From positions 1 through 61,374 of the forward strand of contig JAZBOU010000125.1 of the NCBI GenBank assembly GCA_036351275.1: a stretch of 61,374 nucleotides of DNA, read 5' to 3'. Below, one piece after another: positions 1-61,374 of the stretch (positions within the stretch are counted from its first letter, which is position 1; every line of letters begins with the position of its first letter). The translations under genes were made by a program, and so were the position numbers. The notes below the pieces were generated by a model. It saw nothing but the letters and a program-made list of their open reading frames with translations, had not been told where the DNA came from and made no database searches. The stretch comes from Bacteroidales bacterium (lineage in GTDB: Bacteria; Bacteroidota; Bacteroidia; Bacteroidales; B18-G4).

Positions 1-49
1 AGTATCAAGTATCAAGTATCAAGTATCAAGTATCAAGTATCAAGTATGA
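1..49. repeat. Tandem heptanucleotide array (AGTATCA)x6 plus one degenerate unit (AGTATGA)
   Basis: Direct reading: perfect 7-nt period from position 1. The array may extend left of the window. Confidence 0.95.
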
Positions 50-59
50 TGTATTTTTT

Positions 60-67
60 TACCTTTG
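60..67 (+). promoter_or_regulatory. Bacteroidota -7 promoter box TAccTTTG
   Basis: Matches the TAnnTTTG consensus, 29 nt upstream of the ATG at 97. Confidence 0.45.
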
Positions 68-96
68 CCTTTCTCTAAATAATAATGATGTAAAAC

Positions 97-1299
97 ATGG
101 AAACATTGTCGGAACGTATTAGGATGCTCTCCGAGTCGGAAACCCTGGCAATGACCCGGAAAAGCAGGGAACTGAAAGCAAAGGGTTATGACGTGATCAA
201 TCTCAGTATCGGTGAACCGGATTTTAATACCCCGGAATTCATCAAGGATGCAGCCCATCTGGCCATCGACCAGAATAAGACCCATTATCCGCCAGTTCCG
301 GGTTATCCCGAACTCAGGGAGGCAGTGGTCAGAAAGCTTAAACGTGACAACGGGCTTGATTATACACCTGATCAGATCGTTATCTCAGGTGGTGCAAAAC
401 ATTCAATAGCTAATGCCATGCTGTGCCTTGTGAACAAGGGTGACGAGGTTATTGTGCCTGCACCGTACTGGGTTTCATACAAGGAGATCATCAAGCTGGC
501 AGAGGGGGTTCCTGTAGTGGTGGAGACCAGCATCGACAATGATTTCAAGATCACGCCGGAGCAGCTTGAATCCGCGATCACCCCCAGAAGCAAGGTGCTG
601 ATATACAGCAGCCCGTGCAATCCGACAGGATCCGTATACTCCAGGGAAGAACTGGAAGCGCTTGCCAGGGTCATTGAAAAACATGAAAACATTTATGTGC
701 TTTCTGACGAGATCTATGAATTGATACGCTTTGAAGGAAAGCACGAGAGCATTGCCCAATTTGAATCAATCCGCGACAGGGTGGTCATCATCAACGGGGT
801 GTCAAAGGGATTTGCCATGACCGGTTGGCGGGTAGGTTACCTGGCTGCCCCGCCTGAAATTGCCAAAGCCTGCGATAAACTCCAGGGACAGGTCACCAGT
901 GCGACCTGCTCCATATCGCAATATGCATCAATTGCTGCCATGGAATGTGATCCGGCTGTAAATAAAGATATACAGGAAATGGTGGAGACCTTCGACGAAC
1001 GTCGCCGGCTGGTATTCGGATTACTGGAGCAGATCCCCGGTTTGCGGAACAATATGCCGGAAGGGGCCTTTTATTTCTTCCCGAATGTAAAAGCTTACTT
1101 TGGCAAGAAATTCGGCGATAAAGAGATCAGCAACAGTACTGACCTGTGCATGTACCTGCTGAACCATGCACATGTAGCCCTGGTACCCGGTGACGCTTTC
1201 GGCAACCCTAACTGCATCAGGATCTCCTATGCCACTTCCAGGAAATTATTGATCACTGCCATAGCAAGGATTTCGGAAGCGCTGGGGGAACTGAAATAA
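97..1299 (+). CDS. PLP-dependent class I aminotransferase (aspartate aminotransferase-like)
   Basis: 400-aa ORF. It has LSIGEPDF, SSPCNPTG and the SKGFAMTGWRVGY block carrying the PLP lysine, typical of AspC-type enzymes. Confidence 0.9.
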   Translation: METLSERIRMLSESETLAMTRKSRELKAKGYDVINLSIGEPDFNTPEFIKDAAHLAIDQNKTHYPPVPGYPELREAVVRKLKRDNGLDYTPDQIVISGGAKHSIANAMLCLVNKGDEVIVPAPYWVSYKEIIKLAEGVPVVVETSIDNDFKITPEQLESAITPRSKVLIYSSPCNPTGSVYSREELEALARVIEKHENIYVLSDEIYELIRFEGKHESIAQFESIRDRVVIINGVSKGFAMTGWRVGYLAAPPEIAKACDKLQGQVTSATCSISQYASIAAMECDPAVNKDIQEMVETFDERRRLVFGLLEQIPGLRNNMPEGAFYFFPNVKAYFGKKFGDKEISNSTDLCMYLLNHAHVALVPGDAFGNPNCIRISYATSRKLLITAIARISEALGELK

Positions 1300-1316
1300 G
1301 TGCCGGGTGCCGGGTG
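1300..1316. repeat. Short heptamer repeat (GTGCCGG)x2.4
   Basis: Direct reading. It lies in the 28-nt gap between the aminotransferase stop and the next ATG. Confidence 0.8.
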
Positions 1317-1327
1317 AAGAATGGATT

Positions 1328-2335
1328 ATGACTATGATCGATTATAAAAAACTAATAGAGTCTTTCAAGGACAAACGGGTGATGATCGTGGGTGATGTGA
1401 TGGTCGACTCCTACCTCTGGGGGGTGGTTGACAGGATCTCTCCTGAAGCCCCTGTTCCTGTTGTAGATGTGAATCACAGGGAGGAACGTCTTGGCGGTGC
1501 TGCCAATGTGGCCCTGAATATACAGGCCCTGGGAGTTGAAGCAATACTCTGTTCTGTGGTGGGTAAGGAATTGAAAGGGGATGCTTTCCTGAGGATCATG
1601 GAGGAAGAAGGACTTGCCACTGACGGGATCTACCGCACAAATGACAGGATCACAACTACAAAGTTCAGGATCATCGGTAACAACAGCCAGCTGCTTCGTG
1701 TGGATGAAGAAAACACCCATGACCTGAGCCCGGATGACGAGAAAAAATTCCTTGACATATGTACAGGGCACATCGAGAGCAATAGCATCGATGTACTGAT
1801 CATCCAGGATTACAATAAGGGGATAATGACCCCCGGGGTGATCACTGCAATCATTGAAAAGGCAAACTCCATGAATGTGCCTGTTGTGGTCGATCCCAAG
1901 AAAAAGAACTTTGATCTCTACCGTAATGTAAGCCTCTTCAAGCCAAACCTTAAGGAACTCAAAGAAGGCCTGAAGATCGAATTCAATGAACCGGAGGAGG
2001 ATGTGTTAAACGATACGGTCAGCATTTTAAGGGAAAAGATCAACAATGATATTGCACTCATTACATTGTCGGAGCATGGCATTTATATTTCTTCCCATAA
2101 AGAGGGGAATACTGAAAGTCACCTGCTTCCGGCACACAGGAGGAATATCTCGGATGTTTCCGGTGCCGGTGATACCGTGGTCAGCGTGGCTTCCCTCTGC
2201 CTGGCTGCCGGGGCAAAGCTGAGAACAATAGCGGAGGTGTCGAACCTGGCAGGTGGAATCGTGTGCGAAAAGGTCGGGGTGGTGCCTATCGACCGGGAGC
2301 GCTTTATGGAAGAACTCGACAAGCTTGGGAGTTAA
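1328..2335 (+). CDS. PfkB-family sugar kinase, RfaE/HldE domain-I type (D-glycero-beta-D-manno-heptose-7-phosphate kinase-like)
   Basis: The N-terminal VMIVGDVMVDSYLWG..RISPEAPVPV and C-terminal DVSGAGDT motifs match HldE domain I. No adenylyltransferase domain II is present. The track start 1307 is a GTG inside the repeat, so I prefer the first ATG at 1328. Confidence 0.75.
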   Translation: MTMIDYKKLIESFKDKRVMIVGDVMVDSYLWGVVDRISPEAPVPVVDVNHREERLGGAANVALNIQALGVEAILCSVVGKELKGDAFLRIMEEEGLATDGIYRTNDRITTTKFRIIGNNSQLLRVDEENTHDLSPDDEKKFLDICTGHIESNSIDVLIIQDYNKGIMTPGVITAIIEKANSMNVPVVVDPKKKNFDLYRNVSLFKPNLKELKEGLKIEFNEPEEDVLNDTVSILREKINNDIALITLSEHGIYISSHKEGNTESHLLPAHRRNISDVSGAGDTVVSVASLCLAAGAKLRTIAEVSNLAGGIVCEKVGVVPIDRERFMEELDKLGS

Positions 2336-2347
2336 AGGATTAATCAA

Positions 2348-2355
2348 TATGTTTG
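2348..2355 (+). promoter_or_regulatory. -7 promoter box TAtgTTTG
   Basis: TAnnTTTG match in the intergenic region upstream of the 2426 gene. Confidence 0.4.
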
Positions 2356-2425
2356 CAAAAAAATCCATTCACTGAAATATTCCATGATATCAGCCGTTAA
2401 TTAGAATAATTAATACAGGGATCCA

Positions 2426-3199
2426 TTGAAGTTGATACGTTACATAGGCATTCTTACCTTTTCATTGCTATTGCTGACCTCAGGGCAGGCCAACGCCCAG
2501 AAGAGGGGCGTGATGAACCTGCCGAACTATAACAATTCCCCCTACCACTTTGGATTCATCCTGGCATTGAACCAGATGCATTTCACGATCAAGATGGAAG
2601 ACGGGTTTCAGAATGTAACCTATGATTCCCTGCAATCTCCGGATGTATTTGCCGATTCACTTCACCTGCTCAATGTAACAACTAAACCCACTATGGGATT
2701 TACCGTGGGTATCGTCGGCAACCTGAGACTGGGAAAGTACTTTGATCTCAGGCTGATCCCTTCGCTGGCTTTTGGTGAACGATACCTCGATTATTCGATG
2801 GTGACATATGACGAGGGAAATGTAGCATATGTTGAGATCCGGAAAGCTGTTCCCTCAGCCTTTATCGATGTGCCCCTGCATGTTCGCTTCAGGTCGAAAC
2901 GGGTGCACAATTTCGGAGCCTATGTCCTGGCCGGAGGAAAATATGTACTCGATCTTGCTGCTACCAGAGCCGATAAGAATGAAGAGGATAATGAAACCCT
3001 GGTTAAGCTCCAGAAACATGATATCGCCGCAGAAGTGGGTGTAGGAATCGAATTCTATAACGCCTGGTTCAAGTTCGGGATTGAGCTTAAAATGTCGTAT
3101 GGTATATTCGACATGCTCAGGCGTGAAGATAATATCTACACAGGAGGCATCCAGAGCCTGAACTCCAAAGTCTGGCAACTATCATTCTCATTTGAATAA
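2426..3199 (+). CDS. Outer-membrane beta-barrel protein, PorT/SprT-like (T9SS-associated)
   Basis: It has a signal peptide (LLLLTSGQANAQ), the NLPNYNNSPYHFGFILALN block typical of the PorT family, alternating beta-strand pattern and a C-terminal aromatic residue. The start codon is TTG. Confidence 0.55.
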   Translation: MKLIRYIGILTFSLLLLTSGQANAQKRGVMNLPNYNNSPYHFGFILALNQMHFTIKMEDGFQNVTYDSLQSPDVFADSLHLLNVTTKPTMGFTVGIVGNLRLGKYFDLRLIPSLAFGERYLDYSMVTYDEGNVAYVEIRKAVPSAFIDVPLHVRFRSKRVHNFGAYVLAGGKYVLDLAATRADKNEEDNETLVKLQKHDIAAEVGVGIEFYNAWFKFGIELKMSYGIFDMLRREDNIYTGGIQSLNSKVWQLSFSFE

Positions 3200-3267
3200 A
3201 ATAAGCACCTGCCGGGACAAAAAAAACCGGAACCTTTCGATCCCGGTCGCTTTTTGATCTGTTTTTC

Positions 3268-3774
3268 CTAGTTATCGTAGTCTTTTAGGCCTGCCATAAG
3301 CTTTTTTCGTGTGAAGAAAATTCTGCTCTTGACCGTTCCTATGCTGATATCAAGTTCTTCGGCGATCTCTTTGTATTTGAATCCCTGTGTATGCATTTCA
3401 AAAGGTATCCTGTGCTCATCAGTAAGGTATTCGATCTCCTTCAGGATCTCTTTTTCCGACAACTGCGATTCAGGGGATACTGAAACATGCGCATCAGAAT
3501 TGTTGATATGATACAGATTGTCAGTTGTATCAATTATGGTACGCGCACGCACGTTACGACGGTAATTATTGATAAAGATGTTCTTCATGATGGTAAATAA
3601 CCATGCTTTCAGGTTCGTCGATTCAACAAACTTTTCTCTGAAAGTCAGTGCTTTAAGGAAGGTTTCCTGAAGAAGGTCCTGTGCATCATCATCATTGTTG
3701 GTAAGTTTCCTGGCGAAATACTCCAGGTGCTTCTGCATCCCTGTGAGCTTATAGTTAAATTCAATTGCTGTCAT
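3268..3774 (-). CDS. ECF-type RNA polymerase sigma-70 factor
   Basis: 168 aa. Region 2 is DAQDLLQETFLKAL..WLFTIMKNIFINNYR and region 4 HTH is YKEIAEELDISIGTVKSRIFFTRKKL. Confidence 0.9.
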   Translation of the reverse strand: MTAIEFNYKLTGMQKHLEYFARKLTNNDDDAQDLLQETFLKALTFREKFVESTNLKAWLFTIMKNIFINNYRRNVRARTIIDTTDNLYHINNSDAHVSVSPESQLSEKEILKEIEYLTDEHRIPFEMHTQGFKYKEIAEELDISIGTVKSRIFFTRKKLMAGLKDYDN

Positions 3775-3805
3775 TTTTCCTGGTGTTTGTTTAATTACTT
3801 GTCGG

Positions 3806-3813
3806 CAAAGTTA
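3806..3813 (-). promoter_or_regulatory. -7 promoter box TAacTTTG (minus strand) with an upstream TTG
   Basis: CAAAgtTA on the plus strand, 31 nt upstream of the sigma-factor ATG. A TTGACT element lies 21 nt further upstream on the minus strand. Confidence 0.45.
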
Positions 3814-3978
3814 AACATAAAGGATGATAAAAGTCAAGTTTTTTTGCAATTATTTTAGATTAAATCTAAATAAAAATTATAAAACACTGAAAATCAGATA
3901 CAAAAAATTAGGGTAAAAATGTACCTAAATAGCAATAAATGTAAAAGAAAGGTGTTTTGAGCCTTAAAAAAGGGGATT

Positions 3979-4869
3979 TTATAACTGCTGAAGGATCTTG
4001 TCGCGGAATTCGGTAACGGTGGGGAATTTTACAATATTACGAGGCAATTTCTGGCTGAGTTTGTCAAGCTGGATACCACCTAAATATATAGGCAGGCCAT
4101 TAAAAGATTCGTCCAAACCATAAAGGTATTCCAGCATATCCTCACTTTCCATCGGGGTGGAAAAAGAAGTTACGATCGCATCCGGGTGCACCAGTTCATG
4201 GATAGAGATCACGTCCTTGATCGGCACACCCTGGCCAAGAAAAATGGTCTTATGTCCTTTCTTCCTGATCAGGTAATTATAAACAAGCAAGCCGAGATCG
4301 TGAAGCTCCCACTGGGGCAGCGTCAACAGAAATGTTTTGCTGTTCTCATTTCTTTCAACAGGCAGGGCGTCAATGGCAGCATACAATTTCTGTCTTATCA
4401 GGTTTGATATAAAGTGCTCCTGCACAGGAGTTATGGTGCCGATCTGCCATAAAATGCCAATTTTTTTGAGCAGGGGGTAGACCACGCTGAACATGGTTTC
4501 TTCAAACCCGATCTGGATGATCGAATTGTTAAGGACCTTTTCGAATTTGGCCTCATCAATATCGATCATGGCCACAATGAGATTCTCGATCTGGCCGCTC
4601 TCAGCAGGCGTGCTGACATTGTTCAGCTCAAGGATCTTCTGGCTCAATTCCTTATTACTGAGGGAGGCAATCCTGGAGATCTTTCCTCCATTCTTGATCA
4701 GGACCGAAATATTCAGGAGGCGTTTGAGGTCATCATCGCAATAGAACCTGATGTTGGTATCGGTACGTTCAGGGTTAAGGATATCGTATCGCTTTTCCCA
4801 GATCCTGATCGTGTGGGCTTTGATCCCGGACAATCGTTCTAAGTCTTTTATGGAGTAATGGCTTGTCAA
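3979..4869 (-). CDS. MerR-family regulator with cobalamin-binding domain (CarH/LitR-type putative light sensor)
   Basis: It has an N-terminal MerR HTH (SIKDLERLSGIKAHTIRIWEKRY), a W-x9-EH motif (LWQIGTITPVQEH), and an ExHxxG B12-ligand motif (ELHDLG) followed by S-x-T and GG blocks. Confidence 0.8.
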   Translation of the reverse strand: MTSHYSIKDLERLSGIKAHTIRIWEKRYDILNPERTDTNIRFYCDDDLKRLLNISVLIKNGGKISRIASLSNKELSQKILELNNVSTPAESGQIENLIVAMIDIDEAKFEKVLNNSIIQIGFEETMFSVVYPLLKKIGILWQIGTITPVQEHFISNLIRQKLYAAIDALPVERNENSKTFLLTLPQWELHDLGLLVYNYLIRKKGHKTIFLGQGVPIKDVISIHELVHPDAIVTSFSTPMESEDMLEYLYGLDESFNGLPIYLGGIQLDKLSQKLPRNIVKFPTVTEFRDKILQQL

Positions 4870-4949
4870 GGCTTAAATAATAGTGCCAATATAACAATTG
4901 TTTGTCAGAATTGTTTAATCTTTATGCGTAATTTCGTAGCAAACTTCGT

Positions 4950-5744
4950 ATGGATCCCATTCAGAATGTCGTAATAATCGGTGCAGGGAACGTTGGATGT
5001 CACATTTCCAGGAAATTGCATGCAGCAGGATATACCATCAGCCAGGTGGCCGGATGGAGGGAGGCCAACGTAATGGCCCTGGCCAATGATCTGGGTGCAG
5101 CCTATTGCCTCGGCTTTGAAAAGGTCCTTACTGCTCAGGACCTTTATATAATGGCCCTGCCCGATGAAGCAATGGAAGAGATCCTTCCGCTTTTGCCCCT
5201 GAGCGATGAACTGCTGGTGCATACTTCGGGATCGGTCCCCATGCAAATCCTTGACCCCTACTCTGAAAATATCGGGGTTTTGTATCCGCTGCAAACCTTT
5301 ACCAGGAAAAGGCATATCGATTTAAGCGGGGTTCCGGTCCTGATCGAGGCCAATCGCATCACCAATGAGAACAGGCTCATAGAGCTCGCATCTAAACTCA
5401 GCAATGATGTGCGGGTGATCGACTCAGTGGCAAGGTTGTATATTCATATAGCAGCAGTCTTTGCTTCGAATTTCAGCAACCACATGTATGATATTGCAAG
5501 GCACTTGCTCGAAGAGCATGGCCTCGACTTTGAAATCATGGGACCGCTCATCATGGAAACAGCCACCAAGGCGATCAGGATGGGACCTGATGAAGCACAA
5601 ACGGGACCCGCAAAAAGAAAGGACCTCAGGACCATACAGAAACATCTTGAGCTGTTATCGGACAACACAGCAGCCCGGGAGCTTTACAGACTTATTTCAG
5701 AAAGCATAATTGACAAGACAAATAAAGAAGATGGCGAATTATAA
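4950..5744 (+). CDS. Rossmann-fold NAD(P)-binding protein with DUF2520-like C-terminal domain
   Basis: N-terminal VVIIGAGNVGCHISRKL dinucleotide-binding motif. The length of 264 aa and the layout are typical of this Bacteroidota family. Confidence 0.65.
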   Translation: MDPIQNVVIIGAGNVGCHISRKLHAAGYTISQVAGWREANVMALANDLGAAYCLGFEKVLTAQDLYIMALPDEAMEEILPLLPLSDELLVHTSGSVPMQILDPYSENIGVLYPLQTFTRKRHIDLSGVPVLIEANRITNENRLIELASKLSNDVRVIDSVARLYIHIAAVFASNFSNHMYDIARHLLEEHGLDFEIMGPLIMETATKAIRMGPDEAQTGPAKRKDLRTIQKHLELLSDNTAARELYRLISESIIDKTNKEDGEL

Positions 5745-6252
5745 GGAACTGCTTCAGCATATTACAACATTTGTTTTTGATTACGATGGCGTGCTTACGG
5801 AAGGGATCGTGATGTTGACGGAAGATGGCGAACCCCTGCGTTCCGCCAATGTTCGGGATGGATATGCCCTGCAGCTTGCGGTGAAGAAAGGCTATCGCAT
5901 TGCTGTTATCTCCGGAGGGAATTCCCCTTCCATGTCGAGGCGCTTATCCTCACTGGGCATTACGGATATTTTTCTCGGGGTGCAGCACAAGGTCCGGGTT
6001 TTTGAAAAGTACCTGAAGGATAACAATATCGAACCCACGGAAGTAGTTTACATGGGAGACGATATCCCGGATTTCCATGTTATGAAAATGGTTGCTGTTC
6101 CTGCCTGCCCGGCCGATGCAGCTGAAGAGATCAGGGCCATCTCCAAGTACATATCGCATTATAACGGCGGTAAAGGTTGTGTAAGGGATATCATAGAACA
6201 GGTGCTTAAATTGCAAAACAAATGGATGAATGATGACGCCTTCAAATGGTAA
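5731..6252 (+). CDS. kdsC: HAD-IIIA phosphatase, KdsC family (3-deoxy-D-manno-octulosonate-8-phosphate phosphatase)
   Basis: It has FVFDYDGVLT (DxD nucleophile motif), ISGG and YMGDDIPD motifs. I prefer the ATG at 5731 (MANYKELL) over the track start at 5710. Confidence 0.8.
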   Translation: MANYKELLQHITTFVFDYDGVLTEGIVMLTEDGEPLRSANVRDGYALQLAVKKGYRIAVISGGNSPSMSRRLSSLGITDIFLGVQHKVRVFEKYLKDNNIEPTEVVYMGDDIPDFHVMKMVAVPACPADAAEEIRAISKYISHYNGGKGCVRDIIEQVLKLQNKWMNDDAFKW

Positions 6253-6253
6253 T

Positions 6254-7204
6254 ATGACTGTATTCAGGAAATGGACCGCAATGCTGCGCATCCCCAACCT
6301 GGCGATCATCGTACTTACCCAGTACCTGCTGGGTTATGGTATCATACGGCCATATTTCCTGGAGCAGGGGTCTGACATGCCGCTCGGCCACCTCAATTTC
6401 TTTGTCCTGGTGCTGACCACGCTGCTCATTGCAGCCGGGGGCTATATCATTAACGACCATTTTGATGTGAACACCGACCGCAGGAATAAGCCCGGGAAGA
6501 ATATGCTCGATGGGTTGATCTCAGTTCGCATGGCACTCAGGGTTTACTACATTATAAATGGAATAGCAATCCTTTTGGGATTTTACCTGGCATGGCAAAC
6601 CGGATCCTACCAGCTTGGTCTTATTTTCCCGGCCATTACGGGATTGCTATGGTTTTATTCTTCGCGTTACCAGCGCATGCCTTTCTGGGGGAATTTCATT
6701 GTTTCACTGCTTTCCGCCACAGTGATCCTCTTTCCCTGGCTGTTCAACTTTATGAGTCTGTTGCGGGATGGTGATGAGTTTGTTAAAATAATGGGGCAAC
6801 TGGCAGACATTAACAGCTATATCTGGGCATTCGCTTTTTTTGCATTCCTGGTAAGCATGTTCCGTGAGGTGATCAAAGACATTCAGGATGTAAGCGGTGA
6901 TTCCGCGATGGGATACCGTACCATCCCTGTGATCTGGGGGGTGAACGTTTCAAGAGGCATAGCTGCCGCTTTGGTGGTCATCACCATGGTTTGCCTTGCC
7001 CTGGCACAATGGTACCTGTATGCAAGCGCTAAGATACTTCCGTTCTGGTACCTGCTGGTGGCCGTTCAGACGATACTGATTTACCTCCTGTACCTCATTG
7101 CGATCAAAAAGGATCCCGAAGATTATGGGTTCCTTGGTCAAACCAGTAAGATCATTATGCTGGCAGGCATACTGTCGATCGAACTCATATATATCAGTCA
7201 TTAA
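6254..7204 (+). CDS. UbiA-family aromatic/isoprenoid prenyltransferase (DGGGP-synthase-like membrane protein)
   Basis: It is polytopic, with NDHFDVNTDRRN (NDxxDxxxD) and DIQDVSGD (DxxDxxxD) motifs. I chose the start at the ATG right after the kdsC stop; 6230 is also possible. Confidence 0.8.
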   Translation: MTVFRKWTAMLRIPNLAIIVLTQYLLGYGIIRPYFLEQGSDMPLGHLNFFVLVLTTLLIAAGGYIINDHFDVNTDRRNKPGKNMLDGLISVRMALRVYYIINGIAILLGFYLAWQTGSYQLGLIFPAITGLLWFYSSRYQRMPFWGNFIVSLLSATVILFPWLFNFMSLLRDGDEFVKIMGQLADINSYIWAFAFFAFLVSMFREVIKDIQDVSGDSAMGYRTIPVIWGVNVSRGIAAALVVITMVCLALAQWYLYASAKILPFWYLLVAVQTILIYLLYLIAIKKDPEDYGFLGQTSKIIMLAGILSIELIYISH

Positions 7205-7789
7205 ATGGTATTGAAGAACCTTGATAAATATGATATTGTCCTGGCCTCAGGCTCTCCGCGAAGGCACGCCCTGTTGAAAGACCTTGGGGTTGATTTCAGG
7301 GTGGAACAAAGACCTGTTGAGGAGAACTTCCCGCCGGGGATGGATGAAAATGAGATTGCCGTTTACCTGAGCAAGTTGAAAGCAGACGCATTTGATGCAG
7401 ATTTCTTTGCAGCCAATACCATGCTGATAACTGCCGATACCATCGTTTGCCTGGAGGGTAAATTACTTGGCAAACCCGGGAGCAGGGCGGAGGCGTTTGA
7501 GATGCTTCGCCAGCTTTCGGGGAAAAGGCACCAGGTCATCACCGGTATGTCAATCCGGATAAGCAACAGGGAAGTGAACTTTAGCGTTGGCACGGATGTT
7601 TATTTTAAGGACCTTGAAGAGGAGGAGATCGAATATTATGTCGATACCTTCAGGCCATACGATAAAGCAGGGGCTTACGGAATACAGGAATGGATAGGAT
7701 TTGCAGGGATAGAAAAGATAGATGGATCGTTTTACAATGTGATGGGGCTCCCGCTTCACAGGCTTTATGAAGAGTTGCGTAAGTTTTAG
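7205..7789 (+). CDS. maf: Maf-family nucleoside triphosphate pyrophosphatase
   Basis: It has LASGSPRR, ITADT and GAYGIQ motifs in 194 aa. Confidence 0.9.
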   Translation: MVLKNLDKYDIVLASGSPRRHALLKDLGVDFRVEQRPVEENFPPGMDENEIAVYLSKLKADAFDADFFAANTMLITADTIVCLEGKLLGKPGSRAEAFEMLRQLSGKRHQVITGMSIRISNREVNFSVGTDVYFKDLEEEEIEYYVDTFRPYDKAGAYGIQEWIGFAGIEKIDGSFYNVMGLPLHRLYEELRKF

Positions 7790-7833
7790 TACTTTTAGAT
7801 CACAAATAACGAACACAAATTTCAGAGTATATA

Positions 7834-8604
7834 ATGGCTCGACCGAACATACTGGTAACCAACGACGACGGGTACACAGCTCCCGGGATAAAAAAGCTTA
7901 TATCGCTGATGCAGGAACTGGGCCATGTTACAGTGGTTGCACCGGAAGAGCCCATGTCGGGGACCGGGCATGCCATAACGGTCAGGCATCCCCTGAGGCT
8001 GAGAAAGCACCAGCATGAAAACGGACTGGAATTATGGTCGTGCAGGGGTACTCCGGTTGATTGTGTGAAACTGGGAGAGCAGATCGTTCTGCGTAAGAAA
8101 CCTGATCTCGTTGTTTCCGGCATCAACCATGGCTCAAATGCTTCGGTTAACATTGTGTATTCCGGTACCATGGCAGCAGTGCTGGAGAGCACTATTGGCG
8201 GCATACCCTCGATAGGATTCTCGCTTTGCGACTACAGTCATAACGCTGATTTCAGCCATGTGGACAAATACATAAAAAAGATCTGTGAAGAAGTGCTCAG
8301 GAACGGTTTGCCGGAACGCACCTGCCTTAATGTGAACATCCCTGCCGTGAACGGGGCCGACATTCGGGGTATAAAAGTATGCCACCAGGCCCACGCACGC
8401 TGGGTGGAGGAATATGATGAGCGAAAGGATCCTGCCGACCAGGACTATTACTGGCTTACCGGAAGGTTCGAACTGCTCGACGACAGGCTGGATACGGATG
8501 AAAGAGCATTGCGTGAAAACTACATTTCTGTTGTGCCGGTGCATTATGACCTGACTGCCCGGCATGCATTTGAACACATTAAAAAATTTGATCTGAATGT
8601 TTAA
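7834..8604 (+). CDS. surE: 5'/3'-nucleotidase SurE
   Basis: It has ILVTNDDGYTAPGI, SGINHGSN and YSGTMAAV motifs. Confidence 0.92.
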   Translation: MARPNILVTNDDGYTAPGIKKLISLMQELGHVTVVAPEEPMSGTGHAITVRHPLRLRKHQHENGLELWSCRGTPVDCVKLGEQIVLRKKPDLVVSGINHGSNASVNIVYSGTMAAVLESTIGGIPSIGFSLCDYSHNADFSHVDKYIKKICEEVLRNGLPERTCLNVNIPAVNGADIRGIKVCHQAHARWVEEYDERKDPADQDYYWLTGRFELLDDRLDTDERALRENYISVVPVHYDLTARHAFEHIKKFDLNV

Positions 8605-8869
8605 CAGGAATTCACTCTGGTCGGGAATTGTGATCGGCATCCTGATGCCACTGATTCTTTATGGGTTGATGTACATAGGATTGCTTATCTATAACCATTA
8701 TGCCGGGGCTGAGACCATGATCAACGAAAGCATACTGCAGATCATCGCTCCTGTAGTAAACCTCTTCTTCATTCGGTATTATTTCGTAACAAAGAAATAT
8801 GATGATACAGGAAGGGGAGTTCTGCTCGTTACTTTTGTGTTTGTGATATCGTATTTAGTAATCAATTAA
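8597..8869 (+). CDS. Small integral membrane protein, function unknown
   Basis: 90 aa with three hydrophobic segments. It overlaps the surE stop by 8 nt (ATGTTTAA), which suggests translational coupling. Confidence 0.5.
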   Translation: MFNRNSLWSGIVIGILMPLILYGLMYIGLLIYNHYAGAETMINESILQIIAPVVNLFFIRYYFVTKKYDDTGRGVLLVTFVFVISYLVIN

Positions 8870-8877
8870 CTACTTAA

Positions 8878-8908
8878 TTCTGTATTCTGTATTCTGAATA
8901 CTGAATTC
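8878..8908. repeat. Heptamer array (TTCTGTA)x2 then (TTCTGAA/TACTGAA)
   Basis: Direct reading of a 7-nt period in the gap before lpxB. Confidence 0.8.
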
Positions 8909-8916
8909 CAATAACA

Positions 8917-10038
8917 ATGAAATATTATATCATAGCAGGAGAAGCTTCGGGCGACCTTCACGCTTCTAACCTGATGAAAGGATTAAAGGAACAGGATGCA
9001 GAAGCGAGCTTCCGTTTCTGGGGGGGCGACCTGATGCAGGAAGCCGGGGGAGTGCTGGTGAAGCATTACCGCGACCTTGCTTTTATGGGGTTTGCAGAGG
9101 TGCTGCTGAATCTCAGGACCATCCTCCGCAATATGAAATTCTGCCGTGAGGATATCCTCGGGTACAAACCGGATGTGCTGGTCTTGATCGATTATCCGGG
9201 CTTCAACCTGCGCATTGCCAGATGGGCAGCGAAGCAGGGGATCAGGGTGTTTTACTATATCTCACCGCAGGTATGGGCGTGGAAACGTTCACGTGTGCAC
9301 AAGATCAAGAAGTACGTTGAACGCATGTACGTGATCCTGCCCTTTGAGAAAGAATTTTATGCCGCATACGATTATGAAGTTGACTTTGTAGGCCATCCGC
9401 TGCTGGATGCGATAAAACCCGGCACATCCGGCGATGCATTACTCAGGAAGGAGCTGGGCATCAGCACTGACCCTGTTATTGCAGTGCTGCCCGGAAGCCG
9501 TAAACAGGAGATCAGGAAAATGCTTCCTGTCATGCTGGAGATGACCAAACGCTTCCCGGGATATCATTTCCTGGTTGCAGGTGCATCTTCGCTGCCCGAT
9601 GAGGTTTATGCTGAAGCAATAGCATACGAAAGGGTCAGCCTGCTGAAAGGAAAGATGCATGAGATCCTTCAACTGGCCGATGCAGCCATGGTAACATCCG
9701 GAACGGCGACACTGGAAACGGCCCTGTTCAGGGTACCGGAGGTGGTTTGTTATAAGGGTGGATGGATATCATACCAGATCGCCAGGCGGCTGGTCAGACA
9801 TATTCAGTATATTTCACTGGTCAACCTGATCATGGATCGGGAAGTTGTTAAAGAACTGATCCAGGGAGATTTTAATACACGCCTGCTGGCGGAAGAACTG
9901 AAACGTTTGACCTCCAATCCAGCCTACCGCGACAAAATGTTTGCCGACCTCGATGCCCTCCGTAAAAAACTTGGCGGGCCCGGAGCGTCGGAAACCGCTG
10001 CCCGCCTGATGTACCAGAGGCTGGTGAATAACGAATAA
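8917..10038 (+). CDS. lpxB: Lipid-A-disaccharide synthase
   Basis: It has the YIIAGEASGDLHASNLM N-terminus, an ISPQVWAW block and a TSGTATLE block. Confidence 0.92.
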   Translation: MKYYIIAGEASGDLHASNLMKGLKEQDAEASFRFWGGDLMQEAGGVLVKHYRDLAFMGFAEVLLNLRTILRNMKFCREDILGYKPDVLVLIDYPGFNLRIARWAAKQGIRVFYYISPQVWAWKRSRVHKIKKYVERMYVILPFEKEFYAAYDYEVDFVGHPLLDAIKPGTSGDALLRKELGISTDPVIAVLPGSRKQEIRKMLPVMLEMTKRFPGYHFLVAGASSLPDEVYAEAIAYERVSLLKGKMHEILQLADAAMVTSGTATLETALFRVPEVVCYKGGWISYQIARRLVRHIQYISLVNLIMDREVVKELIQGDFNTRLLAEELKRLTSNPAYRDKMFADLDALRKKLGGPGASETAARLMYQRLVNNE

Positions 10039-10155
10039 AGAACATGGAAGTAGAATAACATCTTCATCTGCTCCACCACCCAATTTTTTAGTGTGACATT
10101 TCCCGATTTTAGGTATTAATAGGTACAAGCAATTATATCTGTTAAACAAGAACTG

Positions 10156-12273
10156 ATGTGGAGCCGCGTACCCTTACTAAGGTTGCTGTTACCCTTTGCT
10201 GCCGGGCTATTGTCCCCGGCCTGTATTTATTTGCAAGGGGGAATCATCCAGATTTGTATACTGGCATTTCCTGTGCTGGCCGGAGGACTCTTTTACCGCT
10301 ACCTCTATGGATACCGCAGTCGCTGGCTTCACGGCTTGTTCATCATACTGTTCATGTTTGCCTGTGGCCAGTATCTTGCATGGAAAGTAAATGCCCGGCA
10401 GGATCGACAACTGAGTGCCGTCAGTGAAAGCGAACAGATGTATTTAGTGCAGCTCGATGAAGCCTTCGAAATACGTGAGCGCTCCTTCAGGGCAAAAGCC
10501 GATGTGCTGGCATGCCTTGAAGGGGATTCATGTACCCGGGTCGATGCAGGTTTGATGCTGTACGCTGAACCTGATCCCTCACTTGCCGGTGTTCTCCCCG
10601 GAGGCCTGATGCTTATCCGGGCCGGGTTGCAGGTAGTTAAACCTCCGGCGAATCCCGATGAATTTGATTACAGGAAATACCTTGCCCGAAAGGGAATATT
10701 TCACAGTGTGTACCTGTCGACAGATGAATGGAAAATACTGGGTACCCCGCCACAAATGTCATTGTTCATGCATGCCGAACGGTTCAGGCTAAAGCTACTG
10801 GATAAATTGAAAGCGAACGGTATCCTGGGAAAGCATTTCGGTATCGCTTCGGCACTTTTGCTTGGCGAAGACAGCCACCTGGATGCCGGCACCAGGGATG
10901 TATACGCCAGGGCAGGGGCCATGCATATTCTGTGTGTTTCCGGTTTGCATGTTGGTGTGATCTTCCTGGTGCTGAACACATTGCTGGGATTTTTGAAAAG
11001 ATCTAGTTTGGGACGATGCCTTCTCCCTCCGGTCCTGATGGCCAGCATATGGTCATACGCGCTGCTTACGGGTATGGCCCCTCCCGTGAGCAGGGCCTCC
11101 TGTATGATCAGCTTTTTTATTATCGGTAATATGATGGGGCGGCATAAAAATGCGTACAATACGCTTGCAGCCTCGGCGATGCTTTTGCTCATGCTGGATC
11201 CACGGTTGCTATACGGTGCCGGCTTTCAGCTTTCGTATTCGGCGGTACTGGGGATCATTTCGCTTCAAAGGCCACTGGAAAACCTGTTCTGTTTTCGTTA
11301 CAAACTGATCGACAGGATCTGGTCCATCACTACAGTTTCCATTGCTGCCCAGGTCGGGACACTCCCGGTGGTACTGTATTATTTCCACCAGTTCCCGCTT
11401 TACGGACTGATCACGAACCTGATCGTGATACCATTGTCGTCCATTATCATCTATTCAGGCATACTGCTACTGATCCTTCCGGTGTCGATGGCATCAGCAT
11501 GGGTGGCAGAGGCATTCAAGATGCTCCTGCGTACCATGGATGCCGGGGTAAACCTGGTTGAGAGCATACCGTTTGGCATGGCAGAAGAGATCATGATCGA
11601 CCTACCGGCAGCCATACTGCTGGCCCTTTTGATATGCTGCATCTCGGCCTTTCTGATCAGTAAAAAAAACATTTTTCTGATCATGGGGGTATTGTGCCTG
11701 CTGCTGCTATCCCTGAACAGCTTGCAAACAAAATACTTAAAACTTACCCGGCGGTCATTTGTAGTGTATTCCGTCAGGGGTCACTCTGCATACGACTGCA
11801 TCAATGGCACCACGCATCATTTTTATGCAGATTCCCTGCTCCTGCACTCGCCGGATAAAGTTGATTACAGCATCAGGCCACACTGGCTGGCCATAGGACT
11901 AAAAAGAAGCTTTATCGATACACTCAATGCTCAAATGGATCATGCAGCATGGACAATGCCGAATGGACAATGCCAGCATATTATATTCTGGACAGGTGCC
12001 TTTCCACATTGCTCACCCCCTGTTAAAAAGCCGGCTCCGGCATATCTGATCCTGCGGGGGAAATGCCCTTTTAACATTGAACAGCTGTTTGACTGGTTCG
12101 ATCCCGGCCTGGTGATCATCGATTCCTCCGTCCCGCCATGGGTAAAAGCCCCCGAAGGAGATAAGAGGTTTTGGGATGTAAGGGAAAAAGGAGCCTATCT
12201 GAGTTCCGGGTGCCGACCTGCCTGCCCGCCACAGGCGGGTAAACCGGCAGGCAGGGTGCCGAGTGATGAGTGA
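10156..12273 (+). CDS. comEC: ComEC/Rec2-family competence membrane protein
   Basis: 705 aa and polytopic, with the central competence-domain block RAGAMHILCVSGLHVG..FQLSY. The last ~25 codons read through a GC hairpin and a heptamer repeat, so the conserved protein probably ends earlier in functional terms. Confidence 0.8.
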   Translation: MWSRVPLLRLLLPFAAGLLSPACIYLQGGIIQICILAFPVLAGGLFYRYLYGYRSRWLHGLFIILFMFACGQYLAWKVNARQDRQLSAVSESEQMYLVQLDEAFEIRERSFRAKADVLACLEGDSCTRVDAGLMLYAEPDPSLAGVLPGGLMLIRAGLQVVKPPANPDEFDYRKYLARKGIFHSVYLSTDEWKILGTPPQMSLFMHAERFRLKLLDKLKANGILGKHFGIASALLLGEDSHLDAGTRDVYARAGAMHILCVSGLHVGVIFLVLNTLLGFLKRSSLGRCLLPPVLMASIWSYALLTGMAPPVSRASCMISFFIIGNMMGRHKNAYNTLAASAMLLLMLDPRLLYGAGFQLSYSAVLGIISLQRPLENLFCFRYKLIDRIWSITTVSIAAQVGTLPVVLYYFHQFPLYGLITNLIVIPLSSIIIYSGILLLILPVSMASAWVAEAFKMLLRTMDAGVNLVESIPFGMAEEIMIDLPAAILLALLICCISAFLISKKNIFLIMGVLCLLLLSLNSLQTKYLKLTRRSFVVYSVRGHSAYDCINGTTHHFYADSLLLHSPDKVDYSIRPHWLAIGLKRSFIDTLNAQMDHAAWTMPNGQCQHIIFWTGAFPHCSPPVKKPAPAYLILRGKCPFNIEQLFDWFDPGLVIIDSSVPPWVKAPEGDKRFWDVREKGAYLSSGCRPACPPQAGKPAGRVPSDE
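12217..12255. terminator. GC-rich compound hairpin (CCTGCCTGCC..GGCAGGCAGG, with a nested CGCC-acag-GCGG)
   Basis: 10-bp perfect inverted repeat with a nested 4-bp stem. It lies at the 3' end of comEC in a convergent junction. There is no clean T-run. Confidence 0.4.
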
Positions 12274-12280
12274 TGAGTGT
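12261..12280. repeat. Heptamer array (GAGTGAT)x2 plus a degenerate unit
   Basis: Direct reading. It contains the comEC stop codon. Confidence 0.8.
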
Positions 12281-12308
12281 CGGACAATTAATGGAACCTG
12301 GATTATGA

Positions 12309-12343
12309 AGTCTCAAGTCTCAAGTTTCGAGTTTCGAGTCTCA
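12309..12343. repeat. Heptamer array AGTCTCA x2, AGTTTCG x2, AGTCTCA x1
   Basis: Direct reading of five 7-nt units in the convergent gap. Confidence 0.9.
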
Positions 12344-12354
12344 ATTATCAAACA

Positions 12355-14223
12355 CTACGCGGTCCTGAAATCGAGGATCCTGCCTCTGTTCCTGCGTTTA
12401 GCAGGGTAACGGAGGGCATAAAAAAGTCTTACATAATACGACAGAAGTTCCTTCAGTTCCCTTCTTTTTACGAGGTGCTGGATCTTGTCGGTCTCATAAA
12501 GTTTGTTTGTGGTGATGATTTCGCGGTCGACGCTGAATCCGCCGCCCATAACAACACGCGGTCCGGCAAACTCAACCAGGGCACCTTCTTCCCCGATGAT
12601 GATATCACCCTGGGTCACATAGCTGGCGTAGGCGCCACCTGTGGTAGGACCTGTGATGATGGAAAGGTATAGCAATCCTTCGTTCTTCAGGTCGAGCAGG
12701 GCCATATTCATCTTTGCCATCTGCGCCAGCGACATGGGGCCTTCATTCATACGGGCCCCGCCGGAGGAACAAACCGAAATAAATGGTTGCTTATGTTCAA
12801 CGGCGTAGTCAACGGCTCGTTTGAACTTCTCTCCGAATACGGCACCGAAGGATCCGCCGAAAAAACGCAGATCGGAGATCACCAGCACAATGTCCTTCCC
12901 GTTGATACGGGCAGTGCCGGTAACCAGTCCTTCGTTGGAAAACGATTTTTCCTTTGTTTTTTCAAGGTTATCCTTATAGCTTCCGAAATTATAGAAATCG
13001 CCATTCAGCATCTTTTTAAACGAAAGGTCGCCTTCTATCTCCTTGAAGGTGTTTTTGTCGCAAATTTTCTCAATTTGCTCCTCAACACTCAGGTATTCCC
13101 CTTTACCGCATTTCGGACAAGCATAGAAATTATCGACGTATTCCTGCTTGGAAATAAAACCGCAACCACCCGCTACGCGGAAGAGGTTTTTATCCGGGTC
13201 CCATTGCTTTTCACAATTTACCAATTCGGTGTCTTCAATGCCTACTTTTTCCAGGTGGGCCTTGATCAGATGCATGATCTCAAAGTCTTCCTGCTCCAGG
13301 TCAATGGTCTTAACTTTTTCCGGAAACTTACGTTTGGTCCTGCGTTTGGCCAGTTTATCGAGGTTATCAATGAATTCGCCGTAATGCAGCACTTTTTCCC
13401 GCCGTTTTTCTTTCAGTTTTTTGATCGTGGAAGGCTTAACTGATTTTTTTTCTTTACGCGATTTCGAGATCCATTCCTGCAGGGTTTTAGTAAGTGCTTT
13501 TTTAATCACTTCTGCCGTGAAGTCATAGTCGGTATGGGCCCCTTTTTCCGGTTCCGGCAGAACATCGTCTATCATACCGATCCGCTGCAGGTGTTCAACA
13601 CCGGGGCGCAGGATGTTCAGCGCATCAGGCAACACCTCTTCAATATCTTCACCGGCTGACAGCCTGCGGTGGAAGATGATCCGGCAGCAGCTTTCAGGTG
13701 CGATAACGGAGTATATGGCATTTTCGAGCATGAAGGCCTTATCGGCTACCTGTTGTGCCAGGGCTCCGCCACTTCCGCCTTCACCAATTACAAAACTGAC
13801 CGTAGGCGTGTTGGCATCGCAAAAGCGGCTGATGGAGTCAGATATCAGGAAAGACTGACCTCCCATCTCAGAATCCATGCTGGGGTCACCTCCGTATGTA
13901 TCAATGAAAGAAACCACCGGTATCTTATCCCTTTCGGCCTGGGCCAGCATTTCCAGTCCGAAGCCAAAACCTTCGGGTTTCACCATGCCGGTAGCCTTGC
14001 TTTTTTTCCCTTTCCGGGGCTTTTCCTGTCCTAAAATAATGCATGGGATCCCATTTACGGAACCCCTGGCTGCTATGAGGGAAGGATCAGGCGATCCGTA
14101 ATAATCGATGTTGTCAAATACCCGCTCGATCACATCCGAACTGCGGATGCGCCTGGGGTGGCGTACGAGGTCATATCGTTCTTTATAGCTTAGTATAGGT
14201 GCTTGGTCCTTCTTTTTAGGCAT
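12355..14223 (-). CDS. Fused acetyl-CoA carboxylase carboxyltransferase, alpha (AccA)-then-beta (AccD) order
   Basis: The N-terminal half carries AccA blocks (RHPRR, PEGFGFGLEMLAQAERDKIPVVSFIDTYGG, VIGEGGSGGALA, PEPEKGAH). The C-terminal half carries AccD blocks (ACPKCGKGEY, GLVTGTARINGKDIVL, FFGGSFG, SSGGARMNEG, TGPTTGG, FAGPRV). A Lys/Glu-rich linker of about 100 aa joins them. Confidence 0.85.
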   Translation of the reverse strand: MPKKKDQAPILSYKERYDLVRHPRRIRSSDVIERVFDNIDYYGSPDPSLIAARGSVNGIPCIILGQEKPRKGKKSKATGMVKPEGFGFGLEMLAQAERDKIPVVSFIDTYGGDPSMDSEMGGQSFLISDSISRFCDANTPTVSFVIGEGGSGGALAQQVADKAFMLENAIYSVIAPESCCRIIFHRRLSAGEDIEEVLPDALNILRPGVEHLQRIGMIDDVLPEPEKGAHTDYDFTAEVIKKALTKTLQEWISKSRKEKKSVKPSTIKKLKEKRREKVLHYGEFIDNLDKLAKRRTKRKFPEKVKTIDLEQEDFEIMHLIKAHLEKVGIEDTELVNCEKQWDPDKNLFRVAGGCGFISKQEYVDNFYACPKCGKGEYLSVEEQIEKICDKNTFKEIEGDLSFKKMLNGDFYNFGSYKDNLEKTKEKSFSNEGLVTGTARINGKDIVLVISDLRFFGGSFGAVFGEKFKRAVDYAVEHKQPFISVCSSGGARMNEGPMSLAQMAKMNMALLDLKNEGLLYLSIITGPTTGGAYASYVTQGDIIIGEEGALVEFAGPRVVMGGGFSVDREIITTNKLYETDKIQHLVKRRELKELLSYYVRLFYALRYPAKRRNRGRILDFRTA

Positions 14224-14455
14224 GAGCGAACGTTTAGTTTTTCAAATTGATAAGATTTGAGGTCATAAAGGTAGAAAACTTTACATATGTTTAAAAATTT
14301 ATGATCAAGGCTCAGGATTTTTATCGGGCCGTAATAATTGTTAAATATTAAGTTTAACCAACCAATTATAAACTGGCAGACGCCAAAAGTAAACCAGTTT
14401 GAGTCTATAGAAAAATGGAATTGAATAAAGCAGTGTGAATGGTATTAAATTTATT

Positions 14456-14463
14456 TATATTTG
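14456..14463 (+). promoter_or_regulatory. -7 promoter box TAtaTTTG
   Basis: TAnnTTTG match 40 nt upstream of the ATG at 14504, in an AT-rich 280-bp intergenic region. Confidence 0.5.
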
Positions 14464-14503
14464 CACAAACTAATAAATCTACTAAACAAATAAAGCAATC
14501 ACA

Positions 14504-16441
14504 ATGAAAAAATTACTACTCTTAGGATTGGCTTTCGGGATCATGCTCAGCGCATACCCCCAGAAGGTGTACAAATCCAACAAAGAATTAAAAAAGAACA
14601 ACACTGAAAGAAGGACCGACGCTTCATTTTACAAAACAGGAAGCGAATTCCAGCCGAATGCCGTACAGCTGAAGGAAGGAACATCAGCAATGGTTGACCG
14701 TGTTGAGATGGGTAAATCAGGCAATGTTTATTCAGTACTGACTTCCTACCAGCGCTGCCTGGCCTACGAACCTATTACAGGTACACTGCAGGGAACGCAC
14801 AGGGCTGACCCAGCCACTTATCCGGCCGCTCTGGCTTCCGGAACGATCATGGCGCACATGTCGACTGACATGGGACAGAACTGGAACCACGTAATGGTCC
14901 TGAACCCAGACCCGGATGTTTATGCCCTGAGGTATCCCTCTGGTGTTGCTTACCTGCACGAAGGCATGGGAACCTACGACGATCTTTACCCTGTCGTATG
15001 TGGTCCTTCACATACCGGCGGTACATGGAACTACACTTATTACGGCTCTGCCAAGGTGGATGAAACCAATGGAGATGTTTACTACTATCCATGGTCAGCT
15101 ACCGGTAACGACTGGGGACGCTCAAGCATGACTATCGTACCCGGTGCCGTATACAATTTCGGACAGGACTACACCAGCGTGGGTAACCTTGGTGTTAACC
15201 AGACCATGAAGCAATATATTGGTACAACCGAAGATCCCGCAACAGGCTTTGAATGGGAAATTAACGAATTCACCCCCGACTGGGTGATCGACCCGGCCGA
15301 CGGTCACGCTGTTGCCCTCTATACAACATGGTCAGCATGGTCGCTCGACGGATCCATCGGTTACATGTGGATGATCGGTGCCACCAACGAAACTTACGAC
15401 TATGGTGTATACCAGCCACAGCTGGCGTATACTACCGACGGCGGTGAAAACTGGGACGAACTGTATATCGACCTCGAAGACCACCCGGCCCTCGTAGAAT
15501 ATCTCCCGCCATGGCAAGATGCAGCCGGTAACCCCGGTACGGTGCGTCCTACATTCCTTACTGGCGACAGGACCTACCCCGGTGTTGTAGACTATGAAGG
15601 TAAACTGCACCTTTTCTCAAACGTTTTTGGTTCCTCAGCCGGTGACGTATTGGATCCGGATAATGGTTACTGGATCGTGAACGGACTGGCAGGTGGTCAC
15701 ATTTTTGACTTTATCATTGACCAGGATGGTCTCGTCGATGTTATCTTCGTTGACTCCGTACTGACTGATGTTGCCCCTGACAATGCCTTTGGCGATGTAA
15801 CCTGGGACCACAGGTTACAGGCTTCCAAATCAGTTGATGAGCAGGCCGTATTCTGCGTATGGGCTGACGACTTTACAGGTCCCGAACCCGCTGAAGTCCT
15901 CAATCCTGACATCAAAGGATGGGGATATGCTGCCATGGACCAGACTCCAATGGGAGAACCGGTAAACTTTACCCAGGATGACCTGTTTTCAGGTTTCTAT
16001 TTCTTCCACTATGTATCAGAGCTGACACCCAAGATCGGTGACTTTTATGAAATCCCGGTCTCAACATCGGTTACCATTACCGAGTTCCAGGGCAATGATG
16101 CAGGTGCTCCGATCACCCACACCTATGTTGGTGGAATTGGATTCACCTATGTTGGCGTAGATGACAATGTTGCCGATGACGCACAAACACTCAGCGTTTC
16201 ACAGAATATCCCGAACCCGGCTGTTAACAGCACCGTGATCGAGATCAGCAGCGAAACAGTTGCACCCGCAAGGGTTGAAGTTACCAATATGGTTGGCCAG
16301 ACTGTTTACTCAGCTGATGCCGGTATTGTTAACGGAAGCAAGAAAGTGACTATCGACGTGAGTAGCTTCGATTCAGGTGTATATTTCTACACTGTAACGG
16401 TTGGAAGCGAACGCGTATCGAACAAAATGATCGTGAAGTAA
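14504..16441 (+). CDS. Secreted Asp-box (BNR)-containing protein with T9SS C-terminal sorting domain
   Basis: It has a signal peptide, Asp-box motifs STDMGQNW and TTDGGENW, and a C-terminal ~80 aa (SQNIPNPAVNSTVIEIS..GVYFYTVTVGSERVSNKMIVK) that matches the type-A Por secretion tail. Confidence 0.75.
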   Translation: MKKLLLLGLAFGIMLSAYPQKVYKSNKELKKNNTERRTDASFYKTGSEFQPNAVQLKEGTSAMVDRVEMGKSGNVYSVLTSYQRCLAYEPITGTLQGTHRADPATYPAALASGTIMAHMSTDMGQNWNHVMVLNPDPDVYALRYPSGVAYLHEGMGTYDDLYPVVCGPSHTGGTWNYTYYGSAKVDETNGDVYYYPWSATGNDWGRSSMTIVPGAVYNFGQDYTSVGNLGVNQTMKQYIGTTEDPATGFEWEINEFTPDWVIDPADGHAVALYTTWSAWSLDGSIGYMWMIGATNETYDYGVYQPQLAYTTDGGENWDELYIDLEDHPALVEYLPPWQDAAGNPGTVRPTFLTGDRTYPGVVDYEGKLHLFSNVFGSSAGDVLDPDNGYWIVNGLAGGHIFDFIIDQDGLVDVIFVDSVLTDVAPDNAFGDVTWDHRLQASKSVDEQAVFCVWADDFTGPEPAEVLNPDIKGWGYAAMDQTPMGEPVNFTQDDLFSGFYFFHYVSELTPKIGDFYEIPVSTSVTITEFQGNDAGAPITHTYVGGIGFTYVGVDDNVADDAQTLSVSQNIPNPAVNSTVIEISSETVAPARVEVTNMVGQTVYSADAGIVNGSKKVTIDVSSFDSGVYFYTVTVGSERVSNKMIVK

Positions 16442-16470
16442 TCTGATTATTTCACTTCCAAAATAGAAAA

Positions 16471-16497
16471 GGCTGTCCCGAACGGGCAGCCTTTTTT
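16471..16497 (+). terminator. Rho-independent terminator
   Basis: GGCTGTCCC-gaac-GGGCAGCC hairpin followed by TTTTTT, 30 nt after the stop at 16441. Confidence 0.75.
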
Positions 16498-16556
16498 GTT
16501 GTCCGCTGGAGTTCATATCCCGAGCTTGCTGAGGGGCTTCGGTTCTGTATGCTGTG

Positions 16557-16625
16557 TTTGAAATCTGAAATGTGTTTTTCGATGCTCAATTTTCGATGCC
16601 CGATGTTCGATGTTCGATGTTTCTA
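16557..16625. repeat. Heptamer array (TGAAATC/TGAAATG, then TTTCGAT/GCTCAAT/GCCCGAT/GTTCGAT units)
   Basis: Direct reading of a 7-nt period over about 9 units, with point variants. Confidence 0.85.
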
Positions 16626-16697
16626 CGGCTTGGAGCGGGATGAGAAAATACAGATATAAGAAGGGGATTGAAGAAGGTGATAGATGAAAGAAGAAGT

Positions 16698-16735
16698 AAA
16701 AAAGCCCTCGCGTCAATTGACGCGAGGGCTTTTTT
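16698..16735 (-). terminator. Bidirectional hairpin terminator downstream of tRNA-Asp
   Basis: AAAAAA-GCCCTCGCGTC-aatt-GACGCGAGGGC-TTTTTT. The stem is a perfect 11 bp, flanked by A- and T-runs. Confidence 0.8.
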
Positions 16736-16812
16736 GGCGGACTGGACGGGACTCGAACCCGCGACCTCCGGCGTGACAGGCCGGCATTCTAACCAAACTG
16801 AACTACCAGTCC
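16735..16812 (-). tRNA. tRNA-Asp (anticodon GTC), CCA encoded
   Basis: I folded the cloverleaf by hand. The acceptor is GGACTGG/CCAGTCC, the D arm GTTC..GAAT, the anticodon stem CCGGC/GCCGG with loop CTGTCAC, the T arm GCGGG-TTCGAGT-CCCGT, and the discriminator is G followed by CCA. Confidence 0.9.
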
Positions 16813-17035
16813 GTGCTCTTAATGAACGTTTCCTTACCGCCTTCGCCAAGGCTATTGCGGCTAAAAGGACTGCAAAAATACATACAAATTTCTATTCTGC
16901 AAAAAATATAATAGATTTTTGAAAAATATTATTATTCAGTGTATGTATATCATGCCCTGCAGGGATGCTTACACTTTTCCCGGTACTTGCAAACGCTACA
17001 AGATTTCATGCCAAATCGTTACATCGTCCGATCGC

Positions 17036-18655
17036 TCAATGCTCTTCGGATTCCATCCGAAAAACATACTCCGCCTCCGCCCGCAGCATCTCCTCTTCTG
17101 TCATATAGTAGCGCTTTGCCTTTTCTGATACATACTTGTACCACGCACGGTCGGAACGGATGTTTTGCATGAGCTGTTGAATGCGGTCATACTTCGCCAG
17201 GGCATGAGGGTGATCCTTTTCCAGGATATAGCGGGCTTCTGCCATCACCCGCTCTTCAAGCGGGATGCCTTTTGATGCCGCATCTTCTTCCAGGTCATGC
17301 AGCCAGTTTTCATTGTTCCTGATATCATTCATGATGGCCTCGGGGCCATAAGTGGAAAAATATGCTTCCGGTTTTTCCTGCCTGAACACATAATGGGCAT
17401 GGCGGTCGAGTACCCGGGCCAGCTCCTGTTTTTTCTGATCTGCTTCATCCACCAGCATACCAAACCAGGATGGATCGATAAGGATCTTCGTTTTGATGCG
17501 GATAAGTTCATCCCTGCTCTGTGGCAGCCCGTAAAAGCCCCAGAGGTCATCCACAAAACCCCTGTCGATCATATACAGGAAGCGTTCCGTGGCCATGTAC
17601 AAGATCACATCCTGTTTCTCCACCTCCCGGCGGATATCCAGGCTTGCAACCGGCTTATCACCGTAATATGAATCGGGATACACCTTTTTATAGAAATACC
17701 AGAAGGCCTCGTTGTTAAAGAGGTGCTTCGGGATGCGGGTATTGAAGATATTCCAGTAATAACTGTCGGCCACGGCAAGCACATTGGGTTTGCTGTGCGA
17801 GCTGTCCTCCACAAAGTGGAAATGCGGGTAGGGCATGGGCCCGTGCTCCAGCTCAAAGATGAGGTTCAGGGTGATGCCCTGGTCATAGTCGGTAGAACGC
17901 AGCTCATTGCTGTACACGATGCTGTCGATGACGACTTCCGGCAGGTCGATCCCTCTTATTTCCTCAATATAGGTGATCAGCGAGTCGGCGGCATACCACA
18001 TCGCAAACTCGCTCCAGTGTGTCCCCTGAGGCGGAAATACCGGGTATGATGAAGTGTCTTTGATCTTTTTGTACCATGCATTCAGGTCGATGAGGTTGAT
18101 GCCGAGTTCTGATGCCCTGCGGCTGACCACATCATAATTGCTCCTGCCTGATTCTGCTTTTACATATTCTTCAGGGATGTCCCCTTCGTATACAGAGGCT
18201 TTTCCCGGTTCCAGCACCAGCACCAGGTCGATATTGAAAACATCTTTCAGGTGCTTCTGGAGATACCTGAACCGCCTCAGCTTGAGGTCGATCAGTGCTT
18301 CACCCACAAAGTCCTTGCCCATCCAGGCCCTGATGTAATCGTACTCGAAGAGGTTGCCATCCTTACCCCTGATCACGCCGTCGGCATGTGGTTTATGAAA
18401 GAGGGAGTAATCCAGCTGGTTGTGCAGCCTGACCAGCCCGTTGTGGAAACCGATGTTCTCTTCCAGCCAGGGCTCGAAGCCTTCCTGGTAGCGGCCCGAG
18501 AACCAGGTCGAATCATTTAGTTCGGGTCTTGTTTTCGGAGTGAAATCACCATGGAGCTCCCGTTCAGGGAACCATCCGAACAGGCCCTGGGCTGCTGGCA
18601 GCAGCATGGCTGCCAGGATCAGGATGAAGGCGATATGTTTTATTCTCCCTGCCAT
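17036..18655 (-). CDS. AlgX/AlgJ-like (SGNH-type) polysaccharide O-acetylation accessory protein with a long helical C-terminal extension
   Basis: It has an N-terminal membrane anchor and a GTHWS motif similar to the AlgJ/AlgX D-x-HW block. It sits 1 nt downstream of the MBOAT gene. Confidence 0.45.
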   Translation of the reverse strand: MAGRIKHIAFILILAAMLLPAAQGLFGWFPERELHGDFTPKTRPELNDSTWFSGRYQEGFEPWLEENIGFHNGLVRLHNQLDYSLFHKPHADGVIRGKDGNLFEYDYIRAWMGKDFVGEALIDLKLRRFRYLQKHLKDVFNIDLVLVLEPGKASVYEGDIPEEYVKAESGRSNYDVVSRRASELGINLIDLNAWYKKIKDTSSYPVFPPQGTHWSEFAMWYAADSLITYIEEIRGIDLPEVVIDSIVYSNELRSTDYDQGITLNLIFELEHGPMPYPHFHFVEDSSHSKPNVLAVADSYYWNIFNTRIPKHLFNNEAFWYFYKKVYPDSYYGDKPVASLDIRREVEKQDVILYMATERFLYMIDRGFVDDLWGFYGLPQSRDELIRIKTKILIDPSWFGMLVDEADQKKQELARVLDRHAHYVFRQEKPEAYFSTYGPEAIMNDIRNNENWLHDLEEDAASKGIPLEERVMAEARYILEKDHPHALAKYDRIQQLMQNIRSDRAWYKYVSEKAKRYYMTEEEMLRAEAEYVFRMESEEH

Positions 18656-18656
18656 G

Positions 18657-20078
18657 TCAGAACCTGAAATAAATAAATGGGTTAAAGCCCGAAGAGGTGA
18701 TGGCTGCCAGGCTGATAAGGAAGAACACTATGCTGAACAATACCATCAGGCTGATGGTACGGTTGTTTTGTTTTTCTGCAAAGAGGCGTTCCTGCCATGC
18801 TTCTATCTTCCTGAACCCGCCCCAGAAGGAGAAAAAGACCGCAATGAGCATGATGGTGTTGAACTTGCTGTCGAAAAACACATCAGCCCCGCTGCCGGAA
18901 AAGGAAAACATGCTTTCGAGGTAAGCCAGTGCTTCCGGCAGTGTTTCCGCCCTGAAGAACACCCATCCGACCAGCACGATGAGATAGGTGATGATGATGC
19001 TCGGCACCTTGCCAATGGCTTTATAGAACTTTAGCAGGAAGATGCGGTCGGCGATCAGGAACAGCCCGTGGAAGGCTCCCCAGATCACGAAATTCCACGA
19101 TGCCCCGTGCCAGAAACCGGAGATCAGGAACACCACCCAGAGGTTGAAATACATTTTACGTGTCGATACCCTGTTCCCGCCCAGGGGGATGTATAAATAA
19201 TCCTTCATGAAGCGGCCGAGGGTCATGTGCCACCGGCGCCAGAACTCTGAAATGCTTTGCGAAATATACGGGTTGTTGAAGTTCTCGGGGAAACGGAAGC
19301 CGATCATGCGCCCGATGCCGATGGCCATATCGGAATAACCCGAAAAATCGTAATAGATCTGGAAACCGTAGGCGATGATACCATACCATGCGGTCATGCT
19401 GTCGACAGCACCGCCGCCAAGGTCAAAAATGCGGTCGACTTCCTCCCCCAGCACGTTTGCGATAAGGACCTTTTTGGAAAGGCCGATCACGAAGCGGAAG
19501 AATCCGGTGAGGCGGTTGTTGATGTTCTCGTTCGCCCGCCTGTCGACCAGCTGGTCGGCGATCTCGTTATATCGTACGATGGGACCTGCGATCAGCTGCG
19601 GGAACATCAGGATGTACAGGGCATAATCACTCACCAGCTTTAAAGGGGCATGCACTTTCCGGTACACATCAACAGCATAGGTGATCTTCTGGAAGGTAAA
19701 GAAGGAGATACCGATAGGCAGGGCTACGCGCACCCAGTGGATGGCATCCATACCCAGAAAGCCGAGTACTTCGTTCACATTATCGACAAAAAAGTTGGCG
19801 TATTTAAAATACAGCAGCAGGCCTATGTTCAGAGCCATGGAGGCAGCAAGCAGCCAGTCTTTTACACGGCTTTTCTTCCTGTCAAGTGTTTTTACGATAT
19901 AAAAGTCGAGGAGGATGGAACCCAGCACAACAAATACAAATGCGGGTGCTCCCCAGGCGTAAAAGAGTATACTGGCGAGCAGTGCAAAGGGGTTTTTGGC
20001 TACTCTGGGCAGCAGGTAGTACACGACCAGGAAGGCCGGAAAAAAGTACAGAAGAAATAAACTGCTGCTGAAAACCAT
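18657..20078 (-). CDS. MBOAT-family membrane O-acyltransferase (AlgI/DltB-like)
   Basis: 473 aa and polytopic, with the FWRRWHMTLG..YIPLGG and SGFWHGASWNF signature including the conserved His. Confidence 0.9.
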   Translation of the reverse strand: MVFSSSLFLLYFFPAFLVVYYLLPRVAKNPFALLASILFYAWGAPAFVFVVLGSILLDFYIVKTLDRKKSRVKDWLLAASMALNIGLLLYFKYANFFVDNVNEVLGFLGMDAIHWVRVALPIGISFFTFQKITYAVDVYRKVHAPLKLVSDYALYILMFPQLIAGPIVRYNEIADQLVDRRANENINNRLTGFFRFVIGLSKKVLIANVLGEEVDRIFDLGGGAVDSMTAWYGIIAYGFQIYYDFSGYSDMAIGIGRMIGFRFPENFNNPYISQSISEFWRRWHMTLGRFMKDYLYIPLGGNRVSTRKMYFNLWVVFLISGFWHGASWNFVIWGAFHGLFLIADRIFLLKFYKAIGKVPSIIITYLIVLVGWVFFRAETLPEALAYLESMFSFSGSGADVFFDSKFNTIMLIAVFFSFWGGFRKIEAWQERLFAEKQNNRTISLMVLFSIVFFLISLAAITSSGFNPFIYFRF

Positions 20079-20137
20079 GCTATGCGAACACTATTTGCTG
20101 ATCCGGGCTCTGTACCGGATCCAAACCGACATTAGGG

Positions 20138-20539
20138 TCAGGATTCTATATATTTCGACAGGTCGAAAGGCTGCTCGGGCACCACTGAAGAGTGATGGTC
20201 GATGATCTTCCAGCCACCTTCGTTCACATATGCGAAGGTATACCTCGCCGGCACCACTACTTTTCCCCCGTCTTCATACCAGCTGAATACATAATACCCC
20301 GTGTTGATCGCTACATTCCCGTACTGCCTGACTACAGGGTCGCTGAAATCAACCTTTATCCTGTCGAGCGTGGCAAACTTTACAAAATACTCCCTGATCA
20401 ATGCAGGTGTATTCCGGATCACGGGGGAGAGGGTACCCCAGAGGACAGCATCTTTATGGTAAAGGGCTGTAACATTGTTTTCATCGCCCGAGCTCAGGGC
20501 TTCGGCCCATATCGCCGACTGTTTCAATATTTCGTCCAT
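20138..20539 (-). CDS. NTF2-like fold protein (SgcJ/EcaC or DUF4440 type)
   Basis: 133 aa. The pattern LYHKDAVLWGTLSP..R..IREYF..GGWKIIDHHSS is typical of SnoaL/CaMKII-association-domain-like proteins. Confidence 0.5.
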   Translation of the reverse strand: MDEILKQSAIWAEALSSGDENNVTALYHKDAVLWGTLSPVIRNTPALIREYFVKFATLDRIKVDFSDPVVRQYGNVAINTGYYVFSWYEDGGKVVVPARYTFAYVNEGGWKIIDHHSSVVPEQPFDLSKYIES

Positions 20540-20590
20540 GCTATTCGAAATTTTGATGGCAAATTTAATCTTTTTGGCCGTAAAGCATGC

Positions 20591-23125
20591 TTAACGGCCC
20601 GTATATAAAAGCTTCTTGCTTAAGGATTGCATCCCGTTTCCGGTCACCAGCAGGTATAGGCCTGCCGGGCATATCTCGCCCTGCTCGTTTTCTCCGTCCC
20701 ACCTGAATATTTGTCCTATTTTTATTTCCTGCCTGATGGCCAGTATCCTGACCAGCTTACCATTCATGTTGTAGATCTTGCAGCTGCCTGAGTTCAGGTT
20801 TTTTTCAAACCTGATGGAAATACTTTCCGAAAAAGGATTCGGGTAAGTGGAAACATGATCGTCCTGCAAATAAGTTTCATCCAACCCAAGGTCGCCGGCT
20901 GAAAATAACAGTGTTCGTCGGCTCCGGCAATGGTCGTCATCTTCTGCACTGAAGGTCAGTGGCAGGGACTGGTAATAATCAGAAGGCGTTCCCGTCAGTA
21001 AGCCTTCAGGGCTGAGCTGAATGTCATCGGGCAGGGGCGAGATGGCGATCCTGACGGCGCTTTGATCCTGGATCACTTCATTTTCGGCAAGGGAAGGAAT
21101 GAAATAGTTCTGCTCATCGCCCTTTGATACTCCGCACGACCACAGGGTTTTGTACCCATCAAAGCCTTTTCCAAAGATAAATTCCACATGTCCATCGGGG
21201 TAGAGGGTGAGGCCGAATTCCACATCTTGTTCGAAGGCGGGATCTGCGATATTTCCTTTCCACACTATGCTGGCCATTGCTGATGCCTGGTCCACCCAAA
21301 TGCGATGGCCGGAATCAGGATCTATAACAAGGTATTTAGCCAGGAGAGGTGCAATGCATTTTGTGTTCCGGATGAGCAGTTCGCTGTCGCGGATGTAAGG
21401 CCAGGGATAGTTTGTATTCTCGAACATGACCAGGCCCCTGGGATGGACATATATCGTATCATAGTGTTCGCCATAAAATGGGAAGCTGAATGCAAGGCTG
21501 ACGGGAATATTTCCGTAATCGTTGTTTTCGGCTTCAATAGTGGTTCCGGTATAGCTGAGTGCCGACTGGAACTGTTCTTCTGCGCAGGCATGCAACAGTG
21601 TCCATTGTACGGGCGCTGTTGCGCCGCTGCTTTCCAGCTGGAAAGAATAGGGCTCACCGACAACGGCCACCGGCAGATCAGTGGTAGTGATAAGCATCAC
21701 TTCCGGATCATTTGAAATAATGAGCGAGGCAGATGTTGTGCTGTTGTTGAGAATGTCCATCGTTGTGTGCTCCCACGAAGATTCGATGGGGTAGAGCTGG
21801 GAGTAATCGATCACGGAGAAGTATTCGATCCGGCCGCTGCCGCTTCCTTCCGGATCACGCTCATCGACCATAAGGAAGAATTTTTTCGGCGGAAGGCTCA
21901 GGTTTCCTCCCAGCAGTGGTGTGATGTCAAGTCCGAATTCTATGGTTTTATTTTCCGCCGGACTCCAGCCACCCTGCATATACTGCATCCCGCCCTGGAA
22001 GTTGAAAACGGGGAAGCTGATCGTATAATCGGGTTCTTCTGCATTTTCACCAGAGGCAACGCCCAGCCGTATCCTGAGCATGCCCCTGCGTTCATGTGTT
22101 ATCCTGATCTTCGCCGCCAGGCGTGGATGCTCCAGGCTTTTTACATCAAGAATATGAACGGCATTGTTCCATATGCCTCCTTCGTAAAGTTCATCAGCCA
22201 GTGTTTTGTACATCATGTAGCACCTGCCGCTGTCGCCGAAGTTAATGCCCCCGATCCAGCCATCGGCAAATACCAGTCCGCCGATCTCCCAGTCGCGCAT
22301 ATCCACGAAGCCGTCATCGTTAAGGTCGATGGTATTGGTATATTTTCCATCAGCGTTATAATCATAACGGATAGAGTCATTATACCCGGTTATGGTCATG
22401 GCATGCGAGGGATTGCCTGCCCAGTAGGTGATCACTTTTTTGCCTGCCTCAGGCGTACCTTGGGGTAAGGTCTTGGTATTCCAGGGGGAGTTGGCATAAA
22501 AGGAGGCCACTCCTCCTGTTTCGGACCCGTCGAGGTGGTTGTGCAGCCAGTGCTTCAACTGCAGGAGGCCTTCTTCTGTATCTGTTTTTATCTGGTATAC
22601 ATCCCTTATGCGGTTGCTCATGGCACCCAAATAGTTGTAATAGCCGTCCATCCATCGGCTTTCACCTCCTGCAGCCATGCCACCGTAAGTACTTACGCTG
22701 GGGCATCCGAGTGTTTTCAGGATCTCGAAGCTGTGAAAATAGCTTGCCCCGTACCATCCATAGCCGCCATTCATAAAATTATAAGTGAAGTGCGGCGGGT
22801 ACTGGTTCTCCGGTACATTGGCAGGCAGGTCCCTGAGCCGGTTGATCTCATACGTAAAATTATACGCGATCCCGCTTACCTGACCGCATTCGTTGCTTAC
22901 CTGTTCATAAATTGGCCTGTAATATTTTAGCCTGGAATTATCGACCGCAGACGGAAGCTCATTGCTTTTCAGCACAGGCATAGCCTTCAGTTCAGGCAGT
23001 TTAGCCAGCATGAGCGAATCATACGGGGTCAGCCCCGGAGCCTGTTCCGGAAATGAACCTTGTGCAAACAGGCTTGTAAAGCCCGCAAGGCCCAGAAGTA
23101 AAAGAAAGGTGGTTTTCCTCATCAT
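20591..23125 (-). CDS. Secreted papain-like (C1-type) cysteine peptidase with Ig-like middle domain and T9SS C-terminal domain
   Basis: It has a signal peptide, a putative catalytic Cys80 (NECGQVSG) and His241 (PSHAMTITGYND) followed by GDSGRCYMMY, and a GEPYSFQLESSGATAPVQW Ig-like motif. The C-terminal YPNPFSESISIRF..GLYLLVTG sequence matches the Por tail. Confidence 0.7.
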   Translation of the reverse strand: MMRKTTFLLLLGLAGFTSLFAQGSFPEQAPGLTPYDSLMLAKLPELKAMPVLKSNELPSAVDNSRLKYYRPIYEQVSNECGQVSGIAYNFTYEINRLRDLPANVPENQYPPHFTYNFMNGGYGWYGASYFHSFEILKTLGCPSVSTYGGMAAGGESRWMDGYYNYLGAMSNRIRDVYQIKTDTEEGLLQLKHWLHNHLDGSETGGVASFYANSPWNTKTLPQGTPEAGKKVITYWAGNPSHAMTITGYNDSIRYDYNADGKYTNTIDLNDDGFVDMRDWEIGGLVFADGWIGGINFGDSGRCYMMYKTLADELYEGGIWNNAVHILDVKSLEHPRLAAKIRITHERRGMLRIRLGVASGENAEEPDYTISFPVFNFQGGMQYMQGGWSPAENKTIEFGLDITPLLGGNLSLPPKKFFLMVDERDPEGSGSGRIEYFSVIDYSQLYPIESSWEHTTMDILNNSTTSASLIISNDPEVMLITTTDLPVAVVGEPYSFQLESSGATAPVQWTLLHACAEEQFQSALSYTGTTIEAENNDYGNIPVSLAFSFPFYGEHYDTIYVHPRGLVMFENTNYPWPYIRDSELLIRNTKCIAPLLAKYLVIDPDSGHRIWVDQASAMASIVWKGNIADPAFEQDVEFGLTLYPDGHVEFIFGKGFDGYKTLWSCGVSKGDEQNYFIPSLAENEVIQDQSAVRIAISPLPDDIQLSPEGLLTGTPSDYYQSLPLTFSAEDDDHCRSRRTLLFSAGDLGLDETYLQDDHVSTYPNPFSESISIRFEKNLNSGSCKIYNMNGKLVRILAIRQEIKIGQIFRWDGENEQGEICPAGLYLLVTGNGMQSLSKKLLYTGR

Positions 23126-23128
23126 GTC

Positions 23129-26100
23129 CTAATCATGCCTGATCACTTTTTTTACCACCCTGGCTCCATTGTATTCAAAGATAATGAAAAACATGCCTTC
23201 CCCGACCGTTTCACTTTCGGGATCCCAGCTAAAGTTATGTTTCCCGGCGGAAAGCATGATCCCTTCGGCTATCCTATCGAGGGTCCTGCCCCGGAGGTCG
23301 GCCACTTTAATGCTTACCTCTGTCTCTTTGCTCAGATCGAAACTTATGTTCGTTCCTTCAGTGAATGGATTGGGGTAAACATCGATCTCCATGCCCGGTT
23401 CCAAGGTTTCTTCTTGCCCGAGGTAGGTGTCAACAAGGAGGTGGACGGGTATGATGGACTCATGCTGGAAATTATCCCTGATGACAAGGTTGCAGTAATA
23501 GTCCCCGTCATCCAGGCCCCCGGTATTGAATGTTACCAGGATATCCTGCTGGCCTGACGGAGGTACGTTCCCTTCGTACATATCGCAACTGATCCAGGGT
23601 ACAATGCTGCCCAGGTTATCCAGTGTTATGCTTCCCTCTATCACATGGGGTTCGTTCCCGTACAGGTCTCCTGTGATGACATATTCCAGCACGGCATCGT
23701 CGCTGTATCCGGCTTCAACCATTCCATTGATGTTGGCATGGGCATATTCCCCTCCTTTAATGGCACCCCATCCGCTTCCGTCTTCAAAGTGCCAGTTCAT
23801 GCTTGCCCCGTTTCCAAAGGAGCCTGTGAACATCAGGTCGCCATTGCTTCCGCCGACAAAGTTATTGGTACCCTGTGCTACTATTCCAACGGGCAACTGA
23901 ATGATCAGGTCGGTGATCCATTCATCGTCCTCACTGGCATTATAGAGCGTAAATCCCCATGTGAACTCCTCCCCTGAAAAGAACGAATTCTCATCACATT
24001 CAAGATAGGAACCTTCAATACTCCTGTTTCCTGATGCACCGTCGTTTACAGAGGTGATGATCAAACTGAAATCCAGATCCCCTTCAAAATCATTGCTGAT
24101 CACGAAGGTGTCTGTATCTTGCTCACCGGGTTTCATTGCCTTATCAATTTCATTGTGCGAAAATGCCAGGTGGGGATTGATATCGATACTTCCAGGGAAG
24201 CTTATATAGTCGATAAAGGCGGCATCAAGCCCCTCGCTTATGGCCCCATCCTTGGTATATTTCCATTCAAGCCTGTGGTACCCGGTGCTCAGGGGGAAGG
24301 AAACCATTTCCCAGCCAAGGATGCTGTCCCAGCGCGCCTGTTCAACGCCGTCGATATGAAAAGAGAGATAGTCGCTGTTATCGTTGGCATCGTCCTGGCA
24401 GCTCACCCTGCGGTAAAAGCTCAGGTCTCCTGCTTCAATAACGTCGATATCAAGGATCATTACAGATTGGCTTTCGTGTGAGATCGATCCTGAGCGTGCA
24501 CCAAAGTCGCCTTCCCATGGATTGTTATCTTCGATGGCCCAGTTTCGGCTGCCTTTGAATCCCCAGCTGAAGAGATTGAAATCGCCGGTTTCAAAATCCT
24601 CCAGTGTCAGCCCAATCCGCTGCTGGAATGGGAGGCTGGTCTGAAATCCCATGTTTCCGCTGATGTCGAGCAGGAAATCAACGGTATGCCCTATGGTGGT
24701 AGCCGGGTCTACACTTACATTATATACCAGCCATTCGCTGCTGTCGGGGCTGAGCAGCGGAAGCATCTGCCCGGCATTGTTGATGGTTATGAGAGGATCT
24801 GCAGTACTGAGCAAACACTCCAGCATGGATCCCCTGCTGCCTCCTCCATTATAAATCTGTACAAGCATATCTGCTGTTTCCCCGGGATCGAGCCGGCCGT
24901 TCTGTCCGTCGTCGATCAGCACATCCGTGAGCTGCAGATCGGGAGCAAAGGCGGTATAAGCCAGGGTACTTTCCCAGGTTTCTTTCGTTGATCCCGTGAT
25001 CGTTGTAGCCAATTCAAAGGTGTGGTTATCGGGAATATCGGATGCTACCTGGAACCTGAAGGCATTCTCAAGGTAAATAGGAACCCCTACCGGCATATTT
25101 CCAATATACTGGCTGTCGTCGATAATGTTAATATACGGGTCCTGGGTACTGATGTACATATTTGCACCGGTAACCGTAGTGTTTTCCAGGTTGGTCAGCT
25201 CAACGCTGAGGTTAGCCAGCTCACCGTATTCGATCACCCCGTCTCCGCCTGACACGATCGAATCCACGATCTGTATGCCTGAAGTAGAGAATAGAAGCGT
25301 TCTAATATCGTACACAAAATTGTTATCGGTCAGCTTGAACGTCATGGTTTCCCCGTTCACGGGCTGGTTGACCACCCCGCTTAGCAGACCGCTTTCGGAT
25401 ATGCTGAGGCCGTCAGGGTAGTCGTACATTTCATAGGCATAGCATTTGTTTGGCTGTGGCACGGCATCGGGATAGAAAGAGGAGAACTGCATGTCATGTT
25501 CGTTGCCGTCGTTCAGGCCGGCAACCCATTTTGTGGCTTCTTCGATCACAATATCGCCATAGAGGTATTCGATCGTACCGTCGGGGAACAGCCTTACAGC
25601 GAAGTTCAGGTCGGTGCCGCCGGGATTGCCATCGATGGATGCATTCCACCGAAAAGTGGCCTGCGTTTCATCTCCTTCATACCATATCCCGTCGTTATCG
25701 GAAGAATAAAGCCTGATGTCATGGCACATAAAAGGAGAAATATTCCTTGTGATCCTGAACATCACCATGTCGTCGCCAAAATACGGGTAGGGGAAAAGCT
25801 GCTCATCAAACATCAGGTATCCGTCAACATGCACTGTCACAGCAGAATATGTTGAATCGTAATACGGGAAGTCGAAATCGAGTTGCCGTGTTACAAACCC
25901 GCTGTTGCTGGAGTTGGGATACAACTGTGTCTGGTTGAAAGTGGGGAACGTCTGGCTTGAGTTATTTTCATCGTAGTGTTTAAGCAGCCGGAATTCATAA
26001 GGTTCCGTGCCACCACTGGCGGTAAGTTGTACCGAATAGGGTTGGCCGATATTTGCCGCCGGCAAGGCCGAATTTGCAATCTGAACACGGTCAAAATCAA

Positions 26101-27523
26101 AGCTGGCCAGCAGGCTCATTCTGGTAAGGTTGTTATCATTGATGGGCACGTCGGTTTGAGGGCAAACGTGTTCTACGGGGCTTCCTCCTGTATAATCCAT
26201 GACGGAAAAGCTGTTGATCTCCCCGTACCCGGTATGGGTGGGATCATATTCATATACCTGCAGGAAGAACTTCACATCCTGTTGGAGGTTGATATGGCTT
26301 AAGAGGGGAGAAATATCGAGGCCGAATTCAAGTGTCCTGTTGTCGGGGTTGCTCCAGCCGCCCTGCATGTATTGTCCGCCCCCCTGGTAATTCAAAATGG
26401 GGAATTCCATCGCATAGTCAGGAACTGTAGCATTCACGTTGTTTGAAACGCCGGCAATTACTTTGAGCTTGTCGCGCTTGATATGTGTAAGGGTCACCTT
26501 CATGGTAGCCTGGGGCTCGCATGTCTCTTTTACATCGAGTACGTAAACGCAATGGTTCCAGATGCCGCCTTCCCCGAGATTATCAGCTACTGTTTTGTAC
26601 ATCATATATGCATAGCCCTGATCGCCCCAGTTGGGTACGCCACCGTAGCTCTGTACCATTTTAAACCCGCCGATCTCCCAGTCTTTCATGTTTACAACGC
26701 CGTCGTTATTGATATCAATGTCGTTGGTATACTGGCCATCGTTGTTGTAGTCCCAGCGGATGGAGTCATTGTAGCCGACGATGGTCTGGGCATGGTTGGC
26801 ACTACCGCCAAAATATGTGAGTACGTATTTTCCCTCTTCCGGTGTACCGGCAGGCAGGGTATTGCTGGCACTCATATACTGGGAATAAAAGCTGCCGACC
26901 CCGCCGACAGGAGCACCTTCCAGGTGATCGTTGATCCAGTGTTTAAAGGTTTCAAGCCCTTCGGGCGTTCCGATCTGTATCTGGAAGGCTTTATTGATCC
27001 TGTTACCCATCCCATTATAATACTCATCATAGCCTGATATCCACCTGGATTCTCCTCCTGAATAGGTGGTGCCGCCATAATCAGCTATATTCATGTTACC
27101 GCAGTGCCGCAATACCTCAAAGCTATGGAGGAAACTCACGCCATAATATCCATATCCCTCGTTCATCCAGTTCCAGGTAAAATGAGTGGGGTACATGTTC
27201 TCATTGACATTGGCGGGAATATCGCGTGCCCGGTCTATCTCGTATGTGAAATTATAAGCAATACCGGCTGCCTGCCCGCAGCTGTACATATGCTGCTGAA
27301 ATACCTCTCTCATATATGGCTGGACGGAGTTGTCGACAATGGCAGGAAGGTCTTTGCTCTTATATTCAGCCGGCATTTTGAGCTCCGGCACTTTTTTCAA
27401 AGCTTCCATCTCGGTGTCGCTCAATGGCTGCAGTTCAAAATTGCCGGCCTGGTTGCGGGCAAGCTGGGCAAACAGTGTGAGGCTGACAAAACAAACAGGG
27501 ATAAACAGGGACAATGCTTTCAT
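23129..27523 (-). CDS. Large secreted papain-like cysteine peptidase paralog (1464 aa) with extra Ig-like and lectin/MAM-like domains and T9SS C-terminal domain
   Basis: The N-terminal ~330 aa are collinear with the 844-aa neighbor (SCGQAAGIAYNFTYE, ANHAQTIVGYND, NWGDQGYAYMMYKT). It also has a GQPYSVQLTASGGTEPYEF motif and an LEDFETGDF..WEGDFGARSG jelly-roll-like domain. The C-terminal VYPNPFTEGTNISF..MFFIIFEY sequence is a T9SS tail. Confidence 0.7.
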   Translation of the reverse strand: MKALSLFIPVCFVSLTLFAQLARNQAGNFELQPLSDTEMEALKKVPELKMPAEYKSKDLPAIVDNSVQPYMREVFQQHMYSCGQAAGIAYNFTYEIDRARDIPANVNENMYPTHFTWNWMNEGYGYYGVSFLHSFEVLRHCGNMNIADYGGTTYSGGESRWISGYDEYYNGMGNRINKAFQIQIGTPEGLETFKHWINDHLEGAPVGGVGSFYSQYMSASNTLPAGTPEEGKYVLTYFGGSANHAQTIVGYNDSIRWDYNNDGQYTNDIDINNDGVVNMKDWEIGGFKMVQSYGGVPNWGDQGYAYMMYKTVADNLGEGGIWNHCVYVLDVKETCEPQATMKVTLTHIKRDKLKVIAGVSNNVNATVPDYAMEFPILNYQGGGQYMQGGWSNPDNRTLEFGLDISPLLSHINLQQDVKFFLQVYEYDPTHTGYGEINSFSVMDYTGGSPVEHVCPQTDVPINDNNLTRMSLLASFDFDRVQIANSALPAANIGQPYSVQLTASGGTEPYEFRLLKHYDENNSSQTFPTFNQTQLYPNSSNSGFVTRQLDFDFPYYDSTYSAVTVHVDGYLMFDEQLFPYPYFGDDMVMFRITRNISPFMCHDIRLYSSDNDGIWYEGDETQATFRWNASIDGNPGGTDLNFAVRLFPDGTIEYLYGDIVIEEATKWVAGLNDGNEHDMQFSSFYPDAVPQPNKCYAYEMYDYPDGLSISESGLLSGVVNQPVNGETMTFKLTDNNFVYDIRTLLFSTSGIQIVDSIVSGGDGVIEYGELANLSVELTNLENTTVTGANMYISTQDPYINIIDDSQYIGNMPVGVPIYLENAFRFQVASDIPDNHTFELATTITGSTKETWESTLAYTAFAPDLQLTDVLIDDGQNGRLDPGETADMLVQIYNGGGSRGSMLECLLSTADPLITINNAGQMLPLLSPDSSEWLVYNVSVDPATTIGHTVDFLLDISGNMGFQTSLPFQQRIGLTLEDFETGDFNLFSWGFKGSRNWAIEDNNPWEGDFGARSGSISHESQSVMILDIDVIEAGDLSFYRRVSCQDDANDNSDYLSFHIDGVEQARWDSILGWEMVSFPLSTGYHRLEWKYTKDGAISEGLDAAFIDYISFPGSIDINPHLAFSHNEIDKAMKPGEQDTDTFVISNDFEGDLDFSLIITSVNDGASGNRSIEGSYLECDENSFFSGEEFTWGFTLYNASEDDEWITDLIIQLPVGIVAQGTNNFVGGSNGDLMFTGSFGNGASMNWHFEDGSGWGAIKGGEYAHANINGMVEAGYSDDAVLEYVITGDLYGNEPHVIEGSITLDNLGSIVPWISCDMYEGNVPPSGQQDILVTFNTGGLDDGDYYCNLVIRDNFQHESIIPVHLLVDTYLGQEETLEPGMEIDVYPNPFTEGTNISFDLSKETEVSIKVADLRGRTLDRIAEGIMLSAGKHNFSWDPESETVGEGMFFIIFEYNGARVVKKVIRHD

Positions 27524-27546
27524 ACAGGCTTTATAATTAAGTCGAA

Positions 27547-27554
27547 CAAAGCTA
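27547..27554 (-). promoter_or_regulatory. -7 promoter box TAgcTTTG (minus strand)
   Basis: CAAAgcTA on the plus strand, 23 nt upstream of the ATG at 27523. This argues that the peptidase pair has its own promoter. Confidence 0.45.
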
Positions 27555-27692
27555 ATAAATATCTTTTGTTATATAGATGCGGGATTTACGGAAATGGTGC
27601 CCCGGCTTATAATAGGAAGCATAGAATTACGAGTGCTTCACCGGGCGCAGCATAAAGTCCGTCGAAGGACCTCTGAAATATTGTGATCTGGC

Positions 27693-30368
27693 TTAATAAA
27701 AAACGATCTCCACTCCCGGTTTTTTCTCCTGGAATTTTTCCACCTTTTTCTCTTTCAGATTGGTGTTATAACATTTAAGGAGTTTCAGTTTGGTCAACCC
27801 TTCCAGCGGATCCAGGGATTTAACCCTGGTGTTGTATATCGAGAGTTCCTCAAGATTGCCAAGGAAAGCCAGCTCATCGATCTTTTTGATGTCGGTGCCG
27901 GCCATATCCAGTACCCTCAGCCTGGTCAGCCCTGTAAGGGCTTCGAGATCATCCACCCGTGTGTTCCTGAATTCCAGTTCAAGCAGGTTTGTAAGGCCTG
28001 AAATAGCTTCGAGGCTGGACACGGGATTGTTGGAGATATTCAGTTTTTCTATTGTGCCCATCGTTGATATGGGGCTCAGATCGGCGATCTGTGTGTCGTT
28101 CATCTTCAACGACTGCAGCAGGTAGAGCTTAAGCAAGGGGGTGAGCCCCGTGATGGCATTATTTTGCGAGATATCGATCTCCGTTAGGTCGGCGATTCGC
28201 TGCAGATCTTCCGCCCCGGGCTCACCTTTGATGCCCGAAGCCTTACTGAAGACCTCCCTCCATGGAGCAGGCAGCGCCGTCCACCATGCCTGCAATTCTG
28301 AAGTCTGGTACACAATGGTGGTTTCCGGATTGTCTTTCCTGAAAGCGATGACCTCTCCCATATCCACAGCTGTTTCTTCAGCATATATCAGGTCGATATT
28401 GGATTTGCCAAATACATTGATCTTAGCGGTTGCAGTTCCATTGATCTTAAGTACCCGCATTCCTTTGATCCTCGAGATGCATTCAATATTGCTTATTGCC
28501 GTGTTGCTGAGGTCAAGGTAATCGAGCTTGGTCAGATCGTGCAGGGGTTCGCAGTTACTCACCGGTGTGTAGGAGCAATCAAGGTACTGGAGATCGATCA
28601 GTTCTGACAGAGGCCAGAGGTTATCGATACTGGTGTGGCTGCAGTCGAGTTTATTCAGGTGCACCAGATTCTTTACAGGCAACAAACTGCTGATGCCGTG
28701 CTTACCGGAAACATCGATCTCGGTGATCTTTATCGCCCGGTGCAGCTGTTCTTTGGTCGGTTCCGGGTCAAGCTGAACCTGCTCCCGGAAAATATCCCGC
28801 CATGCTTCAGGCATCTTGTACCACCAGTTCGTAAGTGCAACCGACTCATAAATGACCATCACATTCGTATTGGCAGCCATGAATTTATTCGCTTTACCGG
28901 CTGTGATCCCGGTATTATCGCAATAGATGCTTTCAAGCTTCTCAAGTCCGCTGAGTGGGTTCAGGTCGCTTACATTGGTGGTGTCGAGGTATATGGTCTG
29001 GAGCTTTTCCAGTCCCGCGAGCGGCTGAAGGTTTTCTACCGCGGTATTGCTCATGTAAAGCCTCTCGAGGTTTTCCAATCCCCTGATCGGATCCAGGTCG
29101 CGAACATAGGTTCCTGACAGATTTAGTATCCTCAGTGATGTCAGCTTTTCCAGTGGTGAGAGATCGGCGATCATGGTGTTGTTCATCCTCAAGTCCTCGA
29201 GATGCTTCATTTCCCTTAACATCTCAATACTGTCTACCGTGGTATTGCTAATGTCGAGCTGTTCAAGATTTCTCAGATTCGAAAGTAATTTTGCATCCTG
29301 TATGATGGTGGAGCTGATATCCAGGCTTTTCAGGGAGATGGAATACTGGAGTGGGGCAATGCTTTTCACAGGGGTGCCGGAACAATCGAGCGACCTGATG
29401 TTAATGAGGTTTCTGAGGGGATGCAGGTCATCGACCAGGGTATTTGCGCAGCTTACCTTTTTTAATTCACCCATGCTTGAAAGCGGGGTCAGACTGTTAA
29501 TGTTCAGGTTATTGCTGATATCGATCTCCGTTTCGGATGACAGCCGTTGCAGCATACGGTAGGCTACATTTTTTTGCAGGATCAGGGTATCGGTGAGCAA
29601 TGCCTCCAGGGTATCTGTTTCTTCAATAAAAAGCGTATCGCCACCATAAACAAGGAAAGTGTCGACAGGCACCTCGACCATGCCAAAATGTTGCGCGACA
29701 GCAATGGAGTCGTTGATCTCAATAACATTCGACAGGCGTACCGTATCGGTGATGATGGCTTCGTGCCCGAGCACTTCCCTCCAGGCTGTGGGCATATTGT
29801 TCCACCAGGCAAAAAGTTCTTCCCGCTCATCGATCTTGGTAGTATAGATGGATACGATCCTCAGGTCCTGTGCTTCTTCATCGAAATTGACCTCGATAAA
29901 TCGTTCACGGTTTGACGAGACAGTGTCGTCGGTGATGGTCGTCGCATTAAGGGTACGCGTCAGGGTAACCAGGAAGTAAAGTTCCTGCTCGGCAGTGTAA
30001 CGTTGTTCTATGCTGCTTACATTGAGGCTGAAAACAGCCTGTTTAAAAAAGAAGTCGATGTCTTTAAGGTAAGCCTGAACATCCTTGTTTATGAGGGTTT
30101 CCCTGTTGTCGTCGAGATCATCTTCGATCTGTACTTCCGCATCACGGAATATCTTTGCATAACTCTGGTTGATGATAACATCCTTGTCTCTTACCGGTGT
30201 AGCGGGATCACCCAGGGTATTGAAGGAATACTCGAGAAAGTCGACGAGATTCTGAACATTGACTTTATATTCCGTGATCTTTTCAGGATTGATATCCTGT
30301 TGGGCCGATATGCCAGCCGGGAAGAGGAATAACAGCAAGAAGGCAACAAAGAAGTAAATTTTACTCAT
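27693..30368 (-). CDS. Secreted leucine-rich-repeat protein (three cassettes of 22-aa internalin-like LRRs)
   Basis: I prefer the start at MSKIYFFVAFLLLFLFPAGISAQ (signal peptide), 13 codons inside the track ORF. About 25 repeats fit LxxLxxLxxLdxSxTxVxDLxPL. There is no T9SS tail. Confidence 0.8.
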   Translation of the reverse strand: MSKIYFFVAFLLLFLFPAGISAQQDINPEKITEYKVNVQNLVDFLEYSFNTLGDPATPVRDKDVIINQSYAKIFRDAEVQIEDDLDDNRETLINKDVQAYLKDIDFFFKQAVFSLNVSSIEQRYTAEQELYFLVTLTRTLNATTITDDTVSSNRERFIEVNFDEEAQDLRIVSIYTTKIDEREELFAWWNNMPTAWREVLGHEAIITDTVRLSNVIEINDSIAVAQHFGMVEVPVDTFLVYGGDTLFIEETDTLEALLTDTLILQKNVAYRMLQRLSSETEIDISNNLNINSLTPLSSMGELKKVSCANTLVDDLHPLRNLINIRSLDCSGTPVKSIAPLQYSISLKSLDISSTIIQDAKLLSNLRNLEQLDISNTTVDSIEMLREMKHLEDLRMNNTMIADLSPLEKLTSLRILNLSGTYVRDLDPIRGLENLERLYMSNTAVENLQPLAGLEKLQTIYLDTTNVSDLNPLSGLEKLESIYCDNTGITAGKANKFMAANTNVMVIYESVALTNWWYKMPEAWRDIFREQVQLDPEPTKEQLHRAIKITEIDVSGKHGISSLLPVKNLVHLNKLDCSHTSIDNLWPLSELIDLQYLDCSYTPVSNCEPLHDLTKLDYLDLSNTAISNIECISRIKGMRVLKINGTATAKINVFGKSNIDLIYAEETAVDMGEVIAFRKDNPETTIVYQTSELQAWWTALPAPWREVFSKASGIKGEPGAEDLQRIADLTEIDISQNNAITGLTPLLKLYLLQSLKMNDTQIADLSPISTMGTIEKLNISNNPVSSLEAISGLTNLLELEFRNTRVDDLEALTGLTRLRVLDMAGTDIKKIDELAFLGNLEELSIYNTRVKSLDPLEGLTKLKLLKCYNTNLKEKKVEKFQEKKPGVEIVFY

Positions 30369-31206
30369 GGTATATGTAGTTGAGCAGGATATCCCTGTTC
30401 TTGTCATCTATCTCCAGGAGGTTGGAGATCAGCCATCCGCTATTATACCCGTCGCGATTGAAGTACGTAAGTTCAAAATACCATCCGTCTATCTGGAAGA
30501 AATGAAATTTCAGGTCCTTTACTGTTTTGAACTCCAGCCTCCCTTCCTTGATCTCATAAAAGAACAAAGATAAGTAATCGGGCGTAAAGTCCCGCCGGGC
30601 AAAATATTCCAGGCTGTCGTTCTCATTGAACACCCTGAAAATATTCATAAATCCGACTTCATGACTCAGGGGATGGAGGAACTTGCTGTCGTTGAAGTGG
30701 CTGTTATCGGGTTTTTTCAGTACATCATGAAAAGGTTTGAAATATACCCCGTCGATCACCCATTTTGAGCCGACTTCTTCTTCCTGCAACGCCATTAAAA
30801 GGGTTAATTCTTCCTCTACGCCACGGTACCGGAATATTGTTTTCAGCTCACAGATCCAGGCGCCGCCATGGAATTCGAGGTAGATGGGGTCATTCTTGTC
30901 AAGCACCAGTTCAGTGAACTTTTCTTTGGCTGCTTCCGAGAGTATAGTGTTCTCAAGGTTGAAGAGGTTAGGGAGGTACTTTTTCCGCAATTTATAGGTG
31001 CGAAAGTCTTTGTCTTTGGCATACAGCCGCTCTCCATGCTTATCCTCTTCCCCGTTAAACCTCCGGAAGAACTGGTTCACCTGCTTTGTTTCAGCATAAA
31101 GCTCCGACTCGTCATACTGAAAACTCCCAATATCCTGGGTTTCCGCCTGCCACGGCAATAATACCAACAATAGCATTATTGCCGGGATAAAAATGCGTTT
31201 TAGCAT
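30361..31206 (-). CDS. Hypothetical secreted protein (281 aa)
   Basis: It has a signal peptide (AIMLLLVLLPWQAETQ). Its stop overlaps the LRR gene start by 8 nt (ATGAGTAA). I recognise no motif. Confidence 0.6.
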   Translation of the reverse strand: MLKRIFIPAIMLLLVLLPWQAETQDIGSFQYDESELYAETKQVNQFFRRFNGEEDKHGERLYAKDKDFRTYKLRKKYLPNLFNLENTILSEAAKEKFTELVLDKNDPIYLEFHGGAWICELKTIFRYRGVEEELTLLMALQEEEVGSKWVIDGVYFKPFHDVLKKPDNSHFNDSKFLHPLSHEVGFMNIFRVFNENDSLEYFARRDFTPDYLSLFFYEIKEGRLEFKTVKDLKFHFFQIDGWYFELTYFNRDGYNSGWLISNLLEIDDKNRDILLNYIYHE

Positions 31207-31212
31207 GGAAAA

Positions 31213-31788
31213 TTATTTAGTTGTTTCAACCACCCTGATGTCGCCGAGGAGTACGTCCCAGAAACCGATCAGTTTCCCCTGGATCTGGGTTTGCTTTCGT
31301 TCTACATATACCGTGATGTCTTTTTTTGTAACATCTTTGTATATAAGTCCATCGTCGGAGGTACCTTCAAAGCGCTGGAAAATGGTGATAACACCCACAT
31401 ACCTTCCGTCAGGTTGCAGTTCCAGATCACTGATATACTCTATGTTGAACCATTCGATCTTGACTTTGTCGTAGTTGAGCAGCATCAACCTTTCGAGGTA
31501 TTCCTTTATTCCGTAATAGGTCACCTCTTCGCGGTACAGGGATGAAACACCCATCTGTGCGTCTTCGACAAATAGTTCAAGGGTGCGGTCGATCACCCTC
31601 TTGGCTTCGGAAAAAGGCGTTTGCTTGTTTCCGATGATGCTGATGTATTTTCCGAGGTCACGGATCTTTTCCATGGCCAGGCTGTCGATGGCCCTTTTCC
31701 TTTCAGGACTGATGTCGGTCTGTGCCTGAGCAGTATAGCTGAAAGCCATACCGGTCAGAAGTAATATTATCAGGCTAATTCTTTTCAT
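31213..31788 (-). CDS. Hypothetical secreted protein (191 aa)
   Basis: It has a signal peptide (LLLLTGMAFSYTAQAQ). The body resembles the N-terminal module of the LRR protein. Confidence 0.6.
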   Translation of the reverse strand: MKRISLIILLLTGMAFSYTAQAQTDISPERKRAIDSLAMEKIRDLGKYISIIGNKQTPFSEAKRVIDRTLELFVEDAQMGVSSLYREEVTYYGIKEYLERLMLLNYDKVKIEWFNIEYISDLELQPDGRYVGVITIFQRFEGTSDDGLIYKDVTKKDITVYVERKQTQIQGKLIGFWDVLLGDIRVVETTK

Positions 31789-31791
31789 GGT

Positions 31792-32424
31792 TTAATAATC
31801 CTTTTTGATAAGTTCAAGTAATTTGATCTTCCCGTTATCGTTGTATTCGATATTATCGATCTCGTTCAGGTTCTTTTTCTGGTCTTTCAGGTATTCAAGG
31901 TACTTCTTCGCCGTGGTGGGCCTGTCATAGTCTTTCAGGTCGCCATCCTGGCTGATGATGATAAGTACCGGTGTATTAGGGCTTTCGAAGAGGCTGAGTG
32001 CTTCATTGATCTTTTTGTTCGCATTTTCAATGCTTGACGCTCCGGCCACCAGTGCGAAGTAATCGGCCAGCGACAAGCTCATGGCCTCGTCATTTTTCTT
32101 GTTCTCCTCCTCCCATTTTCTTCGCATTTCTTCTTCCTGATCTGCAATGACCTGCTCGGCTTCACGTATGAGCGCAAGTATTTCGGGTTCGTTCAGGTTC
32201 ATGTCCTTCACCCTTTGCAGTTTGCTTTTTTTGTCATTCAGGCTCATGTTGTCGTCGTTAATGATCGACAGCAGGTCCTGCCTGGCTGTTTCAACTTTTT
32301 TTGCGTACTCAGCAGCAGCCTGTTCGCGTGCAAGCTTCTTCTTGCTTTTACATCCCGACATACCGGATCCCAAACTGACGGCGATCATCATCAGAAATGT
32401 AATTTTGAGGATTTGTTTGATCAT
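31792..32424 (-). CDS. Hypothetical lipoprotein (210 aa) with coiled-coil segment
   Basis: It has a lipobox-like LGSGMSGC, a K/E-rich helical region, and a C-terminal module with a YLEYL motif. Confidence 0.6.
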   Translation of the reverse strand: MIKQILKITFLMMIAVSLGSGMSGCKSKKKLAREQAAAEYAKKVETARQDLLSIINDDNMSLNDKKSKLQRVKDMNLNEPEILALIREAEQVIADQEEEMRRKWEEENKKNDEAMSLSLADYFALVAGASSIENANKKINEALSLFESPNTPVLIIISQDGDLKDYDRPTTAKKYLEYLKDQKKNLNEIDNIEYNDNGKIKLLELIKKDY

Positions 32425-32483
32425 CTTATTGATGTGTTAAGCGTTTAGTAAAGAGGTATTAAACATTTTTGTATATCAACGCA

Positions 32484-32491
32484 CAAAACTA
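32484..32491 (-). promoter_or_regulatory. -7 promoter box TAgtTTTG (minus strand)
   Basis: CAAAacTA on the plus strand, 59 nt upstream of the ATG at 32424. This is the candidate promoter of the four-gene operon. Confidence 0.4.
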
Positions 32492-32586
32492 TATTAAATT
32501 TTGTTAGATAAATAAATTGTATACAATTGAAATTAACAGGATGTTGTGCATAAGTGGGAGGCAGAGTCTGGCTAATGAAATCTTTC

Positions 32587-32594
32587 TATTTTTG
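32587..32594 (+). promoter_or_regulatory. -7 promoter box TAttTTTG
   Basis: TAnnTTTG match 65 nt upstream of the ATG at 32660. Confidence 0.45.
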
Positions 32595-32659
32595 CACCTC
32601 ACCCGTGAACCCCGTACCTCTGGCCAGGGCGTGAGGAGGGTGATTGAAAAAGCTGATAC

Positions 32660-33487
32660 ATGAAAAAAATCATAGAGTCAAAAGATTACCTTCAGCAAAA
32701 AGGTGTGAGTTCACCGGAGATAGGCATAATCCTGGGTACGGGACTTGGGAAACTGGTTGACCGGATAAACATTGAGCTAAAAATTCCCTACGAGGATATT
32801 CCGTATTTCCCGGTATCGACCGTGGAATTTCATAAAGGTGAGCTTATTTACGGCAGCCTTTCAGGAAAGAAAGTGCTTGCCATGCACGGGCGTTTCCACT
32901 ATTACGAAGGATACAGCCTTCAGGAAGTGGTATTTCCCGTAAGGGTGATGAAGATGCTGGGGATCAAAGCACTTCTGGTTTCCAATGCCTGCGGTACCAT
33001 TAACATGAATATACCCAAGGGCAGCCTCATGATGTTAAACGATCATATTAACATGCTTGGCGATAACCCGCTGATAGGCCCCAACTATGATGAACTCGGT
33101 CCGCGCTTCCCGGATATGAGCGAGCCTTACAGCCGGGAGATCAATGAACTCTTGAGGCGGGCAGCGGAAGAGAGAGGCATTATGCTTCATGAAGGTGTTT
33201 ATGCTGCCTTTCCGGGACCCATGCTGGAAACCAGGGCGGAATACCGCTTCCTTCAACGCATCGGGGCTGATGTGGTGGGGATGTCGACCGTGCCTGAAGC
33301 AATTGCGGCACGTCATATGGGACTTCCATGTTCTGCAATTTCTGTGATCACCGACGAATGCGACCCGGATAACCTTGCCGTTGCGGATATCAAAGATATA
33401 CTGGCAACCGCCGCCCTTGCGGAAGAAGACCTCATCGTTTTGTTTGAGGAAGTTGTTGCCAAGCTGACAGTAGGCAGAAGGAAGTAG
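32660..33487 (+). CDS. Purine nucleoside phosphorylase (PunA/PNP-I, inosine-guanosine type)
   Basis: It has GIILGTGLG, HGRFHYYEG, SNACG and GADVVGMSTVPE blocks of the trimeric PNP/MTAP family. The last codons lie in a heptamer repeat. Confidence 0.88.
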   Translation: MKKIIESKDYLQQKGVSSPEIGIILGTGLGKLVDRINIELKIPYEDIPYFPVSTVEFHKGELIYGSLSGKKVLAMHGRFHYYEGYSLQEVVFPVRVMKMLGIKALLVSNACGTINMNIPKGSLMMLNDHINMLGDNPLIGPNYDELGPRFPDMSEPYSREINELLRRAAEERGIMLHEGVYAAFPGPMLETRAEYRFLQRIGADVVGMSTVPEAIAARHMGLPCSAISVITDECDPDNLAVADIKDILATAALAEEDLIVLFEEVVAKLTVGRRK

Positions 33488-33499
33488 GCAGTAGGCAGT
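33470..33499. repeat. Heptamer array GTAGGCA / GAAGGAA / GTAGGCA x2
   Basis: Direct reading. It spans the PNP stop codon. Confidence 0.8.
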
Positions 33500-33587
33500 C
33501 CCGAAAAAATGCAAATCTTTGATATGCTCTTTTTTCGAGGATGCATGGCATCCGAGAAACCTCCTTCACAACAAATTGCCCTCATAA

Positions 33588-34550
33588 TTAATGAAGTTTC
33601 AACACCTGCCCCGTCTTCGCCTCCGTACCCTCCTCCATCTTATTATGCTTGTAAAATGAGCCCAGTCGTATTCCGTAAAGCTGAGCAATAGAATGCATGC
33701 TTTCACCTGGCCTGGCGGTGTGTGTGCCGGCCTCCTTGTTTTTTTTGTTTTTCTTCTCGATGTAGATCATTTCACCCTCTTTCAGGGTGTGTTTCTTGTC
33801 CAGTTCATTGTACTTCGGAAGCTGCCAGGAATAGATCTCAAAATCGGCGGCGATCTCAGAAAAACTATCGCCGGAACCGGCAAAGATGAATTTAGCGCCA
33901 TTGTTTACGTAGACTTTTCGCCCGGTTTCCCATATTTCGACAAGTTCAAAATCAGATGAAGAGGGTGGGGGCAGGGAGTTTGCCGATACTGAATGGTTTG
34001 GAATGCTGTTTTGTTCTGAACGTGCCAGGTGGACAGGAGTAACCCCCTTATCGAACTCGTAGAGGTGGTTTTCTTCGATGATCTTGATGAGCAGATGCGG
34101 GTAACGTGGATTCGTGGCATAGCCGGCCTTTTTCAAACCACGGGCCCAGCCTTTGTAATCTGTGGTCTTAAGGTTGAACAGGTCCGCATAGCGGTCGCGG
34201 GTGGTCAGGAAGATCGAATGGTCACGGTATGACTCATCCGGGTTCTTGTATCTGCGGAAGCATTCGTCCCTGGCATCATCATCCATGTGGTAGGTCTTGC
34301 CGTTCCATCCCTTGTGGCATTTGATCCCAAAGTGGTTGTTGGCCTTGCGCGCAAGTTCGCTGTTCCCGCTGCCTGATTCAAGAATGCCCTGGGCCAGGGT
34401 GATGGAAGCGGGGATGCCATACTCTTCCATCTTCTCGATGGCAACATCCTTATAGGTCATGATGTATTCATCGACTGTGATCTTTTGCTGGGCAACAGCT
34501 GAAGCCAGAAAAAACCAGGATAATACCAGAATGCTTAAGCCTTTTTTCAT
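33588..34550 (-). CDS. Secreted peptidoglycan hydrolase: N-acetylglucosaminidase (GH73-like) with two LysM domains
   Basis: It has a signal peptide from the ATG at 34550 (MKKGLSILVLSWFFLASAVA), the glucosaminidase block ITLAQGILESGSGNSELARKANNHFGIKC, and LysM-like segments (FSEIAADFEIYSWQLPKYN and MHSIAQLYGIRLGSFYKHN). Confidence 0.8.
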   Translation of the reverse strand: MKKGLSILVLSWFFLASAVAQQKITVDEYIMTYKDVAIEKMEEYGIPASITLAQGILESGSGNSELARKANNHFGIKCHKGWNGKTYHMDDDARDECFRRYKNPDESYRDHSIFLTTRDRYADLFNLKTTDYKGWARGLKKAGYATNPRYPHLLIKIIEENHLYEFDKGVTPVHLARSEQNSIPNHSVSANSLPPPSSSDFELVEIWETGRKVYVNNGAKFIFAGSGDSFSEIAADFEIYSWQLPKYNELDKKHTLKEGEMIYIEKKNKKNKEAGTHTARPGESMHSIAQLYGIRLGSFYKHNKMEEGTEAKTGQVLKLH

Positions 34551-34556
34551 GCGTTG

Positions 34557-34564
34557 CAAAAATA
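34557..34564 (-). promoter_or_regulatory. -7 promoter box TAttTTTG (minus strand), only 6 nt before the ATG
   Basis: CAAAaaTA on the plus strand, immediately upstream of the ATG at 34550. Confidence 0.45.
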
Positions 34565-34637
34565 AGAGCCTTACTTGACATTAACCGACTATTTTAACAC
34601 ATGTTTTACACAAATTATTGTTCATTACAGGGATAGA

Positions 34638-34792
34638 GGGTTCAGGGCTCAGGGTTCAGGGTGCAGGGAGGGTATATGGTTTGTGGTTTGTGGTATGTGG
34701 TATGCGGCTTGAGGTATTCAGTAATTCTGATTTCTGATTTCAATTTCTGATTTCTGATTTCATCTCGTCCCCCGTCCCCCGCCCCCCGTCCC
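34638..34792. repeat. Composite array of four different heptamer repeat families (GGGTTCA-like x5, TGGTTTG/TGGTATG x6, TTCTGAT-like x5, CCCGTCC-like x4)
   Basis: Direct reading of about 155 bp of back-to-back 7-nt periodic blocks in the divergent intergenic region. Confidence 0.9.
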
Positions 34793-34803
34793 TGTATTAT
34801 TGT

Positions 34804-34811
34804 TAGCTTTG
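34804..34811 (+). promoter_or_regulatory. -7 promoter box TAgcTTTG, 4 nt before the ATG
   Basis: TAnnTTTG match directly abutting the rsmG start at 34816. Confidence 0.45.
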
Positions 34812-34815
34812 TTGC

Positions 34816-35454
34816 ATGGAGATGATCAAAAAATTCTTCCCTGAGCTAAGCAAGGAACAACTTGAGCAGTTATCAAAGTTATTCGGGCTTTATACCTACT
34901 GGAACGAGCGTATAAACCTAATTTCCCGTAAGGATATTGAGCACCTTGAAGTAAGGCACATCCTTCATTCGCTGGCGATTGCGAAGATCATCCAGTTCCG
35001 GCCGGGCACGAAAGTTTTCGATGTTGGGACCGGCGGTGGATTTCCCGGCATCCCGCTGGCCATCCTGTTCCCGGAGGTTGAATTTACCCTGGTCGATTCG
35101 ATCGGGAAGAAGATCAGGGTTGTGCAGGAAGTTGTGGATGCACTTCAACTGGGTAATGTCAAAGCACTTCAAATCCGTGCCGAGCAGCTCGATGACGAGT
35201 TCGATTTCATCGTGAGCCGCGCCGTGACCAGGTTGCCTGCATTCATATCCTGGGTCAGGGATAAAGTAAAGGCAGAGAATTTTAATTCATTGAATAACGG
35301 TATCCTTTACCTGAAGGGGGGCGATATTGAGGAAGAACTGAACAGCATTCGCTTCCCTTATGCCGTGTATGATCTTGACATTGATCTTCCCCTGGAATTT
35401 TTCAACACCAAAAAGCTGGTATATATATCGCTGTCGGGAGTCGTTAATAAATAA
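34816..35454 (+). CDS. rsmG: 16S rRNA (guanine527-N7)-methyltransferase RsmG
   Basis: It has WNERINLISRKD, VFDVGTGGGFPGIPLAI and VDSIGKK motifs. Confidence 0.9.
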   Translation: MEMIKKFFPELSKEQLEQLSKLFGLYTYWNERINLISRKDIEHLEVRHILHSLAIAKIIQFRPGTKVFDVGTGGGFPGIPLAILFPEVEFTLVDSIGKKIRVVQEVVDALQLGNVKALQIRAEQLDDEFDFIVSRAVTRLPAFISWVRDKVKAENFNSLNNGILYLKGGDIEEELNSIRFPYAVYDLDIDLPLEFFNTKKLVYISLSGVVNK

Positions 35455-35539
35455 ATTGCTCTGCTTAAAGCTTAGCCTGTAATATTTTATCTATATTCGC
35501 CTTCTCAAAATTTCAGAAATCAATTCAAAATAAACTATT

Positions 35540-36922
35540 ATGTCAGAAGCTATAATGAAGTCATTAAGGGACTCCAAGGCTGCCCGCTGGGGAGCCCTTG
35601 CTGTGGTATCTTTCACCATGATGACAGGTTACTACATCAACTATGTGATCTCCCCCCTGAAACCTTTACTTATCGAGCACATGAGCTGGACCAGTACCGA
35701 TTTCGGACTCTGGAACGGGGCCTACGGTTTTTTCAACGTGTTCTTTCTCATGCTGATCTTTGCCGGCATCGTGCTGGACAAGATGGGAGTGCGCTTTACA
35801 GGGCTCGGAGCGAGTATTTTAATGATCATTGGTACTTTTCTTCAGTACCTGGCCATTTCAGAGATCATCCCTGCTGAAGGTATGATCATCGGGTTGAAGA
35901 CGCAGGTTGCCATCGGAGCCCTTGGTTTTGGAGTGTTCGGTGTCGGTGTTGAGGCTGCAGGAATTACAGTTTCGAAGATCATCGTAAAGTGGTTTAAAGG
36001 GAAAGAACTGGCGCTTGCAATGGGACTTGAGATGGCTACCGCCAGGCTTGGTACAGCCCTCGCCCTGGCAATTCCGCTTCCAATGGCCACCGTTTGGCTG
36101 GGTACACAGGAAATGCCAAATCTTCCGGCACCGGTAATGTTAGGCCTGGGATTGCTGGTCGCAGGTTTTGTGGCTTTTATCTGGTACACTTTCATGGACA
36201 GGAAGCTTGAGAAATCGGAAGGCATCAAAGACGAAATTACAGATGAGGATAAATTTAAGTTCAAAGACATTTTGTTCATTGTTCGGAATAAAGGCTTCTG
36301 GCTTATTGCACTCCTGTGTGTATTATTCTATTCAGGGGTATTCCCCTTCCTTTATTATGCAACTGACCTGATGATCAATAAATATGGTGTAAATGAAGAG
36401 TTTGCAGGACTTATTCCGAGCCTGTTGCCCATGGGAACCATTTTACTTACTCCGGTATTTGGAAGTATTTACGACCGGAGAGGAAAAGGAGCCACTATCA
36501 TGTTGCTTGGATCCATTATGCTGCTCATTGCCCATGTCACATTCTCCATCCCGGCGCTTACGAGCTATATCCTGGCCATCTTCCTCATCCTGTGGTTGGG
36601 TGTAACATTCTCACTCGTTCCGTCAGCAATGTGGCCCTCCGTACCTAAGATCATTCCTGAAAAACAGCTGGGAACAGCATATGCGCTTATTTTCTGGGTT
36701 CAGAACTGGGGACTGATGGGTGTGCCTTACCTTATTGGCTGGGTCCTTGATGAATATGGTCAGATACTGGATGCGAACGGGGAACTGATAGGATATAACT
36801 ATACTTACCCAATGATGATATTCGCTGCAACAGGATTTCTTGCCATTATCGTAGCATTGTTGTTAAAAGCAGAAGACAAGCGAAAAGGATATGGACTGGA
36901 ACTTCCAAATATTGAAAAATAA
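35540..36922 (+). CDS. MFS-type transporter
   Basis: 460 aa with about 12 hydrophobic helices and a charged central loop (MDRKLEKSEGIKDEITDEDKFK) between two six-helix halves. Confidence 0.65.
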   Translation: MSEAIMKSLRDSKAARWGALAVVSFTMMTGYYINYVISPLKPLLIEHMSWTSTDFGLWNGAYGFFNVFFLMLIFAGIVLDKMGVRFTGLGASILMIIGTFLQYLAISEIIPAEGMIIGLKTQVAIGALGFGVFGVGVEAAGITVSKIIVKWFKGKELALAMGLEMATARLGTALALAIPLPMATVWLGTQEMPNLPAPVMLGLGLLVAGFVAFIWYTFMDRKLEKSEGIKDEITDEDKFKFKDILFIVRNKGFWLIALLCVLFYSGVFPFLYYATDLMINKYGVNEEFAGLIPSLLPMGTILLTPVFGSIYDRRGKGATIMLLGSIMLLIAHVTFSIPALTSYILAIFLILWLGVTFSLVPSAMWPSVPKIIPEKQLGTAYALIFWVQNWGLMGVPYLIGWVLDEYGQILDANGELIGYNYTYPMMIFAATGFLAIIVALLLKAEDKRKGYGLELPNIEK

Positions 36923-36940
36923 CATTAAAAACAGATAGAA

Positions 36941-38401
36941 ATGAGTGAAGAGATCAGAAAACTGAAACCGGAAGCGCTCTGGGAAAACTTTTATCAACTG
37001 ACCCAGATACCAAGACCCTCCAAACATGAAGATGCCATACAGGCTTTCATGATGCAATGGGGCAAGGACCAGGGGCTGGAAACCAGAAAAGACGAGGTAG
37101 GCAATATTATTATCAAGAAACCTGCCACAGCGGGGATGGAAGACCGCAAGGGAGTGATCCTGCAGGCGCATCTCGATATGGTACCGCAGAAAAACAGCGG
37201 GACCGACCATAATTTCGAAACCGATCCCATTGATGCTTACATCGATGGCGACTGGGTGAAAGCCAGGGGCACCACACTCGGTGCTGACAACGGCATCGGA
37301 GCTGCTGCGGCTATGGCCGTATTGCAAAATACCGAAATGGCTCACGGCCCTGTTGAAGCCCTGTTCACCTCTGATGAGGAAACCGGCATGACCGGTGCCA
37401 ATGGACTCAAGCCCGGACTGCTGGATGGTGATATCCTTATAAATATGGATTCGGAAGATGAAGGCGAGCTGTATATCGGATGTGCCGGCGGTGTGGATAC
37501 CGTTGGTGTATTCAAATATACAGAAGAAGATGTTTTCAAAAGCGCCGTTGCTTTCAAAATAAGCATTACTGGACTGAAAGGCGGGCATTCCGGACTGGAT
37601 ATCCACCTCGGGCGCGGCAATGCCAACAAGATCATGAACGGCCTCCTCATGGAAGCATCAGATAAGTTTGGCCTGCGCCTGTCTTCTATCGAGGGCGGCA
37701 GCCTCAGGAACGCCATCCCGCGTGAATCTTTTGCCTTGGTGGCCGTGCCGGAAGAAAGCAAGGATGATTTTCTAGGCTTTGTTTCCGCCTATGCGGTTGC
37801 CCAGCAGGATGCGTTCAAAGATGCTGATCCGGGCCTGGAGATCATGGCAGAAACAACTGATGTGCCTGCATCCCTGATCGATGCAAAAACAACCGATGGC
37901 CTCTACCAGGCTGTGGAGAATTGCCCGAACGGCGTGATCGCTATGGACAAGAATATGCCTGATGTGGTTGAAACATCCACCAACCTTGCCGTTGTGAAAT
38001 CAAAAGACGGTAAGATCGAGATGGCCAGCCTTCAGCGCAGCGCCGTTGATGATGAAAAAACCAAAGTGGCAAAAGCCATTTACGATGTCTTTACTAAAGC
38101 TGGCGCGCAGGCTCAGCATATGGGAGATTACCCGGGGTGGAAACCCAACGTGGATTCACCGATCCTCAATGAAATGAAAGAGGTATACAACAACAAGTTT
38201 GGCAGAGTTCCTGAAGTGAAGGTGATCCATGCCGGACTTGAATGCGGGATCCTTGGAGCGGCATATCCCCACTGGGATATGATCTCTTTCGGTCCTACCA
38301 TCCGTAACCCTCACTCACCTGATGAAATGGTGAATGTCCCTACTGTGGCCATGTTTTGGGAATACCTGGTGGAGACCCTGAAAAATATTCCTGCAAAATA
38401 A
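36941..38401 (+). CDS. pepD: Aminoacyl-histidine dipeptidase (PepD, peptidase M20C)
   Basis: It has LKPEALWENFYQLTQIPRPSKHE, LQAHLDMVPQKN, TTLGADNGIG and SDEETGMTGA blocks. Confidence 0.88.
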   Translation: MSEEIRKLKPEALWENFYQLTQIPRPSKHEDAIQAFMMQWGKDQGLETRKDEVGNIIIKKPATAGMEDRKGVILQAHLDMVPQKNSGTDHNFETDPIDAYIDGDWVKARGTTLGADNGIGAAAAMAVLQNTEMAHGPVEALFTSDEETGMTGANGLKPGLLDGDILINMDSEDEGELYIGCAGGVDTVGVFKYTEEDVFKSAVAFKISITGLKGGHSGLDIHLGRGNANKIMNGLLMEASDKFGLRLSSIEGGSLRNAIPRESFALVAVPEESKDDFLGFVSAYAVAQQDAFKDADPGLEIMAETTDVPASLIDAKTTDGLYQAVENCPNGVIAMDKNMPDVVETSTNLAVVKSKDGKIEMASLQRSAVDDEKTKVAKAIYDVFTKAGAQAQHMGDYPGWKPNVDSPILNEMKEVYNNKFGRVPEVKVIHAGLECGILGAAYPHWDMISFGPTIRNPHSPDEMVNVPTVAMFWEYLVETLKNIPAK

Positions 38402-38424
38402 TTTGCCAGAAATAAAAAAAGCCC

Positions 38425-38432
38425 TATTTTTG
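38425..38432 (+). promoter_or_regulatory. -7 promoter box TAttTTTG
   Basis: TAnnTTTG match 22 nt upstream of the rpmH ATG. Confidence 0.5.
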
Positions 38433-38454
38433 CACTCCCAAAAACGAAGATAAA

Positions 38455-38604
38455 ATGAAAAGAACATTTCAACCATCGAACAGGAAGCGCAAAAACAAAC
38501 ACGGATTCAGGAAGAGGATGTCGTCTGTGAACGGACAAAAAGTGCTTAAAGCACGCAGGGCGAAAGGCCGTAAGCGACTAACTGTTTCTGATGAAATGAA
38601 ATAG
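38455..38604 (+). CDS. rpmH: 50S ribosomal protein L34
   Basis: It is absent from the ORF track because it is under 60 aa. My translation is [49 protein letters not shown], the classic L34 sequence. Confidence 0.95.
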
Positions 38605-38613
38605 AACTTCCAA

Positions 38614-38642
38614 AACCTCGCTGAAAAGCGAGGTTTTTTTTT
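38614..38642 (+). terminator. Rho-independent terminator after rpmH
   Basis: AACCTCGC-tgaaaa-GCGAGGTT hairpin followed by a run of about 9 T. Confidence 0.8.
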
Positions 38643-38651
38643 ATAAACTAT

Positions 38652-40466
38652 ATGGAAATACGGAACATCGCAATCATTGCCCATGTTGATCATGGCAAGA
38701 CCACACTTGTTGACAGGATACTGCATCAGGTAAAACTTTTCAGGGAAAATCAGGCAGTGAATGACCTGATTTTAGATTCAAATGATCTGGAAAGAGAGAG
38801 AGGGATCACCATTCTTTCCAAAAATGTGTCGGTGCGTTATAAAGGAACGAAAATCAATATTATTGATACCCCGGGCCACTCAGATTTTGGCGGGGAAGTT
38901 GAGCGTGTGCTGAACATGGCCGACGGAGTGCTCCTGCTTGTTGATGCGTTCGAAGGCCCCATGCCGCAAACACGTTTTGTATTGCAAAAGGCACTTGAAA
39001 TGGGCCTGAAACCCATCGTGGTCATCAACAAGGTTGATAAACCCAATTGCAATCCTGAAGAAACCAACGATGATGTTTTTGACCTGATGTTCTCCCTCGA
39101 TGCTACTGAACAACAGCTCGACTTTCCCACAGTTTACGGCTCATCGAAACAGGGATGGATGGGACCCGACTGGAAAGAACCCGGCACTGATGTTGCCTAT
39201 TTACTCGATACAATACTTGAGCATGTTGAACCACCTGCGCATAATCCCGGGACATTGCAATTGCAGATCAGCTCCCTTGATTATTCGTCATATACCGGAA
39301 GGATCGCAGTAGGCAGGATACACCGTGGCACGATTAAAATGGGTGACCGGGTATCGATCGTACAGCGAAATGGGATCGTCAGTAAGTCGGTTGTAAAGGA
39401 ACTTTACCGTTTTGAAGGGCTGGGAAAGGAAAAAATAAAGACCGAGCTCACTTCAGGCGAGATCGTGGCCGTGATGGGATTGGAGAACTTCGATATTGGC
39501 GATACCATAGCCGATTACGATAATCCGGAGGCGCTAAAGCCCATTTCGGTAGATGAGCCAACCATGAGCATGCTCTTCACCATAAATAATTCACCTTTTT
39601 TCGGAAAAGAGGGTAAATATGTTACTTCAAGGCATGTCAGGGACCGGTTGATCAAAGAAACCGAGAAAAACCTTGCCCTGAAGGTGGAAGAAACCGATTC
39701 GCCGGATAAAATGCTTGTATACGGCAGGGGTATATTGCATCTGTCTATCCTGGTTGAAACCATGCGACGAGAAGGATACGAGTTCCAGCTCGGGCAACCC
39801 CAGGTTGTTATTAAAGAGGTAAACGGCTTCAAACATGAACCGGTAGAATTGCTCAATGTGAATGTTACGGAGGAGTTTTCAGGAAAGGTGATCGAGATCG
39901 TTACCAGGCGAAAAGGCGACATTATCAACATCCAGACTAAAAACGACAGGGTAAACCTGGAATTCAAGATCACCGCCAGGGGACTGATCGGCCTTGCCAA
40001 TCCTATCTTAACTGCCACCGAGGGCGAAGCGGTGATCTCACATCGGTTTAAGGCATTTGAACCCTGGAAAGGAGAGATCCAGAGCAGGAGAAATGGTGCC
40101 CTCATAGCAATGGAAACAGGTACGGCAATCGCATATTCAATAAACAAGTCGCAGGACAGGGGCAGGTTCTTTATCGACCCCAATGATAATATATACGCCG
40201 GACAGGTCATCGGGGAAAATACCAGATACGACGACCTGGTCATCAATGTGATCAAGACTAAGAAACTCACGAATATGCGTGCATCCGGTTCAGATGAAAA
40301 GATGAATATTGCCCCGGCAATTAAATTCTCGCTGGAAGAAGCCATGGAGTATATCGGAGATGATGAGTACCTGGAAGTTACACCCCGATCGATCCGCATC
40401 AGGAAGATCCTGTTATCCGAGCATGACAGGAAAAGGGAACGCAACCGCAAAACCACCCTTTTATAA
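38652..40466 (+). CDS. typA: Translational GTPase TypA/BipA
   Basis: It has [31 protein letters not shown] and NKVD G-motifs, in 604 aa. Confidence 0.95.
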
Positions 40467-40538
40467 TATTTTAAGAAGCCCTTTCACCATAAATTAATAA
40501 TTTAGCAATCCGAATGAACTAGATTCGTTAATTGAACT

Positions 40539-40826
40539 ATGGAATCCTTTCTGAATTTTATCCTGATACTCATACTGATCTGGCTGCTGTTTTCCCTTTT
40601 CATCAGGTACGTTTTCCCGCGCCTGCTCTTATACTGGGTGAAGCGCAAACAGAAGAAAATGATGGAACAAATGGGATTAGATCCCGACGACCTGGATCAA
40701 AAGACGAAAAAAGCCAAAAAAGATAAAAAGGAAGGAGAAGTGAGCATCGATAAAAAACCGGATAAGGGTAAAAAAGGCTCCTCCGATAATGTGGGGGAGT
40801 ATGTTGACTTTGAAGAAATAGACTAA
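40539..40826 (+). CDS. Small membrane-anchored Lys-rich protein (DUF4834-like)
   Basis: It has one N-terminal TM helix, a KKxK-rich tail, and a C-terminal GEYVDFEEID typical of this Bacteroidota family. Confidence 0.6.
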   Translation: MESFLNFILILILIWLLFSLFIRYVFPRLLLYWVKRKQKKMMEQMGLDPDDLDQKTKKAKKDKKEGEVSIDKKPDKGKKGSSDNVGEYVDFEEID

Positions 40827-40830
40827 AATA

Positions 40831-40889
40831 GTGTTGAGTGTTGAGGGTTGGGTGTTGAGTTGCCTCACGCCCCAGGCCTCAAGCCCCAA
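40831..40889. repeat. Two adjacent heptamer arrays (GTGTTGA-like x5, then GCCTCAC/GCCCCAG/GCCTCAA/GCCCCAA)
   Basis: Direct reading. The track ORF start 40831 lies inside the repeat. Confidence 0.85.
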
Positions 40890-40899
40890 ACCCGATAAT

Positions 40900-43404
40900 A
40901 TGGAAAAAATAAACTTTAAAAAGCTCGTACCATACATCGTAGCAATCCTGGGATTCGTATTGATAACCTTGATCTATTTTTCCCCTGCCCTTGAAGGTAA
41001 AAAGTTAAAACAGGGCGATATCGACCGCTTCAAAGGAATGTCGAAGGAGATCACCGACCACAACAAGATGTATGACGACAATACCTTATGGACCAACAGC
41101 ATGTTCGGGGGTATGCCGGCTTATTTCATTTCGGTTCAATTTAACGGCAACTTATTCAAAAAGGTGAATAAATTATTGCAGCTTGGCTTGCCTCACCCCG
41201 CAAACCAGGTCTTTGTTTATTTCCTCGGCTTTTTTATCCTGTTGCTTGTATTGCGTGTCAAGCCCTGGATTGCAGCAATTGGGGCGGTCGCATTTGCTTT
41301 TTCCTCCTATTTCTTCATTATCATTGAGGCCGGCCACAATTCCAAGGCAGCCGCTGTGGCCTGGATGGCTCCCGTGGTGGCAGGCATTATCCTGACCTAC
41401 CGGGGGAAGTATATTGCAGGGGGGTTGCTAACCGCTTTTTTCCTTGCACTTGAAATTGCTGCCAACCATCTTCAGATAACGTATTATTTATTCATGATAG
41501 TCCTGGTGTATGGGATCTATGAAATGGTGGAGACCACACGGAACAGGACCTGGCCGCGCTTTCTCAAGGCAACCGGCATACTTGTCGTTGCAGCCCTGCT
41601 CGCAGTGGGCACCCACGCTACGAGTTTGCTCATATCATCCGACCATACCCAGTACACCACCAGGGGAAAATCGGAGCTTACCTTTAATGAAGAAAACAAG
41701 ACATCAGGACTCGACAGGGATTATGTCACGCAGTGGAGTTATGGCATAGCCGAGACCTGGACCTTGCTGGTCCCCGACCTCATGGGCGGTGCTTCTTATG
41801 GCAGTGTTGGCGAGAACTCGAACTTTTACGAGATGCTTGTTAATTACAGGGTTCCCAAGAATGATGCCAAAGCGATCAGCAGCCAGCTTCCGCTGTACTG
41901 GGGGACACAGCCCTTTACTTCAGGACCGGTTTATGTGGGCGCCCTGATCTTCTTCCTGTTCATATTTGGTTTGATCGTGGTTAGAGGAAAACTGAAATGG
42001 TGGTTGCTGACCATTACCATCATTTCAATACTGCTTGCCTGGGGCCATAACTTCATGTGGTTTACCGATCTTTTCCTCGATTATTTCCCGGGCTATAACA
42101 AGTTCAGAGCGGTTACCATGATCCTGGTCATTGCCGAGTTTTCCATACCCTTGCTGGCCATCCTTGGTCTGGCAAAAGTGTTTGAAAAGGAAAGGGATGA
42201 AAAACTCCTGATGAAAGGGCTCAAATATGCTGCGATTGCAGTAGGAAGTATACTAATACTTTTCCTCGCCATTCCCGGAGTATTGTTCGATGTGAACGGT
42301 GTGGGTGATATGGCCTACATCACCCGCATGGGTTACCCGGAAGAAATGCACCGGGAAGTGCTCAGTGCCCTCCAGGCCGACAGGATCCGCATATTACGCA
42401 TGGATGCATTCCGCTCCCTGATATTTGTTGTACTTGGTGGAGGACTGCTTTGGCTTTTCCTGAAAAATAAGCTGAAATCAGCCTATGTAATAGCCGGTCT
42501 GGCGCTGCTGGTTATCATCGATATGTGGCCGGTGAACAAACGCTACCTCAACGACGATAATTTTGTCCGTGCCAGGGTTGCCGAATTCCCTTATCAGCCC
42601 ACAGAGGCCGACAGGCAGATCCTGCAGGATAAAGAGGTGTATTACAGGGTGCTGAACATGACTGTCGATCCTTTCAGCGATGCCAGCACCTCTTATTTCC
42701 ATCGCTCGATCGGAGGCTATCATGGTGCAAAACTGAAGCGGTACCAGGAACTCATCGAATTCCAGATCAGTCCGGAAATGCAAAGCATAGTGAATGTATT
42801 GCGATCCAATGCAGATCCAACTGCCATAGGGCTAAGCCTGAAAAATACGCCCGTACTTAACATGCTGAATACTAAATACCTGATCATACAAACACAGGCA
42901 GGTCCCACCCCGGTATTGAATCCGTATGCCCTGGGAACATGCTGGTTTGTCCACAACTATGAGATCGTGGAGAATGCCGATGAAGAGATCGTAGCCGTTG
43001 GGGAGATCGATCCGGCAAACACACTTGTACTCGATAAACGCTTCAGCAAATTCGTGGAAGGCAAGGATTTTGATGACACAGCTGCTGCAAGTATCAGCCT
43101 GGTCGATTATAAAGCCAATCATATGACCTACGAGTCGAAGGCGTCCGCGGAACAGCTGGCCGTGTTCTCTGAGATCTATTACCCAGGCGGGTGGAATGTC
43201 TTTATCGACGGGGAACCAGCTGAACATTTCAGGGCAGACTGGATACTCAGGGCCATGGTCGTCCCGGCAGGGGAACACACCATTGAATTCAAATTCGAAC
43301 CAAAGATATACAGTACGGGAGAAGCTATTAGCTACGCAAGCAGCATATTGCTGCTGTTACTTGTACTGGGATATGCGGTAATAATGATACGGAAGAACAT
43401 TTAA
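40900..43404 (+). CDS. YfhO-family polytopic membrane protein (GT-C-like glycosyltransferase candidate)
   Basis: About 835 aa. It has many TM helices in the first ~550 aa plus a C-terminal extracytoplasmic domain and a final TM helix. I prefer the ATG at 40900 (MEKINFKKLVPYIVAILG). Confidence 0.6.
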   Translation: MEKINFKKLVPYIVAILGFVLITLIYFSPALEGKKLKQGDIDRFKGMSKEITDHNKMYDDNTLWTNSMFGGMPAYFISVQFNGNLFKKVNKLLQLGLPHPANQVFVYFLGFFILLLVLRVKPWIAAIGAVAFAFSSYFFIIIEAGHNSKAAAVAWMAPVVAGIILTYRGKYIAGGLLTAFFLALEIAANHLQITYYLFMIVLVYGIYEMVETTRNRTWPRFLKATGILVVAALLAVGTHATSLLISSDHTQYTTRGKSELTFNEENKTSGLDRDYVTQWSYGIAETWTLLVPDLMGGASYGSVGENSNFYEMLVNYRVPKNDAKAISSQLPLYWGTQPFTSGPVYVGALIFFLFIFGLIVVRGKLKWWLLTITIISILLAWGHNFMWFTDLFLDYFPGYNKFRAVTMILVIAEFSIPLLAILGLAKVFEKERDEKLLMKGLKYAAIAVGSILILFLAIPGVLFDVNGVGDMAYITRMGYPEEMHREVLSALQADRIRILRMDAFRSLIFVVLGGGLLWLFLKNKLKSAYVIAGLALLVIIDMWPVNKRYLNDDNFVRARVAEFPYQPTEADRQILQDKEVYYRVLNMTVDPFSDASTSYFHRSIGGYHGAKLKRYQELIEFQISPEMQSIVNVLRSNADPTAIGLSLKNTPVLNMLNTKYLIIQTQAGPTPVLNPYALGTCWFVHNYEIVENADEEIVAVGEIDPANTLVLDKRFSKFVEGKDFDDTAAASISLVDYKANHMTYESKASAEQLAVFSEIYYPGGWNVFIDGEPAEHFRADWILRAMVVPAGEHTIEFKFEPKIYSTGEAISYASSILLLLLVLGYAVIMIRKNI

Positions 43405-43455
43405 TCAGCGATCAATAGTCCCTGCTTACTCGTTTCCAGTTAATTAAGATAGAAA

Positions 43456-43504
43456 CCAGTAACGAGTAACGAGCAACGAGCAACCAGAAACCAGAAACCA
43501 GTAA
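43456..43504. repeat. Heptamer array CCAGTAA / CGAGTAA / CGAGCAA x2 / CCAGAAA x2 / CCAGTAA
   Basis: Direct reading of seven 7-nt units. An inverted partial copy (TTACTCGTT) at 43426..43434 can pair with AACGAGTAA. Confidence 0.9.
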
Positions 43505-43513
43505 CATTATCCC

Positions 43514-44827
43514 ATGAAACGGGCTCTCATACTGACATATTACTGGCCTCCCGCCGGGGGCCCGGGAGTACAACGCTGGCTGAAATTTACAAAATATCTG
43601 AGTGAATTTGGCTGGGAATCCGTTGTCCTGACTGTTCAGGACGGAACCTATTCGGCTATTGACAATGAGCTGGGGAAGGAAATCCCGCAGGATATTCCCG
43701 TGCATAAAACCAGAAGCAGGGATCCGTTCCGCTTCTATAACATGTTAAAGGGTAAAAAGGACGGTTCCGTTTCGGTAGCTTTGATAAACATCAATAAAAA
43801 GAGATCCCTGGTCGACAGGCTTGCAATGTACATCCGGTCCAATTGTTTTATCCCGGATGGGCGAAAGGGCTGGGTCCCTTTTGCCTACCGCGAAGCCCTG
43901 AACATCGTTAGGGATGAAACGGTCGACCTCATCGTGACTACCGGTCCGCCCCACAGCACGCACCTGGCAGGATTGAAACTCAAACGTAAAACAGGCATTA
44001 AGTGGCTTGCCGACCTGCGGGACCCATGGACAACAGTGTACTATAACGATATGTTGCCGCGTACTGCCAGGACCAGGCGGATCGACAAAAAATTCGAAGA
44101 TGATGTATTGGCAGCAGCCGACATGGTCACTGTAGTTAGCCCCGGCATGCAGAAGGAATTCAGCGACCGTAACCCGCGTGTGAAGGTGGTGATGAACGGC
44201 TTTGATATGGAAGATATGAGTAAGGGAGGAACGGAGTTGGGGAGTGAAGAAAAAAGAGTGTTTAGTTTGACATATACCGGGAATTTTAAGCCAAATCAGC
44301 ATGTGCCTGAGATATGGGACGGGATCATCGAATTGATAAAAGAATATCCCGGTTTTGCGAGAGACTTTAAACTGCGTTTCGTGGGGAATGTGGATGCTTC
44401 TGTTCCGGAATATTTTTCGGATCGGGACCTGGAGGATACGGTGGAACTGACTGGCTACGTATCGCATGCCGAGGTTACGAAGATCATGACAGGATCGACA
44501 GCCTTGCTTTTCGTGGTGCCCCAATCGAGAAACAACAAACTCATTATTACGGGTAAGTTGTTTGAATACATGGCATCCGGGAGCCCGGTGCTTTCTGTTG
44601 GGCCTGTGGATGGCGATGCATCGGCTATTTTGACTGATACGGGGAGAGAAGCCATGGTCAGTTATGCTGATAAACAGACATTCAAGGAGCAGTTATTCCA
44701 GTTATATCAAAGATGGAAGGAAGGGAATGGTGCCTTGCCTCAACTTGAGACCGGAATGCTCGAAAAATATTCCAGGAAGTCGTCAGCGGCGCTGATGGCT
44801 GAATACATGAAAGAAATAACATCATGA
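43514..44827 (+). CDS. GT-B glycosyltransferase (family 4-like)
   Basis: It has MKRALILTYYWPPAGGPG.. at the N-terminus and GKLFEYMASGSPVL in the C-terminal nucleotide-sugar-binding half. Confidence 0.7.
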   Translation: MKRALILTYYWPPAGGPGVQRWLKFTKYLSEFGWESVVLTVQDGTYSAIDNELGKEIPQDIPVHKTRSRDPFRFYNMLKGKKDGSVSVALININKKRSLVDRLAMYIRSNCFIPDGRKGWVPFAYREALNIVRDETVDLIVTTGPPHSTHLAGLKLKRKTGIKWLADLRDPWTTVYYNDMLPRTARTRRIDKKFEDDVLAAADMVTVVSPGMQKEFSDRNPRVKVVMNGFDMEDMSKGGTELGSEEKRVFSLTYTGNFKPNQHVPEIWDGIIELIKEYPGFARDFKLRFVGNVDASVPEYFSDRDLEDTVELTGYVSHAEVTKIMTGSTALLFVVPQSRNNKLIITGKLFEYMASGSPVLSVGPVDGDASAILTDTGREAMVSYADKQTFKEQLFQLYQRWKEGNGALPQLETGMLEKYSRKSSAALMAEYMKEITS

Positions 44828-45924
44828 AGATCGACCTGAATACATTTGAACGCACAAGCAGCTTTTATAAGCCCAAGGCGTTCCTGGTAACGGTGAAAAG
44901 CTTTGAAATGCAAAAGATCCGTGAGCGTTACCTCAAATCCCGGAAGCGAAAAGATGGCAGGGTTGGCAGCGTGGAGCGCCGGGAAACTGCAAAGGGTGGA
45001 CTGGTGTACGTGGAAATTGAAAAAGGGGTGATCACCCATTATGAGATATTGAGTTTCCTCCCGGAACCTCGCGGCATTGATGTCGCAGGTGACATGATCG
45101 CCGTATCGACTGAAAATGTTGTACACCTGGTAAAGGAAAACGCTGTGGAACGCATCGACGATCCCTGGTTCAGCTATATACATACGGTACAATTCAACCA
45201 TTGCCATGATGCAGACAGGCTGCTGGTGTCCTCGTCGGGTTTTGATTGCATCATCGAGTATGACCTCAATACTTATAAACGGAACTGGGAATGGTTTGCC
45301 TGGGAGCATGGATTCAATAAGGGTTTTAATCCCGAGACGCAAAAGGCGGTCGTCCTTACCCGCAGGAAAGAAGAAGCACGATTACTGAAGGCTGAAGGCA
45401 GAGACCATATCTTCATCAGTGATCCCTCAAAACAAACACTTCCAACGGCCATGCGTGCCGCATTCATCAATTCAGTAACCTACGATTGCCAAGCGCGGGA
45501 TAAGCTGCTTGCCACTTTTTTTCACGAGGGGGCAGTTTATCGTATAAACATGAACGACGGAAGCGCAGAACGCATTATCGATGGCATGAAGAGCCCCCAT
45601 GGCGGGAGGAATTTCGATGATATTTACATGGCGACCAGCACCGCTATGGGTGAGGTCGTTTTCAGCGATGGCAGGCGGATTTCGTTTTCCGGCCTTGCCG
45701 GAAAACCGGATGAACTGTCGGAACTGGAGTGGCTGCAAAATTCAGCACCGTTCAGCGACTGTATCATCACCATCGATGCCAACAGGAATAGTTTTGTCCT
45801 TATCGACATTGAGAACAAGCAATATGATATCATTCATGTCGACCCTGACTGGGCCATACAGGATATTGCTGAAGTAGGGGAAGAGAGTATGGCCCTCGTG
45901 AAAAAGATAAAGGAAATTTTATAG
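44824..45924 (+). CDS. Hypothetical protein (366 aa), possibly beta-propeller-like
   Basis: It is a long ORF with an ATGA overlap onto the GT4 stop. I recognise no motif and see no signal peptide. Confidence 0.5.
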   Translation: MKIDLNTFERTSSFYKPKAFLVTVKSFEMQKIRERYLKSRKRKDGRVGSVERRETAKGGLVYVEIEKGVITHYEILSFLPEPRGIDVAGDMIAVSTENVVHLVKENAVERIDDPWFSYIHTVQFNHCHDADRLLVSSSGFDCIIEYDLNTYKRNWEWFAWEHGFNKGFNPETQKAVVLTRRKEEARLLKAEGRDHIFISDPSKQTLPTAMRAAFINSVTYDCQARDKLLATFFHEGAVYRINMNDGSAERIIDGMKSPHGGRNFDDIYMATSTAMGEVVFSDGRRISFSGLAGKPDELSELEWLQNSAPFSDCIITIDANRNSFVLIDIENKQYDIIHVDPDWAIQDIAEVGEESMALVKKIKEIL

Positions 45925-46548
45925 GACCCAGCGGATCGCTTCAAAGGCTTCGGCATAGATGCTGCCCACCTGGGTTCCTCTTACGCGGGCCAGGCCTTCG
46001 AAAAAACTCTGCGACATATATGCCCGCTTCTCCTGAGATTTGTAGGTAGAGATCGCCTTTCCCTTGATATCCAGATCTCTTTCGGAGAGAACAACATGGA
46101 TATTCGTTGTAAAGGTGAGGTTGTTCCATGGCAATTCATATCCCAGCAGACTGCAATGTTTGAAAGCCCGCAGCCCTTCTTCGTAGATCACCTTATGATC
46201 CTGGTGAATATCGTACGAACTTGGCATCACTACAATATCAGGCTTGATGCTTTTTTTGATCTTCACCAGCTCTTCAAGGATGGCCTGGCGGTGTTCGGGG
46301 AAATGCCTGACCGGGAAATTATAGGTAAATATGTTGCTGTCGGGGATGCCAAGGATCCCGCATGAAGTTTGCAATTCCTCAAAAAGTGCATTCTCAGGAA
46401 ACCCTTCCGGCAGGCTGACCATGCAGGGGGAGAAAGCTACATAATAGATCTCATTGTCGGGGCTCCATTGCGCAATGCTTCCGCCACAGCCAAATTCAGG
46501 GTCATCGGGGTGGGGTGCAAGAAGGAGGATCTTTTTCCCTTTTATCAT
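45919..46548 (-). CDS. PIG-L/LmbE-family N-acetylglucosaminyl deacetylase
   Basis: It has the LLLAPHPDDPEFGCGG and HQDH zinc-binding motifs. Confidence 0.85.
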   Translation of the reverse strand: MIKGKKILLLAPHPDDPEFGCGGSIAQWSPDNEIYYVAFSPCMVSLPEGFPENALFEELQTSCGILGIPDSNIFTYNFPVRHFPEHRQAILEELVKIKKSIKPDIVVMPSSYDIHQDHKVIYEEGLRAFKHCSLLGYELPWNNLTFTTNIHVVLSERDLDIKGKAISTYKSQEKRAYMSQSFFEGLARVRGTQVGSIYAEAFEAIRWVL

Positions 46549-46594
46549 AGGCGAGTCGGTTTATAATATCAACTATAAATATAATGCAATATTG

Positions 46595-47578
46595 TTAACG
46601 GGCAAATACAAGGATATTCCCAACAAAGGACGACAGATCGTAATTGTTCCTGAAGATCTTGTGCAGTTCAAAGATCAGGGGATATTCATCCGCTCTCGAA
46701 TTTTCAAGGATCATCTCGCAAAAAGTGCTTACGGCCATTTTCCCCTCCAGCACTACCTTGTCACTGATATCTTTCGAAAAGAAGCCTTTCCCGATAAGCA
46801 GGCCCAGTGTCCTGTTGCGGCTCAGATCGTTCAGCGCGGTAAGGCTGAAGTCGCCATAACCGCAATAGCGAAACATGGATGATTCTTCTCCTCCCATGCT
46901 TGTCATGATCCTGCGCATTTCGTCGAAAGCTCTGGTCAGGATCAGGAAACGGAGGTTGGGCGAGTCAAAATTGGCATCGACTATGCCCAGTATGATGGCA
47001 TAAATGTTCTTCAGTATGCTCAGGTATTCAACCCCTTCCACATCCGTGGCATAATCCAGGAATATGGGCGTATCTTCGAAAAGGTCCCCGATCATGTTGA
47101 AATGCTGCTCATCCTTCGCGGCAAAGGTCATGGCCGTGGGATTGGCATTCATGATCTCCCTGGCGAATGTCGGGCCTTTCATGGTGCCAACAGGGTTTTC
47201 GACCATCTTTTCCAGGCATGCCGTTATCGTCATCTTGCCGCACCCAAATCCTTTAGCAAGGTTGATCAGCAGTACATCATCGCTGATGTATTCTTTATGC
47301 TGGAGCACGAAATCGACCGTGATGATCGAAGGAATTGCGAGAAAAAGCAGATCGGCATTTTTCAGTACGCTGAAATCGGTAGTGGCCTTCAAGCCTTCAC
47401 TCAGCCTGGAATTCGGAAAGTAATCCGGGTTGATGTTGTCTTCACTGATGGCCTTTGCCACATGATCTTCGATGGTATGCAAAGTGATCGTGTGGCCTGC
47501 CAGGGCAAGGGTGTTACCTATAGCAGTACCTATAGACCCTGCCCCGGCAATAACGATTTTGGGGTTTTTTTTGTTCAA
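46595..47578 (-). CDS. NAD(P)-dependent glycerol-3-phosphate dehydrogenase-like oxidoreductase (GpsA family)
   Basis: It has KIVIAGAGSIGTAIGNTLA and NLAKG blocks. I prefer the TTG start at 47578 (MNKKNPKIVIAG) because a TAtcTTTG box sits 17 nt upstream; the maximal ORF reaches 47629. Confidence 0.65.
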   Translation of the reverse strand: MNKKNPKIVIAGAGSIGTAIGNTLALAGHTITLHTIEDHVAKAISEDNINPDYFPNSRLSEGLKATTDFSVLKNADLLFLAIPSIITVDFVLQHKEYISDDVLLINLAKGFGCGKMTITACLEKMVENPVGTMKGPTFAREIMNANPTAMTFAAKDEQHFNMIGDLFEDTPIFLDYATDVEGVEYLSILKNIYAIILGIVDANFDSPNLRFLILTRAFDEMRRIMTSMGGEESSMFRYCGYGDFSLTALNDLSRNRTLGLLIGKGFFSKDISDKVVLEGKMAVSTFCEMILENSRADEYPLIFELHKIFRNNYDLSSFVGNILVFAR

Positions 47579-47595
47579 AACCAGTTTGTTTCGGG

Positions 47596-47603
47596 CAAAG
47601 ATA
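47596..47603 (-). promoter_or_regulatory. -7 promoter box TAtcTTTG (minus strand)
   Basis: CAAAgaTA on the plus strand. It lies inside the maximal ORF but upstream of the preferred TTG start. Confidence 0.4.
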
Positions 47604-47683
47604 AGGAGAAATGAATAAGTTGGCATCAAACAATAATGCTACAGCTGGATACCATCCCCATTATTTTCCGATATTTGCCTGTA

Positions 47684-48433
47684 ATGAAAACCGGTATCAT
47701 CGTTCAGGCAAGGGTAGGCTCATCCAGGCTTCCGTTCAAGGTTGTCCTACCTTTCGACAACACAAAGGCGATCATCGAGATCATCCTGGATGAACTGATC
47801 AAGCATGGAAAAAAGCTTCCTATTGTCCTTGCTACAACGTCATCAGCGAATGATGACGTATTATGCCGGGTTGCCGGAAACATGGGTGTCGATTGCTTCC
47901 AGGGGCCTGAAGAGGATGTGCTGGGTAGGTTCATTCTTGCCGCTGAACAGCATGGATTTGAGCGTATTATCCGTATCTGTGCCGATAACCCGTTCCTTGA
48001 CGTTCCGGGAACCATGGAACTGCTGAATGAGGATGATTCCTTCGACTATGTTTCCTGCCGCCTGCAGGGAGGATTGCCTTCTATTAAGAGCCACCTTGGC
48101 CTCTGGGGTGAAGTGGTGACCCTGGAAGCGCTGAAGAAGATCAAGAAAGAGACCAGCAGCAAACTGTATTATGAACATGTGACCAATTATATCTACGGCC
48201 ATCCCGACAGTTTTAATATTAAATGGACAGATGCACCGGCCATTGTTTATAACAGGCATGATATCCGCCTGACCATCGATGATGTGGAAGATTTTAACCT
48301 TGGGAAGGAATTGCTGTACAAGATGAAGCAGGCCGGGATGGAGGTTAATCCGGAAAATATCGTTGCTTTCCTGGATCAGCGCCCACAATACCTGGACCTC
48401 ATGAAGGGCCAGATTAAGAAATATTCGAAATAG
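47684..48433 (+). CDS. SpsF-type cytidylyltransferase (CTP_transf_3 family; candidate CMP-nonulosonate synthetase)
   Basis: It has MKTGIIVQARVGSSRLPFKV and CADNPFLD blocks. Confidence 0.7.
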   Translation: MKTGIIVQARVGSSRLPFKVVLPFDNTKAIIEIILDELIKHGKKLPIVLATTSSANDDVLCRVAGNMGVDCFQGPEEDVLGRFILAAEQHGFERIIRICADNPFLDVPGTMELLNEDDSFDYVSCRLQGGLPSIKSHLGLWGEVVTLEALKKIKKETSSKLYYEHVTNYIYGHPDSFNIKWTDAPAIVYNRHDIRLTIDDVEDFNLGKELLYKMKQAGMEVNPENIVAFLDQRPQYLDLMKGQIKKYSK

Positions 48434-48437
48434 CACT

Positions 48438-48445
48438 TATCTTTG
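48438..48445 (+). promoter_or_regulatory. -7 promoter box TAtcTTTG, 6 nt before the ATG
   Basis: TAnnTTTG match between the stop at 48433 and the ATG at 48452. Confidence 0.35.
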
Positions 48446-48451
48446 CGCTTT

Positions 48452-49492
48452 ATGGATACAACCTATATCATCGGGGAGATCGGACAGAACCACAACGGTT
48501 CGATGGAGATTGCAAAAAAGCTCATTGATGCGGTGGCAGAGCCCGTTGAAGACAAACTTTTCGGAGAACACCTCAAGCCCATGGATGCGGTCAAGTTCAC
48601 CAGGCGCGACCTGGCCGAGGAATTGTCGGAAAGTGAAATGCTGCGTCCATATACCGGCCCGAATTCATTCGGGAAGACTTATGGGGAGCACAGGGCCTTC
48701 CTGGAACTCGATGATGAACAGCATTTCGAGCTTTATAAATATGCAAAACAGAAAGGGCTTGAATTTGTCGAAACACTGTGTGCCAGGGGATGCCTCTCCA
48801 TGCTCCGGTATTTCGAACCTGACCGGCTTAAGGTAGCATCGCGCGACCTTACCAACCTGCCGCTGCTCCAGGCTATGGCCGAAACAAAGATCCCCATGAT
48901 ACTGTCGACCGGCATGGGCGGGAAACCCGAACTCGATCGCGCACTGGAAACCATTACACGGTACCATAGCCATGTTGCCATACTGCATTGCCTGTCGCAA
49001 TACCCCTCAGAATACAAGAACATCAACCTGAATACCATCCCGTACCTTAAAAAGGAGTACCCTGGATATACCATTGGATATTCCGACCACAGCATCGGTA
49101 TCGTGGTACCTGCTGCTGCAGTTGCACTGGGAGCGGAGATCATCGAGAAACACATTACCCTTGATCGCAGTATGAAAGGTACCGATCATAAGGGATCCCT
49201 TGGAACGGAAGGGATCTGGCGCATGGTGAGGGATATCCGGAATATTGAGAAATCGATGGGGGAGGAAGGCATGTTTATTTCTGATGCCGTGGCTTCAACC
49301 AGGATAAAGCTCGAACGATCACTGGCCAGTGTAAGGTTGATCATGCAGGGAGAGGTGATCAAGGAGAATGACCTGCATATGCTCAGCCCTGGCGATGGCT
49401 TCAGGTGGAACGAAAGGGAGCAGGTGATCGGGAAAATGGCTTCCCGGGATATTCCCAGGGACGAGATCATATACAAACACATGATACAATGA
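48452..49492 (+). CDS. NeuB/SpsE-family nonulosonate (Neu5Ac/KDN) synthase with C-terminal SAF domain
   Basis: It has IIGEIGQNHNGS, ILHCLSQYP, GYSDHSIG and IIEKHITLDR blocks. The track start is a TTG at 48443; I prefer the ATG at 48452. Confidence 0.85.
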   Translation: MDTTYIIGEIGQNHNGSMEIAKKLIDAVAEPVEDKLFGEHLKPMDAVKFTRRDLAEELSESEMLRPYTGPNSFGKTYGEHRAFLELDDEQHFELYKYAKQKGLEFVETLCARGCLSMLRYFEPDRLKVASRDLTNLPLLQAMAETKIPMILSTGMGGKPELDRALETITRYHSHVAILHCLSQYPSEYKNINLNTIPYLKKEYPGYTIGYSDHSIGIVVPAAAVALGAEIIEKHITLDRSMKGTDHKGSLGTEGIWRMVRDIRNIEKSMGEEGMFISDAVASTRIKLERSLASVRLIMQGEVIKENDLHMLSPGDGFRWNEREQVIGKMASRDIPRDEIIYKHMIQ

Positions 49493-50001
49493 AAGACATC
49501 AAGCTTTTCCTGACCGATATCGACGGTGTATTCACCGATGGCGGAATGTACTACGACAATGAAGGCAATGAGTGGAAAAAATTCAATACTTCCGACAGCG
49601 CCGGGGTGCTTTTTCTCAGGATGCTTGATATACCCGTCGGGATCATAACCGGTGAAGATACCAGGATTGTTAAGCGAAGAGCCAAAAAATTGCGGATCGA
49701 CATCCTGCATATGGGGGTCAGGAACAAACTTGACGTTGTGAAGGAATTATGCAGGGAAAAGGGCCTGGACCTCAGTGAAGTGGCTTACATTGGTGATGAT
49801 ATCATTGATATTCCTGTATTGGAAGCTGTAGGCCTGAGTGCCGTTCCGGCAGGTTCACCCGACTATGTGCAGCAGCATGCCCACTGGAAGCTCATGAATA
49901 GAGGAGGGGAGGGGGCCTTTCGTGAATTCGTTGAGAAATACCTTGCCGAGCAGGGCCTTCTGCACAAAGCCGTTGAACTATACCTTTCCAAGATCAAATA
50001 G
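49489..50001 (+). CDS. HAD C0-type phosphatase of the KdsC/KDN-9-P phosphatase family
   Basis: It has LFLTDIDGVFTDG, GIITGE and YIGDDIIDIP motifs. Its start overlaps the NeuB stop (ATGA). Confidence 0.8.
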   Translation: MKDIKLFLTDIDGVFTDGGMYYDNEGNEWKKFNTSDSAGVLFLRMLDIPVGIITGEDTRIVKRRAKKLRIDILHMGVRNKLDVVKELCREKGLDLSEVAYIGDDIIDIPVLEAVGLSAVPAGSPDYVQQHAHWKLMNRGGEGAFREFVEKYLAEQGLLHKAVELYLSKIK

Positions 50002-50002
50002 A

Positions 50003-51811
50003 TCACAAATCGTTCAATCGTTCAATGACATTCAGTGCCCGCTCACTGGCTTTCCCATCTATAGCAAAGGCATATCGTGCAATGAAGCTTTCATACGCAG
50101 TTTGATCAATGCCCGTTTTTCCTGAGAGCAGGCCTGTGAGGTGATCTTTCAGTTCATCCTTGTTGCAGGCCCGCAGGGCAACACCTTCCCTGTGATACCC
50201 CTGTATATCCTGCCTGAGATGATCGAGGATAACAAGCGGTTTTTTGAAATATATCGTCTCAGCACCAACAGTTGAGAAACAGGTTACCAGCACATCGCAT
50301 ACCGAGATCAGAAGGTACAGGTCAGGGTCGAGGGTAATGCGGATACGCTCAAGACCGGCCTCTCCTGCAATATTCTTATAATAAGCAGTGTCGTATCGCT
50401 CGTTGGGATGCAGTTTGACCAGCAGAAATGCATCAGGCATCTCTTTCACTGCCTGCATAATATCCAGAGCAGCCCTTTTTCGTAAGCCTGGGTCACGCTG
50501 AGGCTGTGAGGCGAATACGATCAGTTTTTCATGACTTTTAAGCTCCGGTACAACGTACTGTTTTTCAAAAGGTCTTGCAAGAAGCACCGGGATGATATCG
50601 GTCCGGATCTGTCCGCTCACTGTCAATTGTTCAGGCCCATAATGGCCGTTCTTTACCAGGAGCTCTTTCCAGAATTCCCCCCACACAAGCGTATGATCCG
50701 GAAAAGCATTCCTTGATTTGTCGGACGGAGTATAAACATATGCAGGATGCAGATCATGAATGCTGCCATGCTGTATGCCGATGGTATGGATCCCATTTAC
50801 GCGGGCAGCATCCAGTATGCACCTGATTGCTGGGCTGTTCTCATCAACACTGGAAATGGTCTTGTATTTATGCTTGCTGAAGAACTTTTTATACGCCAGA
50901 TATTTAATAAGATAGAAACGGGTAGCGCCCTGAAATGATCGGTAGATGTCGGACAGTGTTTTTTCCTCACCGGTACAGGCATTTCCGATCAGCTGTAATT
51001 CACTATTTAGTCTGTTTCCGAGTTCTTTTCTTCTTTTTCTGAGCGTTGCTGATGCGAAATATTTGAGGAGCACTGGTTCACCGAAGTACCTGCCCTTCCG
51101 TTTGCCTTTACCGAACAGATGATCCTTGCTCAGCTTTATTTTTGCGCCATCAGTTAGTTTTGGTTGTACAGCTTCATCAAGGATCAGGAAGTCATTGCCT
51201 GCTTGTTCGATCATATACCCGAGAACATAATTTCCCTTTTTGATCTCAAGCGTATCCATATCCAGAAAGGTCTGCCGTTTCGTCACATCAAGTATGATAT
51301 GCTCAGGCTTGCTGAACTTCCGGCCTGAAAACAGGTTCAGGATACTACGGCTTAACAGGATTGTAAAGTAATTGAAAAGGGAAAAGCAGTTCCTTCTGCT
51401 CTTGTTTTTTCCTGCCGGACCATATATGGAAACATTTTCGGGGAATTCCATCCCGCCCAGCAACCTGTCATCGGTATAATAATATATGTTTTCGTTGCTT
51501 TTTTTAGCGTATTCCCTTAAAGCATGCGCTTCATACCTCAGGTTACGTAATCGGAAATAGGCCCTGAATTTGTGGTAATACCACAGGCTGCTGCTATCAA
51601 ATTTCAAGCGGTCAGCAACAGCAGTGCCGTCAATTAATTTATCACCAAAAGCCAGGACTTGCTTCATCGTCTCACGATTGATCTTTTTCTTGTCTTCCCG
51701 GGTGATGGGGGGACCGGGCCTGTCCCAGAGCCATGCGCCCTTTTCGTACAACGCATCAACCTCTTTCCTTTCATGAGGTTCCAAATCCCGTTTTTCGAAA
51801 ATGACACTCAT
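50003..51811 (-). CDS. Large putative glycosyltransferase (KpsS/KpsC- or TagF-like C-terminal half)
   Basis: 602 aa. The C-terminal half carries LVKLHPNE and DVLVTCFSTVGAETIYFKKPLVILD, which resemble capsule-synthesis or teichoic-type GT-B motifs. Its start overlaps the flippase stop (ATGA). Confidence 0.4.
   Translation of the reverse strand: MSVIFEKRDLEPHERKEVDALYEKGAWLWDRPGPPITREDKKKINRETMKQVLAFGDKLIDGTAVADRLKFDSSSLWYYHKFRAYFRLRNLRYEAHALREYAKKSNENIYYYTDDRLLGGMEFPENVSIYGPAGKNKSRRNCFSLFNYFTILLSRSILNLFSGRKFSKPEHIILDVTKRQTFLDMDTLEIKKGNYVLGYMIEQAGNDFLILDEAVQPKLTDGAKIKLSKDHLFGKGKRKGRYFGEPVLLKYFASATLRKRRKELGNRLNSELQLIGNACTGEEKTLSDIYRSFQGATRFYLIKYLAYKKFFSKHKYKTISSVDENSPAIRCILDAARVNGIHTIGIQHGSIHDLHPAYVYTPSDKSRNAFPDHTLVWGEFWKELLVKNGHYGPEQLTVSGQIRTDIIPVLLARPFEKQYVVPELKSHEKLIVFASQPQRDPGLRKRAALDIMQAVKEMPDAFLLVKLHPNERYDTAYYKNIAGEAGLERIRITLDPDLYLLISVCDVLVTCFSTVGAETIYFKKPLVILDHLRQDIQGYHREGVALRACNKDELKDHLTGLLSGKTGIDQTAYESFIARYAFAIDGKASERALNVIERLNDL
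50008..50027. repeat. Octamer repeat (AATCGTTC)x2.5
   Basis: Direct reading. It lies within the last codons of the minus-strand 602-aa gene. Confidence 0.75.
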
Positions 51812-53256
51812 CGCAGATACTTTATGAAGATTTGACGGATCTCTGTTTTATACAATATTGCGAGGCTCATGATGATAAGCAGGACAACCAGGCTGGAGGT
51901 AAGGTAGGGGTTCAGCCCGGCCTCGACCTTCAGGTATTCGAGCAAGCCGGTCAGCAGAACAATGGCGAAGGGATAGAAAAGCATCTTCTTATTGTTCCAG
52001 CGGATCCCGGTCAGCTTTCGGTTGATGAAATAAAATGCGATGGATTGTATGCTCAGGGAAATATACATCGCAATGATCACGCCGTAGAAGCTTAAAACCG
52101 GCACCAGCAGGTAGTTCAAGCCCAGGTTCGCCACCAGGGCGAAGCTGTTTACATAAAGGAAATATATGGTCTTCTTCCTGAAATAAACACCGTATGAGAA
52201 TACCAGGAATTGGGTTCGTACGATGAACTTAATGAAAATGATCGTGATCAACCCGTAAGCCAGCCTGACATCGGTAGTGTAAAAAAGCGTGAGGTATAGC
52301 ATGGCGGGAATGATGGCCATGGCTATGAGTACCTGCGTTTGCGCCATCATCAGGTTCGACAGTTTTTTGATGTCACCTTCATGCTCCTCCATGCCTGCAT
52401 CCATAAAGCGGTAGATCTCCGGTTGGGTCGCACTCTGTATACCGATCAATATCTTTTCAAAACCCAATGCAAGGCCCACAGCTACGCCATAAATGCCCAG
52501 GTCAACCGGTTTGCTTTCCAGGAAGAAACGTTCCGCATAGTTGATACCCCACAGGATTATGGCAAACTGGAACAGGGGGAACGCAAACTGGTTAAGTTCC
52601 TTCATCATGTTCATGTTGAACCTGAACCCGCACGAATACCAGGTATAAACCATTACGGTGATGCTGGTTATGCTGCTTCCGATGGCCCCGCCCCAGAGAA
52701 AACCGATAAAAGACATGTCGTAATAGAATACCCCGATCACCTGGAAGCCGGCACGGAGTATGCCAAGGCCAACATTCAGGAGTATGAACCGCCTGACTTT
52801 TTTCTCATTCCTGTAAAGCGTAGCTGCGGTCATGGCAATAGCCCTGTTGATCCCGATGATCATGGCCAGGAAGCCATAGCTTTCAAAGTCCTGTAAAGCG
52901 GGCTGGCTGAATACCTGACCAATGTAGTCCTTGAAAAGCCAGCCGACACCCAGCAGTATCAGGCCCCTGAACAGGATAGAATTCATTACGGTGGAAACCA
53001 TTTTGTGATAACCGCTCTGACGGTCCTTATGCTCATAGTAGAAGCGGGCGATGGCATTCCCCATCGAAAAAAGTGCGACGGTAAATACAAGGCTTGTAAC
53101 AAGCTCGCTCACGGCCAGTTGTGAGAAATCTACCGGTCCGAGCCTGTTCGGCCCTTCGATGATGGGCTGGATGATAAGCTGCAGTCCCGGGGGAAGGGCT
53201 GCAACCACGATATAGATCGCCGAAAGCTTAAAATACTCCTTAAGGTTGAGCTTCAT
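51808..53256 (-). CDS. Wzx-like polysaccharide/oligosaccharide flippase (MOP superfamily)
   Basis: About 480 aa with about 14 TM helices in a glycan-cluster context. I prefer the ATG at 53256 (MKLNLKEYFKLSAIYIV). Confidence 0.6.
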   Translation of the reverse strand: MKLNLKEYFKLSAIYIVVAALPPGLQLIIQPIIEGPNRLGPVDFSQLAVSELVTSLVFTVALFSMGNAIARFYYEHKDRQSGYHKMVSTVMNSILFRGLILLGVGWLFKDYIGQVFSQPALQDFESYGFLAMIIGINRAIAMTAATLYRNEKKVRRFILLNVGLGILRAGFQVIGVFYYDMSFIGFLWGGAIGSSITSITVMVYTWYSCGFRFNMNMMKELNQFAFPLFQFAIILWGINYAERFFLESKPVDLGIYGVAVGLALGFEKILIGIQSATQPEIYRFMDAGMEEHEGDIKKLSNLMMAQTQVLIAMAIIPAMLYLTLFYTTDVRLAYGLITIIFIKFIVRTQFLVFSYGVYFRKKTIYFLYVNSFALVANLGLNYLLVPVLSFYGVIIAMYISLSIQSIAFYFINRKLTGIRWNNKKMLFYPFAIVLLTGLLEYLKVEAGLNPYLTSSLVVLLIIMSLAILYKTEIRQIFIKYLR

Positions 53257-53274
53257 GCATAAGGATTGATAAAA

Positions 53275-53282
53275 CAAAAATA
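53275..53282 (-). promoter_or_regulatory. -7 promoter box TAttTTTG (minus strand)
   Basis: CAAAaaTA on the plus strand, 18 nt upstream of the ATG at 53256. Confidence 0.45.
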
Positions 53283-53315
53283 GGGAAACTTAATTAGATG
53301 CAGCCTTAATAAATC

Positions 53316-54269
53316 TTAATCGGTATTACTTCCGCTTTTATGTGCATCGTAGATACTTGCGTTGAGCTCAAACCCGATCAGCAGGGCAATGGCATTGATG
53401 TTTATGTAAAGCATCAGGATGATGATGGTACCGATGGAACCATACAACTCGTTGTAACGGGCAAAATTATCAATGTAGAGGTTAAAAAGTGCAATAAAAA
53501 CCAGCGCGAGCAGGGTGGCCAGTGTGCTCCCCGGCGAGAAGAACCTGAATACGCGCTTCCCGGCAGGAGCGAGATAGAAAAGGACCGAAAGGCTGAGAAA
53601 CATCAGCAATCCCAGTATGACCCATTTCGCAATACTGATCATTATTAAGGTGAAGTCGTTGGTTATGATGCTGTTATCCGAAATATAGTTCAGCAGCACA
53701 GGGGTCAGGATCAGCAAGGCCGCTGCAATGATGATAATGGTGATGAGGATCAGTTGAATGCCAAGTGAGACCAGGTGCATCTTAAACCACGAACGGGTTT
53801 CCATAGTATGAGCTGAACGGTTAAATGCTTTCATGATGCCGATAACGCCGCTGTTGGAAAAATAAAATGCCATGAAGAAACCAAGCGATAGCCAGCCGCC
53901 ACTCTGTTTACTCACGATCTCTGTAATGGTCTTTTCCAGGAAGCCGTATACTTGCTCAGGCATCACGTTGTACAGTGCACTCAATATTGAATCCTGCAAG
54001 CCATCAACCGGGATATATGGAATTATTGTAAAAAAGAACAATATCATAGGAAAGATCGCCAGTGTGAAGGTAAAGGATAGCGAGTTGGCCCTGGCCAGCA
54101 GTGAACTTTGCCTGATGCCCCTGAAGAAAAACTGTACCACATCATAAATTGGCATTCCCCTGAACCCGGGAAGGGTTACCCTTCGGCCCCAACGAAGCAA
54201 TACCCTGTAAAAACGGTACTTTTCAAGGAATTTAAAAGGATTGATATGTCTTTTTTTCCAGTCAGACAA
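53316..54269 (-). CDS. YihY/BrkB-family inner membrane protein
   Basis: It has the ARANSLSFTFTLAIFPMILF block and six TM helices typical of YihY. Confidence 0.8.
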   Translation of the reverse strand: MSDWKKRHINPFKFLEKYRFYRVLLRWGRRVTLPGFRGMPIYDVVQFFFRGIRQSSLLARANSLSFTFTLAIFPMILFFFTIIPYIPVDGLQDSILSALYNVMPEQVYGFLEKTITEIVSKQSGGWLSLGFFMAFYFSNSGVIGIMKAFNRSAHTMETRSWFKMHLVSLGIQLILITIIIIAAALLILTPVLLNYISDNSIITNDFTLIMISIAKWVILGLLMFLSLSVLFYLAPAGKRVFRFFSPGSTLATLLALVFIALFNLYIDNFARYNELYGSIGTIIILMLYININAIALLIGFELNASIYDAHKSGSNTD

Positions 54270-54270
54270 A

Positions 54271-55104
54271 TTATATGGCTTTTAAGCTCAGGTCAAGGCT
54301 CTTCACCTGGTGAGTCAGTGCACCGACAGAGATGAAGTCGACACCTGTTTCGGCCACCGGCCGCAATGTTTCTTCAGTGATACCGCCTGAAGCTTCGGTT
54401 TCGTATTTGCCGGCGATCATCCCAACAGCAGTTTTCATATCGGCCATATTGAAATTGTCGAGCATGATCCTGTCGATACCTCCATGTTCCAGTACCTGCC
54501 GGACTTCGTCAAGGTTCCTTACCTCGATCTCGATCTTAAGGTCCTTGCCTTTTTCCTGTAAATATTTTCTGCAGGCAGTGATCGCATTGGCGATCCCCCC
54601 GGCAAAGTCAACATGATTGTCTTTTATCATGATCATGTCGTACAGTCCCATGCGGTGGTTCAACCCGCCTCCTATCCGTACGGCTTCTTTCTCGAAATAA
54701 CGGAAATTAGGCGTTGTTTTTCGTGTATCCAGGAGTCGTGTGTGCAGGCCGTTGAGAAGTCCGGTGAGGTAGTTGGTATAGGTTGCGATCCCGCTCATGC
54801 GTTGCATGAAATTCAGTGCCAGCCGCTCTGCCGACAGCAGTGAAACGGCCTTTCCGCTGACCCTGAATACAATGTCACCTGGTGCTATTTTTTCACCGTC
54901 TTTGATAAATATTTCGATTTGAGTATCCGGGTCTACAGCTTTGAAAACCTGAACCGCCACATCAACTCCTGCCAGGATGCCATCCTGCTTAACCAGTAAT
55001 TCTGCAATACCCATATTGCCATGCGGGATGGTAGAAAGGGATGTATGGTCACCGTCGCCCAGGTCCTCGACCAGGGCATTCTTGATAAACTCTTTGATAT
55101 TCAT
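54271..55104 (-). CDS. nadC: Nicotinate-nucleotide diphosphorylase (carboxylating) / quinolinate phosphoribosyltransferase
   Basis: It has LLDTRKTTP, HRMGLYDMIMIKDNH, LDNF and EASGGIT blocks. Confidence 0.92.
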   Translation of the reverse strand: MNIKEFIKNALVEDLGDGDHTSLSTIPHGNMGIAELLVKQDGILAGVDVAVQVFKAVDPDTQIEIFIKDGEKIAPGDIVFRVSGKAVSLLSAERLALNFMQRMSGIATYTNYLTGLLNGLHTRLLDTRKTTPNFRYFEKEAVRIGGGLNHRMGLYDMIMIKDNHVDFAGGIANAITACRKYLQEKGKDLKIEIEVRNLDEVRQVLEHGGIDRIMLDNFNMADMKTAVGMIAGKYETEASGGITEETLRPVAETGVDFISVGALTHQVKSLDLSLKAI

Positions 55105-55120
55105 ATCAGGATAAAACTAG

Positions 55121-55516
55121 CTATTCTTCCTCGAACTGTAACTGGACTATGAGATACTTGCCTTCTTTTTCTTTAAGAAGGATATATGTTTTAAAGGTCT
55201 TTACACTTTTGTAGGTGCCAATGATGTACATGGTGGCTTCCCTGGAAGAACCCTGGTGGTTCTCGCTGTATGATTTAGGCGGATTTTCCTTGAAAAAACT
55301 TTTCATGACCTGGGTGGCCTGCGATTTGCTCATGGACTCATCGGTGCCCGGTATGCTGATATCCAGGCTCGAATTGAAAAGCTTACCCAGTGATGTGGCA
55401 TCGCCGGCCTTAAGGGCTTTATTAACCTGATCTGTAACTTCCTGGGCGCTGAGCGGGTGTGACACACCGGCAAATATAAATGCCTGTATCATAAGAATGT
55501 ATAGCAATGACCTCAT
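55121..55516 (-). CDS. Small secreted protein (DUF4783-like)
   Basis: I prefer the start at MRSLLYILMIQAFIFAGVSHPLSAQE (signal peptide). It lies upstream of nadC in the same orientation. Confidence 0.55.
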   Translation of the reverse strand: MRSLLYILMIQAFIFAGVSHPLSAQEVTDQVNKALKAGDATSLGKLFNSSLDISIPGTDESMSKSQATQVMKSFFKENPPKSYSENHQGSSREATMYIIGTYKSVKTFKTYILLKEKEGKYLIVQLQFEEE

Positions 55517-55567
55517 AAACACTAATTTAATGAATAAATAGGCACAAAGAACGTTCCAAACCTTATT

Positions 55568-55575
55568 CAAAGTTA
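55568..55575 (-). promoter_or_regulatory. -7 promoter box TAacTTTG (minus strand)
   Basis: CAAAgtTA on the plus strand, 51 nt upstream of the ATG at 55516. Confidence 0.45.
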
Positions 55576-55628
55576 AGGAATAAAACGATAATCCATATCT
55601 TTACTAATTAAATTAGGCATTAATACCA

Positions 55629-55699
55629 GGTGCTGGGTGCTTGGTGCTGGGGACCGGGAATAATTAATACCCGGCCCCTGGCCCCCAGCCCCTGGTCCC
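55629..55699. repeat. Two heptamer arrays of roughly complementary sequence (GGTGCTG-like x4 and CCTGGCC-like x4) flanking an AT loop
   Basis: Direct reading. Hand pairing gives an imperfect stem of about 30 positions around the aataattaata loop. Confidence 0.85.
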
Positions 55700-55713
55700 A
55701 CAACAACATCATC

Positions 55714-56406
55714 ATGAACATTATCATCACAGGCGCCAGTAAAGGCATCGGACGCGAAGTTGCCAGGCAGATCGCATCTGCAGGCGAACACAGGGTGATC
55801 GCCATTGCCCGGACAGAAGATAAACTGAACAGCCTTCTGGAGGAGCTTCCCGAAGGAGATCGCCTCATCCCGATGGTATTTGATCTCCGGCATGGAGACT
55901 ACGACCAGCTGGCAATCAACATCAGGAAACATTTTTCAGAGATCCATGGACTGATCAACAATGCCGGTGCGCTGGTGAATAAGAAAGTCAGTCAGATGAA
56001 TTCTTCAGATATCGACCTGATGATGGATGTGAACCTGAAGGCTCCATTCCTGATGATACAATCCCTTATTCCGCTTTTCGAACCGGATGCCCACATTGTC
56101 AATATTGGCAGCATGGGCGGGTTCCAGGGAAGTTCCAAATTTCCCGGATTGTCGCTCTACAGTGCAAGCAAAGGTGCTCTTGCGATACTGTCGGAATGTC
56201 TTGCAGAGGAATTGAAAGATTACAGGATATCCGTGAACTGCCTGGCCCTGGGTGCTGCGCAAACCCAAATGCTCTCTGAAGCTTTTCCCGGATACAAGGC
56301 ACCGCTCACCGCCAGCGAAATGGCTTCCTTTATTGCTGATTTTACATTGAACGGCCACCGCTATTTCAATGGAAAGATCCTGCCCATCAGTTTGAGCACA
56401 CCCTGA
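55714..56406 (+). CDS. Short-chain dehydrogenase/reductase (SDR)
   Basis: It has TGASKGIG cofactor, NNAG and YSASK catalytic motifs. I prefer the ATG at 55714, because the track start 55630 lies in the repeat. Confidence 0.88.
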   Translation: MNIIITGASKGIGREVARQIASAGEHRVIAIARTEDKLNSLLEELPEGDRLIPMVFDLRHGDYDQLAINIRKHFSEIHGLINNAGALVNKKVSQMNSSDIDLMMDVNLKAPFLMIQSLIPLFEPDAHIVNIGSMGGFQGSSKFPGLSLYSASKGALAILSECLAEELKDYRISVNCLALGAAQTQMLSEAFPGYKAPLTASEMASFIADFTLNGHRYFNGKILPISLSTP

Positions 56407-56412
56407 AAATGT

Positions 56413-56472
56413 GAATGCGAGAATGCGGGAATACGTGAATACGGGGTCCCGTGTTCTGGTACTCTGGTACTC
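56413..56472. repeat. Octamer arrays (GAATGCGA/GAATGCGG/GAATACGT/GAATACGG, then TTCTGGTA/CTCTGGTA)
   Basis: Direct reading of an 8-nt period. It also contains the inverted repeat GGAATACGTGA (56428..56438) / TCACGTATTCC (56471..56481). Confidence 0.85.
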
Positions 56473-56552
56473 ACGTATTCCGAATATGTGACCGATATGG
56501 TTTCTGTGTGAGAAAAACATTTTCGGCACTAAATTGTTATAGCTATAATTGA

Positions 56553-56560
56553 TATATTTG
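56553..56560 (+). promoter_or_regulatory. -7 promoter box TAtaTTTG
   Basis: TAnnTTTG match 10 nt upstream of the ATG at 56571. Confidence 0.5.
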
Positions 56561-56570
56561 CGCCTTTTAT

Positions 56571-56987
56571 ATGAGCGCCAGAGAGAATATCACCCATCCG
56601 GGCATTATCGATAAGGTTGGTGAAGACAAAGTGTTTGTAAAGATCCTGGCCATGTCGGCTTGCTCAACCTGCCATGCCAAGAGCATGTGCAGTATAGCCG
56701 AGATCGAAGAAAAGATCGTTGAGGTGAACAAGGAATCCGGAAGGGAATACAGGGAAGGTCAGGAAGTTGTAGTGGCCATGAAGAAGTCACTGGGCGGAAA
56801 GGCGGTTTTCCTGGGATATTTGCTTCCGTTTGTGCTCCTCATCGGAGTTCTGATCACGGTGCTAACTCTCAGCGGTGATGAAGGAATCGCAGGACTATCG
56901 GCAATCGGTATCCTGATCCCGTATTACCTGGTGCTCTATCTGTTGAGGGACAGGCTGAAGAAAACCTTCAGTTTCAGTATCGAATAA
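56571..56987 (+). CDS. RseC/MucC-family (SoxR-reducing-system) membrane protein
   Basis: It has an N-terminal Cys cluster (ACSTCHAKSMC) followed by two TM helices, in 138 aa. Confidence 0.6.
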   Translation: MSARENITHPGIIDKVGEDKVFVKILAMSACSTCHAKSMCSIAEIEEKIVEVNKESGREYREGQEVVVAMKKSLGGKAVFLGYLLPFVLLIGVLITVLTLSGDEGIAGLSAIGILIPYYLVLYLLRDRLKKTFSFSIE

Positions 56988-57054
56988 TGGCAGATCGAAT
57001 GTCTGGTTTGCCAATGCTGACCGGAAGAGGCCTAAAACTAATTCAAATTAACTA

Positions 57055-59409
57055 ATGATGTACAAGAACTTCACAACACTACTTTTAGCGCTAGTGATCG
57101 TTGCAGTAAGTTTCGGGCAGGAAGGCCGGAAACCCGACCTGGTGATCAAAGCTGAATTTTTTGACAAATCACCGGCATTGCGTGATATGACTCCGATACT
57201 TACCGGACCAAAAGACCGTTCCTGGAAAGATGGATTGATCGATAATAAGTCGATCAAGGAAGAGTTTAAACAAAGAACTGCAAATTCCCCGGCCAATGGC
57301 CCGGATGCTGCGGTACAGATGAATTACCCGGAAAATGTGATCCGAGGTCCTGAGATAGGGATCACAGGTGTGGGAAACGTAAATGGCGTTTTCCCGCCGG
57401 ATACCGATGGCGATGTTGGACCTGACCATTACTTCCAGATGATAAACCTTTCTTTTGCTATCTGGGATAAGCAGGGAAACAAACTTTATGGTCCTGTGAA
57501 CAACAGCACGCTCTGGAGCGGATTTGTCGGCCCCTGGACAGGAACGAACGACGGCGACCCAGTCGTACTCTATGATGAGGAAGCGGACAGGTGGCTTGCC
57601 ACACAATTCGCAGTAAATACCAATAACGGGGTGAACTACCAGTTGCTGGCTGTCTCAGCCACTTCCGACCCGCTTGGCGAGTATTACCGCTATGCATTTG
57701 CCATGGTAGCCTTCAATGACTATCCGAAATTCGGTATCTGGAATGATGCCTATTACGCTACATGGAATATGTTCGGTTCATATACCAGGGCTGCGGTTGG
57801 TGCTTATGAGCGCGACCTGATGCTGGTCGGTGACCCGAATGCACGCATGGTTTTTTACAACCAGTCTGCTTCGAAATTTGCGATGATGCCTGCCGATTAT
57901 GACGGCACTCCTCCTCCGGATGGCACACCATGCTATTTCATGCATATCAATACATGGACGAACAATCAGATCGAGATCTATGAATTTGATGTCGACTGGA
58001 ACAATACCGCGAACAGCAGTTTTGGCCTGGTCGCCACATTAACACCCGCTACATTCAACTCTAACCTGAATGGTATTCAGCAACCCGGTACGGCTACACG
58101 CCTCGATGACCTTGCACAATTTATCATGTTTCGCCTGCAATACCGGTATTTCGATACCCATGAGAGCATGGTTGTAAACCATACTGTTAATGTCGGCGGA
58201 AGAGGTGCACCACGATGGTATGAGTTCCGCAAGGTTGGATCAGGACAGTGGTCGATCTATCAGCAGGGAACCTATGCTCCCGATAGCGAAAACCGCTGGA
58301 TGGGCAGCATTGCCATGAACGGGAATGGGGACATTGCACTTGGCTACTCAGTTTCAAGCGGTACTACTTACCCCTCGATCCGTTACACCGGAAGACGGGC
58401 CGGTGACCCACTGGGACAGATGACAATACAGGAAGTTGAACTGAAGACCGGAACAGGTTCGCAAACCGGCATTGACCGCTGGGGCGATTATTCCTGCATG
58501 TCGGTCGATCCCGCTGATGACTCTACTTTCTGGTTCACAACCGAATATATGAATGGCAGTGTCTGGGGTACCTATATCGGCAAATTCAACCTTGGACCAA
58601 TATTGCCTCCGACCGCCAATGCCGGACCGGATGCCACCATCTGTACGAACAACCAGTTCACTACTGAAGGGACGGTAACAAGGGCGCAGTCGGTATTGTG
58701 GGAAACAACCGGTGATGGCATTTTCCCGAATCCCAATAACCTGGTCGCTACCTATATCCGTGGATCAGCAGACGTAGCGAATGGTTTTGTGGATCTCATA
58801 CTCAATGCCTACGGTTTTGAGCCTGGATTTGAAGAATCTGACACCATGCGACTGTTTATTGTGGATGGCCCGACAGCTTTTGCCGGCAATGATACCCTTC
58901 TCTGTACCGGTGAAGTATTGCAACTCAATGGTATTGCAACCAGCTATAATATGCTTGAATGGAGCACATCCGGTGACGGTTCGTTCAGCGACGTGAATGC
59001 CATGGATGCTATTTACACTCCCGGATCAGCTGATATCAGCAGCGGTTCGGTCGACCTGACCCTCTTTGTTGAAGCTACCGAAGGTTGTGTCGGCACGGAT
59101 GATGATGTGATGACCGTTACCATAGATGAGTGTACGGGCATCAACGAAAACGACCTTAACCTCAGCCTGGGCGTAAGGCCTAATCCAAACACAGGCGTAT
59201 TCTCATATGATGTCGTTTCCAAAACAAGCTCAGATGTTGTTGTGGAAGTGCTGAACCTCCAGGGCCAGCTCATGTTCACTCAGAAGATCAGCGGGCTTTC
59301 CGGAACATATACCGGTACCATTAATATTGGAAATAATCCGCGGGGGATCTATTACCTGCGGATCAATAATGGCCAGGATATCAGGGTGGAGAAAGTCCTG
59401 GTGCAATAG
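57055..59409 (+). CDS. Secreted protein of unknown function with T9SS C-terminal sorting domain
   Basis: It has a signal peptide and a conserved N-terminal ~520-aa domain (PPDTDGDVGPDHYFQMINL..DGDPVVLYDEEADRW..DRWGDYS). Two modules of about 85 aa follow (A-x-AG-x-D..WxTxGDG..GSAD..G.V.L). The C-terminal RPNPNTGVF..GIYYLRINNGQDIRVEKVLVQ is a T9SS tail. Confidence 0.75.
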   Translation: MMYKNFTTLLLALVIVAVSFGQEGRKPDLVIKAEFFDKSPALRDMTPILTGPKDRSWKDGLIDNKSIKEEFKQRTANSPANGPDAAVQMNYPENVIRGPEIGITGVGNVNGVFPPDTDGDVGPDHYFQMINLSFAIWDKQGNKLYGPVNNSTLWSGFVGPWTGTNDGDPVVLYDEEADRWLATQFAVNTNNGVNYQLLAVSATSDPLGEYYRYAFAMVAFNDYPKFGIWNDAYYATWNMFGSYTRAAVGAYERDLMLVGDPNARMVFYNQSASKFAMMPADYDGTPPPDGTPCYFMHINTWTNNQIEIYEFDVDWNNTANSSFGLVATLTPATFNSNLNGIQQPGTATRLDDLAQFIMFRLQYRYFDTHESMVVNHTVNVGGRGAPRWYEFRKVGSGQWSIYQQGTYAPDSENRWMGSIAMNGNGDIALGYSVSSGTTYPSIRYTGRRAGDPLGQMTIQEVELKTGTGSQTGIDRWGDYSCMSVDPADDSTFWFTTEYMNGSVWGTYIGKFNLGPILPPTANAGPDATICTNNQFTTEGTVTRAQSVLWETTGDGIFPNPNNLVATYIRGSADVANGFVDLILNAYGFEPGFEESDTMRLFIVDGPTAFAGNDTLLCTGEVLQLNGIATSYNMLEWSTSGDGSFSDVNAMDAIYTPGSADISSGSVDLTLFVEATEGCVGTDDDVMTVTIDECTGINENDLNLSLGVRPNPNTGVFSYDVVSKTSSDVVVEVLNLQGQLMFTQKISGLSGTYTGTINIGNNPRGIYYLRINNGQDIRVEKVLVQ

Positions 59410-59444
59410 AAATGATGGTAATATGGTAAAATGATATTATCTTT

Positions 59445-59475
59445 GTGGGGCGCATAACTGCGCCCCACTTTTTTT
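59445..59475 (+). terminator. Rho-independent terminator
   Basis: GTGGGGCGC-ataact-GCGCCCCAC hairpin followed by TTTTTTT. Confidence 0.8.
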
Positions 59476-59492
59476 AACCCTGAACGAACAAC

Positions 59493-61374
59493 ATGAAGAA
59501 AGCAACTACTTTTCTGCTTATTACTGCATTGTGTTTTAGTATCGCAATTGCCCAGCAAGACACCTATTCACCTACCGAAGCCAGAACAGCAACATATTTC
59601 CGTAAAACCCCTCCGCTCAGAGAGATGACGATAGTCCTTCCCGGCGAGAGGGACAGGAGCTGGAAAGACGGGATCATCCCCAATGAAATTTTCGACGACC
59701 AGATTGTAACTGAAAATGCATTGCCTTCAGGCCCTGATCCTGTTGCACAGCAGTATATGGGAAAGATGCAGCATAAGGGCCCGAATGTAAATATCGCCGG
59801 CGTCGGCAACGTGAACGGCGTGGCACCCCCCGATACGGATGGTGATGTCGGCCCCGACCACTATTTCCAGATGATCAACCTCTCTTTTGCCATCTTCGAC
59901 AAACAGGGAAATAAACTATACGGGCCCGTCGACAACAGCACCCTGTGGCAGGGCTTTATCGGTCCATGGACCAGTACGAACGACGGTGACCCTATCGTGC
60001 TTTACGATGAGGTGGCCGACCGCTGGATGGCCAGCCAGTTTGCCATCCGTACCTACAATGACACTTACTGGCAGTTGATCGCCATCTCTGAAACGGGTGA
60101 TCCCCTTGGCTCATGGTACCAGTATGCATTCGAATTCCCTGCCTTCAACGACTATCCACACCTTGGTGTATGGCATGATGCGTATTATGCTACATTCAAC
60201 ATGTTTGGAGAATATTACAGGGGTGCGGCCGCAGCCTTTGAAAGGGATAAGATGCTTGTCGGTGATTCTACAGCGCAGATGATCTTATTTGACATGCCCG
60301 AGTTTAGTGACCAGAACAATATGCTGCCCGCAGATTTCGATGGCCCGGAACCTCCGGAAAACACACCGAACTATTTTATCAATTTCAAGGATGACGCCTG
60401 GGGCTATGCTACGGACCGCCTGGTTATCTGGGAATTCATTCCCGACTGGGATAATCCACTTGCCTCTGTTTTCCAGGAAATAAAAGTACTTGATACCGAA
60501 CCTTTCCAGTCATTTCTTTGCGAAGCCCCGAGATGGCAGTGCATCGATCAGCCGAATACAAACGTTAAACTGGAAGCCCTGAACGACAGGCTGATGTTCA
60601 GGTTGCAGTTCAGGAATTTCGACACCTATCATACCATGGTGTGCAATCATACCGTGAATGCTGACGGCAGCGGAAAGGCAGGGATACGCTGGTATGAGCT
60701 GCGCGATTCGCTCGACGGGAACGGCTGGCAGATCTACCAGCAGGGAACCTATTCCCCTGATGAATACCACCGATGGATGGCCAGCATCGCCATGAACGGA
60801 GAAGGTACCATTGCAATGGGGTATACCGTTTCGGGTTCCGATGATATCTTTCCATCCATTCGATACACAGGACGGCATAGCAATGCACCCCTTGGCGAGA
60901 TGAGTTATGAAGAAATGGAAGTCATTCCCGGCACAGGATCGCAAACCGGTCTGAACCGCTGGGGCGACTATTCCATGACATCCGTGGACCCCGTTGACGA
61001 CACCACTTTCTGGCACACCAATGAGTGGTCGGCAAGCGGATGGCGTACGCAAATATTCTCGTTCGATTTCGGCCCGGTGACCCCACCGACAGCCGATGTG
61101 GGCCCGGATACGACCATATCGGTGAATAAGATCCTTCACCGCACAGCCACCGCAACAGATTATCATGATGTACTCTGGGAAACCGATGGTGATGGTGTAC
61201 TCCTTGGAGCCAATCGCCTGTCGATATCTTACCTGCGAGGGGAGCAGGACATCCTTAACGGGAAGGTCAATCTCTGGATGACCGCAAATGGCTACCTGCC
61301 CGAATATACTGCCGTCGACAGCATGGTCATGTATATTGATAATACACCAGTTGGTATTGGGGAGAATGAAAGCG
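59493..61374 (+). CDS. Tandem paralog of the 57055 gene, 3'-truncated by the window end
   Basis: It is not in the ORF track because no stop is reached. By hand translation the frame is open from the ATG at 59493 to 61374 (MKKATTFLLITALCFSIAIAQ..PPDTDGDVGPDHYFQMINL..NRWGDYS..). It is collinear with the upstream gene. Confidence 0.85.
   Translation, partial: MKKATTFLLITALCFSIAIAQQDTYSPTEARTATYFRKTPPLREMTIVLPGERDRSWKDGIIPNEIFDDQIVTENALPSGPDPVAQQYMGKMQHKGPNVNIAGVGNVNGVAPPDTDGDVGPDHYFQMINLSFAIFDKQGNKLYGPVDNSTLWQGFIGPWTSTNDGDPIVLYDEVADRWMASQFAIRTYNDTYWQLIAISETGDPLGSWYQYAFEFPAFNDYPHLGVWHDAYYATFNMFGEYYRGAAAAFERDKMLVGDSTAQMILFDMPEFSDQNNMLPADFDGPEPPENTPNYFINFKDDAWGYATDRLVIWEFIPDWDNPLASVFQEIKVLDTEPFQSFLCEAPRWQCIDQPNTNVKLEALNDRLMFRLQFRNFDTYHTMVCNHTVNADGSGKAGIRWYELRDSLDGNGWQIYQQGTYSPDEYHRWMASIAMNGEGTIAMGYTVSGSDDIFPSIRYTGRHSNAPLGEMSYEEMEVIPGTGSQTGLNRWGDYSMTSVDPVDDTTFWHTNEWSASGWRTQIFSFDFGPVTPPTADVGPDTTISVNKILHRTATATDYHDVLWETDGDGVLLGANRLSISYLRGEQDILNGKVNLWMTANGYLPEYTAVDSMVMYIDNTPVGIGENES

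Follow-up and report, generated by a model that had tools for sequence, protein, structure and literature searches.

The window (the whole 61,374-nt stretch of DNA analyzed here) derives from an uncultured Bacteroidales and contains short tandem arrays beside genes such as those encoding LpxB, ComEC, GidB, and YfhO (Table 1). The array density was high, with about 12 array-bearing spacers in 61 kb and about 20 arrays when counted singly, and arrays accounted for approximately one-sixth of the intergenic DNA of the window (our own sum from Tandem Repeats Finder and the gene model).

Table 1. Arrays and associated features in the window (x, copy number; strand given where assigned).
Position	Unit or composition	Strand	Location and remarks
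1..49 (Tandem Repeats Finder 1-47)	AGTATCA x6.7		Truncated by window start; upstream of aminotransferase gene (ATG 97)
60-67	TACCTTTG		Bacteroidetes-type -7 box between array 1..49 and aminotransferase gene
1300..1316	GTGCCGG x2.4		Short spacer, aminotransferase stop (1299) to PfkB-family kinase gene
8871..8908	TTCTGTA repeats, then inverted copy GAATACTGAATTC		Small hairpin; 3' end 8 nt ahead of LpxB ATG (8917)
12261..12280	GAGTGAT x2.7		Across ComEC stop codon (12271-12273)
12308..12344	AGTCTCA/AGTTTCG x5.3		Between convergent genes; 10 nt past stop of minus-strand acetyl-CoA carboxylase carboxyltransferase gene
16557..16625	GAAATCT x2, then TTCGATG/CTCGATG x6.3 (16578-16621)		Flanked by canonical terminator (16465-16497) and 3' side of tRNA-Asp(-)
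33468..33499	GTAGGCA x4.6		Across purine nucleoside phosphorylase (PNP) stop (33485-33487)
34637-34792	Four adjacent arrays (Tandem Repeats Finder)		Glucosaminidase <-> GidB spacer
34630..34672	GGGTTCA/GGGCTCA/GGGTGCA x4.6	+	Left outer array of the same spacer; canonical G-quadruplex motif on + strand
34671..34717	GGTATGT/GGTTTGT, about 6 copies		Glucosaminidase <-> GidB spacer
34725..34762	TTCTGAT x5.4		Built as 20-nt unit duplicated 1.9 times
34766..34792	CGTCCCC x3.9	-	G-quadruplex motif on - strand; 12 nt ahead of GidB -7 box TAGCTTTG (34804)
40830..40860	GTGTTGA/GGGTTGG x4.4	+	G/T-rich left arm, 4 nt past DUF4834 stop
40862..40889	GCCTCAC/GCCCCAG/GCCTCAA/GCCCCAA	+	C/A-rich right arm, DUF4834 -> YfhO spacer; 3' end 10 nt ahead of YfhO ATG (40900)
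43422..43441	CTGCTTACTCGTTTCCAGTT	+	Degenerate left arm, YfhO -> GT4 spacer
43454..43505	AACCAGT/AACGAGT/AACGAGC x7.4	+	A/C-rich right arm, YfhO -> GT4 spacer; 3' end 8 nt ahead of GT4 ATG (43514)
50008..50027	Octamer AATCGTTC x2.4		Between convergent HAD hydrolase(+) and glycerophosphotransferase-like(-) genes
55625..55657	GGTGCTG x3.3 plus GGGGACCGGG	+	Hairpin left arm, DUF4783(-) <-> SDR(+) spacer
55670..55699	CCCGGCCCC TGGCCCC CAGCCCC TGGTCCC	-	Right arm, G-quadruplex motif on - strand; 3' end 14 nt ahead of SDR ATG (55714)
56411..56445	Octamer GAATGCGA/GAATGCGG/GAATACGT/GAATACGG x4.1	+	5 nt past SDR stop
56455..56482	TCTGGTAC x2.2 (56455-56472) plus TCACGTATTCC	+	Closes hairpin with 56411-56445

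All 14 loci listed in a preliminary description of this DNA were recovered by Tandem Repeats Finder and are real, including the locus upstream of LpxB (8876-8908, 4.7 copies). The boundaries given by this program for other loci were 12261-12279, 40830-40888 (two arrays), 50008-50026, 55629-55699 (two arrays), and 56411-56443. Copy number was only 2.2-2.7 in four of the 14 arrays, and the 16557-16577 portion of the locus beside tRNA-Asp was a weak repeat. When exact arrays (at least two copies plus three bases) were counted in the window and compared with 30 dinucleotide shuffles, 13 were observed at period 7 (0.0 in the shuffles) and one at period 8 (0.03), and periods 4-6 and 9-15 yielded exact arrays at chance level only. 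In a 1.3 Mb sample, comprising the window and 82 related loci, 47 arrays had a period of 7 and 10 a period of 8, and no other period exceeded seven arrays (at least three copies, score of at least 40). Furthermore, the same or orthologous arrays were present in independent assemblies that differed in sample, study, and assembler (three samples from JGI and two assemblies from ENA).

According to the gene model and Pfam, gene interiors held none of the arrays of the window, as had been claimed. The accompanying claim that every array lies in a gap or straddles a start or stop codon was borne out for gaps and for stop codons, two of which (ComEC and PNP) were straddled, whereas true start codons never were. 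The open reading frames from GTG 40831 and GTG 55630 were over-extended: all close homologues of YfhO had 834 aa and nearly all of SDR had 230 aa, which places the true starts at 40900 and 55714, respectively. The open reading frame at 16586-16849(-) is not a protein gene but tRNA-Asp. In the 1.3 Mb sample, non-coding DNA made up 12% of the sequence, yet held 38 of the 47 period-7 arrays. However, boundary location alone is no sign of function, because a 7- or 8-nt step breaks the reading frame. The placement of the arrays was varied (ahead of -7 promoter boxes, within leaders, in co-directional and convergent gaps, and beside a tRNA gene), which argues against one common RNA-level function.

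The units were locus-specific and drifted by single substitutions, as previously described, but they were not fully independent of each other: several were variants of GGGTGNN/GRGTGNN, and C-rich partners of such units formed several of the right-hand arrays. Five loci consisted of two partly complementary arrays that folded as hairpins, with z-scores from -3 to -6. These included the hairpin upstream of LpxB (-4.8 on the plus strand and -3.9 on the minus strand), that with the right arm 40862..40889 (-3.0 and -3.9), that of the DUF4783 <-> SDR spacer (-3.3), and that downstream of SDR (-4.0 and -5.2). At four loci of the window, among them 40862..40889, the cognate arm outpaired the 17 non-cognate right arms (rank 1 of 18), and one compensatory pair (C:G to U:A) preserved a stem pair at 55670..55699. 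Selection for pairing could explain the cognate arms and the compensatory change as well as template switching does, a point against the explanation preferred below. Folding was about equal on both strands, and a sense-strand G-U signature was therefore absent. In the z-score test of window loci, several arrays had no fold at all, for example 1..49 (z = 0.2), and the fold of 12308..12344 was not significant. No T-run followed the paired-array hairpins, including 56455..56482, so these are not canonical terminators, and no Rfam family matched the arrays. The window has three G-quadruplex motifs, and all of them lay within arrays. The right arms ended 8-14 nt ahead of start codons, and their sense strand was poor in G. 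In a broad metagenome sample, from which the statistics of this strand rule exclusively derive, the sense strand of arrays was G-poor ahead of starts but G-rich past stops (each class with p about 0.004), which shows the arrays to be subject to some selection or transcription-linked process. This strand rule also stands against the preferred explanation. The preliminary interpretation was incomplete, since it included neither hairpin pairing and G-quadruplex motifs nor the extreme variability at the strain level.

Comparison with L210, a relative of approximately 96% (YfhO 96% aa identity; four-fold sites 87% identical to the window), revealed that all five array-bearing spacers differed in length, by 8-42 nt; five of the seven array-free spacers were gap-free, with an identity of 94-98%. 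An exact one-unit length change between close relatives was found in two clear cases, namely the octamer AATCGTTC (two units in the window and three in L210) and GAATNCGN (4 vs. 3). The octamer array at 56411..56445 had three units in 93% relatives. The GTGTTGA arm (4 vs. 3 units) and the GGGTKCA array (4.6 vs. 5 units, with five in L210) also varied, together with the remainder of their spacers. In L210, the GTAGGCA array was a single-copy ACAGTAGGC and the place of the GGTATGT/GGTTTGT array was occupied by non-repeated sequence. The TTCTGAT array was a single-copy CTCTGATTTCAAT in L082 and comprised four contiguous units in L210. Other arrays were missing altogether: the YfhO -> GT4 arrays from L082 and L004, the block upstream of GidB from L002, the hairpin upstream of SDR from L208 and L209, and the arrays downstream of SDR from L206 and L207. 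On the other hand, the GTGTTGR x4 arm past the DUF4834 stop persisted in five genomes, and in L002, whose synonymous sites are saturated relative to the window (four-fold sites 36% identical), it matched the window at 31/31 nt. Such identity of the arm is not expected under pure neutral turnover. Four genomes also kept the unit families CCAGNAA/CTGG in their YfhO -> GT4 spacer.

The STRR1-3 units of heterocystous cyanobacteria are CCCCAGT, TTGGTCA, and CAACAGT. These are likewise non-coding tandem heptanucleotides, but they comprise three defined units that occur genome-wide in another phylum. No exact tandem of the three STRR units, TAACTGA, GGGAATC, GGGGAYT, or ATCTTTC was found in the window; because of this and of the Bacteroidales host, the arrays are not STRRs, and the analogy drawn earlier holds only as a loose likeness between boundary heptamers. 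The REP/BIME elements of enterobacteria form a dispersed family with a common consensus and associated RAYT transposases. Like the present loci, they form hairpins between the cistrons and in the 3' regions of housekeeping operons, whereas the loci described here have no common consensus and their arms are made of tandem repeats.

The arrays do not constitute a new system but locally exemplify a kind of bacterial repeat that is already known. As summarized in two later papers, long simple-sequence repeats (LSSRs) have units of 5-11 nt beyond chance length, with many units per genome and polymerase slippage as the proposed origin; period 7 is by far the commonest, heptanucleotides are the top class in most repeat-rich prokaryotic genomes surveyed, and the repeats are intergenic because the unit is no multiple of three (Mrazek, Guo & Shah 2007; PMC4679880, PMC4692102). 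The present case differs in its host, an uncultured Bacteroidales outside the coverage of the survey, in its high density, and in its frequent inverted-copy pairing. The GGGAATC repeats of Xanthomonas and GGGGAYT repeats of Nostoc are also intergenic heptamers with G-quadruplex motifs, some in inverted pairs with stem-loop potential, whose positions are kept in related species while length and sequence vary, and whose G-rich strand is the non-coding one ahead of starts and the coding one past stops (PMC4692102). However, each has one dominant unit at about a hundred loci, whereas the window loci have units of their own, and only three of about 20 arrays contain G3N4 motifs. Three tandem heptanucleotides are described in Calothrix PCC 7601 (PMC4692102). 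The statement that no description was known for Bacteroidota was too strong, since TAACTGA direct repeats, found in Beggiatoaceae and cyanobacteria, were also reported in five Bacteroidetes, one of which, Paludibacter propionicigenes, belongs to the Bacteroidales, and other heptamer repeats share their spacers in Gramella and Aequorivita (PMC4679880). The TAACTGA repeats keep one orientation, mostly precede start codons by no more than a few nucleotides, and have a single shared unit, for which horizontal spread was proposed (PMC4679880); this unit is unrepeated in the window. In Haemophilus influenzae hmw1A/hmw2A, an (ATCTTTC)n repeat is likewise one arm of a hairpin, here a long one in the 5' leader that is closed by a complementary arm, and slippage alters the repeat number; RNase III processing and graded expression were demonstrated for this adhesin contingency locus of a pathogen (PMC12721329), whereas the present loci adjoin housekeeping genes.

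The loci are best explained as heptanucleotide, and in a few cases octanucleotide, LSSRs that arise and turn over in place, a reading to which we assign a probability of roughly 0.6. The length variation and the single-copy or absent arrays in relatives point to in situ slipped-strand expansion, a mechanism that we infer from between-genome comparisons. The driver would be slipped-strand mispairing during replication, favoring 7-nt steps as in many bacteria. Template switching may occasionally give an array an inverted copy, and the two complementary arms could then form a hairpin or cruciform before drifting. The confinement of arrays to gene boundaries would reflect the purging from genes of 7- or 8-nt steps, which break frames; a 42-nt heptamer array (6 copies) within a variable loop of the GT4 gene of L001 preserves the frame and thus fits such a filter. 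An orientation filter probably keeps arrays with a G-poor sense strand before start codons and G-rich ones after stop codons.

A less likely alternative is that selection maintains the arrays, and the paired ones in particular, as cis-acting elements. They would act as RNA or DNA hairpins or as G-quadruplexes, situated in leaders, between cistrons, and at 3' ends, and would control how stable the mRNA of neighboring genes is or how it is processed or translated. Repeat number would then be a heritable, adjustable setting, as in the hmw1A leader hairpin; in a variant of this explanation, the arrays are protein-binding sites, as proposed for TAACTGA repeats. The conserved GTGTTGR arm, the retained CCAGNAA/CTGG families, the hairpin z-scores, the first rank of cognate arms, the compensatory pair, the position and G-poor sense strand of the right arms, and the strand rule, which agrees with PMC4692102, all favor selection, as do the functional precedent in PMC12721329 and the regulatory effect reported for heptamer repeats in Nostoc. 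However, arrays were present or absent among relatives that are 79-90% identical at the flanking housekeeping gene and were rewritten between relatives of approximately 96%. The arrays without any fold, the heterogeneous positions relative to promoters and genes, the equal folding on sense and antisense strands, the lack of an Rfam match, and the absence of terminator T-runs also weigh against selected elements.

It is improbable that the array blocks are insertions of non-autonomous MITE- or REP-like hairpin elements carrying tandem repeats. Relative to L002, the block upstream of GidB does resemble an insertion, with the direct repeat TTATTGTT on its flanks and the inverted ends TACAGGGA/TCCCTGTA; L208 and L082 lack hairpin blocks in otherwise conserved spacers, a near-identical GTGTTGA arm follows an unrelated gene in L083, and the two right-arm types of the DUF4834 -> YfhO spacer are at odds with the species tree. 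Nevertheless, the window loci shared no sequence or terminal motif, candidate end motifs were chance-like in frequency within genes of related loci, and no transposase or RAYT-type gene was found beside any array among the genes scanned; moreover, whole repeat units vary and relatives carry single-copy precursors. Assembly artefact or chance low-complexity matching, which the low copy number of four arrays and the truncation of array 1-49 by the window edge might suggest, is refuted for practical purposes by the shuffle result and the independent assemblies.

As LSSRs turning over in place, the arrays constitute neither a family of dispersed sequences nor a mobile element, and they are no dedicated regulatory system either. 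They lengthen 5' leaders, gaps between cistrons, and 3' ends by 30-190 nt of sequence prone to form hairpins or G-quadruplexes, and a putative side effect of this added sequence is probably an altered expression of adjacent housekeeping genes.

Tandem Repeats Finder recovered arrays with the units of the preliminary description at every one of its loci. Exact arrays, defined as at least two copies plus three bases, were counted for periods of 4-15 nt and compared with 30 dinucleotide-preserving shuffles of the window. This yielded 13 arrays of period 7 (0.0 expected) and one of period 8 (0.03 expected), and periods 4-6 and 9-15 stayed at the chance level of the shuffles. There is thus a genuine excess, confined to period 7 but for a slight tail at period 8; four of the arrays first described are short (2.2-2.7 copies), yet form part of it. 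The same arrays were found again in independent assemblies (three JGI samples and two ENA runs) and so are not assembly artefacts. Chance is excluded by the shuffles and artefact by this recurrence. The observation itself holds, on solid statistics, whereas its first interpretation was partly correct.

The gene map of the window was built from a greedy ORF model and Pfam. The genes are housekeeping genes, encoding an aminotransferase, a PfkB kinase, SurE, LpxB, ComEC, an acetyl-CoA carboxylase carboxyltransferase, purine nucleoside phosphorylase (PNP), a glucosaminidase, GidB/RsmG, an MFS transporter, DUF4834, a YfhO-like protein, a GT4 glycosyltransferase, a HAD hydrolase, DUF4783, and an SDR. 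The arrays make up about one sixth of the intergenic DNA by our own sum. The ORF model, Pfam, and homologue lengths bear out the claim that no gene interior in the window holds an array. Arrays had also been said to straddle start and stop codons; two do span stop codons, at the ends of ComEC (12261-12280) and PNP (33468-33499), where they code for the last few residues, but no true start codon is straddled. Gain or loss of units there would therefore give ComEC or PNP a different C-terminal tail. The PNP tails are unlike one another in the window, the related Bacteroidales loci L001 and L082, and L210, a relative at about 96% identity. The ComEC coding region also contains a period-14 repeat (ATGCAGCATGGACA, 2.6 copies, 79% matches) at 11942-11979. 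Three mechanical ORFs that cover arrays were rejected. Those from GTG 40831 and GTG 55630 were over-extended, as close homologues are all 834 aa and nearly all 230 aa, respectively, which places the starts at ATG 40900 and ATG 55714. The third (16586-16849, minus strand), which overlaps the array at 16557-16625, was spurious and is really a tRNA-Asp gene. The right-hand arrays end 8-14 nt upstream of the ATG of LpxB, YfhO, GT4, and SDR. For the aminotransferase, GidB, and RseC, a Bacteroidetes-type -7 box (TAnnTTTG) stands between array and gene, so that these arrays are upstream of the promoter, while other arrays must be part of leaders or intercistronic RNA. This heterogeneous placement relative to promoters argues against a single RNA-level role.

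Orthologous spacers were located by tblastn and their sequences then inspected directly. The resulting strain-level series, with flanking genes at about 96, 93, 90, 85, 82, and 79% protein identity, covers the arrays in the second half of the window, beyond those at 1-16.6 kb. L210, a 22-kb contig, shares 96% identity with the window in YfhO and 87% at four-fold degenerate sites. Seven array-free spacers compared between the two were 90-100% identical (gap-free in 5/7), whereas all five array-bearing spacers were unequal in length, by 8-42 nt. This comparison directly demonstrates that the arrays are indel hotspots beside stable neighbouring spacers, and the copy-number comparison proposed in the preliminary description revealed variation in both unit counts and spacer lengths. 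In two clear cases the change was exactly one unit: the AATCGTTC octamer has two copies in the window and three in L210, and the GAATNCGN octamer has four copies in the window and three in L203-L205 (SDR identity of 93%). The GTGTTGA arm (four copies in the window, three in L210 and the related locus L081) and the GGGTKCA array (4.6 copies against five in L210) also differed, in spacers that were otherwise rearranged. Single-copy precursors were found for two arrays: GTAGGCA (4.6 copies) corresponds to a single ACAGTAGGC in L210, and TTCTGAT (five copies) to a single CTCTGATTTCAAT in L082. The GGTATGT array of the window was without a counterpart in L210. Relatives at a somewhat greater distance lack whole blocks: the YfhO-GT4 spacer is 109 nt in the window and 18 nt in L082, and the spacer upstream of GidB is minimal in L002, a relative with saturated synonymous sites. 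Furthermore, the SDR upstream hairpin is missing from the relatives L208 and L209, and the SDR downstream arrays from L206 and L207. Taken together, the unit-count changes, single-copy counterparts, and block losses seen in these spacers appear to be the signature of in-situ slipped-strand expansion and contraction. The MFS transporter gene also differs in its called length, at 571 aa in L210 (3775-5490) and 460 aa in the window (35540-36922), a difference of about 333 nt.

The nearest genomes are uncultured Bacteroidales MAGs, with a best amino acid identity of 85% (M20 peptidase gene); these shade into MAGs labelled Lentimicrobiaceae or Prolixibacteraceae at 60-67%. The window also encodes T9SS-tail, DUF4834, and DUF4783 genes. 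A wider census of the window and 82 related loci (1.3 Mb; arrays of at least three copies, TRF score of at least 40) found 47 arrays of period 7, 10 of period 8, and at most seven of any other period. Thirty-eight of the 47 period-7 arrays were in non-coding DNA, which accounts for 12% of the sequence under a crude ORF model, and several of the remainder were errors of that model. The unit was particular to each locus. Density was uneven, with 11 arrays in the window, six in L001, five each in L060 and L075, and none in many loci. One array, AGTTCAG in six copies at L001 17244-17287, lies within a GT4 glycosyltransferase gene; it preserves the frame because it is 42 nt long, and encodes a variable loop (ESSEFRVQNSEFKVQE) that is unrelated and two residues shorter in the window, L002, and L210.

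At five window loci (8871-8908, 40830-40889, 43422-43505, 55625-55699, and 56411-56482), two partly complementary arrays form the left and right arms of a hairpin. On at least one strand, the minimum free energy of these loci was 2.7-5.2 SD below that of dinucleotide shuffles. The pair at L001 16457-16537 (GTTACTG.../...CCAGTAA) reached z = -6.3, orthologous or analogous pairs in relatives were stronger still, and L076 contained a clear inverted pair, AAAGAGG/TTCCTCT, at 9776-9864. In a panel test of each left arm against 18 right arms, the cognate one was the top partner at four window loci and also at L001_16462 and L076. In the same test, the adjacent arrays 12261/12309, 34638/34766, and 34671/34725 paired no better than non-cognate ones and are therefore simple direct arrays. 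These results are evidence that the arrays commonly form complementary pairs. Comparison of the window with a 93% relative showed a switch from C:G to U:A in one stem pair of the SDR upstream hairpin. Sense and antisense folding, compared for an RNA-level G-U signature, showed no consistent asymmetry; because both strands fold about equally well, there is no mark of RNA-specific structure. Intrinsic (Rho-independent) terminators were also considered and rejected: a scan of 40000-57500 found no terminator-like site in any array locus, and no T-run was seen in the sequences downstream of the array hairpins. A canonical intrinsic terminator (GGCTGTCCCGAACGGGCAGCC then T6), of the normal type in this genome, is located outside an array at 16465-16497, downstream of a gene whose product carries a T9SS C-terminal sorting domain. 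A known structured RNA family was likewise rejected, as an Rfam scan of the whole window, judged at the gathering score, matched tRNA-Asp only.

Predicted G-quadruplex (G4) motif arrays and the tRNA gene of the window
Feature	Position	Strand	Basis
G4 motif array (predicted)	34630-34672	+	at least four G3+ tracts, 7-nt period
G4 motif array (predicted)	34769-34792	-	at least four G3+ tracts, 7-nt period
G4 motif array (predicted)	55670-55699	-	at least four G3+ tracts, 7-nt period
tRNA-Asp (GTC) gene	16735-16812	-	Rfam match

Only three canonical G4 motifs occur on either strand of the 61-kb window, all of them in arrays (Table); the other window arrays lack four or more G3+ tracts at a 7-nt period. 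Arrays at most 60 nt from a gene end tend to follow a strand rule, in which the sense strand has more C than G before starts and more G than C after stops. Among the metagenome matches listed, in a sample picked by one G-rich unit, the rule fitted 39/56 arrays before starts and 59/89 after stops (p about 0.004 each). The direction was the same, without significance, when the window was taken with just the 82 Bacteroidales loci. In the divergent spacers of the window, a C-rich arm adjoins the start of both genes because the arms are ordered G-left/C-right.

The spacer between DUF4834 and YfhO carries a GTGTTGR left arm of three to four copies in 5/5 genomes whose YfhO is at least 81% identical. 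The left arm of the window (40830-40860) and that of L002 (7391-7421) are identical over 31 nt, the variant third unit included, although the flanking genes agree at just 36% of their four-fold degenerate sites. Judged by this divergence, the arm appears to have been kept well past neutral expectation, which would fit poorly with simple neutral turnover. The right arm is of a CCTCAA/CCCCAG type in the window, L001, and L002, and of an ACATACC type in L081/L210 and L082, a distribution that disagrees with the species tree. Constraint, recent exchange, or a favoured unit could account for the 31-nt identity and the right-arm types. A scan of metagenome contigs used a left-arm pattern too degenerate for the matches listed to be a measure of relative unit abundance. 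Among those listed, contigs with GGTGTTG-type arrays range from 29 to 70% G+C, many such arrays are paired with CAACACC arrays, and many (CCAACAT)n runs abut ATG on the sense strand, often in high-G+C contigs. Other adjacent heptamers (GGTGATG, GGTGCTG, GGCCTTG, and GGTGTAA) are common in the same listed contigs, and one listed contig, L083, has a nearly identical arm behind an unrelated gene. GGTGTTG-type heptamers thus recur widely, and function, mutational preference, or exchange may be responsible. Two contigs, L093 and L160, bear (TTTTAGGG)n-like octamer runs beside the matched array, and may be eukaryotic (algal telomere-like) rather than bacterial.

Intergenic heptamer repeats have been on record since 1990, and the STRR units CCCCAGT, TTGGTCA, and CAACAGT are found in tandem at many loci of (heterocystous) cyanobacteria. 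The likeness to STRR that was first proposed does not amount to membership: no exact two-copy tandem of the three units occurs in the window, and the host belongs to Bacteroidales, not Cyanobacteria. None of the published units STRR1-3, TAACTGA, GGGAATC, GGGGAYT, and ATCTTTC forms an exact tandem in the window, so that the arrays fall outside the STRR, TAACTGA, and GGGAATC groups; TAACTGA is present as four single copies over both strands. On the other hand, the arrays show all tested features of the general heptanucleotide LSSR class, namely head-to-tail units of 1-11 nt exceeding chance length (13 vs. 0.0), restriction of non-multiple-of-three units to non-coding DNA (throughout the window, and 38/47 in 1.3 Mb), and whole-unit copy changes between related genomes (octamers, 2 vs. 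3 and 4 vs. 3). According to the account of Mrazek (2007) given in PMC4679880 and PMC4692102, heptanucleotides ranked first in abundance among long simple repeats in most repeat-rich prokaryotic genomes of that survey. The GGGAATC (Xanthomonas) and GGGGAYT (Nostoc) repeats are intergenic, form G-quadruplexes, occur as inverted pairs with stem-loop potential, keep their positions between species while length and sequence vary, and obey the same start/stop strand rule (PMC4692102). Three window arrays share their G3+ tracts but not their units. Such repeats had been thought undescribed in Bacteroidota; however, TAACTGA repeats are known from five Bacteroidetes, including Paludibacter, within a few nt of start codons, and Gramella and Aequorivita spacers with them hold other heptamer repeats too (PMC4679880). 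A further census noted that prokaryotic phyla are enriched in 6-9 bp units and that Bacteroidota are dense in repeats (PMC12699852). What is new here is the lineage, the density, the frequent hairpin pairs with locus-specific units, one arm apparently conserved past neutral expectation, and the strain-level series, from a phylum in which such repeats are barely described.

We consider it probable (about 60%) that the arrays are slippage-driven simple-sequence repeats formed in situ, with template-switch inversions and selective filters. Slipped-strand mispairing would expand and contract repeats in place, and template switching would now and then create inverted copies. Selection would then filter arrays by reading frame within genes and by strand composition beside starts and stops. 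The main rival, in which the paired arrays are selected cis elements of adjustable length, is possible if rather unlikely. The conserved arm, the best pairing of cognate arms, the compensatory stem change, and the strand rule are consistent with it, but among close relatives of these housekeeping genes the arrays are present or absent, or rewritten. Effects of heptamer repeats are described elsewhere: those at recF and recO are reported to have regulatory effects (Nostoc preprint), and in the hmw1A leader of H. influenzae a heptamer repeat is one arm of a hairpin cut by RNase III (PMC12721329). In phase-variable contingency loci, expression of a surface or virulence gene is switched by the length of a repeat in its ORF or promoter/leader. 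The window arrays are situated in leaders or promoter-proximal DNA, their length varies from strain to strain, and their neighbours are housekeeping genes.

A bolder proposal, which we regard as quite doubtful, is that selection maintains the paired heptamer arrays as a class of hairpins with adjustable length, through which environmental Bacteroidales would balance expression between adjacent housekeeping genes, the 7-nt step coming from a specific process or binding factor and not from generic slippage. A G/U-rich arm would follow one stop and a C/A-rich arm precede the next start. The class would perhaps extend to many phyla, because the same strand rule and GGTGTTG/CAACACC arms occur in contigs of 29-70% G+C among the matches listed. 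A mobile-element origin of the array blocks is very improbable: the four-array block within 34560-34815 looks inserted relative to the minimal spacer of L002 (957-1031), with a flanking direct repeat (TTATTGTT) and inverted ends (TACAGGGA/TCCCTGTA), but this arrangement is not met again at other loci, and the frequency of the candidate end motifs, which fall mostly within genes, is chance-like. REP/MITE-like dispersed elements were also rejected, as the window loci share no motif.

As it stands, the main import of these arrays is a caution for annotation, since spacers that contain them yield over-extended ORFs and variable C-terminal tails. If one or more of the hairpins tune expression, control by repeat number would reach the housekeeping operons of free-living bacteria, beyond the contingency genes of pathogens.

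Follow-up and report, generated by a model that had tools for sequence, protein, structure and literature searches.

A stretch of 61,374 nucleotides from a Bacteroidales contig (the window) carries on its minus strand four tightly packed genes, g1 to g4, that appear to make up a system undescribed so far. We tentatively infer that their products assemble into a periplasm-facing hetero-oligomeric LRR scaffold or sensor platform tethered by a lipoprotein, a reading that falls somewhat short of being probable in its assembly and function. The genes and the elements that link them are as follows:

31792..32424, minus strand: g1, ORF for a 210-aa lipoprotein
31213..31788, minus strand: g2, ORF for a 191-aa exported protein with a predicted NTF2-like fold
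30361..31206, minus strand: g3, ORF for a 281-aa exported alpha+beta protein
27693..30368, minus strand: g4, ORF for an 891-aa exported protein with a predicted NTF2-like N-terminal domain and three LRR cassettes
30361..30368, minus strand: g3/g4 overlap ATGAGTAA, with the g4 start codon within the 3' end of g3
32484..32491, minus strand: TAGTTTTG, a Bacteroidota-type -7 promoter box, read directly, 59 nt upstream of the g1 ATG (consensus, TAnnTTTG)

The junctions, read directly, bear out the packing described in the initial annotation: a 3-nt gap between g1 and g2 (TAA-acc-ATG), a 6-nt gap between g2 and g3 (TAA-ttttcc-ATG), and the 8-nt overlap, from whose ATG g4 runs for 891 aa (904 aa if an in-frame ATG upstream, at 30407, is used). 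Taken at the sequence level, the overlap implies translational coupling of g3 and g4. The two genes overlap in 58 of 68 orthologous loci, in 35 of the 68 by 8 nt starting with ATGA (mostly ATGAnTAA or ATGAnTAG), and the median gap is 6 nt for both g1-g2 and g2-g3. The promoter box proposed upstream of g1 is likewise present, and in 37 of 72 orthologous loci the 150 nt preceding g1 contain a TAnnTTTG motif, compared with 6% of random 150-nt windows; among the unit's genes, this enrichment is seen upstream of g1 only. TAnnTTTG is reported in the literature as a Bacteroidetes promoter element (e.g., PMC6847099). The genes g1 to g4 would form one transcription unit, with products made in coupled amounts and then exported across the inner membrane.

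The order g1-g2-g3-g4 is retained in 77 to 80 of 80 sampled species-level loci from Bacteroidales and Cytophagales, with g1 in 77 and a g4 orthologue in 77 to 78 of them, and this fixed co-occurrence spans two orders of Bacteroidota. Among the 80 loci, neither a fifth conserved gene nor conserved flanks were found, flanking genes being common to only 7 to 10 close relatives, and the recurrence of the same arrangement without shared flanks is far beyond chance. In a scan of 185,579 species representatives, g3 was found in at least 561 species; the sampled carriers all belong to Bacteroidales or Cytophagales and are for the most part free-living or environmental. The two large neighbors in the window (23129-27523 and 20591-23125), initially annotated as giant secreted peptidases, do carry T9SS C-terminal sorting domains (Por_Secre_tail match) but have no Pfam peptidase match, and their identity as peptidases was not confirmed. 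They are incidental to the unit and are not conserved with g1 to g4.

Profile searches of g1, g2, and g3 gave no confident match in Pfam, NCBIfam, or PDB sequences, and g4 matches only LRR models in Pfam and NCBIfam (Pfam LRR_4, E 1.2e-52), its PDB sequence matches being internalin A/B, a Chlorobium Roco LRR, and SDS22. No catalytic family was matched by any member of the unit in Pfam or NCBIfam. These results agree with the initial annotation, which had recognized no catalytic or T9SS-tail motif and had put the operon forward as its best candidate for an undescribed system.

Export signals and lipoprotein sorting were judged by eye only. On this basis all four products carry the export signals first attributed to them: the hydrophobic N terminus of g1 ends in LGSGMSG-C, and the n-h-c regions of g2, g3, and g4, which are conserved in orthologues, end in AQAQ/T, AETQ/D, and SAQ/Q, respectively. 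In g1, the signal peptide and lipobox Cys24 are followed by K-S-K-K-K, a charged helical spacer, and a C-terminal domain, and a ...G-C-K-S/A-K/Q-K-K pattern is present in its orthologues. The resulting sequence, C-K-S-K-K-K, lacks the acidic lipoprotein export signal, C-X-K-(D/E)2-X or SDDDD (PMC5080379). Pfam and NCBIfam scans of g1 to g4 detected no T9SS C-terminal domain, though the neighboring ORFs match Por_Secre_tail. Because g1 lacks the acidic signal and all four lack a T9SS tail, a periplasm-facing location seems more likely than the cell surface; of the "cell-surface or periplasmic complex" originally suggested, the dedicated complex is supported and the periplasmic option is favored.

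Within the four products, we distinguish the following domains and motifs:

31804..32091, minus strand: C-terminal domain of g1 (residues ~112-207), a predicted short form of the g2-type NTF2-like domain (HHalign)
29829..30296, minus strand: N-terminal domain of g4 (residues ~25-180), a predicted g2 paralogue with the motif VQ.EDDL...R.....K.VQAYLKD.DFFF.
30658..30675, minus strand: HPLSHE motif of g3 (residues 178-183), marked by alignment conservation, inside the low-confidence loop 168-205
28839..29828, minus strand: LRR cassette A of g4 (residues 181-510), with a WWNNMPTAWR cap, nine 22-residue LRRs, and a C-cap
28299..28838, minus strand: LRR cassette B (residues 511-690), with a WWYKMPEAWR cap, LRRs, and a C-cap
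27696..28298, minus strand: LRR cassette C (residues 691-891), with a WWTALPAPWR cap, LRRs, and a C-cap ending ...PGVEIVFY

The most conserved member is g2, with 62 to 95% identity across Bacteroidales and Cytophagales and a mean column identity of 82% in its alignment (A2), which indicates very strong purifying selection. This conservation is far above that usual for sensor components and fits a housekeeping structural role better. There are 4411 g2 homologues at 90% clustering; among the 120 matches listed, none is named and none has a Pfam domain. The AlphaFold2 model of g2 (pLDDT 83.6, pTM 0.73) points to an NTF2-like fold, with NTF2-like, CaMKII-hub, and SnoaL/PhzA-B proteins as the top Foldseek matches in the PDB (E 2e-4, TM 0.4-0.66). 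Ketosteroid-isomerase-like enzymes and designed ligand binders are also among the best matches, which share only 8 to 16% identity with g2. In A2 and across the wider superfamily, the conserved positions of the domain are mostly aromatic or hydrophobic core, and the polar residues kept across the wider superfamily are Q354, K372, D368, and T370 (A3 numbering). A single domain is predicted to be common to g2, the N terminus of g4, and, in part, the C terminus of g1. HHalign relates g2 to the g4 domain with 97.8% probability (E 1e-12, 137 columns; 94.4% and E 8.8e-8 in a control without bridging sequences) and to the g1 domain with 94.1% probability (E 1.2e-7, 67 columns; control, 92.9% and E 3.7e-7). 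Domains of the g4 type also head TPR proteins (loci L088, L122, and L134) and, in L086, a coiled-coil protein whose C-terminal region is hydrophobic, and the g1 type forms the C terminus of a trypsin-like peptidase in loci L086 and L125.

For g3, 2957 homologues were found, none of the 120 matches listed having a Pfam domain or a name that indicates function. Its AlphaFold2 model (pLDDT 72.9) had no PDB fold match in Foldseek at E <= 0.001 (best, 0.017), its profile had 0 matches to PDB sequences, and no conserved set of catalytic-looking residues was observed. In the g3 alignment (A1), H178, P179, S181, H182, and E183 are invariant and L180 is variable; in the wider superfamily, P179 is conserved at 90% or more and S181 and H182 at 75 to 90%. 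The surrounding residues 168-205 have pLDDT values below 50, and this low-confidence loop suggests a putative partner-binding segment. The triple-cassette description of g4 proved accurate, with three units starting at residues 188, 515, and 695, each comprising a WW..(M/L)P..WR cap, 22-residue LRRs, and a C-cap. Conservation is family-wide for the WW caps and only moderate for the residues on the LRR surface, and an insert in cassette A (residues ~201-280) varies by lineage.

Fusion genes join the members in pairs: a g1::g2 fusion (P0298) lies directly before the g4 orthologue in two independent assemblies, and g3 and g4 form one fused ORF in locus L071. Together with the conserved start/stop overlaps and the domain common to g1, g2, and g4, these fusions support the original view of a dedicated complex rather than a set of unrelated hypotheticals. 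One lineage has a non-lipidated g1::g2 fusion and no g3 near the other genes, so g3 and the lipid anchor are not strictly obligatory.

In 71 of 80 variant loci, a g2-like gene is followed by a g3-like gene, and a large ORF (mostly ~880-985 aa) comes next in 53 of the 55 variant loci with room for it. Of 10 such large ORFs sampled from sister loci, 9 encode TPR proteins and 1 an LRR protein. The LRR is a swappable part, and what is conserved as the core is g2 and g3 together with a solenoid protein (TPR in most relatives). Kinases of the Ser/Thr type, with a single predicted TM segment and just a small C-terminal domain on the extracytoplasmic side, are added in about 14 of 35 long sister loci; in the majority of these, PP2C phosphatases bearing a TM segment at the C terminus are present as well. 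Trypsin-like peptidase fusions, a nearby ECF sigma gene (Pfam match), and anti-sigma-like genes (recognized by eye) are further features of sister loci. Neither the window nor the sequence up to 8 kb from any of the 80 core loci contains a kinase, phosphatase, sigma factor, or peptidase gene, and a signaling output for the LRR subtype would for this reason be an extrapolation from relatives only.

In the complex that we propose, the lipid anchor and charged spacer of g1 would hold the assembly at a membrane, and the paralogous NTF2-like modules of g1 (C terminus), g2, and g4 (N terminus) would pair with each other. NTF2-fold domains commonly pair and often serve as homo- or hetero-oligomerization modules. 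The fourth subunit, g3, would dock probably via the HPLSHE loop, unstructured yet conserved, and/or its invariant C terminus, completing one periplasm-facing hetero-oligomer. The concave surfaces of the three g4 cassettes may bind one or more envelope protein partners, and the whole could act as a binding, adaptor, or sensor platform, with the output partner of the LRR subtype encoded outside the operon.

A constitutive structural or biogenesis scaffold without signaling, i.e., a housekeeping envelope component such as a tether or organizer of an outer-membrane or peptidoglycan machine, is a possible but on the whole unlikely alternative. Its role would compare with that of the periplasmic TPR lipoprotein scaffolds NlpI, LpoA, BamD, and PorW, and it suits the core-protein-like conservation of g2, the lipid anchor and long charged spacer of g1, the noncatalytic look of the proteins, and an operon that stands alone, with no regulator nearby, in 80 of 80 loci. 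However, in relatives there are links to kinases, phosphatases, and anti-sigma modules, the unit has no domain linking it to peptidoglycan, LPS, or a beta-barrel, and a distribution of at least 561 of 185,579 species representatives, with all sampled hits in Bacteroidales and Cytophagales, does not appear phylum-universal. It is improbable that g2 and its paralogous domains are instead a small-molecule- or lipid-binding module or enzyme, working through an NTF2 cone pocket as SnoaL, ketosteroid isomerase, or lipid carriers do, with the LRR protein as an accessory. The enzymes and designed binders among the Foldseek matches and the polar residues conserved inside the domain would agree with such a pocket, but the likeness is at fold level only, g2 has no sequence-family match, and the conserved positions are mostly core; the use of this domain at the head of solenoid proteins, and its truncation in g1, speak rather for an interaction module.

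Slimmer still is the chance of an internalin- or BspA-like adhesin, with g4 displayed outside to bind host or prey surfaces and g1 to g3 as export or anchoring helpers. The 22-residue internalin/SDS22-type LRRs and the adjoining T9SS-sorted proteins would suit it; against this, g1 to g4 lack a T9SS C-terminal domain, g1 lacks the acidic surface-export signal, the unit encodes no outer-membrane barrel, and the T9SS genes are not conserved with it. Carriers are mostly free-living and environmental, the NCBIfam internalin score is 180 against a cut-off of 1600 bits, and the strong purifying selection is unlike that of surface adhesins. That the operon is an antiphage defense or conflict system is very hard to credit. 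In PADLOC, g1 weakly matches the RT_UG20 (DRT) profile (E 2.5e-6, 24.8 bits), and some relatives have trypsin-like and kinase genes, but the match falls on the lysine/glutamate-rich part of g1, which has no RT domain, and g2 to g4 have no PADLOC matches. Moreover, a reverse-transcriptase system working in the cytoplasm is incompatible with the export signals on all four products, the sequences show strong conservation instead of diversification, and no mobile-element context was seen at the loci.

The proposed LRR platform resembles several known systems in part. The g2 model, a helix-capped curved beta-sheet cone, is akin to the NTF2-like superfamily (CaMKII association/hub, SnoaL, PhzA/B, and NTF2/NXT1; Foldseek probability 1.0, E about 2e-4), whose use as an oligomerization module is the role proposed for the g1, g2, and g4 domains. 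Unlike these proteins, g2 has no sequence-level membership in Pfam or NCBIfam NTF2-like families, reaches TM-scores of only 0.4-0.66, has an extra long N-terminal helix, and is exported, its gene sharing a fixed operon with those for g3 and a solenoid protein. In the NXF1(TAP)-NXT1(p15) mRNA export heterodimer, a large LRR and NTF2-like protein pairs with a small stand-alone NTF2-like partner. The likeness to the putative g4/g2 pairing is an architectural analogy only, since NXF1-NXT1 is eukaryotic, nuclear, and nonhomologous, places its LRR before the NTF2-like domain, where g4 has the reverse order, and has no equivalent of g3 or the lipoprotein.

Class 1 internalins and SDS22-type proteins share with g4 the 22-residue LRRs and the LxxLxxLxLxxNxIxDIxxL pattern, with InlA, InlB, the Chlorobium Roco LRR, and PPP1R7 as its best PDB sequence matches. 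However, g4 scores far below internalin family cut-offs, lacks the internalin N-cap/IR domain and an LPXTG or GW anchor, and carries, behind an NTF2-like head, three distinct cassettes that are individually capped by WW..P..WR. Extracytoplasmic sensor partners of Hanks-type receptor kinases and anti-sigma factors, e.g., PASTA ectodomains or RseB with RseA/DegS, are resembled by the sister g2/g3/TPR triads, whose genes sit between those for Ser/Thr kinases and for PP2C phosphatases in some loci and next to ECF/anti-sigma genes plus a trypsin-like peptidase gene in others. The g2/g3/solenoid triads have no homology to PASTA or RseB, and the LRR subtype of the window has no linked kinase, phosphatase, sigma factor, or peptidase. 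Finally, the TPR lipoproteins NlpI, LpoA, BamD, and PorW/SprE are noncatalytic, lipid-anchored repeat proteins that organize other envelope proteins, and most relatives of the four-gene system use TPR rather than LRR. They have no sequence relationship to it and no counterpart of the g2/g3 pair; here, in contrast, anchor and solenoid are divided between two polypeptides (g1 and g4), presumably joined via NTF2-like modules.

The operon studied here comprises four minus-strand genes, g1 to g4, followed downstream by two large open reading frames (ORFs).

Genes of the operon and downstream neighbors
31792-32424, minus strand: g1 ORF, lipoprotein, 210 aa
31213-31788, minus strand: g2 ORF, small exported protein, 191 aa
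30361-31206, minus strand: g3 ORF, small exported protein, 281 aa
27693-30368, minus strand: g4 ORF, large leucine-rich repeat (LRR) protein, 891 aa counted from the ATG within the overlap
23129-27523, minus strand: large ORF downstream of the operon, 1464 aa, T9SS C-terminal sorting domain
20591-23125, minus strand: large ORF downstream of the operon, 844 aa, T9SS C-terminal sorting domain

The g1/g2 junction is a 3-nt gap (TAA acc ATG), the g2/g3 junction a 6-nt gap (TAA ttttcc ATG), and g3 and g4 share an 8-nt start/stop overlap (ATGAGTAA, 30361-30368), all of which read in the sequence exactly as claimed by the initial annotation. The promoter box that it placed upstream of the operon is likewise present (TAGTTTTG, 32484-32491), lies 59 nt upstream of the g1 ATG, and fits the Bacteroidota TAnnTTTG -7 element. 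Across orthologous loci, the g3/g4 overlap is present in 58 of 68 cases, 35 of these showing the 8-nt version starting with ATGA, and the g1-g2 and g2-g3 spacings each have a median of 6 nt. Of 72 orthologous loci, 37 have a TAnnTTTG box in the 150 nt preceding g1, versus 6% of random windows. We observe that g1-g4 form one promoter-proximal, translationally coupled unit. The export signals proposed for all four products are visible by eye, and the same features appear in the orthologues.

In a GTDB scan with a single genome for each species and the g3 family as query, we found g3 relatives encoded in at least 561 species and examined the best 80 loci, which belong to Bacteroidales (including Lentimicrobium and Draconibacterium) and Cytophagales (Catalinimonas, Rapidithrix, Ohtaekwangia, Chryseolinea, Cyclobacteriaceae, Imperialibacter, and others). 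Among these core loci, tblastn detects g3 in 80/80, g2 in 79/80, and g4 in 78/80, with gene order and strand constant in essentially every locus with enough sequence, while ORF clustering recovers g1 in 77/80. That the four genes co-occur elsewhere, which the initial annotation had left to a neighborhood survey, is thus borne out in fixed order across both orders in the best 80 loci. All-against-all clustering of the flanks adds no further conserved gene; the family ranking next occurs in 15 of 80 loci. The conserved order, the coupling, the box upstream of g1, and the absence of a fifth gene therefore delimit the unit as exactly g1-g4, with g1 first. Two loci labeled as an Omnitrophica WOR_2 MAG (L069) and a Roseobacteraceae MAG (L079) carry the operon, yet these labels probably reflect binning contamination; in the latter, no g4 is detectable in the 4.5 kb downstream of g3.

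The remaining genes of the window, including the T9SS-tailed neighbors and a purine nucleoside phosphorylase, are shared with only 7 to 10 close relatives. The two downstream ORFs had been described as giant secreted peptidases with their own promoter box. Their T9SS tails and the box (TAGCTTTG, 23 nt upstream of the 1464-aa ORF) hold, but Pfam, giving no peptidase domain in either the 1464-aa or the 844-aa protein, does not confirm the label of peptidases. By eye, the 1464-aa protein displays a papain-like pair (...SCGQAAG... / ...ANHAQTIVGY...). A functional link between these neighbors and the operon was rejected, as the adjacency is limited to 8 to 9 close relatives and is incidental. Furthermore, no match to the T9SS C-terminal sorting domain (Por_Secre_tail, TIGR04183) is found in g1-g4 at E ≤ 0.1, so we do not assign them the status of T9SS cargo, whereas the neighbors at 23129-27523 and 20591-23125 do match. 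Elsewhere in the window, an MBOAT O-acyltransferase (473 aa) adjoins an AlgX-like SGNH protein (539 aa) on the minus strand (17036-20078), an arrangement resembling the alginate AlgI/AlgX pair for polysaccharide O-acetylation. Upstream of the operon (32660-34559) lie a divergent purine nucleoside phosphorylase (PNP_UDP_1, 2.5e-55) and, after it, a peptidoglycan-hydrolyzing glucosaminidase that carries LysM domains and is exported; only close relatives have these two genes in common with the window.

The hydrophobic N terminus of g1 ends in LGSGMSG-C (residues 17-24), a lipobox as judged by eye, whose Cys is kept in at least 90% of 74 aligned g1 sequences. By eye, a signal peptide closed by this lipobox and its conserved Cys marks g1 as a bacterial lipoprotein. 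The Cys is followed by basic residues in g1 (C-K-S-K-K-K-L-A-R-E) and in its orthologues (C-K-S/A-K/Q-K-K). In Bacteroidota, the export signal of surface lipoproteins lies just after the lipidated Cys and reads C-X-K-(D/E)2-X, SDDDD, or SDDFE (PMC5080379). Such an acidic signal is absent from g1 when compared with this consensus, which derives from tested species and may differ outside them. Neither a Pfam/NCBIfam family, even at E 0.1, nor a sequence relative in PDB was found for g1 with single-sequence and profile searches. PADLOC matches g1 residues 43-187 to positions 241-390 of 511 of RT_UG20 (DRT; E 2.5e-6, 24.8 bits), probably through composition bias in a lysine/glutamate-rich region of the sequence; Pfam detects no RT domain in g1. 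As an exported protein without an RT domain and with a weak, partial match, g1 was rejected as a DRT/UG20 reverse-transcriptase defense protein.

The g2 family comprises 4411 clusters at 90% identity, the best 120 of which carry no Pfam domain and no name besides "hypothetical protein." Identity between orders reaches 62 to 95%, with a mean column identity of 82%, suggesting a fitness-relevant role in environmental Bacteroidales and Cytophagales. Like those of g3 and g4, the signal peptide of g2 is typical and ends in AQ or TQ (by eye; recurring in orthologues). In the AlphaFold2 model of g2 (pLDDT 83.6, pTM 0.73), long N-terminal helices pack against a curved antiparallel sheet, and the top 50 Foldseek matches in PDB are almost all NTF2-like (probability 0.99 to 1.0, E from 1.9e-4; TM relative to the target 0.21 to 0.66, mostly 0.4 to 0.66). 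These include NTF2-like proteins of unknown function, CaMKII hub domains, and SnoaL/PhzA-B enzymes. At the sequence level, g2 and 10 diverse relatives match none of the NTF2-like families in Pfam/NCBIfam (SnoaL, DUF4440, CaMKII_AD, and others), and the g2 profile finds nothing significant among PDB sequences. Judged from its predicted structure, g2 is thus a member of the NTF2-like superfamily at the level of fold only.

For g3, whose family comprises 2957 clusters at 90% identity, the best 120 clusters are equally devoid of Pfam domains and of names other than "hypothetical protein," and no Pfam/NCBIfam family at E 0.1 or PDB sequence relative was found by single-sequence or profile search. 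The AlphaFold2 model, of moderate confidence (pLDDT 72.9), shows two halves, each consisting of a helix and three strands, and Foldseek finds no significant match in PDB, the best being Med18/20 (E 0.017, TM 0.22 to 0.28). HHalign was negative both between the two halves and between these halves and g2, the N-terminal domain of g4 (g4N, residues ~25-180), or the C-terminal domain of g1 (g1C, residues ~112-207), and we rejected g3 both as a duplicated domain and as NTF2-related. An HPLSHE motif lies within a low-confidence loop (168-205), with five of its six residues invariant in the g3 family alignment. In the wider g3 superfamily, conservation is concentrated on aromatic residues, along with R49, N51, R74, Q238, R251, and N255, and no catalytic residue set is obvious among these positions.

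The triple-cassette architecture noted for the last gene is readily recognized: after an N-terminal domain of ~155 residues, g4 has three cassettes starting at residues 188, 515, and 695, each composed of a WW..(M/L)P..WR cap with a TEID(I/V)S strand, 22-residue LRRs, and a C-cap (..F....P...V.Y). Pfam LRR_4 matches in 11 stretches (E 1.2e-52, 175 bits versus a cut-off of 27) and LRR_8 with E 3.2e-14; these tandem LRRs above the gathering threshold, in a 22-residue register, identify g4 as an LRR protein. Only LRR models match in Pfam and NCBIfam, and PDB sequence matches are limited to the repeats of internalins, a Roco LRR, and SDS22. Class 1 internalins are defined by a whole-protein score above the curated cut-off, covering the N-cap, LRR, and inter-repeat Ig-like region. 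With 179.7 bits for internalin_A (cut-off 1600), 167.6 bits for internalin_H (cut-off 1050), and LRR stretches alone aligning, g4 was rejected as a member. By its repeat sequence, g4 can be classed as an LRR protein of the internalin/SDS22 type, yet not as an internalin. Searches with its N-terminal region returned only fragments of g4 orthologues and no alternative architectures.

When broad profiles combining core orthologues and distant relatives are compared by HHalign, g2 aligns with g4N (probability 97.8%, E 1e-12, 137 columns) and with g1C (94.1%, E 1.2e-7, 67 columns spanning the helical half and the first strands). Removal of seven bridging sequences still leaves 94.4% for g2-g4N and 92.9% for g2-g1C, while narrow profiles of close orthologues miss the paralogy (best probability 21%). 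These alignments indicate that three of the four proteins share one unnamed NTF2-like module. Neighboring members are also found fused in nature. A 469-aa protein, one of the long g2 relatives described below, is a g1::g2 fusion with an ordinary signal peptide and no lipobox Cys; it directly precedes a g4 orthologue (859 aa) in two independent assemblies (L081, 8001-12040; L082, 2114-6153), where g3 is absent from the surrounding 8 kb. A MAG of an uncultured Cytophagales member has g3 and g4 as a single 1063-aa ORF (L071, 8091-11282), which could be a real fusion or an assembly indel. One further locus (L144, 11585-14387) encodes two tandem proteins of ~470 aa with g4N-type heads, the one at 12996-14387 scoring with both the g2 and g4N profiles as a natural bridge between the domain families.

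Searched exhaustively by HMMER with the g2 profile, 1.84 billion representatives yield 1005 clusters at 50% identity, which place g2 in a superfamily with size classes of ~190 to 220 aa and of 350 to 580 aa, the latter carrying the g2-like domain C-terminally. Of 87 long forms, 65 contain a pair of small beta-rich domains, 12 another N-domain, 4 a Trypsin_2 peptidase, and 1 a Kazal inhibitor domain. A metagenome scan with a diverse g2-like alignment yielded 80 further loci, examined without taxonomy. All of these variant loci contain a g2-like gene, a g3-like gene lies directly next in 71/80 (most of the rest being truncated), and a large ORF, mostly of ~880 to 985 aa, follows g3 in 53 of the 55 loci with room. 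Sampling 10 of the large solenoid proteins gave nine TPR and one LRR, and a g4N head is detectable in 21. Defined as a g2-like gene with a g3-like gene directly after it and then a solenoid protein of ~800 to 985 aa, the triad is present in the window operon too (g2, g3, and g4 in order). This recurrence across loci therefore defines a conserved core of g2, g3, and a solenoid with a g2-like head; the subtype of the window is characterized by g1, an LRR-type solenoid, and a stand-alone setting. In two loci (L083, 8001-17281; L089), two solenoid sets stand in tandem. The first consists of g2-like and g3-like genes and an LRR protein bearing N-terminally three copies of the small beta-rich domain of long g2-like proteins; the second has two unassigned ORFs (460 to 490 aa; 280 aa) followed by a TPR protein, whose N terminus in L083 appears g4N-like by eye, while the g4N HMM gave no match.

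Approximately 14 of 35 long variant loci show an extended arrangement of Ser/Thr kinase, g2, g3, TPR protein (~900 to 960 aa), PP2C, and Ser/Thr kinase (among them L092, L097 [7202-18912], L105, L106, L108, L110, L112, L115, and L155). Both kinases are tandem-domain proteins, and those inspected have one or a few predicted transmembrane segments and a small C-terminal extracytoplasmic domain, which looks PEGA-like by eye; the linked PP2C phosphatases carry a C-terminal transmembrane segment. A BatD-like gene is located near the extended operon in 11 loci. This triad group, linked to kinases and PP2C, is defined in this analysis and corresponds to no published family. Other sister loci connect the same domains to different modules. 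In L086 (4228-9839), a trypsin-like peptidase with a g1C domain at its C terminus is followed by g2-like and g3-like genes and by a protein in which the g4N-type domain heads a coiled coil with a hydrophobic C-terminal region in place of the LRR; upstream, in divergent orientation, are genes for an ECF sigma factor and an anti-sigma-like protein. L084 (35-2015) encodes a trypsin::g2-like fusion; the gene before it specifies, by eye, an anti-sigma-like membrane protein whose periplasmic end is g1C-like. By tblastn, the window and the 8 kb around each of the 80 core loci contain neither kinase nor PP2C.

We propose that the four products meet in the periplasm, a placement based on the lack of an acidic export signal in g1 and of a T9SS tail in all four; a surface adhesin we regard as quite improbable. 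Assembly would proceed through pairing of the NTF2-like modules g1C, g2, and g4N, with g3 docking via its conserved disordered loop or its invariant C terminus and the three LRR cassettes of g4 offering binding surfaces. Our leading, still tentative reading is that this complex may serve as an adaptor or sensor platform, because homologous triads repeatedly lie between receptor kinases and phosphatases or beside anti-sigma/peptidase modules. The main rival is a constitutive structural or biogenesis scaffold, favored by how unusually conserved g2 is and by the lack of a linked regulator at core loci; we consider it possible, with a distinctly smaller probability. Small-molecule binding or catalysis by the NTF2 cone is unlikely: enzymes do occur among the structural matches of g2, but these are at the level of fold only, and g1-g4 show no catalytic-family signature. 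A defense system, suggested by PADLOC, is very improbable given that g1 is exported, lacks an RT domain, and scores weakly.

Beyond an adaptor or sensor platform encoded by the window operon, it is conceivable, though doubtful, that the g2/g3/solenoid triad represents a widespread and previously unrecognized extracytoplasmic receptor apparatus, presumably belonging to Bacteroidota, the metagenomic variant loci being without taxonomy. If so, an NTF2-like co-receptor pair (g2 and the solenoid head) would, together with g3, load ligands onto a solenoid of the LRR or TPR type or present them to it, and either single-pass Ser/Thr receptor kinases with PP2C or anti-sigma factors with site-1-type peptidases would then receive the signal. 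The apparatus would then be a bacterial analogue of systems pairing LRR receptors with small co-receptors (TLR4-MD-2, plant LRR receptor kinases), and the window operon its lipoprotein-anchored LRR version, with the output, kinase or other, encoded elsewhere in the genome.

The initial annotation had proposed a dedicated, undescribed envelope complex, to be refuted by profile matches to known families or by a lack of co-occurrence, and the proposal is supported on both counts: the genes co-occur in other genomes, and g1-g3 remain unmatched in Pfam, NCBIfam, and PDB sequences, with only the weak PADLOC match to g1. The Foldseek check it called for yields an NTF2-like fold for g2 and no significant PDB match for g3. 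In a full-text literature search, we found no description of the operon or its families, and a preprint on the Bacteroidetes BAM mentions no LRR, NTF2, or TPR component. We rate the system as categorically new since it lies outside every described family tested, its function being what we infer. Two families absent from Pfam/NCBIfam are defined here, the g2-type NTF2-like domain and the g3 family, as well as a recurring architecture rule in which g2 and g3 precede a solenoid, TPR or LRR, that has a g2-like domain at its head. Should the four proteins form the proposed complex, they would constitute a conserved envelope machine absent from the searched databases and papers, and the links of sister loci to kinases, PP2C, anti-sigma factors, and trypsin-like peptidases offer a testable lead on periplasmic sensing by these poorly studied receptor kinases. 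In functional terms, the system most resembles the TPR lipoprotein scaffolds of the periplasm and the proteins that partner receptor kinases or anti-sigma factors outside the cytoplasm, while no homology supports placing it in either group. For the proposed pairing of g4 with g2, a purely architectural analogy is found in the eukaryotic heterodimer NXF1-NXT1, which combines a large LRR and NTF2-like protein with a small NTF2-like partner.
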